Shown here in pieces: positions 1 to 31,270 of a stretch of DNA of 31,270 nt. Source of the DNA: Deinococcales bacterium (GTDB lineage Bacteria > Deinococcota > Deinococci > Deinococcales > JAAFIG01); the NCBI GenBank assembly GCA_043778225.1, contig JAYWGM010000036.1, positions 1 to 31,270 on the forward strand, written 5' to 3'. The stretch's first letter is position 1, and each line of letters begins with the position of its first letter. A program made the position numbers and the translations under genes. Below the pieces are notes generated by a model. It was not told the DNA's origin, ran no database searches, and was given only the letters and a program-made list of their open reading frames with translations.

Positions 1-101
1 TCACTTAAAAATCTTTCATGAATTTTACGAATGCGTCAGTCAAGCAAATATATTCTCATTGAGATGAATCATACGAGACTGATTAGCTTAACTTGGTATA
101 A

Positions 102-318
102 TACCAAACTGAGTTAATCAGTTGCGTATTTTGACTGATTAACCGACTAAGCGACCCAAGCCCGTCAGGTGCTGCTTTAGGGGTCAAGAACGATTTGACC
201 TGTTTTTTGCGACCCAAGCGCCCAAGCCCGTGAGGTGCTGCTTTAAGGGCAAGAAGCCCGTGAGGTGCTGCTCTAGGGGTCAAGATGGTCAAACGAGAGT
301 GATTAAGTTAATTCGGTA
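102..318. mobile_element. Putative MITE-like non-autonomous element with imperfect terminal inverted repeats
   Basis: Left end TACCAAACTGAGTTAATCAGT (102-122); right end read on the minus strand TACCGAATTAACTTAATCACT (298-318). TAA flanks both sides (99-101, 319-321). A further right-end-like copy ends at 98. No credible internal ORF. Confidence 0.5.
151..285 (+). repeat. Three direct copies of a ~30-40 nt repeat with core AAGCCCGTSAGGTGCTGCTYTARGG
   Basis: Copies at 151-190, about 209-255 and 254-285. A fourth, inverted copy lies at 5559-5596. Confidence 0.85.
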
Positions 319-350
319 TAAGCCTGACGCAATCACATTAATGCTCAGGC

Positions 351-1826
351 TTATTTTTCCAGAATATTCACAGTACCCAACACAGACCAGCCGCCTTGCA
401 AAGCAAAGCTTGAATCCCAGTTGGCATTGACCACTGTGATCTGATTGGCAAATTCTATGTATGTCTGACGTGCGGCAAGTTTCCAAGCTGTAGGTTTTAC
501 TTTTGTTGCATCGGGCTGCACAATCCGAATTGCCAAGCGATAACTGCTTTGATTGTCTGCTGGTATCGGTAGTTCTGCCATGACTTTATTCGCTTTTCCT
601 GTAAAAAAATTGGATAGTTTTTGGCTAGATTGAATCACTTTCAGTGGCGTGTCAGTGGACTGTGCAAGTATAGCCAGTTCAATATCCCAATCGTAATAAA
701 AAGGAGCGATTCCGATGTTGTTGATTTCGACAGACAGAGAAATGGCTTTTGTGCCTTTTGGTAGGCTCGAGGGAAATAAAGCTTGTTCAATCTGAAAGTT
801 GTAACCCATCTGCTTATGGGCTTTGATGTATTCTTCGCGCTCCAAACCATACTGTTGTGTGTGCTTACTGGCATCAAACGGTTCACGATAAAAAGCACCG
901 ATTTTCATGGTCGAATAGTGCGCTCGCTGGATTGATTGCAGACCTGCTCCTGCCAAATAAAATTCACTGCCATTTGGTCCTGGTGGCGATTCACCGCCAA
1001 TTGGTCCTTGCTTCCATTTCTCTCCAACATTGTACTCAAAGGCGTTATTATGACTATTTCCTGTCCAGAAGTAGTCGTTATGAAAACCAACCTTGTTATC
1101 GCTTTTTAAGACTGGATCATCCAAGTATCGCCCCATCAGCAACTTATCAGGGAAGGCTGCTTTGTAAGCATCAAGAATTTGCTGTTTTGTATCATTAGAG
1201 AGTTTGTACCCCTGACCTCCAGCCTCGGGTTTGAATTGAAATGCGTGCCATTCACCCCAGTAACCAATAATACCTAGTTGTATCGCATAGATTCTAGGAT
1301 CGTTGTTGAATCTTTGTCCCAGAGCAGCAATCATTTGTTTGGCTTGTTCAACAAAATATGGATTGTTGAAATCAACAACTGTACCACCACCCTTACCCAA
1401 GGTGTTTTTACCTGTCAGTAAATCCACTTTTTGCATCAGCCATGCTGGACAAGCCAATTTGTTTTTGTCTGTCTCTGAACCATCCCATTGACAAAAGACT
1501 CGCAAAATAAGGTGCTTGTTGTTTGGACCTTTTCTGTTCAAATGCCAATCTAACGCCCACTGTCCTTCTATTTTTGCTGAGGTGAAATCTTGATCGTTGG
1601 GTTCAAAGTCCCTCCAAGGAATGTAAGTAAAAGCGACGCTTGATTCGTCGTTACTGTCCCATTGTCCAACGTTCCAGCCCTTCATTGGGTTTTTTATTGC
1701 ACCATCGGTTTTTTCAAAGCGGTGGCTCTGCATTACAAGCGGCTCGGGTTGAGCCAGTTGGGGGCTACATGAAACCTGCAAGGCAATTATTGCCAAGAGG
1801 AGATAACTTCGCTGCCAGATTCTCAT
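351..1826 (-). CDS. DUF4832-type glycoside-hydrolase-like secreted protein or lipoprotein
   Basis: 491 aa. Signal peptide with Cys (LQVSC). Motifs NPMKGW, GIIGYWGEWH, MGYNF and NIGIAPFYYDW resemble DUF4874/DUF4832 TIM-barrel GH-like proteins. TAGAAT lies 6 nt upstream of the ATG. Confidence 0.7.
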   Translation of the reverse strand: MRIWQRSYLLLAIIALQVSCSPQLAQPEPLVMQSHRFEKTDGAIKNPMKGWNVGQWDSNDESSVAFTYIPWRDFEPNDQDFTSAKIEGQWALDWHLNRKGPNNKHLILRVFCQWDGSETDKNKLACPAWLMQKVDLLTGKNTLGKGGGTVVDFNNPYFVEQAKQMIAALGQRFNNDPRIYAIQLGIIGYWGEWHAFQFKPEAGGQGYKLSNDTKQQILDAYKAAFPDKLLMGRYLDDPVLKSDNKVGFHNDYFWTGNSHNNAFEYNVGEKWKQGPIGGESPPGPNGSEFYLAGAGLQSIQRAHYSTMKIGAFYREPFDASKHTQQYGLEREEYIKAHKQMGYNFQIEQALFPSSLPKGTKAISLSVEINNIGIAPFYYDWDIELAILAQSTDTPLKVIQSSQKLSNFFTGKANKVMAELPIPADNQSSYRLAIRIVQPDATKVKPTAWKLAARQTYIEFANQITVVNANWDSSFALQGGWSVLGTVNILEK

Positions 1827-1923
1827 TTTTTGATTCTAACTTTGAATCAGCAAAAAATCTGTGAACAAGTATACCCAAATTGTACTGGCATATACTGCAA
1901 AAAGTTTATACATTGTTGAGTAG

Positions 1924-2640
1924 CTAATTTCTGAGCTTCTGTGCCAAGCGTTCAAGCGCACCTGCGGCAACACCCAGAATTGGCGCACCATGCCCAATCA
2001 CCAAATTCAGAGGCTCGAGTTTGGCGGCAACTGCCAAACTGCGTTTGGCTTGGGGCATATCTGGGGTAAAAGCGGCAATTGGCGCTCGCAGACCCAAGAT
2101 GTTGACGCAACAATCGCCGCCAAACAAAGTGCGGCTGCTTTGGATAAAGTAGCCAAGTTGCCCCGGGGCGTGTCCGGGCAAAGCGATAGTGCTTAAACCA
2201 GCCATGACCGACTCGAGGTTGTCTGCCCCTTGTAATTCCTGATGGACGACTCCCTTGACTGGGATTTGTTTAGTTTGGGCGCTTTGTACCGAGCGTTTCA
2301 TCCAACGACCAAAGGCGCTCAAGGTCTGGTCTTCAGGTAACTTTTGTGGCTCGAGTCCGCGAATTACGCGGGCTTCTTTGGCGTGTGCCCAAACGGTCGC
2401 CCCCGAGGCTGCCGCCAATGGCTCGAGGTCGCCGATGTGGTCTGGGTGTGCATGGGTAATCAGAATGTGTTTGACATCTTTGAGTGTCCAGTTTTTGCTT
2501 GCTAAGGCTTTGAGAATTTTTGCACTCGAGCCATTACCGCCAGTGTCTATCAGGGCTAAACCACCACTCGGTAGCTCGAGAATACCAATGTTAGCGATAC
2601 CGAGATTAACTGCCCAAATTCCTTGTGCGATGGCTTGCAT
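1924..2640 (-). CDS. MBL-fold metallo-hydrolase
   Basis: LIDTG, THAHPDHIG (HxHxDH), PGHAPG, GD and a terminal GHG metal ligand. Confidence 0.9.
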   Translation of the reverse strand: MQAIAQGIWAVNLGIANIGILELPSGGLALIDTGGNGSSAKILKALASKNWTLKDVKHILITHAHPDHIGDLEPLAAASGATVWAHAKEARVIRGLEPQKLPEDQTLSAFGRWMKRSVQSAQTKQIPVKGVVHQELQGADNLESVMAGLSTIALPGHAPGQLGYFIQSSRTLFGGDCCVNILGLRAPIAAFTPDMPQAKRSLAVAAKLEPLNLVIGHGAPILGVAAGALERLAQKLRN

Positions 2641-2646
2641 GGTTTT

Positions 2647-2652
2647 ATTCTA
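2647..2652 (-). promoter_or_regulatory. Putative leaderless -10 box TAGAAT, overlapping the TAG stop of the upstream kinase
   Basis: TAGAAT-N6-ATG(2640). The same geometry occurs at about 13 genes in the window. Confidence 0.55.
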
Positions 2653-5496
2653 CGCTGTTGGAAAAGTAAACTCGAGACTCGAGCCAGTATTTTCTTGGCT
2701 CGAGACCGCCATCTCACCGCCTGCCAGCGCCACCCGTTCGCGCATTCCAGTCAAGCCTAAATGCCCCTCGAGCAAGCCCTGATTGTTTTGTACCGCAAAA
2801 CCACGCCCGTCGTCTTCGACCAGCACTTCTAGGGTTTTCTCGAGAAAGCGTAAGCGCACCGAGCAATGGCTGGCATGGGCGTGTTTTTCGATGTTGGTCA
2901 GGGCTTCTTGCACCACACGGTAAATGGTCAGTTCTAAAGCCGTCTCGAGGCGGCGTTCAGTTCCTTGAATCTCGAGCCGTGCGTCGGTGCTGGTTTGTTC
3001 ACAGAGCCACTCGAGAGCAGGCAGCAACCCCAAATCATCCAAGGCACTGGGGCGTAAGTTACGGCTAAAGCGCCGCACACTGGCAATCGCAGCATCCACA
3101 TCGGAGCGAATATCGCGCACTCGAGCCACGGCATCGGGGGTTGGCATCGTCTCGAGGGCGGTTTCGAGGCGGTCTAAACGCCGTGTGATCGCTACCAAAG
3201 TTTGGGCGGTGTCATCGTGCAGTTCTCGGGCGATACGGCGGCGTTCTTCTTCTTGGGCTTGGGTAAATAAACTTAGGAAACTGCGTAACTCCGTAGCTCT
3301 GGCTTGAGCTTGTCCGCGTCCTTCAATCTCGAGCGCCAGTTTTTGTTGCTCCGATAAATCGCGGGCAATCACTAAGCCGCCTTGTAATTCGCCATTGCGA
3401 TAAAGCGCCGATAGTTTTATCTCGAGCATCGCAAGGCTGGTGTCGGCTCGTCTGACTTGGGCAGTGAAGGTGCTGGAAATTTGTTCGCGCATTGTGCGCC
3501 ACGCTTGGCGAGCGGCTTGGCTGCTTTCTGGCTCGAGTAAATCGTCAAAACGGCGCTCAAGCAGTTCGGAGGGGGCATAACCCAAGACCTCGAGTGCCGC
3601 ATTATTGGCATAAGTCACACGTCCTTCAAGGTCGGTTGAGATGATTAAGTCGGTTGCCCCCTCGGCAAGTAAGCTGTATTGCTGCTGTTGGGCTTGAATC
3701 CGTTCGTAGAGCCGTGCATTCTGAATTGCAAGCGCGGCTTGTTGGGCAATGGCGGCAGCCAAACGCGATTCTCGAGCCGTGATTTCCGAGGTTCTGGTGC
3801 TGTCGGCGTACAAAATTCCTAGCACTTGCCCTTGTACTTGAATTGGAGCGACCACAAATGCCTGAGCGCCCAAAAGGGTTGGTCCTTCGCTTTCGAGCGA
3901 TTCGTCTTGGGCTTCGTTAATCACAATTGGCTCGAGGTCAAAAATCAGTTTCACAAAGGCATCGTCGCTAATCACAAAGGGTTTGATAAAACCTTCTAAG
4001 CCATCCTTAAACCCTTGAGCATAGAGTTTACCAATTTCGGCACGTTGATTTTCGATGTCGAGCAGGTCAAAAAAACCAATAAAACTGCGTTCTAAATCCA
4101 GAGTCTCGAGCGCTTCGCTGCAAACCCTAGCCAGCACTTCATCGAGTTCGAGCGTACTGCTGGTGACTCGAGCCATTTCAAGCAGTGCATTCTCGTCGGC
4201 AAAGGCTCGAGCATTGCCCAGTGCCACCCCAGCCTGTGCCGCAAATGCCGATAAAGTCTCGAGTTCGTCGGGGCTAAAGGTTCGAGTTTGCGGGAAATAC
4301 AACGCCAATGCGCCATAAACTTCACCTCGAGCCATCAGTGGCGCTGCCAGTAAATCAGCCGCCGCAATCACTTCGGCAACTCGGGTGGATTCGAGCAGTA
4401 AATCTAAGCCGCGCTCGAGCAAGCCATCATCCTCAACCCCATAACTGGCTCGGACTTCGAGGACATTTCGCACCCGTTCAAAGACCGCACAAGCATTTGC
4501 ACCAAGCAACAGCACGGCAGTCTCGAGAATCGCTTCTAAAGTCTCGGAAATACTTAAACTGGCTGATAAACGCTGCATCACCAGCCGCAAGCCTTCGGCA
4601 CTTTGACGTTTGGCACTCTCGAGCAGATAAGAACGAGCATTTTCGATAGCCAGCGCCGCAATTTCAAGCATTGCCTGCCCCAAAGAGACCATTCGCTCCG
4701 AGATTTCGATGCCAGTCCGAGTGGTGTCGGCATACAAGACCCCCAGTGTTTCGCCCCTCGAGACAATCGGTAGCATCAAAAAGGCTTCTGCACCAAATTT
4801 ACGTGGGGTACTCGAAAAACTTCTGGTCGAGGACTTGACTTCGTTTAAGACAATTGGCTGCCCACGGTGCAGACGGGCAAAACTTTCTGCCGAAATTGCC
4901 AGCACTTCGTCGGACTCGAGTTCTGGAAACTGGTACTTAAAATAACCTCGAGCCTCCGCGCCGGCTTCGGATGCGCTCGAGAATAAGCCCAATAATCCAC
5001 GTTCTAAACCTAAGGCTTCGACAGTCTGGGTCAGGCTTTGCAGCAAAATTTTATCGAGTTCTAAGGTATTCGAGACCTGCCTAGAAAGCTCGGACAAGGC
5101 TTTGGTTTCTTTTTCGCGGCGCACCGCATCTCGAGCTAAACGAGCAGCTTCTAGGGCAATGCCGCTGAGTGCCAAAAAATGTGGCTCGAGCGACCCAGCC
5201 CCGCGAGTCTCGAGCCAACCAATCCGCCGTCCTCGAGCTTCGAGTGGCACAGCTTGTTCTAGCGCTAAACCAAGTGGTAAATCCTCAAAGCGCAGACCAT
5301 CGCCGCCTAAACTCGAGACTCCAAGCGCATTGGCAACCGCCACGGTTTCACGCCGCTCATGGTTCTCGAGCAGCACCCGCACCGATTGCGCCCCGCTTAG
5401 TTGCAGCGCGGTTCGGGCAATTAACTGCCCAGTGGCGGCTAAACCTCGAGTGGTGTGCAGTGTCTCGAGGTAAGTGTTTTCTTGGGCAAGGTTCAC
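2650..5496 (-). CDS. Cytoplasmic multi-GAF + PAS sensor histidine kinase (HisKA_3, NarX/UhpB type)
   Basis: 948 aa, GTG start. Repeated GAF motifs (LPIVSRGETLGVLYAD...AALAIENAR), PAS (DLEGRVTYANNAA), H-box EEERRRIARELHDD, and HATPase motifs QEALTNIEKHA, DDGRGF and GLTGMRER. Confidence 0.92.
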   Translation of the reverse strand: MNLAQENTYLETLHTTRGLAATGQLIARTALQLSGAQSVRVLLENHERRETVAVANALGVSSLGGDGLRFEDLPLGLALEQAVPLEARGRRIGWLETRGAGSLEPHFLALSGIALEAARLARDAVRREKETKALSELSRQVSNTLELDKILLQSLTQTVEALGLERGLLGLFSSASEAGAEARGYFKYQFPELESDEVLAISAESFARLHRGQPIVLNEVKSSTRSFSSTPRKFGAEAFLMLPIVSRGETLGVLYADTTRTGIEISERMVSLGQAMLEIAALAIENARSYLLESAKRQSAEGLRLVMQRLSASLSISETLEAILETAVLLLGANACAVFERVRNVLEVRASYGVEDDGLLERGLDLLLESTRVAEVIAAADLLAAPLMARGEVYGALALYFPQTRTFSPDELETLSAFAAQAGVALGNARAFADENALLEMARVTSSTLELDEVLARVCSEALETLDLERSFIGFFDLLDIENQRAEIGKLYAQGFKDGLEGFIKPFVISDDAFVKLIFDLEPIVINEAQDESLESEGPTLLGAQAFVVAPIQVQGQVLGILYADSTRTSEITARESRLAAAIAQQAALAIQNARLYERIQAQQQQYSLLAEGATDLIISTDLEGRVTYANNAALEVLGYAPSELLERRFDDLLEPESSQAARQAWRTMREQISSTFTAQVRRADTSLAMLEIKLSALYRNGELQGGLVIARDLSEQQKLALEIEGRGQAQARATELRSFLSLFTQAQEEERRRIARELHDDTAQTLVAITRRLDRLETALETMPTPDAVARVRDIRSDVDAAIASVRRFSRNLRPSALDDLGLLPALEWLCEQTSTDARLEIQGTERRLETALELTIYRVVQEALTNIEKHAHASHCSVRLRFLEKTLEVLVEDDGRGFAVQNNQGLLEGHLGLTGMRERVALAGGEMAVSSQENTGSSLEFTFPTA

Positions 5497-5514
5497 GGCG
5501 CTATCCTAATGCTT

Positions 5515-5553
5515 GGGAGTTCGTAGGACGAGGGTATGTTCCTACGAACTCCC
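5515..5553. repeat. Perfect 14-bp inverted repeat (GTAG-containing hairpin; REP-like and/or terminator)
   Basis: GGGAGTTCGTAGGA (5515-5528), 11-nt loop, TCCTACGAACTCCC (5540-5553). Confidence 0.8.
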
Positions 5554-5558
5554 CCGCC

Positions 5559-5596
5559 TTCTTGCCCTGAAAGCAGCACCTGACGGGCTGGGTCGC
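5559..5596 (-). repeat. Inverted dispersed copy of the 151-190 repeat
   Basis: Minus strand reads GCGACCCAGCCCGTCAGGTGCTGCTTTCAGGGCAAGAA, versus GCGACCCAAGCCCGTCAGGTGCTGCTTTAGGGGTCAAGAA at 151. Confidence 0.85.
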
Positions 5597-5609
5597 TCGT
5601 TGAGGGGGT

Positions 5610-6035
5610 TTAGGTGCTTTGGTCTTCTTTGCTCGAGTCTGTAGTTACCGCTTTGGGTTTATCTAGGTCAACTGGTTTCTCGAGTTCAACAACCGCTTGC
5701 GGGTTCTCGAGGTCAACAGCTTCTAGCTTCTCGAGTTCAACAATTTTTTCTTGAAATTCTGGTTCTGGGCTGACCGTGGTGGTTTTAACTTGGCGCGAAG
5801 CGTTTACGGTTCTGGATTGTAATTGCGTGACAATAAAGTAGACAATCCCCACCAAAATAGCGACTGGCACAAGCCAACGCAGCAATGCCACGATGATGCT
5901 GGCAAAACCAAGCAGCAAACCACCCAATAGGCTCAGCAGCCAACCAAGTAAGTATAAACCAGCCAAGCCGACGACCACAGCGACCAAGCCTTTGACGATA
6001 ACCTCGAGCGTATTGCGCCAATCTGTTTCTTTCAT
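5610..6035 (-). CDS. Hypothetical small membrane protein with a repetitive charged tail
   Basis: 141 aa. Long N-terminal hydrophobic segment, VELEK and VDL(E/D) repeats. TACAAT 6 nt upstream of the ATG. Confidence 0.8.
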   Translation of the reverse strand: MKETDWRNTLEVIVKGLVAVVVGLAGLYLLGWLLSLLGGLLLGFASIIVALLRWLVPVAILVGIVYFIVTQLQSRTVNASRQVKTTTVSPEPEFQEKIVELEKLEAVDLENPQAVVELEKPVDLDKPKAVTTDSSKEDQST

Positions 6036-6074
6036 AATTGTATTGTACGTTGTTTTTGGTGAAAAAGTTGCAGC

Positions 6075-6395
6075 TTAATCGGAACGTGAAACCATAAAGA
6101 CCAAAATTCCATGTAAGCCCAGTTTTTTGTCCACATTAAAAGCTATCCCAGAAAAAACAGCAATCCGTTGCTCGAGGATTTCTCGAAGCTCGACCAAAAC
6201 TTGGGCAATAATAAGCTCAGAACGGGCTTTTTCTGTACCCTTGCCAAAGACCAAGGGTAAGTTGCGTTTAAGCACTGCTTGCAATAATTGGCTGGCAGCA
6301 TGGGGCGCAATACTCGAGAACAAATCCTTGTGCTGCACAAACGAAAGTCCAAATCGCTGCACCAATAACTCGAGCGTAAAACCTTCGTAGGACAT
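6075..6395 (-). pseudogene. Probable C-terminally truncated restriction-endonuclease-like (HsdR_N-like PD-(D/E)xK) protein
   Basis: TEKARSELIIAQVLVE...FSG..FNVD..GL.G resembles the N-half of a ~200-aa family as I recall it. The ORF stops at 106 aa, before any EAK-type motif. Confidence 0.5.
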
Positions 6396-6414
6396 GGGTT
6401 TAGCCTAGCATGGT

Positions 6415-7701
6415 TTAGTCACTCGAGTGGCGGCGAATGTTGATGACGCTAAAAAATGCCAGTAAGGTAAACAAAAACGTTAAAAGAATCACGCCATCCA
6501 TCTTTAAGGTCGAGACAAAAATGCCGCCCAAAAGCGAGCCACCAATTAAGTTTCCGCCAGCCAGAAAAATGCTGTATAAGCCCATCACCACACCACGGTC
6601 TTCTGGGAAATCCTCGGAAATATCGGCGAGGTAAGCAAGTGCCACGGGCGTAAAGCCAGCTTGAAAAAATGCCCCAACCAGCAGAATGATAAACCAAATG
6701 TTGGTTGGCTCGAGTGGTGTTGGAATCACCAAGTTCAGTCCGAGTTCTGGGTGATTTAAGAAAAACCAACTGACCGAAATCGCCAGTAAGCCTCCACCCG
6801 CATACAGCATTGGGGTGCTGCGCTTACCAGATTTTGCCCGTTCAGCCCAAAAAATCAGTCCAGCCAAAAAGGCAGCCGCGAAAAACCCAAGGTACAAACT
6901 GACCTGTTCTGGCTTAAATGCACCAACCAGAGCTTGACCGGTCTCGAGTGGGATTTTTGCCGCCGACAAGATATTTTGAACATGAACAATCCATAGCCCA
7001 ATTACGGCGGTGGCTGCCAACCAAGCCGGTAAAAAACGTACCAAACGCTTGTTCCCAAGTGCTTTGGTGTAATCAGTCCAAGAGCGGCGTTTTTCGATTC
7101 GCACCCCAATACTTGGCAGAAAAAACCAAAAAACCAAAGCCCCCAGCACATAGACCCCAGCCAAAAATGGATAACTGCCCGTGCCAAGAATGCTCCAGAG
7201 CAGTGGTCCAAGAATGATGCTGCCGCCAATCACACCAAGTAAGGTCACAATTTCATAAATCCCCATGATTCGCGCTCGGTGCGGACTGCCATCGGTTAAA
7301 TCGGACAAATAACCAAGTGTGGCTGGAATCGCCGCCGCCGCGCTGACTCCTTCGATAATCCGAATCAAAAACAGCATCTCGAGACTCGAGGTTAGGGGAT
7401 AGAGCAGCAAAGCGACAGCGCCGATTACGGGTGCAATTGCCATCAGTAGTTTTCGTCCTACACGGTCGGTTAAAGCCCCAAAGATAGGCGCAAGAAAAAA
7501 TTCGGTGGCATAGTACCCAGCCGCCACAAACCCCACTTCTAAGCCTTCGCGCCCCAGCGATTTTAAGTAAAAATTAAGTGTGCCAGTTGCTAAGCCGCCA
7601 CTGACGCGCAGCAAAAACGTACCCAACAAGACGATGATCGCCCCATAGACCAGCAGGTTTGGCTCGAGTCGGCGTGAATTTTGATTCTGAATAGGTCCCA
7701 T
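6415..7701 (-). CDS. MFS transporter
   Basis: About 12 hydrophobic segments. Motif A GALTDRVGRK, plus RIIEG and DRGVVMGLY. Confidence 0.92.
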   Translation of the reverse strand: MGPIQNQNSRRLEPNLLVYGAIIVLLGTFLLRVSGGLATGTLNFYLKSLGREGLEVGFVAAGYYATEFFLAPIFGALTDRVGRKLLMAIAPVIGAVALLLYPLTSSLEMLFLIRIIEGVSAAAAIPATLGYLSDLTDGSPHRARIMGIYEIVTLLGVIGGSIILGPLLWSILGTGSYPFLAGVYVLGALVFWFFLPSIGVRIEKRRSWTDYTKALGNKRLVRFLPAWLAATAVIGLWIVHVQNILSAAKIPLETGQALVGAFKPEQVSLYLGFFAAAFLAGLIFWAERAKSGKRSTPMLYAGGGLLAISVSWFFLNHPELGLNLVIPTPLEPTNIWFIILLVGAFFQAGFTPVALAYLADISEDFPEDRGVVMGLYSIFLAGGNLIGGSLLGGIFVSTLKMDGVILLTFLFTLLAFFSVINIRRHSSD

Positions 7702-7771
7702 GTAGTGAAAGAATTTTAACCCAATTTAATGAGGGAGTTTTTCCCCTACGAAATTACGATATGGTTTTGCT

Positions 7772-8422
7772 ATGAAGCGATTTGATTACAACTTTGTAGA
7801 ATATAAGGTCATCCAAATGGTGACTGGACAAATTCAAGAAAATGCCTATTTGGTCTGCCATGAATCGGGCGATGCCCTTTTGATTGACCCCGGCGATGAT
7901 GCCGAAGCGATTTTAGAAGTGATTCGGCTCGAGAAGGTCAAAGTTCTAGCCATTCTTTTGACCCATGCCCATTTTGACCACATCGGTGCAGTGCAAGTGA
8001 CTCGAGTTGCTTTGGCTTGCCCAGTTTATTTACACCAAGACGCTTGGACTTCGTACTCGAGAGCGCACATTGCCCCAGCCCGTTACAACTTGGCGTTTGT
8101 CCAGCCAGAAGCCCCAGACCACAACCTCGAGTTGGGGACTCTGCAATTTGGCGCAATCGAACTTACAGCCTTGTTTACGCCCGGACACGCCCCCGGACAC
8201 GTGGCGCTGTATTCAAAAGCTGGCTTTGTGCTGTCGGGCGATGCGCTTTTTTATGGCAGTGTTGGGCGCACTGATATTCCAGGTGCGGACACCGCTTTGT
8301 TGCTTGAGCGCATCAGAACCCAGTTGTATACCTTGCCAGACGAAACAACGGTGCTGTCGGGTCATGGGCGCGATACGACCATTGGGCGCGAGAAAGCCAC
8401 GAATCCGTTTACGCAGGAGTAA
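7772..8422 (+). CDS. MBL-fold hydrolase (glyoxalase II-like, YcbL/GloC type)
   Basis: ENAY, IDPG, LTHAHFDHIG, TPGHAPG, GDALF.GSVGRTD, GHG, TTIGREK.TNPF. Confidence 0.92.
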   Translation: MKRFDYNFVEYKVIQMVTGQIQENAYLVCHESGDALLIDPGDDAEAILEVIRLEKVKVLAILLTHAHFDHIGAVQVTRVALACPVYLHQDAWTSYSRAHIAPARYNLAFVQPEAPDHNLELGTLQFGAIELTALFTPGHAPGHVALYSKAGFVLSGDALFYGSVGRTDIPGADTALLLERIRTQLYTLPDETTVLSGHGRDTTIGREKATNPFTQE

Positions 8423-8525
8423 AGTAACCCCTTTACCCAAAACTAAAAGTCTGATAAATACCTCGCTCACAGACTCGAGGGCTTGCTTCACGTAACTCAT
8501 GGCGTTCAGCGCGATATTCTTTTAT

Positions 8526-9128
8526 ATGACCCGTCTCGCCCTGATTGCTCTTGCCGTGCTGATTGTTTTTGGGGTGGTGCTTTCGGTGTTGCCTTCACCC
8601 AAAGCCGAAGCCTTGGCAGAAGTTCGGCTCGAGGAAGTGACTTTAGAGCTTTACCCAGCCGCCGACCCCGATGCCAAATGGACTTTTGGGGCAAAGGACG
8701 TGATTTATAACCCCGAGACTCGAGAAAGCACGGTTCAGTTACAAGGCACAGGTCAACGAATCCTCAAAGGTAAAGTAGACCTCGAGTTGCGCTCGGATGT
8801 GCTGACAATCGATTCTCAAGATAATTTGCGCTTACTCAAAGCTGACGTTTTTGTGCCAGAAGGTTGTTATGCGCTGCGGCTACAAAATAAAAATGACCAA
8901 GGGCAGGGGGTTGGCTTTGTGACCATCGACCAGAACAATGGCTATGCTGCCCCGTTTATCCATATGCGCTATAAAGGTTCAAAGTCCGAGTTATATGGTT
9001 TTACTTCTGGGTTTGCGCTGAACAACACCAAATTTGCCGAAGATGACCGCAATATCTACTCTTCTGATATTGATTCCAAAGAATCTTGTGAAACTGTCAG
9101 GTCTGAAATGGGCTGGACAAAAGGATAA
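8526..9128 (+). CDS. Membrane-anchored beta-rich protein, LptC-like
   Basis: A single N-terminal TM helix followed by a beta-strand pattern, directly upstream of two OstA-like genes. ATG 8526 chosen because TATTCT lies 5 nt upstream. Confidence 0.55.
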   Translation: MTRLALIALAVLIVFGVVLSVLPSPKAEALAEVRLEEVTLELYPAADPDAKWTFGAKDVIYNPETRESTVQLQGTGQRILKGKVDLELRSDVLTIDSQDNLRLLKADVFVPEGCYALRLQNKNDQGQGVGFVTIDQNNGYAAPFIHMRYKGSKSELYGFTSGFALNNTKFAEDDRNIYSSDIDSKESCETVRSEMGWTKG

Positions 9129-9131
9129 ATC

Positions 9132-10010
9132 ATGAAAAAGCGATTTTTTGTTGTTGCTATTGGCGTTATGACCCTCGCCCTCGCTCAAGGTTCAAGAATT
9201 CTCGAGATTACAGGTGGTGCGCCGGGTGGCGATTTACGCAATGGTCCGTTGGTTTGGACAGGTAACTTTACCGCCACGGTTCAAAAACTAACCCTCAAAG
9301 CCACCAAAGTGACCCTAACTGCGCCAAGTGGCACGACCCTGAGCGAATCCAAGGGCAAGCGCACGGCGCAGTTTGAAGGCGGCACAACCGCCACCCGAGG
9401 GCGCTTATCGGCAACTGGTCCGAGTCTCGAGTACAAAGAGGTCACGGGCTTAGGTGTCTTGGCAGGTCCGGTGCAAATTAAAATTACGCCCGAGAAAAAA
9501 GAAGATGATCAAGTTAGCATCCAAGCCAGCAAAGCCACTTTTGACGTGGATACCAATGTCTCGACCTCCGAGGGCAGTGTAAAATTGGTCAATGGTGGGC
9601 AGACCGCGACCTCGAGCAAAGTGGTTTACGATGAGCAGTCGGATTTGGGTTGTTTGACCGACTCGAGAACCGTGACGATTATTCGTGAACCCAAAAAAGC
9701 TGGCGACCCGCGCTTGGTGATTACCGCCAAAGAAACTCGAGTCAACACCAAGTCCAATAAACTCGTTGCGTCTGGCGGCGTTCGGCTCGAGGCTGGCGAT
9801 AATGTCACCACGGGTACGTCTTTGTACTACGACGATTCTAAAGATACCGCTTGGGTGATTGGCAACCCAGCCAAGAACACCAACAAAAAAAGCGGCGTGA
9901 CGATTTCGGCAGGTTCGGTGATTAACTACACCAAACGCAACCAAGTCGAACGTTTGGGCAACGCCTATAAAATCCCGTTTGAACAATTTAAGTGTCCAGA
10001 AATCAAATAG
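9132..10010 (+). CDS. LptA/OstA-family periplasmic beta-jellyroll protein (probably two OstA repeats)
   Basis: Signal peptide. Repeated OstA-like segments (ASKATFD...SEGSVKL; TGTSLYYDD..DTAWVIGNPA). AAGGA upstream. Confidence 0.72.
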   Translation: MKKRFFVVAIGVMTLALAQGSRILEITGGAPGGDLRNGPLVWTGNFTATVQKLTLKATKVTLTAPSGTTLSESKGKRTAQFEGGTTATRGRLSATGPSLEYKEVTGLGVLAGPVQIKITPEKKEDDQVSIQASKATFDVDTNVSTSEGSVKLVNGGQTATSSKVVYDEQSDLGCLTDSRTVTIIREPKKAGDPRLVITAKETRVNTKSNKLVASGGVRLEAGDNVTTGTSLYYDDSKDTAWVIGNPAKNTNKKSGVTISAGSVINYTKRNQVERLGNAYKIPFEQFKCPEIK

Positions 10011-10017
10011 GAGTTCA

Positions 10018-10842
10018 TTGTCTTTTCGTTTTGGCTGGTTAATACTTTTGTTTGGCGTGGCTTTTTCTGCGCCAGACGCAAGTGTGCCAGCCACACCGTT
10101 TCCGCCCACGGTGATTATCGAACGCGGCGATAACACCATCACTGCCATAAAGTACGGTCCGGATGAAGCCGGTTTATCCATAGACTGTTTGCCCAACGAC
10201 AACGACCCAGACCGAATCACCACCAGTGTTTTTTATGACCTCGAGCCGTATCTGGTTCATGTTTTGGTAGACAAAAACATCATTCGCGCTCCAGTCGTGA
10301 TTGCTCTCAAAAAAGAGCGTGGCGATGGTCAACTCGAGGCTTTTAATGGTTCAGCCACGCGCCGTGCCGACGACGACCCAACTTGTTTACCAATCATCAA
10401 AAAAGACCTCAAACCAAATTCGATTTTTGTTGAACAAGGTAAAACCAAATTAACTGGCTCGAGCCTCCAGTATTCCGAGGAAACGGGTTTAGCCGTGATT
10501 GCTGGACCAATTACCTTCGAGCGCCCACAAGCGGCTGGCAGTGTGCTGCGTGGTACATCCGAACGAATCACGGTGGATGTGGATAACGAAAAAACCTTTC
10601 TCGAGGGCAACGTTAAGCTCGAGTCCAAATGCCGCAGCAGCACGGCTGACCGTGTGGAATACGATGACCGCGAGAACCGTGCGATACTGTTTGGTAAGCC
10701 TGCCGTTTCAAAACGCCTCGATGGCTCGGACGAAATCAAAGCCGAACGCCTTGAATATAACCTCGAGACCAACGATGTGGTGCTTGAGGGTGAAATAACG
10801 GGTATTTTTGACGATGATGCCAAGCCCTGCCGCGAGAATTGA
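10018..10842 (+). CDS. LptA/OstA-family protein
   Basis: FLEGNVKL...TADRVEYDD...AILFGKPA...IKAERLEYNL.TNDVVLEG is OstA-like. Signal peptide present. TTG 10018 follows AGGAG, but the start is uncertain (ORF track gives 9979). Confidence 0.75.
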   Translation: MSFRFGWLILLFGVAFSAPDASVPATPFPPTVIIERGDNTITAIKYGPDEAGLSIDCLPNDNDPDRITTSVFYDLEPYLVHVLVDKNIIRAPVVIALKKERGDGQLEAFNGSATRRADDDPTCLPIIKKDLKPNSIFVEQGKTKLTGSSLQYSEETGLAVIAGPITFERPQAAGSVLRGTSERITVDVDNEKTFLEGNVKLESKCRSSTADRVEYDDRENRAILFGKPAVSKRLDGSDEIKAERLEYNLETNDVVLEGEITGIFDDDAKPCREN

Positions 10843-10925
10843 AACTTAGCTCACCAACTTGTTAGAATACCCAAGATTCAAAAATTTAATGGCAGTTCGA
10901 GTTTTCTCGAGATGGGGGTTCTAAC

Positions 10926-12995
10926 GTGGCTTTATTGATTACGGTATTGGCGGGTCTATTGGCGATTATCGTCGGTGTTGCATTGACCTTAAACATTCTT
11001 CGTTTGCCCGATGGCAACGACAAAATGCGAGCCATCGCGGCGGCGATTCAAGAAGGGGCAAGTGCTTACCTCAGCGCCCAATATAAAGAAGTAGCGGTGG
11101 TGGCGGCGGCTTTATTTGTCATTTTGGCGCTGATTCCGGGTTTGGGTTTAACAACCGCGATTTACTTTTTGGTCGGGGCGGTGGCTTCGGGAGCGGCTGG
11201 TTTTATTGGAATGAATGTGGCTGTACGTGCCAATATCCGCACCGCCGAGGCAGCCAACCATGGCTTGGCGGCGGCGATGCGGGTTGCCACATGGGGCGGG
11301 GCAGTCACAGGTTTATTTGTGGTCGGCTTGGGCTTATTGGTGCTTGGTATTTTAACCGAGCTTTCGCCGCGTTTACCCGATGGTCTGATTAACCCCGATG
11401 CCCTGATTGGGCTTGGTTTTGGCGCAAGTTTAATCAGTGTGTTTGCCCGTCTGGGTGGTGGCATTTATACCAAAGCTGCCGATGTTGGTGCAGACTTGGT
11501 CGGCAAAGTCGAAGCCGGTATTCCCGAGGACGACCCACGCAACCCAGCCGTGATTGCTGATAACGTCGGTGATAACGTTGGCGACGATGCGGGTATGGCA
11601 GCCGATTTATTCGAGACTTTAATTGTGACTGCCATTGCGGCAATGCTCCTTGGGCATTTGGCGTTTAAGACTGATGCGGCGGTTTGGTACCCCCTGATGC
11701 TCGGTGGGGTTGGCGCGATTGCCGGTATCGTTGGTGTTTTTGGCGTAAAAATGCCCTCGAGTGGCGATCAGATTATGGCGGGTTTATACCAAGGGGTTTG
11801 GATTTCTTCGGTGCTGGCAGCCATCGGTATTGCCGCTGTCACGTTCTTGTTTCCAGTGGCGGGACTCTCGAGCCTGAACTTGACTCTAGCAGCACTGGTC
11901 GGTATTGCTGTGACTTTGGGCTTAATGTACATCACCGATTACTACACCAGTTCGGCATACGAACCTGTGCGCGGAATTGCGAGGGCGAGCATCACTGGAC
12001 ACGGCACAAATATCATTGCAGGCTTAGCCGTCGGTATGAAAGCCACGGCGTTTCCAGTCTTGGTGATTGTGGCGGGTACACTTGCCAGTTACTTTGTGAT
12101 GTTTGACGCTAATAATCCGCTTTCTGGCTTGTATGGGATTGCGATTGCCGCCATGGCGATGCTTTCTTTATGCGGCATTATTGTGACTGTAGATGCTTTC
12201 GGACCGATTACCGACAATGCTGGCGGGATTGCTGAAATGGCAGAGATGGGCGAAAACGTGCGAAACGTCACCGACCCTCTGGATGCCGTCGGTAACACCA
12301 CCAAAGCTGTGACCAAAGGCTATGCGATTGGCAGTGCGGGTTTGGCTGCCTTGGCGCTGTTTGCCAGTTTTACTGCCGAGTTTGAAAAGCGTGGCATTGA
12401 ACTGGTTTTTAATCTTTCTGACCCAATGGTTGTGGCTGGCTTATTTATTGGTGGCATTTTGCCTTGTATTTTTGCCGCCATGTGTATGGAAGCCGTTGGA
12501 AGAGCCGCTGGAGCAGTGGTTCTCGAGGTGCGCCGTCAGTTCAGGGAAAAACCGGGCATCATGGATTACAGCCAAAAACCAGATTATGGGCAGTGCGTCA
12601 GTATTGTCACCAAAGCGGCACTGCGCGAAATGCGAGTTCCAGCGCTGTTGTCGGTCGGTGTGCCAATTGTGGTCGGCTTGGTGCTGGGTGCAAAAGCCCT
12701 TGGTGGCTTACTGATGGGCAGCATTGTGGTTGGTATTTTTATGGCGGTGCAGATGACCACGGGCGGCGGCGCTTGGGACAACGCCAAAAAGTATATCGAA
12801 TCTGGTGAATTAAAAGACGAAGCTGGCAATGTCTTGAAAAAAGGTAGCTTTGCCCATCAAGCTGCTGTGACTGGCGATACGGTTGGCGACCCTTACAAAG
12901 ACACCGCTGGTCCAGCCATTAACCCAATGATTAAAGTTGTGAATATCGTGGCGTTGTTGCTTGTGCCGCTCTTGGTTAGCCTTGGGCGCATTTAA
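10926..12995 (+). CDS. hppA: Membrane-bound H+-translocating pyrophosphatase (K+-independent signature)
   Basis: [85 protein letters not shown]. Confidence 0.97.
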
Positions 12996-13006
12996 GCGCT
13001 GGTGAG

Positions 13007-13035
13007 AACTCGAGGTTTATTCCCTCGAGTTTTTT
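13007..13035 (+). terminator. Intrinsic terminator of hppA
   Basis: Stem AACTCGAGG, loop TTTATTC, stem CCTCGAGTT, followed by a T-tract. Begins 11 nt after the stop. Confidence 0.85.
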
Positions 13036-13088
13036 CTTGTCACGCCCTTGTCACTTGCTCGACCAGCCAATAGGGCATACTGTGAGGC

Positions 13089-13643
13089 ATGACTTTGCAA
13101 GAGTTCCGACAAGAAAAAGACCAATTTTTTCGCTCGAGAAATTCGCCTTTACCAGCTTCAATACGGGCAGTTTTTAGCGGTTTAAGCTATTTTACCGAGC
13201 AACCAGACTTGCGTTTTACAACAGCCCTCGAGCCAGACCCAACTCAGGAAGCGGTGCTGATGCAAACCAGTACAGGCTCAGAGCAAGTTTTTTTGCGGCT
13301 TGGCTGGGTTTCGTTTGTAACAAACAACCAGACCTCAAAACTGGCGGTTTTTGTGCGTGAGGCACAACCCGATGCGACAGAGGTCTTTATTCCTTTTCGA
13401 GATGCAAGTAGTGGACAAGAAACCTACGGTTCTGGGCGGTATCTCGAGGCAGAACTGCATGGCAACACGGTCAATCTTGATTTTAATTTAGCCTATAATC
13501 CCTATTGTGCGTATTCCGAAGGCTGGTCTTGCCCGATTCCACCCCCCGAAAATTGGCTGGCTGTACCCATAATAGCAGGGGAGATGGCATTCCCAAAACT
13601 CGAGCCAGCCCAAAATGTGCAGACTGGTGGCGACGATGACTGA
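13089..13643 (+). CDS. DUF1684 family protein
   Basis: FIPFRD.SSG.ETYGSGRYL and LDFNLAYNPYCAYS..WSCPIPPPENWL. Confidence 0.9.
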   Translation: MTLQEFRQEKDQFFRSRNSPLPASIRAVFSGLSYFTEQPDLRFTTALEPDPTQEAVLMQTSTGSEQVFLRLGWVSFVTNNQTSKLAVFVREAQPDATEVFIPFRDASSGQETYGSGRYLEAELHGNTVNLDFNLAYNPYCAYSEGWSCPIPPPENWLAVPIIAGEMAFPKLEPAQNVQTGGDDD

Positions 13644-14424
13644 AGCCGTTCTTGAAATCCAAAAAAATCTTGAGCAGCATCTCGAGAAGCGCGAATGGGA
13701 AGCTGCTCTAGGAAAATTGCGGGCGCTTGAATTGGTTGGGCAACACGACCCAGAACTCGAGCGAGCCTTGTTGCTGATAACCGACTTTATGGATGCCCTG
13801 CGTGCCAAAAACTATGTAGGGGCAGCCAAAACCGCTACCGATGGCTGGCAACGCCTTGGTATAACTCAAGACGGCTTAGAACCAGCCCTCGCCGCACTGC
13901 TCGAAGCCGAAGCCAACTGGCGGATTGGTGAATCCAAAGTCAGAGCAGCACTAACACAAGCCTTGTTGCACCCACTGACTCGAGCCGAAGCCGAAAACCA
14001 ACTTGGGGTTTTACAAGCTGTTCTCGAGAACCGCGATGCTGCTCGAAGCCATTTTCAGGCTGCCTTGGCAGCCGACCCAAGACATTACCGCGCCATGACC
14101 AATTTGGGCAACCTCGAGTTAGAGGCTGGACATTTACAAGAAGCCGAAAGCCGCTACCGCGAAGTGATTCGCTTAAATCCAGATTATAGTGTGGTCTACA
14201 ACAATTTAGCTGCCGTGATGCGAAAACAGGGTAAGCGCAGTGAAAGCGTGGGGTACTTAAAAAAAGCCCAGAGCCTCTCGGTGCGTGAAATCCGTGGCGA
14301 TACGCGTGGCACAAGTGTCGGTAAAGTCAAAAACCCACTTAGCGACTGGTTCGCCAAGCCAAGCTCGAAATGGGTCTTGGCTGGAGTCTTGTTTTTGGCG
14401 GCTTTTTTGATTTATCGGCGCTAA
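13636..14424 (+). CDS. TPR-repeat protein with a C-terminal membrane anchor
   Basis: TPR motifs (AMTNLGNL...AESRYREVIRLNPDY..VYNNLA) and a hydrophobic C-terminus. ATG 13636 overlaps the end of the upstream gene. Confidence 0.85.
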   Translation: MTEAVLEIQKNLEQHLEKREWEAALGKLRALELVGQHDPELERALLLITDFMDALRAKNYVGAAKTATDGWQRLGITQDGLEPALAALLEAEANWRIGESKVRAALTQALLHPLTRAEAENQLGVLQAVLENRDAARSHFQAALAADPRHYRAMTNLGNLELEAGHLQEAESRYREVIRLNPDYSVVYNNLAAVMRKQGKRSESVGYLKKAQSLSVREIRGDTRGTSVGKVKNPLSDWFAKPSSKWVLAGVLFLAAFLIYRR

Positions 14425-14446
14425 ACAACATGAGTTCGGATTAAAT

Positions 14447-14472
14447 GTAGGGACAGACCCCCGTGTCTGTCC
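14447..14472 (+). repeat. GTAG-family REP-like palindrome between convergent genes
   Basis: GTAG + GGACAGAC-CCCCGT-GTCTGTCC, a perfect 8-bp stem. Confidence 0.65.
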
Positions 14473-14491
14473 TCTATAAATGGGTTTTGTT

Positions 14492-14547
14492 CCTCGAGCA
14501 AGGTGAGTTTAGCCGCCTCGAGCAAGGTGAGTTTAGCCGCCTCGAGC
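14492..14547. repeat. Exact 24-bp tandem duplication bounded by CTCGAG
   Basis: (CCTCGAGCAAGGTGAGTTTAGCCG)x2 + CCTCGAGC. Confidence 0.95.
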
Positions 14548-14910
14548 CAAGTACCCCAGTGCTGCTGCAAAACACCAACCATTTGCTAAAACCATCCCTT
14601 GGACAACTTTGGGCGGGTCTCGCAGTACCTTCCACCAAAAACCGCCTTGGATTAAGCCCCTCGAGTAGATAATTCCACCGCCAACATAGACCAAAGTGTA
14701 CTCAATCACAAAGCGAATTCCCAGTGCGCCGCCACCCGAGAGAAAACCAGCCGTCAGGGCAGCAATATAGACAATATGGATAGCGTTTAATGCCAAATAA
14801 AAAACTGGAGGTAATTCCTTTTTTTGTCGTAAAAAAATACCCGCCCAGATGCCAAGCGCTGCAAAGCCCACCAAAATTACCCAAGATAACCCAATAAATA
14901 AACTTGCCAT
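14533..14910 (-). CDS. Hypothetical small multi-pass membrane protein (125 aa)
   Basis: MASLFIGLSW..., about 4 hydrophobic segments. TAATAT 5 nt upstream of ATG 14910. The longer 352-aa ORF is a shadow extension. Confidence 0.7.
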   Translation of the reverse strand: MASLFIGLSWVILVGFAALGIWAGIFLRQKKELPPVFYLALNAIHIVYIAALTAGFLSGGGALGIRFVIEYTLVYVGGGIIYSRGLIQGGFWWKVLRDPPKVVQGMVLANGWCFAAALGYLARGG

Positions 14911-14947
14911 GGTGGATATTATGGCTGGTTTCTCGAGGGACGTATGC

Positions 14948-15042
14948 TGCCCACCGATGCAGGACTCGTATGCCCACCGATGCAGGACTCGTATGCCAAC
15001 CGATGCAGGACTCGTATGCCTACCGATGCAGGACTCGTATGC
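14948..15042. repeat. 4 x 23-bp tandem repeat (TGCC[C/C/A/T]ACCGATGCAGGACTCGTA)
   Basis: Units start at 14948, 14971, 14994 and 15017. One variable position, no spacers. Confidence 0.95.
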
Positions 15043-15115
15043 TGTTTTGCGGATGCACGTCTCTGGCAAGCTCGAGTTAAAATAACGACATGATTTTAGA
15101 AAAGAGGTTTTTTTA

Positions 15116-16372
15116 ATGCCACTCGAGGCTGGTATTTTGTCTACGCTGGTTTCCGAAGTTCTCGAGCGCTGCGACGATTTAGCGCTTCTGACCGAAGAAA
15201 CTGGGCGGGTCACCCGCACTTTTTTGTCGTATCCAATGAAAGAAGTCCATACCCTGCTTTCGATGTGGATGCGTGAGGCTGGGCTGACGGTGCGAATAGA
15301 TGCGGTTGGAAATGTGATTGGCAGACTCGAGGCAGCCGATACTCGTACCCTAATGATTGGTTCGCACATTGATACCGTGCCAAATGCTGGTAAATATGAT
15401 GGAGTCTTGGGTGTGATGCTGGGGATTGCTGTTGCTAAAGCGCTGCAAACTTCGGGCTTGGTCTTGCCTTTTTCGCTCGAGGTGGTGGCTTTTTCGGAAG
15501 AAGAAGGGGTGCGCTTTGGCTTGCCATTTATTGGTTCAAGGGCGGTGGTTGGTACACTTAGCCCAGACCTCTTGGAGCAGCAAGATGCCAATAAAATTAG
15601 TCTGGCTCAGGCGATTACTAACTTTGGCTTAAATCCATTTGATTTATCAGCAGCTCGAGCCAAAGCACTTTTGGGCTATTTAGAAATTCATATCGAACAA
15701 GGTCCGGTTCTCGAGGCTCGAGGTTTGGCGCTGGGTGTGGTGCAGGGCATTGCTGGTCAGACTCGAGCCACCCTAACTTTTGTCGGACAAGCGGGTCATG
15801 CTGGCACAACTCCAATGAATTTACGCAAAGATGCACTGGCGGCGGCGGCTCAAGTCGTTCTCGAGGTTGAACGCTTTGCCAAAGCCACACCCGGACTGGT
15901 GGCAACCGTGGGGATGCTCGAGGTTTTGCCAGGGGCTGGTAATGTCATTCCAGAGCGCACCAGCCTCAGTCTTGATGTGCGACATCTCGAGGATGCACTG
16001 CGAAAACGGGCGGTTGCAGAACTGCTTGATTTTGCTTGGCACACGGCTCGTCGGCGTGATTTGGGCTTTAGTCATGAAATCCGCCTCGAGCAAGCTGCCA
16101 GTCCGTCGGACGAGATGCTGGCTGGTTTTTTGGGCGACGCACTTGAGGACTCTGGGCGCAAACGCTTTCTATTACCATCTGGCGCGGGTCACGATGCGAT
16201 GATTTTAGCGGGTATGACCCGTACTGTGATGCTTTTTATTCGCTCTCCGGGCGGAATTTCGCATCATCCGAGCGAAAGTGTCCAAACTGGCGATACTCGA
16301 GCGGCTTTAGAAGTGGCATATCGTTTTTTAGAGAAAATTGCGGCTGCGCCAAGTGTGATTTGGAATCCTTAA
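15116..16372 (+). CDS. M20-family amidohydrolase (allantoate amidohydrolase / N-carbamoyl-L-amino-acid hydrolase type)
   Basis: GSHIDTVPNAGKYDGVLG, EEEGVRF, EIHIEQGP, GHAGTTPM, SGAGHDA, GISHHP. Confidence 0.92.
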   Translation: MPLEAGILSTLVSEVLERCDDLALLTEETGRVTRTFLSYPMKEVHTLLSMWMREAGLTVRIDAVGNVIGRLEAADTRTLMIGSHIDTVPNAGKYDGVLGVMLGIAVAKALQTSGLVLPFSLEVVAFSEEEGVRFGLPFIGSRAVVGTLSPDLLEQQDANKISLAQAITNFGLNPFDLSAARAKALLGYLEIHIEQGPVLEARGLALGVVQGIAGQTRATLTFVGQAGHAGTTPMNLRKDALAAAAQVVLEVERFAKATPGLVATVGMLEVLPGAGNVIPERTSLSLDVRHLEDALRKRAVAELLDFAWHTARRRDLGFSHEIRLEQAASPSDEMLAGFLGDALEDSGRKRFLLPSGAGHDAMILAGMTRTVMLFIRSPGGISHHPSESVQTGDTRAALEVAYRFLEKIAAAPSVIWNP

Positions 16373-18243
16373 CGTAAGCGCAAGCCAAAATTAAACTTAA
16401 ATGCACCATTTGGAATCAGCACCTCAAACCCGATGGTGTAAGCTAAACTCAATCCAAAATAAGTCAGATTTGCTCCGATGCCAGCCACGGTCAGTGTGCC
16501 TGCGGCGGGTACAAAGTCATAGAATCCTCTTGGCGAAATGGTCAAAAGAGGAGTCTGAAACGGGTTGCCAAGGTGGTCAGTCGGCACTGAACCATCATAG
16601 AACGATAAATCAAAACTGACATCAGTGCGCTGATTGAGCCAATACCAGCGCCGTAAGTTATACAAGTACATTAAACTCAGCACTGGATTCTCGAGCCGAA
16701 AGCCCGCGTAGCCCAATTCACCTTTAAGCATGGTCGGCGCAAAGCGCAAATTTGCGCCAAAGGTTGTGGCTGGTGCAAGCGCATGAGTGGCAAAAGGCGG
16801 CGCAAAAGGTTGTTCGGTGTTGCTAAAAGTCAAGCCAACACTGCCCCAACCGCTTAAAGCATAGCTGATGCCAGCACTGGCGGTGTAATCGACATTAAAG
16901 CCGTTCCATTTATCGCCAAAGTAATTGGTTAAGCGTCCGTTCCAATTACCAGCAAAAGTGATACCTTCAAGGTTATAGAAAAATCCAATGCCCAGATTGC
17001 CGCGTACAAAGCCATGAAAGTCTCGAGTCACCAGCCCTAAACTTTCGCCAACAGTGCCTAACTCGAGTTTTGGACGGATGGTAAATGGCTGAAACGAACT
17101 CGCTGCCAGATTGTAAGCAATGCCAACCCGTCCTTCGGCACTGCGTAAACTGACCAAACTTGATTCGATTCTTGCGCCCGTGTCCAGTGCAAAAGCGCTG
17201 GTCAGACCAGTCAATGGCTCGTGCAAAACCGAGGCTCGAAAGGAAGCCGCTTTTGGCTGACCAATAAAATACGAACTTGTACCATCCACATAACTGACCG
17301 ATAAGCCAAGTGAGGTGATGCTACCAAATGGCGCAGTTGTGGATTTGCCAAATAAATCGTAAATCGCAAATGTACCACGGGTTTTTCCATCGCAAGTTAA
17401 AAGTAAATTTTCTAAACCCAAACTGATGCCATTGCCCAAGCCAAACACAAACGGCACTTCAAACGGGCAGCGCGGGTCGTAATCCATGCGCCCAACAAAA
17501 ATAGGCACGCCGAAAATGTTGATTGTGGTGTTCTCGAGCCGATACACTCCATTCTCGAGGCGCAGCGCACTGCTGGCACTAAAACCTACTTCCGAGCCAG
17601 CACTGTTGCGCCCAACCGAACCATTGACCACCGACAGTTGTACGCCAGCTTGACCACTCGAGCCAAGTTGTGCCGATAAACCAAATTGTGGACTGCCAAA
17701 CAACAACTGATTGAGGGTGGCGCGGTTGTCCTCGAGTACCGCCGTGGCGGCTTTGTAGCGTTCGATGGTAACTCCAGAATCGGATAATTTATTAAAAACA
17801 GCTGTTTGTAAAGTTAGTTTTTTGCCGACCAATGTGCCGCGTTCTGCCACCACATCGTAACGTGCACTGGCAAAACCATCTATTTTATAGCTTGGCTCGA
17901 GACGCAAAACCAGCCCTTCGAGGTTGGTGGTTTCACCTCGCGCTGAGAGGCGTTTGACTGTGCCGTTTGCGCCTTCGGATTCAATTTTGGCGTTGTCGGC
18001 AGTCACCAAAGTACCTGCTGCATCTTCTTGCACGATTAAAATTGGCGCACGCAAAATCCAGCCATTGCGCTCAAAACAGGCATCAAAAAAACGCACTTGG
18101 GTGGCATCCGAGGCATCACTCGAGGCATAAACTGTGCCGATGCCCTCGACGGTGGTGATGCTGACATCAATGTCGCTGCATTTTGGAGCAGCCCAAGCAG
18201 CCGACCCGCACAAGAAAAGTAAAATCATCCATAATTTTTGCAT
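16369..18243 (-). CDS. Secreted beta-rich protein, putative outer-membrane barrel (divergent LptD-like)
   Basis: Signal peptide (AAWA) and a jellyroll-like N-half. NTTINIFGVPIF resembles the LptD linker. Amphipathic strands in the C-half end in FKFNFGLRLR. GAGG upstream of ATG 18243. Confidence 0.55.
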   Translation of the reverse strand: MQKLWMILLFLCGSAAWAAPKCSDIDVSITTVEGIGTVYASSDASDATQVRFFDACFERNGWILRAPILIVQEDAAGTLVTADNAKIESEGANGTVKRLSARGETTNLEGLVLRLEPSYKIDGFASARYDVVAERGTLVGKKLTLQTAVFNKLSDSGVTIERYKAATAVLEDNRATLNQLLFGSPQFGLSAQLGSSGQAGVQLSVVNGSVGRNSAGSEVGFSASSALRLENGVYRLENTTINIFGVPIFVGRMDYDPRCPFEVPFVFGLGNGISLGLENLLLTCDGKTRGTFAIYDLFGKSTTAPFGSITSLGLSVSYVDGTSSYFIGQPKAASFRASVLHEPLTGLTSAFALDTGARIESSLVSLRSAEGRVGIAYNLAASSFQPFTIRPKLELGTVGESLGLVTRDFHGFVRGNLGIGFFYNLEGITFAGNWNGRLTNYFGDKWNGFNVDYTASAGISYALSGWGSVGLTFSNTEQPFAPPFATHALAPATTFGANLRFAPTMLKGELGYAGFRLENPVLSLMYLYNLRRWYWLNQRTDVSFDLSFYDGSVPTDHLGNPFQTPLLTISPRGFYDFVPAAGTLTVAGIGANLTYFGLSLAYTIGFEVLIPNGAFKFNFGLRLR

Positions 18244-18288
18244 TAGAAAAACCTCGAGCGGCATTATGGCATGATGTAAATGAAATGA

Positions 18289-18918
18289 TTACTTTTTTGC
18301 GATTAACTCCATGTAGGACTTGGCAATTGCGGCTGGAATCTGAGACCCTTCTTGGTAGGTGGTGCGATTTTTATCGCTAAAATTGACCAGCAGCATGGCA
18401 CTTACGCCATTGCGCTGCTTGGTGGTTTTGTTATCGGTGGACTTATAGAAGTAATTGCCGAGTAAAAAAACCTCATTTTTGTTGTCGTCAAACACAGCAC
18501 TGTCAGCTTTGATGGTTGGACTCGAGGCGCTGATGTTCCAAGCGACAATTCGTTTTGCATCTGGGTAAACAGTTGCTCGAGCTGCATTTAAGCCCGAAAC
18601 ATTTTCGTCTGAATAGGTCAGTGCGCCAGCCACTTCCATGCGGTCAGCCGTCACGATGTAATTAATACTTGGACTCGAGACCGTTTGACCAGTGTTGTTT
18701 TTAAGTTTGGCGGTCTTGGCACGCAGATACACATTGTCTTTGTACTCAATGTACTTAGCATCAATCGAAAAACCACGTTTGTTGTCCTTGATTAACCCAC
18801 CTTGGGGCAAAGTCACACTGCCATCGTCGGCAATGATTTGGTCGCCATAAGGTTGTGCCACAAAACCAGCTTGGGCAAGGGCTAAGCTCGAGACAAACAG
18901 CAAAAGAAATCGTTTCAC
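18289..18918 (-). CDS. Secreted hypothetical protein, OstA-like beta pattern
   Basis: GTG start gives MKRFLLLFVSSLALAQ (signal peptide). IDAKYIEY and IKADSAVFD..KNEVFLLGN. Confidence 0.6.
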   Translation of the reverse strand: MKRFLLLFVSSLALAQAGFVAQPYGDQIIADDGSVTLPQGGLIKDNKRGFSIDAKYIEYKDNVYLRAKTAKLKNNTGQTVSSPSINYIVTADRMEVAGALTYSDENVSGLNAARATVYPDAKRIVAWNISASSPTIKADSAVFDDNKNEVFLLGNYFYKSTDNKTTKQRNGVSAMLLVNFSDKNRTTYQEGSQIPAAIAKSYMELIAKK

Positions 18919-19105
18919 GCTTTGTATTACAGCAGGTCTTCTCGAGAGTACAATGAGGGGAGAGCAAATTTGTGTTGGGAAACGCCAACTGACTTTGTAG
19001 AGGCTCATGTAGCGGGCTTAGAATTAGGTGATCGTCAAAACAGGGATAGGCATACTGTAATCGAGTCAGGAGAATGGAATCGTTGATGCTTTAGGAGGCT
19101 ATGAA

Positions 19106-19933
19106 ATGAAAAAAATCCTTGGTTTGCTGCTGATTACCTCGAGCCTGATGGCGTTTTCCCAGAGTCTCCCCAAAGCCTTTTTACTCGAGGTTTCAAACGG
19201 TGAAAGTTTAGTTGTGGCGGTCTTAGATAAGCAATGGAAAGCCCTTGATGACGACTTACCAGCCAACCAAAAACAACAGCTTCAGAGGGCAACAGTTAAG
19301 CTGTTGACTGATGTAGGACAAATCGGTACAGCCAAAATGCAGGGGAGTCTCGAGGTGGGTAATTGTGGTGTTATCTCCAAGCCAATTGCAAAGGTCTCGA
19401 GACAAATTTATGGCTTGGTTGCCCCGTGGAAGATTGCCCCGCGAAAAATCGAGCGTCTGCCCTTAGATAATGCTGTGTACCAAAAAGTTATGGCAGCCGA
19501 ACTGGTGGCTCGAGGCATCAAAGCACCCGTGCAGATGACCCAAGTTCTAAAAGCTGACCTCGACGGCGACCAATCCGACGAGGTGATTCTGGTGGCGCAA
19601 CGCCCTGCTTTAAGTGCCAATTACGAATTGGTGGGCATGGGTTATGCGATGAAAGCCCATGATTACGCTCTGGCGATTGTGCGAAAACTGACCTCGAGTG
19701 GTGTAAAAACCTTTGTCTTGCGTCAAGCCTGGGCAAAAGCAGATTTTGATGTCAATAGTACAACCAATCTGCCGCCACGTTTTGCACAATGGGTCAATGG
19801 TGTGGCTGATTTTGACGGCGATGGCAAAATGGAAGTCTTGGTCAATTCAATACTTTACGAAGGTTATGGCTTTGAAGTCTTTGGTTGGAATAACAAAAAA
19901 TTTGAAATGCGTTTTGAATGGGGTTGTATCTGA
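19106..19933 (+). CDS. Secreted hypothetical protein with two DxDGD (FG-GAP/VCBS-like Ca-binding) motifs
   Basis: AGGAGG RBS, signal peptide, DLDGDQSDE and DFDGDGKME. Confidence 0.75.
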   Translation: MKKILGLLLITSSLMAFSQSLPKAFLLEVSNGESLVVAVLDKQWKALDDDLPANQKQQLQRATVKLLTDVGQIGTAKMQGSLEVGNCGVISKPIAKVSRQIYGLVAPWKIAPRKIERLPLDNAVYQKVMAAELVARGIKAPVQMTQVLKADLDGDQSDEVILVAQRPALSANYELVGMGYAMKAHDYALAIVRKLTSSGVKTFVLRQAWAKADFDVNSTTNLPPRFAQWVNGVADFDGDGKMEVLVNSILYEGYGFEVFGWNNKKFEMRFEWGCI

Positions 19934-20631
19934 AATTTCTTTGGTTGGCATTGTGTCTGCTCCTGAGCCTAGCGTCCGCTCAAAGCTGGCAACCTAAATG
20001 CACAGAAATCCTTAAACTCGAGCCGCAAAAATTTGTGCAAATCTATCTTGAAAAAAATACTTACCGTGGCGACTCGAGACCCGAATCTGAAATTATTGCC
20101 ATCTGGACAAATTGCCAACGGGCAAGCAACAACACCAAGCTCAAGAATAATCCCAAACTCATGGCGCGAATTGAAAGTTTGCGAAGACTAGAAACCACAT
20201 TTTTTGATGCCCAATTTTTCTTTGCGCTGATAGATGGTGGTTACTCGAGTATCACAGGTTCGGCAGGCAGTGTCATTCAAACCCAACAAAACTTTTTTGA
20301 GCCTTACCTCGAGTATCATCTTGGGGTGGTGATTGGCTTGGCGCTGTCAAAATCTGGGGCGGTGACCTCGAGTAGCATCAAAGCCCGTCATGCCAAAGCT
20401 GCAACCAGTCTCGAGGCGGAAGTTAGACAAAAATCCTTAGGGGCGGACAAAAATGTAGACCCAGAGACGATCAAAAACTTGCCAATAGACTTAAAAAATT
20501 ATGTTCAGAATTGGGAAAATGCTGCCTTGCAGTTTCGTGGGGCATACGCAGAAATCTATCAGTTGGTTGGGCAACCAGCCGACATCACCAGCACCACGAT
20601 TCTCGAGTTTTTGGCTTTGGGTTATTATTAA
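19918..20631 (+). CDS. Secreted hypothetical helical protein
   Basis: 237 aa, signal peptide ending ASA-Q. Overlaps the upstream gene by 16 nt. Confidence 0.7.
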   Translation: MGLYLKFLWLALCLLLSLASAQSWQPKCTEILKLEPQKFVQIYLEKNTYRGDSRPESEIIAIWTNCQRASNNTKLKNNPKLMARIESLRRLETTFFDAQFFFALIDGGYSSITGSAGSVIQTQQNFFEPYLEYHLGVVIGLALSKSGAVTSSSIKARHAKAATSLEAEVRQKSLGADKNVDPETIKNLPIDLKNYVQNWENAALQFRGAYAEIYQLVGQPADITSTTILEFLALGYY

Positions 20632-21200
20632 AAGTATCGAAACCGCATTCGTAAATCCCAAGCAAACAGCACATCCTCGAGTTGCGCTCCAGCCCCAATG
20701 TTATGCACCATCAGTGGGCGTTGCTTGGTGTTCTCGAGTTGGGCAGTCACCACCCCAATGTGTAGCCGCCCACTGGGTAGTGTCCAAGTGACCATATCTC
20801 CAGCGCGGTAATCTTTTGGGTTGCTCGAGTTTTTCAGTTGTTTACCAAGGCGCTGTAAAAAAACCTCGAGATTAGCAACGCGGCGGTGGTCTATGTTGCT
20901 GTCTGGGCGGCTTAACCCCCAGAGTTTTGGATAGGCGCTAAACGCCCGTTTCATGTCTTGGTGAACCAAGGCTTGAAAATCTATACCAACTGCTCGGTAT
21001 GCCCTGATTATCACATCAGTACAAACCCCGCGCTCGAGTGGGACATCGCCCAATGGGTATTGAAGTGCGGTGTAGGCAGGGTCGTAACTCAGCGTCACAC
21101 CAACTTGGCGCTGGGCGGCTTGGGCTACTTTTTCGGCTCGAGGATTTGTCTGCGCCACCGCTAACGAGCTTAAAAGTAAGCCCAGTACAATCAATCTCAT
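20628..21200 (-). CDS. DUF1287 (YijF-like) protein
   Basis: YDPAY..LQYPLGDVP.ERGVCTDV.IRAYR, PDSNIDHRRV.NL, HIGVV, HNIGAG. Signal peptide. Start could instead be TTG 21212. Confidence 0.88.
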   Translation of the reverse strand: MRLIVLGLLLSSLAVAQTNPRAEKVAQAAQRQVGVTLSYDPAYTALQYPLGDVPLERGVCTDVIIRAYRAVGIDFQALVHQDMKRAFSAYPKLWGLSRPDSNIDHRRVANLEVFLQRLGKQLKNSSNPKDYRAGDMVTWTLPSGRLHIGVVTAQLENTKQRPLMVHNIGAGAQLEDVLFAWDLRMRFRYF

Positions 21201-21281
21201 TTTGATATTCAAGCACCATCAGGCACTATTTGCAAGCTGTCTTGCTTTTTTGACCCCAGCAACTGGCGTAATCTCGAGGCG

Positions 21282-21947
21282 ATGAAAAAAATTTTCTTGA
21301 CTTTTATTTTTGCACTGCTGAGTTGTGCCTCGGCTCAAACCCTGACTCGAGTTGCCGATGATGGCGGTTATTGGCGTGCCTCGCCTAGTCAAAGCAATGG
21401 CGTGTTGTTTATTTTTATTCCCGGCGGGCTTGTTCCAGCCCAAAGCTATGGTTTTATTGCCGAGAATTTAGCCAAAAAAGGCATCACCACGATTATTCCA
21501 GAGTCACCGCTTGGCATTGCTTTTTTTGATTACACCAAAGGCACAAGAATTCGCTTGTCGCTTGAGAACAGAGGCGAAAAGTTTCGTAAAATTATTTATG
21601 GTGGTCATTCGCTGGGTGGAGCAATGACTGGTTTATTGGCGGGTTTTGGCGAACGTATGGATGGGATGGTGTTGTTGGCAGCTTTTCCAGCCGCCGATTG
21701 CAGCGCCCGAAATATCCCAACGCTGACCATTGCGGCTGAGCTAGATGGGTTAATCAGTCCGCAGCGCATCCGCGATAGCCTCGCGCAACTGCCAAAAAAT
21801 ACACAATTTGAACTGATTAACGGTGGGATTCATGCTTTTTTTGGGCGTTATGGCATTCAAGCCCGAGATGGTACGCCCTCCATCACTCGAGAAGTTTTTG
21901 AAGCCCAGCTAATGGCGCTGCTCGAGAAGTTCTTTGCTCAGTTCTGA
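21282..21947 (+). CDS. Secreted alpha/beta hydrolase
   Basis: GGHSLGG nucleophile elbow, AELDG, GGIHAFFG. Signal peptide. Confidence 0.9.
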   Translation: MKKIFLTFIFALLSCASAQTLTRVADDGGYWRASPSQSNGVLFIFIPGGLVPAQSYGFIAENLAKKGITTIIPESPLGIAFFDYTKGTRIRLSLENRGEKFRKIIYGGHSLGGAMTGLLAGFGERMDGMVLLAAFPAADCSARNIPTLTIAAELDGLISPQRIRDSLAQLPKNTQFELINGGIHAFFGRYGIQARDGTPSITREVFEAQLMALLEKFFAQF

Positions 21948-22921
21948 AAGCTTTTTATGCCAGCCACAAACATCGCTACCCTGAGTTCAAAAATCATGCG
22001 CTCGAGAACTTCAATCACGGCTTCGGGGCTGCGTGTGGCTGGCTCGAGCAGGGGCATGGCGGTTGCACAAACCTTTGCGCCTTGGCTCAGGGCTTTGGCA
22101 ATGTCCAACCCCGAGCGAATCCCACCAGAAGCCATCAACGGCATTTTGGGAAGCGCCGCCCGACACTCGAGTAAGGCAGTTAGGGTTGGAATTCCAATTT
22201 CGCACAGGTCGGGGTGCAGTAATTTGCCATTATGGGCGTAATCCTCGACTTTTGCCCACGAAGTCCCGCCAGCCCCAGCCACATCGAGCGCAGCAAAACC
22301 AACCCCCGCTACGGTTCGAGCTACTGCCCCCGATAAGCCATGCCCAACTTCTTTGAGCAGCACTGGATAACCCACTTCTGGCACAATTTGCTCGAGCGTT
22401 TTGATTAAATCCTTAAAATTGGTATCGCCGCCAATTTGTAGGGCTTCTTGCAAGGGGTTGGTATGAAATGCAATCGCATCTGCGCCAATCAACTCGATGG
22501 CTTGGCGGGCATGGTGACTGGTGTAGCCTTTTTTGAATTGCGCCACTCCAAGATTGCCGATTAAAAGCACATCGGGAGCATATTGGCGTACCGCAAAACT
22601 GGCTCGAGCCGACGGGTTCTCGAGCATCACCCGTTGTGAACCAAGCATCAAGCCTAAACCGAGGGTTTGAGCCGCAATCGCTAAATTTTTATTGATTGTG
22701 CCAGCCAAATCTGCGCCGCCAGTCATTGCACCAATCAGTATTGGCGCTTTTAGGGTTTTTCCTAAAAAAGTCGTCTCGAGGTTAATCTCTTCTAGGCTGC
22801 ATTCGGGAAGGGCATTATAATCCCAAGGTATAGTCTCTAATCCTGTGGTTTTGCTACTGTACTGCACGGGGTACTCGAGACAAACTTGGATATGTTTAAG
22901 TTTTCGGGTTTCAAGGCTCAC
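21938..22921 (-). CDS. fni: Type 2 isopentenyl-diphosphate delta-isomerase
   Basis: RKLKHI, AMTGG, GSQR, NPLQE, KEVGHG, AGAGGTSW, ASGGIR. GTG start with TAAAAT 6 nt upstream. Confidence 0.96.
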   Translation of the reverse strand: MSLETRKLKHIQVCLEYPVQYSSKTTGLETIPWDYNALPECSLEEINLETTFLGKTLKAPILIGAMTGGADLAGTINKNLAIAAQTLGLGLMLGSQRVMLENPSARASFAVRQYAPDVLLIGNLGVAQFKKGYTSHHARQAIELIGADAIAFHTNPLQEALQIGGDTNFKDLIKTLEQIVPEVGYPVLLKEVGHGLSGAVARTVAGVGFAALDVAGAGGTSWAKVEDYAHNGKLLHPDLCEIGIPTLTALLECRAALPKMPLMASGGIRSGLDIAKALSQGAKVCATAMPLLEPATRSPEAVIEVLERMIFELRVAMFVAGIKSFQN

Positions 22922-22991
22922 CCTGGTATTTTACGCGCAAAAGTAGGGAAACGGTGGTAGTTTAGGGGTATTAATTTGCTGGGAGGCGCAG

Positions 22992-25628
22992 ATGTTGCAG
23001 GGGTTACGTCAAAATGCTCCAAAAAATCTTGCAGGCTGGTTTGTGGTTTTATTGGCTTGGTGTGGTCTGCTTGTGCTGCTGCATCTTGTTTTGCTGCTGC
23101 TTATTCCTTCGGTTTTGCTTGGCAGTGGTTTACGTTTATTGATTGCGCCAGCCGCCATTGCGATACTCTGGAAGCTGTCTGGGCTGTACCTCGGAAGGAC
23201 TCGAGTCGGTTGGCGATTGGTAGCGCTGAGTTGCGGTCTTTGGTTCTTTGGCGATTTGACCTACGCCTACCAAGAAGTGATTGCCGGGGCTGTTGTGCGT
23301 GAATTACCGCTCTTGGCAGTCCCTTACTTTATTTCGACCTTTTTAATGATGACCACAGTGACTTACCTAGGTTACGGGTCGCGCAATCATACCGAACGCA
23401 CTGCGCTGTTGCTCGAGACGATGATTATTGTGGTTGGGCTTGGTTTGGTGTTGTGGCGCTGGTTTTTGGGCGTTCAAGTGGCAACTCAGCCTTTTATTGG
23501 TATGGTGGTCGAGGTGCTTTCGCCAATTGTTGGACTGAGTTTGGTTGGTTTTATGCTTTCGTATTTGCTCAGTCAACGGCGCGGCTTACTGACCAGTATT
23601 TTATTAACGCTTGGGGCATTGGCAATTGCTTGTTTGATTGAAGGTGTGGATGCGATCAATACTTTTGGCGTGTATCAAACAGGTCATGTCATAGATGTAC
23701 TCGGCTCGGTAGCCTATTTTTGTTTTGCGGCGGCTGGTGTCAGCAGCATTTTGCCAGATACCCGAAGTACAATTGAGCGAAATTGGGTACGAGTCGTTAA
23801 TGCTTTACCTTATGTTGTCTTTGTAATTTCGTTTGCGGTTTTTTTGGAATTTTTTGGCAGTCCAGCCCACGAAACAGCGCCTAAAATCGTGGAGCTTGGA
23901 ATTCTAGTGGGAATTGCATTGTTGGCTTTTTTGACTGGTTGGCGTTTGATACTGGCAAATCAGGTCAATGTCCGCTTGACCGATGAATTACTCGAGTCTC
24001 AAGAGCGTTTAGAACTGGCTTTGCGTGGCTCAAACGATGGTATTTGGGAATGGAAAGTGTCTGAACAATTGGTTCGGGTTTCTGCCCGATTTAGCGCCTC
24101 GCTAGGGCATCCAGAAATTGAAGCCACAAAACCTGTTGTTTACTGGCGAAACCTGATTCACCCCGACGACCTCGAGCGAGTGGTTGAAGAAGTTGTTCGG
24201 CACTTAAAAGGTCAAAGCGAATTTCTCGCCCTCGAGACCCGCCTAAAGTGTGCCAATCTCGAGTATCGCTGGTATTCGATGCGTGGTTTGGCAGTGCGGC
24301 ATCAAAATCGTACAGTCCGAATGGCTGGCTCATTGACCGACATCACTGGACGCAGTGGCGTTTATGATGCGCTGACTGGACTGGCAAATCGGGTTTTGTT
24401 CCGCGAGACGATCGAGCGTGCCATTCAGCGCCATATTCGCCATGCCGATGCTTTTTGTGTGATGTTTTTAGACTTAAACGATTTTAAGATTGTCAATGAC
24501 ACGCTGGGGCATTTGGTTGGCGATGAATTGCTGTTGCAGGTCGCAAAGCGCTTGGAGAAAACTGTCCGACAAGGCGATACCCTAGCCCGTTTGGGAGGCG
24601 ATGAATTTGCAGTTCTTGCCGAACGCAGCAACAAGCCCAATAAAACAACGCTTGAGTACATCAGTACCACAATGTTAGCCGAACGGCTGATTCGACAATT
24701 AGAAGAACCTTTTTTGATTGGTGAACGCCAAATCAAGGTCAGTGGAAGCATTGGTATTGTGGACTCGAGTAGCGGCTTTACCAAAGCCGATGCTTTTTTA
24801 AGTGCCGCCGATACCGCCATGTATCATGCTAAAAATACCCGTTCAAAGATTGCTTTTTTTGATCAAGAGATGACCGTGCGCCTACAAAAACGTCTTGAAC
24901 TCGAGAATGATATTCGTCAAGCTATCCTTTACCAGCAATTTAAGCTGCATTATCAAGCAATTTTCGAGACCCAAAGCCAAAAAGTGATTGGCTTTGAAGC
25001 CTTGTTGCGTTGGCAAATGGAAGACGGTGCATTTATAGCCCCAGATGTTTTTATTCCAATTGCCGAGCAAAGTGGTTTGATTCTTGAACTTGGAGCTTGG
25101 GTCCTGCAACTGGCTTGTCAAACCGCTGCCAGTTGGAAAACCAACCATAGCATCAGTGTCAATGTCTCCAGTCAGCAATTCGAGAATGATTCGTTTGTTG
25201 GTTTTGTGCATCAAGTGCTGGTACAAACCCGACTCGAGCCAAAGCGCCTAATTTTGGAAATTACCGAAAGTGCGTTATTAGAAAGTGCTGAAACTAATTT
25301 AATCGCCTTACGGGCATTGGGTGTCCAAGTGCAAATAGATGATTTTGGTACGGGTTACTCGAGTCTGAGTTATTTGCACCGCTTTCCGGTCTCGGCATTA
25401 AAAGTGGATAAGAGTTTTGTGCGTGAAATTGACAAAAATCAGACTCGAGCTATTGCAAAAGCGATTATTTTATTGGCACAGAGCCTTGGTTTGCGGGTCA
25501 TTGCCGAAGGCGTTGAAACCCAAGCTCAGTATGAGGTGTTGCGTGAATTACAGTGCGATGCAGTTCAGGGTTTTTTATTTGCTCGACCAGTGCCAGAAGA
25601 ACAACTAAACGATTTTTTGCAATCCTAA
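22992..25628 (+). CDS. Membrane-bound PAS-GGDEF-EAL c-di-GMP enzyme
   Basis: Multi-TM N-terminus, PAS (SNDGIWEW, IHPDD), RLGGDEF, FEALLRW, DDFGTGYSSLSYL, AEGVET. GGAGG RBS. Confidence 0.95.
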   Translation: MLQGLRQNAPKNLAGWFVVLLAWCGLLVLLHLVLLLLIPSVLLGSGLRLLIAPAAIAILWKLSGLYLGRTRVGWRLVALSCGLWFFGDLTYAYQEVIAGAVVRELPLLAVPYFISTFLMMTTVTYLGYGSRNHTERTALLLETMIIVVGLGLVLWRWFLGVQVATQPFIGMVVEVLSPIVGLSLVGFMLSYLLSQRRGLLTSILLTLGALAIACLIEGVDAINTFGVYQTGHVIDVLGSVAYFCFAAAGVSSILPDTRSTIERNWVRVVNALPYVVFVISFAVFLEFFGSPAHETAPKIVELGILVGIALLAFLTGWRLILANQVNVRLTDELLESQERLELALRGSNDGIWEWKVSEQLVRVSARFSASLGHPEIEATKPVVYWRNLIHPDDLERVVEEVVRHLKGQSEFLALETRLKCANLEYRWYSMRGLAVRHQNRTVRMAGSLTDITGRSGVYDALTGLANRVLFRETIERAIQRHIRHADAFCVMFLDLNDFKIVNDTLGHLVGDELLLQVAKRLEKTVRQGDTLARLGGDEFAVLAERSNKPNKTTLEYISTTMLAERLIRQLEEPFLIGERQIKVSGSIGIVDSSSGFTKADAFLSAADTAMYHAKNTRSKIAFFDQEMTVRLQKRLELENDIRQAILYQQFKLHYQAIFETQSQKVIGFEALLRWQMEDGAFIAPDVFIPIAEQSGLILELGAWVLQLACQTAASWKTNHSISVNVSSQQFENDSFVGFVHQVLVQTRLEPKRLILEITESALLESAETNLIALRALGVQVQIDDFGTGYSSLSYLHRFPVSALKVDKSFVREIDKNQTRAIAKAIILLAQSLGLRVIAEGVETQAQYEVLRELQCDAVQGFLFARPVPEEQLNDFLQS

Positions 25629-25682
25629 AAATACGCCAAAATACGGATACCTAAGAACGCTGTAGTTGGGTAGTCTGTTGAG

Positions 25683-26717
25683 ATGACACCGCAGAAAATA
25701 GACCTCAAGACAGCCTCGGACACCGAACTTTTACCGCTGCACGAATTCTGGCTCGCCATAAGAGCCGAATTACTGCCAGATGACCCGCCAATTCCGTGGT
25801 CAGAGCGCAGTAAAGGCTGGCGTGAACCACCACCAGCCCTTGAGCGGCGAGTTTACATTATTAAAAATAACCAAGAAGTGATTGGTCTCGCCGATGCTGA
25901 TTGGCGAAGCGATGACCTCGAGAACCCAGAATCGGGCTGGTTAGATTTGTATGTCGCGCCAAGCCATTACCAACAGGGGCTAGGCACAAAACTGCTGCGA
26001 ACCATGCTCGAGGATATTTACGCCCATGGTCGCAGAAAATTATTTGCTGTCACCACTAACATTCATGCTGGTGGTCAGCCTTTTGCCGAAAAAATTGGGG
26101 CGAAATTTGGACAAGAAGAACACGCCAATCAATTGCTGTTTTCCGAAATGAACCATGAATATATAAAGCGCTCACTCGAGAACGCTCCAACCGATAAATA
26201 CGAACTGGTCTGGTACGAAAATACGTATACCGACGACGAAACTGAACTGCAAAAAATCTGTGATGCCTTTGCGATTATGAACACTGCCCCGCGTGGCGAT
26301 TTAGAATTTAACGATTGGGTCATGACTCCAAAAAAACTCCGAGAAGAGGCTGAAGAAAACCAAAAACAAGACCGTCAATGGTGGCTCTGCCTTGCTAAAA
26401 ACCTCGAGACTGGAGTTTATGATGGTTTTACCGAGACTGGCTGGCATCCAAACCGACCAAAAATAGCGGTGCAATACGGTACTGGGGTAGACCCTAAAGC
26501 CCGAGGACACGGACTTGGTGCATGGCTCAAAGCTGCAATGATCCAAAAAATGTTGCTTGAACGCCCAAGCGTAGACCGAATCCGCACCGGCAATGCCGAT
26601 AGCAATGCACCGATGTTAAAAATCAATCATACTTTGGGTTTCAAACCATTTATTGCCAGAGCCGAATGGCAAATAGATGTTGCCAAGACTCTTGAGATTT
26701 TACGCGCTCGAGTTTAG
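25683..26717 (+). CDS. Tandem-domain GNAT acetyltransferase
   Basis: Two acetyl-CoA motifs (QQGLGTKL and [10 protein letters not shown]), plus [19 protein letters not shown]. Confidence 0.9.
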
Positions 26718-27199
26718 CGTTTGCCGACACCAAAATCGGTTGGACGCAACAAATGCTCCAAACAACGAGCATAATCCACGCCAATTTTAGCATCCTCGAC
26801 CAAATCTGCCACACTGGTATCCTCGAGAACTGCCAAAATCGCATCGCGTACCCGAATCCAAATCCGACTGCGGGCATGGCAACGTGGCTCTTCGGGGCAG
26901 CTTTTATGCCAGTTGCGCGAAGCACACGATAACGCCGCCACAGGACCATCAATGGCTCGCAGCACATGAGATAAAGGAATGGCACTGGCTTCTCGAGCCA
27001 AGGCGTAACCACCACCAGCCCCTTTTTTGGCTGCCACAATGTCCTGAGTTGCCAGCGCTGCCAATAAACGCACCAAATACGGTTTTGGCACATGGGTTGC
27101 CTCGGCTATTTGGTCGCCATGCACCCAAGAACTCGAGTCTTGCAGTCCAAGAAAAGCCAATGCCTTAAAAGCATAAATATCTGTATTTGAAAGTCGCAT
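26714..27199 (-). CDS. Rrf2-family transcriptional regulator with three Cys (possible Fe-S ligands)
   Basis: YAFKAL, IAE...VPKPYL, KGAGGGY.LAR, C-x8-C-x5-C. Confidence 0.92.
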
Positions 27200-27207
27200 A
27201 AAACAGT

Positions 27208-27564
27208 TTACTCGTTTTCAGAAACATGGCTGTTGTGCTGTGCCACCAGCTTCCAAGCCTCTCCAACGCGGGTAAACACAAAGGTCGAGCGCCCAAACCA
27301 TAAACTCGAGTCTTGATTGCCCGGATATTGAAATTCACAAAAGACCAAACAAACGTGTTCGAGCATTTCAAATTCGATATTGCGAAACTGCAAACTGGTA
27401 AAGACTGGATTTTTGAGGATTCCTTTAATCCGCTGCCCCTTATTCTGATGCCGTGCCACGGTGCTGGTAAAGCGAAAATTCTCGGCGATTAATCCATCGA
27501 GAACAACCGCATCTTGGGCATTTAAGGCTTGAAGCAGCGAATCAAAAGTCTCTTTTAAGCTCAT
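27208..27564 (-). CDS. NTF2-like (DUF4440/SnoaL) protein
   Basis: 118 aa. ALNAQD...LIAENF, with C-terminal TFVF...WKLVAQHNS. Confidence 0.8.
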
Positions 27565-28388
27565 AACACAGACTCTACAAGTCCACCGACCCGAACAGCA
27601 AGCGCCATGCTATCTCGAGAAAAAAACCGCGCCCTAAGCTCGGAGGGTTTGTCCATCTGGAAGCCCTGAGCCGCCACCAAATCATGCACCCCACTCGGCA
27701 TATGTGCTGCCTTATACCCGCAAAGGCTGGCAAGACTAAACGAACCCGCATTGTCCTCGAGCAAACCCTTGTGCGGCGCAAAAAAACGATACTCGAGATT
27801 GGCGCGGCTCGAGGTAAACGACACCACAATACAGCCATTCAAGTTATGAATTTTGAGTAATTGACCCAGCACCTCAAAATTTGGGCTAAACTCAAGCGCA
27901 GATTCACGCACAGGCACGATTACATTATGCTTCTCGAGCGTCCCAGCACACAACACCGAAAGTTCAGTCTCGAGGTCGGAAATTTGTAGATTCAACGCCT
28001 CGAGCCACGGTAAGCTCTCTGACGGCAATGGCAAAATATGCGTATCGGGCTGGGCAGCCCACGCAATCCCATCTTTTATTTCCACCTCGAGAATACTGGC
28101 TTGCATTTGCACGGTGCAATTTTGCCCAAGGTGATGCGCCACGACCAACGCCCCAGAATCGGACTCGAGCTTTTCTTTGCCTGCATTGGTAAAAAAACGG
28201 ACTAAAACAGCTTTGGCATGGTTGGGCGAGGCAAGCCTAGCCCCTACGGGTTTTGTGATGAATGCTGTGATAGGCGCGTTGCTCGAGACCGCTATTTCGG
28301 GCATGATGGATTCTGGCGTGGGTTCATCAATAATTGCAAAACGCTTACCGCCGTTGGCAGCAGCCTTGAAGACATCGTAATATTTCAC
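27561..28388 (-). CDS. Divergent PhzF/DAP-epimerase-fold protein with degenerate active-site motifs
   Basis: YYDVF...GGK, VRFFT..E, RFFAP.KG..ED, AQGFQMDKPS, VRVGG. The usual CGH is replaced by SDS. GTGA overlap with the upstream gene. Confidence 0.75.
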   Translation of the reverse strand: MKYYDVFKAAANGGKRFAIIDEPTPESIMPEIAVSSNAPITAFITKPVGARLASPNHAKAVLVRFFTNAGKEKLESDSGALVVAHHLGQNCTVQMQASILEVEIKDGIAWAAQPDTHILPLPSESLPWLEALNLQISDLETELSVLCAGTLEKHNVIVPVRESALEFSPNFEVLGQLLKIHNLNGCIVVSFTSSRANLEYRFFAPHKGLLEDNAGSFSLASLCGYKAAHMPSGVHDLVAAQGFQMDKPSELRARFFSRDSMALAVRVGGLVESVL

Positions 28389-28864
28389 CACGGAACTTCC
28401 TCGGCTGACCCACTTAGCCAAAGCTCCGAAGAGTTACCTTTGTGCCATTCTTTTGGTTCTTTAATCCATACCAGTTCAGCTTCAAGGCGAACATTGACAA
28501 TCCCAAAATCGTGTTCGGTCTCTAAATTCAGGGTTGAATCAGCTAATTCATCAGCACCCCGCAAATAGGTAAATATTGCAAATAATCCAAAGTAATAGTT
28601 TTCTCGAGTAGCAAGTTCGTCTTGATCGTAGACCTCGACCCAAAAATCTTCTCGTTCAGAATTTAAGACATATGCAATCAGAGTGGATTGAAAAGTGGAA
28701 GCCAAGCCCATCATTGAATGATAATCAAACCAGTCTTCATGTCCTCGAGCATCTATCACTGTTACGTTTTGAGAGTCGCCAGAAATTAAACTTGTTGCAT
28801 CGAATTCCTTGATGATTAGAGATTCTAACATTGCCTCAACATCTTGGTCTGTTGGTTCATTCAT
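28385..28864 (-). CDS. Acidic 159-aa protein resembling the PhzF N-terminal domain only
   Basis: Aligns by eye to the neighbour at 28861-29751: LET..FGIVNVRLEA..VW..P versus LETNLGIQNAKLEA..AW..P, and SSELWLSGSAEEV versus SSVWIGGKAMEV. Confidence 0.6.
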   Translation of the reverse strand: MNEPTDQDVEAMLESLIIKEFDATSLISGDSQNVTVIDARGHEDWFDYHSMMGLASTFQSTLIAYVLNSEREDFWVEVYDQDELATRENYYFGLFAIFTYLRGADELADSTLNLETEHDFGIVNVRLEAELVWIKEPKEWHKGNSSELWLSGSAEEVPW

Positions 28865-29751
28865 ACTTTGACCTCCATCGCCTTCCCACCAATCCAGACA
28901 CTAGAGACAGAACCATCCAGCACCTCACAGCGCACCTCGAGTTTTGAGGGTTGGCGCATGGCATAGCCTTGAGCGCCACTAAAAGAACGTTTCCCATTGT
29001 CAAAAAACTGATTTGCACCCAAATAAGCTGCTAATGCTGAGTGTGCGTTGCCTGTTGCTGCATCCTCAAGAACCGTGTTTTCTTGGACTGAGAAATGCCG
29101 AGAATCCGTAAAGCATCCGCCTCGGGCTGGGAAAGTAAAAATCATAATTCCAGTCGTGCCAGTCTCGAGACAAAGCGCTTTAATTTCCTCGAGATTTGGT
29201 TCGATGGCATCGAGTAAAATTGTGCTTGGGACGGCGCAGACTATTTTGCTTCGTCCAACTCCCGCACCCATAATCGGTAAGTCCTCGTGTAAATCTATTT
29301 CCTCGAGTCCAAGGGCAATTGCTACGGCTTCTCGCTCGAGCGTAATTGCCCAAGCACTTGGATTTGGATATTCGAGCCAAGCCGTTCCAGCCTCGAGTTT
29401 TGCATTTTGAATGCCCAGATTTGTCTCGAGTTGAAAAACATCTTTTGGTACTTCCCAGCCGTTCAATCCGCCTCGAGCTTGAATGGCTGTTAGCGCCGCG
29501 ATAGTGCCATGCCCACAAACATTTTCTTCGATGTAAGGCGTAAAAAACCGTAAACGAAGCGGTAGGGGAGACTCGTCCTCAAATAAAGTATCGGAAATAC
29601 CCACAAAAACCGTGGCAGGAGCGCCAATACTCGAGGCTAGTTCGATCATTTTGCGTTCAGATTCAAGGTTAAACCCAAAAACCACGGCGGCTCGATTCCC
29701 ACCTTTGCCATTGGTGGTAAACGCATTGAATTCTAGAATCTCGAGACTCAC
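28861..29751 (-). CDS. PhzF-family epimerase/isomerase
   Basis: NAFT..G.GGNRAAVV, LRFFTP..E..VCGHGT, EDAATGNA, QGYAMRQPS, VWIGG. Confidence 0.88.
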   Translation of the reverse strand: MSLEILEFNAFTTNGKGGNRAAVVFGFNLESERKMIELASSIGAPATVFVGISDTLFEDESPLPLRLRFFTPYIEENVCGHGTIAALTAIQARGGLNGWEVPKDVFQLETNLGIQNAKLEAGTAWLEYPNPSAWAITLEREAVAIALGLEEIDLHEDLPIMGAGVGRSKIVCAVPSTILLDAIEPNLEEIKALCLETGTTGIMIFTFPARGGCFTDSRHFSVQENTVLEDAATGNAHSALAAYLGANQFFDNGKRSFSGAQGYAMRQPSKLEVRCEVLDGSVSSVWIGGKAMEVKV

Positions 29752-30323
29752 GAATCTTCTGGCTCGGTGGCTGGTAAATTTTGATACAATTCGGACAGCA
29801 CAATTTCAAGCTCTAAACTCGAGAAGGTCAGCCGCATATCGCCCGAGATTCTCTCATAAATCCATTTGTTTTCTTGGCGCGAATAAATCTCGGCAACCGC
29901 TTCGTTCTGCGATAAAAGGACGTACTGCTCGAGTGATGCAATCGTTTGGTACTGCTCCCACTTCTCGCCACGGTCAATGGCTTCGGTGCTGCTGGACAGC
30001 ACTTCGACGATGATACTCGGACGCAAAACCGTTCGACTCGAGTCAAGGCTTGAATCGCACGTCACCATCAAGTCTGGGTAGTAACCCTTGCCACTTGGCA
30101 TTCGGGCAATCACATCATTAAAGTAAATCGAACAACCTTTAGCTTGCACGAAAGGCAAAAGTCGCGCACAAAGCATAATCCCAAGTGAATTGTGTCGTTT
30201 TGTGCCGCCAGCCATGACAAACAGATTACCATCTACGAATTCATGCCGCACCTGAGAAGTCATTTCAAAACGCACGTAATCTTCAAAAGTCAATTCGGTT
30301 TTAACAGGCGCAACTCGAGGCAT
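29748..30323 (-). CDS. Uma2 (DUF820) family endonuclease-like protein
   Basis: RHEFVDG..MAGG..RHN, YYPDLMV, EVLSSST..IDRGEK..Y. ATG 30323 preceded by TATACT-N6. Confidence 0.92.
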   Translation of the reverse strand: MPRVAPVKTELTFEDYVRFEMTSQVRHEFVDGNLFVMAGGTKRHNSLGIMLCARLLPFVQAKGCSIYFNDVIARMPSGKGYYPDLMVTCDSSLDSSRTVLRPSIIVEVLSSSTEAIDRGEKWEQYQTIASLEQYVLLSQNEAVAEIYSRQENKWIYERISGDMRLTFSSLELEIVLSELYQNLPATEPEDS

Positions 30324-30496
30324 GGCAGTAGTATACTGGATTGAAACAAATGCTGAATCAATCTTAGAAAAATACACTTGAATCCAAAATGATAGGCTTG
30401 AACCAGTGTTTACAGCGAATACAGTCTCGTGGGTTAGAGTTGTAAGCATTGGTGTTGTTCAGAATTAAGAATTTCATCAATTTAACACAACAGGCT

Positions 30497-31173
30497 TTAA
30501 CTAATAGGGTTTTCAACAAATGCTAAATCAAGGAATTCGATTTTTTTGGCACGATCTCCGAAATTTAGACCCCACTTTTTTTCCATAAATGATAAGAGTT
30601 TTAAAGACCTTTCTAATATTGCGTTTGGTGTCCATTTATCCTGTAAGGACACTTCGATTTCTGAATAACTTCCATATTTAAATCCAATTGTAGAATCATG
30701 GGACTGCACTTTTTCAGAGAAGCACTTATTGGATAGTGACGAATTTTTTGGTTGAGAGAGGGGAAGCAAATTACCAATTGCGTTACAAAGAATTCGTCTT
30801 TGGTTAAGTGTAAGATGATTAAAATCACTTTTCCAACAATTAGATGTCGCTTTTTGTGGGTATATATGCTCGATGGTTAATTTCCCTTGAAGGGTAGTGT
30901 TTAAGATTTCCCACTTCAACTTTTCATCTGGCGTTTTCGATTTTGTCTGGAGATTTGTTTCATATTCAAATAGAAAATACCTTATACCTTGCCAGTCATA
31001 CCAATTCATTTCATCTAAACTTTGCTTAATTCGGTCATAAAAATCACTGCTGTTTAGTGCTTGTGTATTTATATTTTCAATTTCTTTAATTATTTCTTCA
31101 GATTTCATATTATTAATTTTTATCTTTTTCCCTAAAACAGATAATTGACTTATACTCAGTAATGGTTCTCTTA
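30497..31173 (-). pseudogene. C-terminal DUF1524/HNH part of a GmrSD-like (DUF262-DUF1524) nuclease, interrupted by an IS
   Basis: TIEHIYPQ, IGNLLPLS..KNSSLSN, WT...I.ER. The frame stays open past Met 31108 up to the IS junction. AT-rich. Confidence 0.75.
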
Positions 31174-31270
31174 GAGCGTGTTTATAAAGTGGGTAAAGTC
31201 GGTCAGAATTAAGCTGTGAAACAAAAAACCCATACCAGTAGCCTTACCCGTGAACAGTTTAAGCGTCTCG
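31174..31270 (+). mobile_element. Left end of an IS5-family insertion sequence (continues beyond the window)
   Basis: TTA|GAGCGTGTTTATAAAGT resembles IS5-family termini and is followed by a transposase-like start. Confidence 0.7.
31216..31270 (+). CDS. IS5-family transposase N-terminus (partial)
   Basis: GTG start, MKQKTHTSSLTREQFKRL, resembling the YPSDLT.EQ(W/F) N-terminal motif. Confidence 0.65.
   Translation, partial: MKQKTHTSSLTREQFKRL

Follow-up and report, generated by a model that had tools for sequence, protein, structure and literature searches.

Occurrence of CTCGAG in the window and the genome

The 31,270-bp stretch analysed here (the window; contig JAYWGM010000036.1 of assembly GCA_043778225.1, Deinococcales bacterium, JAAFIG01) raises the question of why a single palindromic hexamer, CTCGAG, recurs through nearly all of its length. 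The initial annotation had counted about 203 copies by hand and called this a large excess. The exact number is 203; in 100 dinucleotide-preserving shuffles of the window the average was 4.09 (sd 2.24) and the highest count 13, none of them reaching the observed value. Its bounds for the dense span were also correct, with 1 site to the left, 202 within and 0 to the right. The window is laid out as follows.

1-1923: motif-poor left flank, 1 site, GC 0.43, with a DUF4832/DUF4874 gene at 351-1826
1924-30320: motif-dense native DNA, 202 CTCGAG, 7.1 per kb, over 28 genes and their spacers
2650-5496, minus strand: GAF-PAS histidine kinase gene; no other gene of the window is as rich (36 sites, 12.6 per kb); orthologue test case below
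2671-2683: doublet CTCGAGNCTCGAG, with further copies at 7378-7390 and 15710-15722
14492-14547: 24-bp tandem repeat in a spacer, 2.3 copies, 100% match, one CTCGAG per unit
29748-30449, minus strand: Uma2-family putative PD-(D/E)XK endonuclease gene (PF05685, 100 bits), 4 CTCGAG sites
30321-31270: right flank without CTCGAG; GmrSD_C gene (type IV restriction-like) at 30497-31108, GC 0.33

The word had been said to occur in nearly every native gene and between genes, and sites are present in 29 of the 30 called genes, all but the GC-poor GmrSD_C gene, while the 2,848 bp of non-ORF DNA hold 15 sites where 0.7 would be expected. Sites within window ORFs fall in the three frames 117, 33 and 38 times, against synonymous-shuffle means of 17.4, 3.4 and 3.2. 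The unit is the hexamer itself, as first described, since no flanking position carries more than 0.034 bit. The three doublets lie exactly where they were annotated, with a spacing of 7; the genome holds 123 of them and 0 copies of the abutting form CTCGAGCTCGAG, which would generate the purged word GAGCTC. Both flanks probably represent imported DNA, the left one more recently acquired than the native span and the right one recently acquired. The gene responsible for the motif is absent from the window, as had been supposed.

The studied genome (G000) is a fragmented MAG of 4.03 Mb in 107 contigs, 89% complete. It contains 24,877 CTCGAG sites, or one per 162 bp, and every one of the contigs holds at least 3.99 per kb, so the excess is not confined to the one first seen. 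CTCGAG is the top hexamer of the genome (49,754 counts on both strands, the next unrelated hexamer reaching 10,650), and its observed/expected ratio (O/E) is 26.7, 47.5 and 15.1 under zero-, first- and second-order models. The ratio drops to 3.6 and 1.16 at Markov orders 3 and 4 because pentamer counts already include CTCGAG. A palindrome that is the commonest word of its length and far above these three lower-order expectations is what is operationally recognised as a highly iterated palindrome, or HIP (after Elhai 2015).

A force acting on the DNA word

Genome ORFs contain 20,822 CTCGAG sites. Permuting synonymous codons within genes leaves about 2,215 (2,208-2,220), and permuting codon order leaves 991-993; codon and dipeptide usage therefore do not remove the excess. 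The sites divide by frame into 12,313, 4,176 and 4,333, against about 1,540, 376 and 297 after synonymous shuffling, and coding DNA is no denser than the rest (6.16 vs 6.24 per kb). CTCGAG thus shares with HIPs an enrichment in all frames and in non-coding DNA beyond codon and dipeptide usage. Leu-Glu is the most over-used dipeptide of the proteome, its frequency more than doubled, and 69% of Leu-Glu pairs are encoded as CTC-GAG. The genome-wide process suspected from the window therefore overrides codon and even amino-acid choice, and the force targets the DNA word itself, not RNA or protein.

An excess of the tetramer TCGA had been a further possible explanation. However, 24,877 of 36,442 TCGA (68%) belong to a CTCGAG, and TTCGAA (34 sites), GTCGAC (49) and ATCGAT (224), the remaining NTCGAN palindromes, are all depleted, so the abundance of TCGA is a consequence of CTCGAG and not its cause. 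Spacing of the sites is random (CV 1.00), with a 3-bp coding periodicity only. The one-letter neighbours, grouped in nine classes, are all 18-171 times rarer than CTCGAG per mutational route (49,754/2,696 = 18.5 to 49,754/290 = 171). At each position, transition neighbours are the most frequent. Judging from these counts, a fixation bias of about e^3 per site, a scaled advantage of about 3, would suffice for the neighbour ratios and would be on a par with strong selection on codon usage. The initial annotation had pointed out that avoidance is the norm for restriction sites, and in this genome 51 of 64 palindromic hexamers have an O/E below 0.3 compared with 12% of non-palindromes, CTCGAG being the lone exception.

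Distribution, conservation and turnover

The closest relatives of the studied genome are 'Deinococcales bacterium' MAGs, and all 19 genomes of the family carry 4.3-6.8 CTCGAG per kb, compared with 0.01-0.27 in a Deinococcus-like genus (g7) and 0.6-1.1 in a Thermus-like one (g9). Among 80 named loci, 19 have 4.4-10.8 per kb, all of them from 'Deinococcales bacterium' MAGs with a GC of 0.48-0.64, and the remaining 61 do not exceed 0.67. A metagenome scan with a 631-aa protein found no relative. The window itself recurs in 2 sequencing runs of a single study, one of which may be its source; both exist as contigs, which carry no information on methylation or polymorphism. In four genomes of the same genus, between-species conservation of CTCGAG sites is 58-70%, against 24-25.5% for all hexamers, at a DNA identity of 76-77% that is too low for substitutions to be polarised into gain and loss; background sequence decays faster than CTCGAG sites do. 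Orthologues of the window's histidine kinase share 38-65% of site columns within the genus and 3-27% with other genera. Their alignment has 100 distinct CTCGAG columns over 14 motif-rich taxa, so density is held while positions turn over. Motif-free stretches of at least 1.5 kb number 19 in the genome where 2.2 are expected, and recently acquired DNA lacks CTCGAG. The description of the word as a HIP1-like palindrome in a non-cyanobacterial genome is borne out by a trait that belongs to a whole clade, with sites conserved beyond the neutral background.

Elsewhere in the order the trait is graded. The ratio of observed CTCGAG to the synonymous shuffle is 3.3, 3.2, 2.8 and 1.9 in other families, and sister-family genomes have 1.4-3.4 sites per kb, an approximately 3-fold codon-corrected excess. 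In the Allomeiothermus silvanus megaplasmid 58 sites were counted where 30.2 +/- 4.2 were expected, a 1.9-fold excess after codon correction. The suggestion of CTCGAG enrichment in some Meiothermus genomes is thus supported in a weaker form. A purge of palindromes is general in the order (pooled O/E 0.29-0.67), and in Deinococcus-like genomes it extends to CTCGAG. Both the 2-3-fold codon-corrected excess in other families and the purge in Deinococcus-like genomes are new. Our search of the literature on HIPs, on Deinococcota and Meiothermus, and on over-represented CTCGAG/XhoI sites found no earlier report, and those portions of the HIP papers that were available mention neither CTCGAG nor Deinococcota.

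High-GC relatives do gain some CTCGAG through the preferred codons CTC and GAG, and in a Thermus-like genome (G140; 0.89 per kb, ratio 1.1) codon usage explains all of it, in keeping with an artefact, whether of base composition, codon usage, assembly or the presence of synthetic DNA. In the studied genome the excess survives every control, and it appears in 107/107 contigs and in 19 independent assemblies. An artefact is refuted and has practically no probability left.

Methyltransferases and endonucleases

In S3 Table of Blow et al. (2016, PMC4752239), SMRT data assign m6A methylation of CTCGAG to M.Mru1279II (99.5% of sites), M.Mch9957IV (94.1%) and M.Mhy14884I (94.6%), enzymes of Meiothermus ruber, M. 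chliarophilus and Marinithermus that are given there without a cognate endonuclease. The same source lists no CTCGAG methylase for M. silvanus DSM 9946. The proposed link to a methyltransferase gains real support from these three cultured Deinococcota, but no methyltransferase orthogroup spanning the whole family was found in its 19 genomes. XhoI-family endonucleases (PF04555) occur in 0 of the 19; the search works, as the model matches 6 of 151 genomes of the order, and it covers the XhoI family, one of possibly several endonuclease families of CTCGAG specificity. Any CTCGAG methylase in the family would accordingly be an orphan with respect to XhoI-type partners. How such enzymes become orphans is shown by G016, in which an intact orthologue (52% identity) of the G029-type methylase is directly followed by an XhoI-family gene broken by stop codons.

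Several candidate writers were examined, and none serves the whole family. The enzyme C65 of the studied genome combines HTH, N6_Mtase/Eco57I and TaqI_C domains, the Eco57I+TaqI_C architecture of the relatives' enzymes with an HTH added; it is a candidate CTCGAG methylase for this genome but was rejected as a universal writer, being restricted to G000, G010 and G055 (3/19). A gamma-class methylase of 501 aa (C92), also rejected as the writer, has a true homologue only in G005 (43%), giving 2/19. C5 methylases have their largest orthogroup confined to genus g1 (7/8); none is present in G035 (91% complete), and the closed genome G025 has one unrelated copy. Beta-class (PF01555) methylases are not common to the family and were not found in G025, and D12-class (PF02086) methylases, also not common to it, are 25-28% identical between genomes. 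Among the ORFs retrieved, the Eco57I+TaqI_C architecture occurs in 5/19 family genomes and not in G025, whose large enzyme is a Type ISP. Outside the family, the G029-type CTCGAG methylase does not track CTCGAG density, as it is present in G103, G107 and G043 at 0.8-0.9 sites per kb and absent in G116, G128, G126 and G051 despite 2.4-3.4. The motif density of the methylase genes themselves was of no use as a native/foreign filter, nearly all being native-like.

Other candidate factors

The Uma2 family (PF05685), which has a gene in the window and which from its Pfam description we take to be expanded in cyanobacteria, was rejected as a factor, as its copy number does not track the trait across 151 genomes; g9 has 10 to at least 21 copies with no effect on the word, and there are 2 copies in G029, 1 in G116 and 0 in f4. 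Across the genome, CTCGAG is most densely clustered in an array of 24 bp x 5.5 that immediately precedes a SAM-I riboswitch and metK, an appealing position given that SAM donates the methyl groups. A short version occurs only in G015 (2 of the 13 family upstream regions examined), the cluster was rejected as a regulatory site and no function is claimed for it. Tandem arrays with a period of 21-27 bp make up 227 of the 446 in the genome, and 45 of the 227 carry CTCGAG against about 14% by chance. A preference of CTCGAG-bearing arrays for this period was also rejected, as it is not motif-specific and the peak is largely an effect of the TRF score threshold.

Comparison with known systems

Set beside HIP1 (GCGATCGC) and the alternate cyanobacterial HIPs (GGCGCC, GCsGC, rCCGGy, TCGATCGA and GGGATCCC; Elhai 2015, PMC4390886; Xu et al. 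2018, PMC5861425), CTCGAG is likewise a GC-rich palindrome that outnumbers all other words of its length and exceeds the expectation of several models tens-fold. Like them it is found in all frames and in non-coding DNA, is shared by a clade, conserved beyond background and scarce in imported DNA, and is linked, in relatives, to endonuclease-free methyltransferases, in a genome that otherwise avoids palindromes. CTCGAG differs in being another word in another phylum, with 6 rather than 8 nt and about 6,200 sites per Mb against 300-2,700 for HIP1 (Elhai 2015, Table 2). It also differs in its methylation, in relatives m6A by gamma-class XhoI/PaeR7I-type enzymes where HIP1 has the GATC/CGATCG pair, and in having no conserved methylase among 19 genomes where HIP1 methylases are described as generally present (Elhai 2015). 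HIP1 proper, with its GATC and CGATCG orphan methylases, is not what this genome holds, as GATC (2,061 sites) has an O/E of 0.13 and CGATCG of 0.20. The CTCGAG system works like a HIP but is not HIP1.

The uptake sequences of Pasteurellaceae (USS) and Neisseriaceae (DUS), whose uptake specificity has been demonstrated experimentally, are non-palindromic words of 9-12 nt at about 1 per kb, often placed as inverted pairs in terminators. Like CTCGAG they are over-represented genome-wide and in genes in all frames, distort the proteome, are rare in foreign DNA and common to related species, and a molecular drive based on recombination can account for both. CTCGAG departs from their form: it is palindromic, has 6 nt, occurs at 6.2 per kb and lies between flanks that carry almost no information. 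XhoI/PaeR7I-type systems have the same recognition word, and relatives carry the gamma-class Eco57I+TaqI_C methylase; the endonuclease gene that identifies such systems is the one missing from the 19 family genomes, and restriction systems make their sites rarer whereas CTCGAG is here 27-fold commoner. In Nocardia, the main text of Blow et al. (2016, PMC4752239) reports orphan-methylase CTCGAG sites clustered at the replication origin, in contrast to the genome-wide abundance seen here.

Possible mechanisms

We tentatively favour, at somewhat less than even confidence, the reading that CTCGAG is a HIP-type word created and kept chromosome-wide by a weak, steady, directional force, through a methylated mark of kin DNA spread by recombination. 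The word would be the target of XhoI/PaeR7I-type N6-adenine methyltransferases (an Eco57I-class catalytic plus a TaqI-like specificity domain), which recur in Deinococcota, usually without an endonuclease. Methylation of CTCGAG would label DNA as coming from kin, homologous DNA that arrives with many such labels may be taken up, spared or recombined better, and alleles with CTCGAG would then spread by recombination, a molecular drive as proposed for DNA uptake sequences and as lately described for methylated HIP1 when cyanobacteria are transformed. The extreme density in the family would be the long-run equilibrium of this drive. The studied genome encodes ComEC, a protein so nearly universal that its presence says little about CTCGAG-specific uptake. 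Against an uptake mark, a hexamer gives little specificity as a signal, and we know of no sequence-specific uptake in Thermus or Deinococcus. In cyanobacteria, the accessible part of a preprint (10.1101/2024.09.10.611283) reports that methylated HIP1 sites raise transformation more than 100-fold with no restriction system involved. The enriched megaplasmid of M. silvanus, which has no CTCGAG methylase in the list of Blow et al. (2016), speaks against a drive based on methylation.

A small per-site force, equal coding and non-coding densities and a perfect palindrome suited to a dimer would also fit a selected binding site, occupied by dimers of an abundant protein of the nucleoid, of replication or of segregation that perhaps reads the methylation of CTCGAG, under weak selection on overall density. 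The origin clusters that the main text of Blow et al. (2016) describes in Nocardia suggest that the word can serve a replication role. We think this explanation rather unlikely, as the spacing is random, the flanks have no extended consensus, the only strong cluster is a tandem repeat unconserved in the family, no candidate protein was found and the origin is not locatable in a fragmented MAG. Biased repair directed by methylation, as in Elhai's HIP model or in a very-short-patch-like process, would be keyed to the methylated word and would convert near-cognates into CTCGAG. CTCGAG methylases do recur in cultured relatives, and in S3 Table of Blow et al. (2016) Vsr-type genes (V.Nsp..., V.RpaIVP) accompany the m5C enzymes that Nocardia and Rhodopseudomonas have for CTCGAG. 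Such repair is unlikely here, since no single neighbour is specifically depleted and the pattern is that expected from plain decay of the word. A Dcm/Vsr system would bring a Vsr gene and a depleted T:G-derived neighbour; the studied genome (89% complete) has no match to Vsr (PF03852), and the T:G-derived neighbours CTTGAG/CTCAAG and TTCGAG/CTCGAA are the commonest. The Deinococcota enzymes, moreover, are m6A, a base that does not deaminate to a mismatch, and a family-wide methylase was not found.

The purge of palindromes, in this genome and through the order, and its extension to CTCGAG in Deinococcus-like genomes would be compatible with a by-product of restriction conflict, that is, a broad anti-palindrome pressure from which a long-resident methylase protects CTCGAG alone, codon preferences doing the rest. 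Exemption predicts an O/E near 1, not 15-47, and neither off-frame enrichment, non-coding enrichment nor extra Leu-Glu, all three of which are seen. This explanation, which we rate as quite improbable, is contradicted as a sufficient cause and could survive only as a permissive condition. A Chi-like signal that stops a RecBCD/AddAB-type helicase-nuclease and so spares word-rich DNA is most improbable. Some Chi words are short, the B. subtilis 5-mer for example, but CTCGAG is a palindrome with no polarity, unlike known Chi sites. The HIP1 preprint (10.1101/2024.09.10.611283), in the part available, raises such a role. The RecB/AddA/AddB nuclease domain PF12705 (E<=1e-8), however, is rarest where the trait is strongest, in 5 of the 18 other family genomes and none in G000 against 22/22 in the trait-neutral g9, and a Chi-like role with such nucleases was rejected on this anticorrelation.

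Significance

To our knowledge, HIP1 has gone unexplained for three decades and has been thought a cyanobacterial peculiarity. CTCGAG, as its denser counterpart in another phylum, suggests a general phenomenon with two or more origins. We consider it possible, though doubtful, that this is a second, independent and denser HIP origin, grading into Meiothermus-type relatives with m6A-methylated CTCGAG (orphan XhoI-type methylases), and that, if the methylated mark biases uptake or recombination of homologous DNA, HIPs are general methylation-dependent 'self' watermarks that spread by molecular drive. The force on CTCGAG rewrites about 10,000 dipeptides of the proteome. In these genomes the word is a sharp marker of native versus imported DNA, and its abundance biases binning and the analysis of codon usage, as well as any cloning or restriction work that relies on XhoI or TaqI. 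The graded series includes cultured thermophiles with a published CTCGAG m6A methylome, which makes the question experimentally approachable. If the watermark reading is true, the phylum would offer natural experiments in three states: hyper-enriched in this Deinococcales family, mild with a known methylase in Meiothermus and Marinithermus, and purged in Deinococcus.

CTCGAG in the window and its genome

The initial annotation had put the number of CTCGAG copies (the target of XhoI/PaeR7I) in the window at about 203; a recount of the 31,270 bp gave exactly 203, and its three doublets lie where it placed them. Dinucleotide-preserving shuffles of the window (n=100) had a mean of 4.09 copies and a maximum of 13, and none of the 100 reached 203. 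One copy lies before position 1924, 202 lie within 1924-30320 (7.1 per kb) and none beyond 30320. CTCGAG is present in 29 of the 30 called genes, the exception being the GmrSD_C gene at the right end, which looks like a recent acquisition. It is one of two adjoining defence-type genes at the contig end, and two further ORFs and two short repeated elements were also noted.

Features of the window
29748-31108 (pair), Uma2-family nuclease gene, 4 CTCGAG, GC 0.46
29748-31108 (same pair), GmrSD_C type IV restriction-like gene, 0 CTCGAG, GC 0.33
14533-15591, minus strand, 352-aa ORF with no Pfam match
15116-16372, plus strand, M20 peptidase gene
14441-14476, short element, GGGACAGAC...GTCTGTCCC hairpin in a spacer
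5557-5600, short element

The 352-aa ORF overlaps the peptidase gene on the opposite strand and is probably spurious, kept open by the scarcity of stop-forming words. Copies of the two short elements, 88-100% identical, are found on many contigs of genomes of the same genus, and the one at 14441-14476 probably belongs to a small dispersed REP-like repeat family.

The window spans contig C36 from end to end. Its own genome (4,029,277 bp in 107 contigs, 48.7% GC, completeness score 89%) contains 24,877 CTCGAG sites, one per 162 bp. CTCGAG is its top hexamer by about threefold, and the next-ranked words overlap it. Observed/expected ratios (O/E) were 26.7, 47.5 and 15.1 under zero-, first- and second-order models; the values of 3.6 and 1.16 at Markov orders 3 and 4 are no valid test because the pentamer counts are themselves built from CTCGAG. 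The excess is not a product of composition, since the 20,822 sites in 2,941 long ORFs fell to 2,208-2,220 when synonymous codons were permuted within genes, and to 991-993 when codon order was permuted. It also extends beyond the window's contig, the lowest density of any contig being 3.99 per kb. The frequency of TCGA does not account for it either: 68% of all TCGA lies within CTCGAG, and the remaining NTCGAN palindromes are under-represented (TTCGAA 34, GTCGAC 49 and ATCGAT 224 sites). The genome-wide excess proposed in the initial annotation thus holds.

Sites are enriched in all three ORF frames (12,313, 4,176 and 4,333) and are as dense in ORFs (6.16 per kb) as elsewhere (6.24 per kb). 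Their spacing is near-exponential (CV 1.00) with the 3-bp coding period as the sole periodicity, and flanking positions carry at most 0.034 bit of information. Stretches of at least 1.5 kb free of CTCGAG number 19 against 2.2 expected, and the two flanks of the window are of that kind.

The proteome is distorted accordingly. Leu-Glu, which has twelve possible spellings, is written CTC-GAG in 12,289 of 17,710 cases (69%), and no dipeptide of the proteome exceeds its expectation more strongly (17,776 against 7,645 expected, O/E 2.33). Tripeptides that permit CTCGAG in the two other frames realise it in 56% and 42% of cases. The pressure for CTCGAG therefore operates on DNA, overriding synonymous and some non-synonymous choice.

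Conservation and turnover of sites

Four same-genus genomes share 76-77% DNA identity with the window and conserve 58-70% of its CTCGAG sites, against 24-25.5% for all hexamers. In the gene for the window's 948-aa histidine kinase, 38-65% of site columns are held in common with same-genus orthologues and 3-27% with other genera; the orthologues carry 9-40 CTCGAG each, and 100 different site columns are used over 14 taxa. Sites are kept, but their positions are not fixed. Counted per mutational route, CTCGAG outnumbers each of its one-letter neighbours 18-171-fold; at each position the commonest are transition neighbours. By a crude inference, a mutation-fixation balance would need no more than a bias of about e^3 per site.

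Distribution over the order

The nearest relatives of the histidine kinase are in metagenome-assembled genomes labelled 'Deinococcales bacterium'. Among 80 fetched loci, 19 had 4.4-10.8 CTCGAG per kb, all from such genomes (GC 0.48-0.64); the remaining 61, including 40-odd named Deinococcus species, had at most 0.67 per kb. Order-wide counts were made in a sample of 151 genomes, with per-kb densities resting on rounded genome sizes. All 19 genomes of the window's family, from five genera, have 12,028-35,442 sites each (4.3-6.8 per kb), with 36-275 doublets per genome against 0 for the reversed control. Densities of 1.4-3.4 per kb occur in several genera of two other families, and the Thermus-like genus g9 (2.1-2.5-Mb genomes) has 0.6-1.1.

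CTCGAG sites in genomes outside the family
G128, 12,522
G126, 10,767
G051, 10,639
G116, 9,836
G064, 9,787
G147, 8,868
G029, 7,570

The 35 genomes of genus g7 have only 37-942 sites each (0.01-0.27 per kb, O/E about 0.1). This genus was taken as Deinococcus because named Deinococcus loci behave alike. No XhoI-family endonuclease gene was found in the 36 genomes of the family that contains it.

Because high-GC genomes favour the codons CTC and GAG, the synonymous-shuffle control was also applied to relatives, using 24-80-kb samples. O/E was 7.8-9.1 in the family, 3.3 in G029, 3.2 in G128, 2.8 in G051 and 1.9 in G001, with off-frame and non-ORF enrichment in these last four, and 1.1 in G140 of g9. 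In a named organism, the first 50 kb of plasmid pMESIL01 of Allomeiothermus silvanus DSM 9946 has 58 CTCGAG in annotated genes, against an expected 30.2 +/- 4.2 (largest 38 of 50 shuffles). The enrichment that the initial annotation suggested for some Meiothermus genomes is thus borne out in a milder form. The trait is graded across the order, and Deinococcus-like genomes do the opposite of the family and purge the word.

Loss of other palindromes

Among the 64 palindromic hexamers, O/E in the window's genome falls below 0.3 for 51 and below 0.1 for 34 (median 0.077), against 12% and 2% of non-palindromic hexamers. GGGCCC, GACGTC and AGGCCT occur once each and GGCGCC three times; GGCC has just 131 copies in 4 Mb, and the O/E of GATC is 0.13. 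This near-global loss of 6-bp palindromes points to unusually broad past restriction pressure. GAGCTC, which is CTCGAG reversed and also a palindrome, has 24 sites here and 0-25 in most family genomes, being relaxed in G035 (568), G080 (161) and G030 (114). Abutting CTCGAGCTCGAG is absent from the window's genome, which has 123 of CTCGAGNCTCGAG. The purge is general in the order (pooled O/E 0.29-0.67). In trait-bearing lineages CTCGAG alone escapes it; in Deinococcus-like genomes CTCGAG is lost like any other palindrome.

Methylases and XhoI-family genes

Type II m6A enzymes for CTCGAG with no cognate endonuclease are listed in S3 Table of Blow et al. 2016 (PMC4752239) for cultured relatives: M.Mru1279II of Meiothermus ruber DSM 1279 (99.5% of sites detected), M.Mch9957IV of M. 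chliarophilus (94.1% of sites) and M.Mhy14884I of Marinithermus hydrothermalis (94.6% of sites; gene annotated as Eco57I family). That table has no CTCGAG enzyme for M. silvanus DSM 9946, so A. silvanus combines a mild excess with no listed CTCGAG methylase. In the searched text of that article, abundance of the word is not reported.

Both G029 and G008 encode a methylase of the Eco57I class that carries a TaqI-like specificity domain; the two proteins share only about 30% identity over 206 residues. The G029 enzyme has a patchy set of orthologues at 48-88% identity (G069, G014, G061, G016, G103, G107 and G043, with a broken copy in G064), and their presence does not correspond to CTCGAG density over the order. 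At G016:C1:1093949-1096226 an intact orthologue is followed directly by an XhoI-family (PF04555) gene broken up by TGA and TAG stop codons. This gene neighbourhood supports CTCGAG specificity for the G029-type enzyme, and the locus has the appearance of a restriction system on its way to an orphan methylase, its endonuclease decaying beside the surviving methylase. XhoI-family genes turned up in 6 of the 151 genomes, all of them outside the window's family of 19.

No methylase common to the whole family was found when the C5, beta, D12, C65-type, C92-type and Eco57I+TaqI_C enzymes of the 19 genomes were compared. C5 enzymes were not found in G035, closed genome G025 has one unrelated copy, and the largest C5 orthogroup is confined to one genus; beta-class enzymes were not found in G025 and G030, and D12-class enzymes are 25-28% identical between genomes. 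Two methylases of the window's genome were rejected as family-wide enzymes, C65 (HTH, N6-MTase/Eco57I and TaqI_C) being in 3 of 19 genomes and C92 in 2. The Eco57I+TaqI_C architecture was seen in 5 of 19 among the ORFs fetched, several of them cut by contig ends, and was not found in G025, whose large enzyme is Type ISP. Cultured relatives have proven CTCGAG methylases that are themselves patchy and not orthologous to one another, which makes this lack of a conserved orthogroup weaker counter-evidence to methylation than at first sight.

All 22 genomes of g9 have an ORF of 396-668 aa that matches gamma-class N6-methylases in its N-terminal part, with 25-36% identity to residues 21-192 of C92; judged by these matches, it may be a conserved methylase of that genus.

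Other candidate agents

The distribution of Uma2 nucleases, one of which the window encodes, does not follow the trait, and RecB/AddAB-type nuclease domains are rarest where it is strongest. The densest CTCGAG cluster of the genome is a tandem array of 5.5 copies of 24 bp (C44:70041-70171, L296 4041-4171; 98% match), each unit containing one CTCGAG. The array precedes, by about 45 bp, a SAM-I riboswitch (RF00162, 53.9 bits) at the head of a metK-MTHFR operon. A short version (2.5 copies of a related unit) occurs in G015 only, giving 2 of 13 family genomes examined, the 11 others having none; a period of 21-27 bp is not specific to CTCGAG, as it also occurs in tandem repeats lacking the word.

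Origin of the excess

Among known systems, the HIP family of cyanobacteria, to which the initial annotation had likened the word, comes closest. CTCGAG has the operational features of HIP, but it is not HIP1: it differs in word, phylum and methylation chemistry in relatives, and the missing family-wide methylase orthogroup is a real difference. HIP1 reaches 300-2,700 per Mb (PMC4390886), and CTCGAG here is two to twenty times denser. Our literature searches gave no account of abundant CTCGAG in Deinococcota. New here are the graded distribution beyond the family with its check in a named organism, the confirmation from a primary source that cultured relatives methylate CTCGAG, the decayed XhoI gene adjoining a methylase, the palindrome-purge context, and the tests that spoke against several candidate agents.

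What preserves and creates CTCGAG sites is a force at the DNA level, specific to the word and common to the whole family. It could act through selection for the binding site of an abundant DNA protein, which we consider rather unlikely. Biased repair directed by methylation is doubtful; Vsr was not found in the window's genome. Exemption from the palindrome purge is improbable as the explanation and would be a permissive factor only. A Chi-like signal is very improbable, given the rarity of RecB/AddAB-type nuclease domains where the trait is strongest, and an artefact has a negligible chance of accounting for the pattern.

Our tentative preference, held at somewhat below even confidence, is for a methylated mark of kin DNA spread by recombination. 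The pattern of evidence matches uptake sequences, CTCGAG resembling them in its even spread, its use of all frames, its distortion of the proteome and its scarcity in imported DNA; CTCGAG is also the target of orphan methylases in relatives. Cyanobacterial transformation is reported to improve more than 100-fold with methylated HIP1 sites, no restriction system being involved (preprint 10.1101/2024.09.10.611283), and HIP1 has been argued to be an uptake sequence (2026 paper, PMC13756078). The window's genome encodes ComEC, which permits an uptake model and adds no support to it. Under the kin-mark reading, methylated CTCGAG would mark DNA as kin, the mark would better the fate of incoming homologous DNA, and the word would then spread through the family's genomes via recombination.
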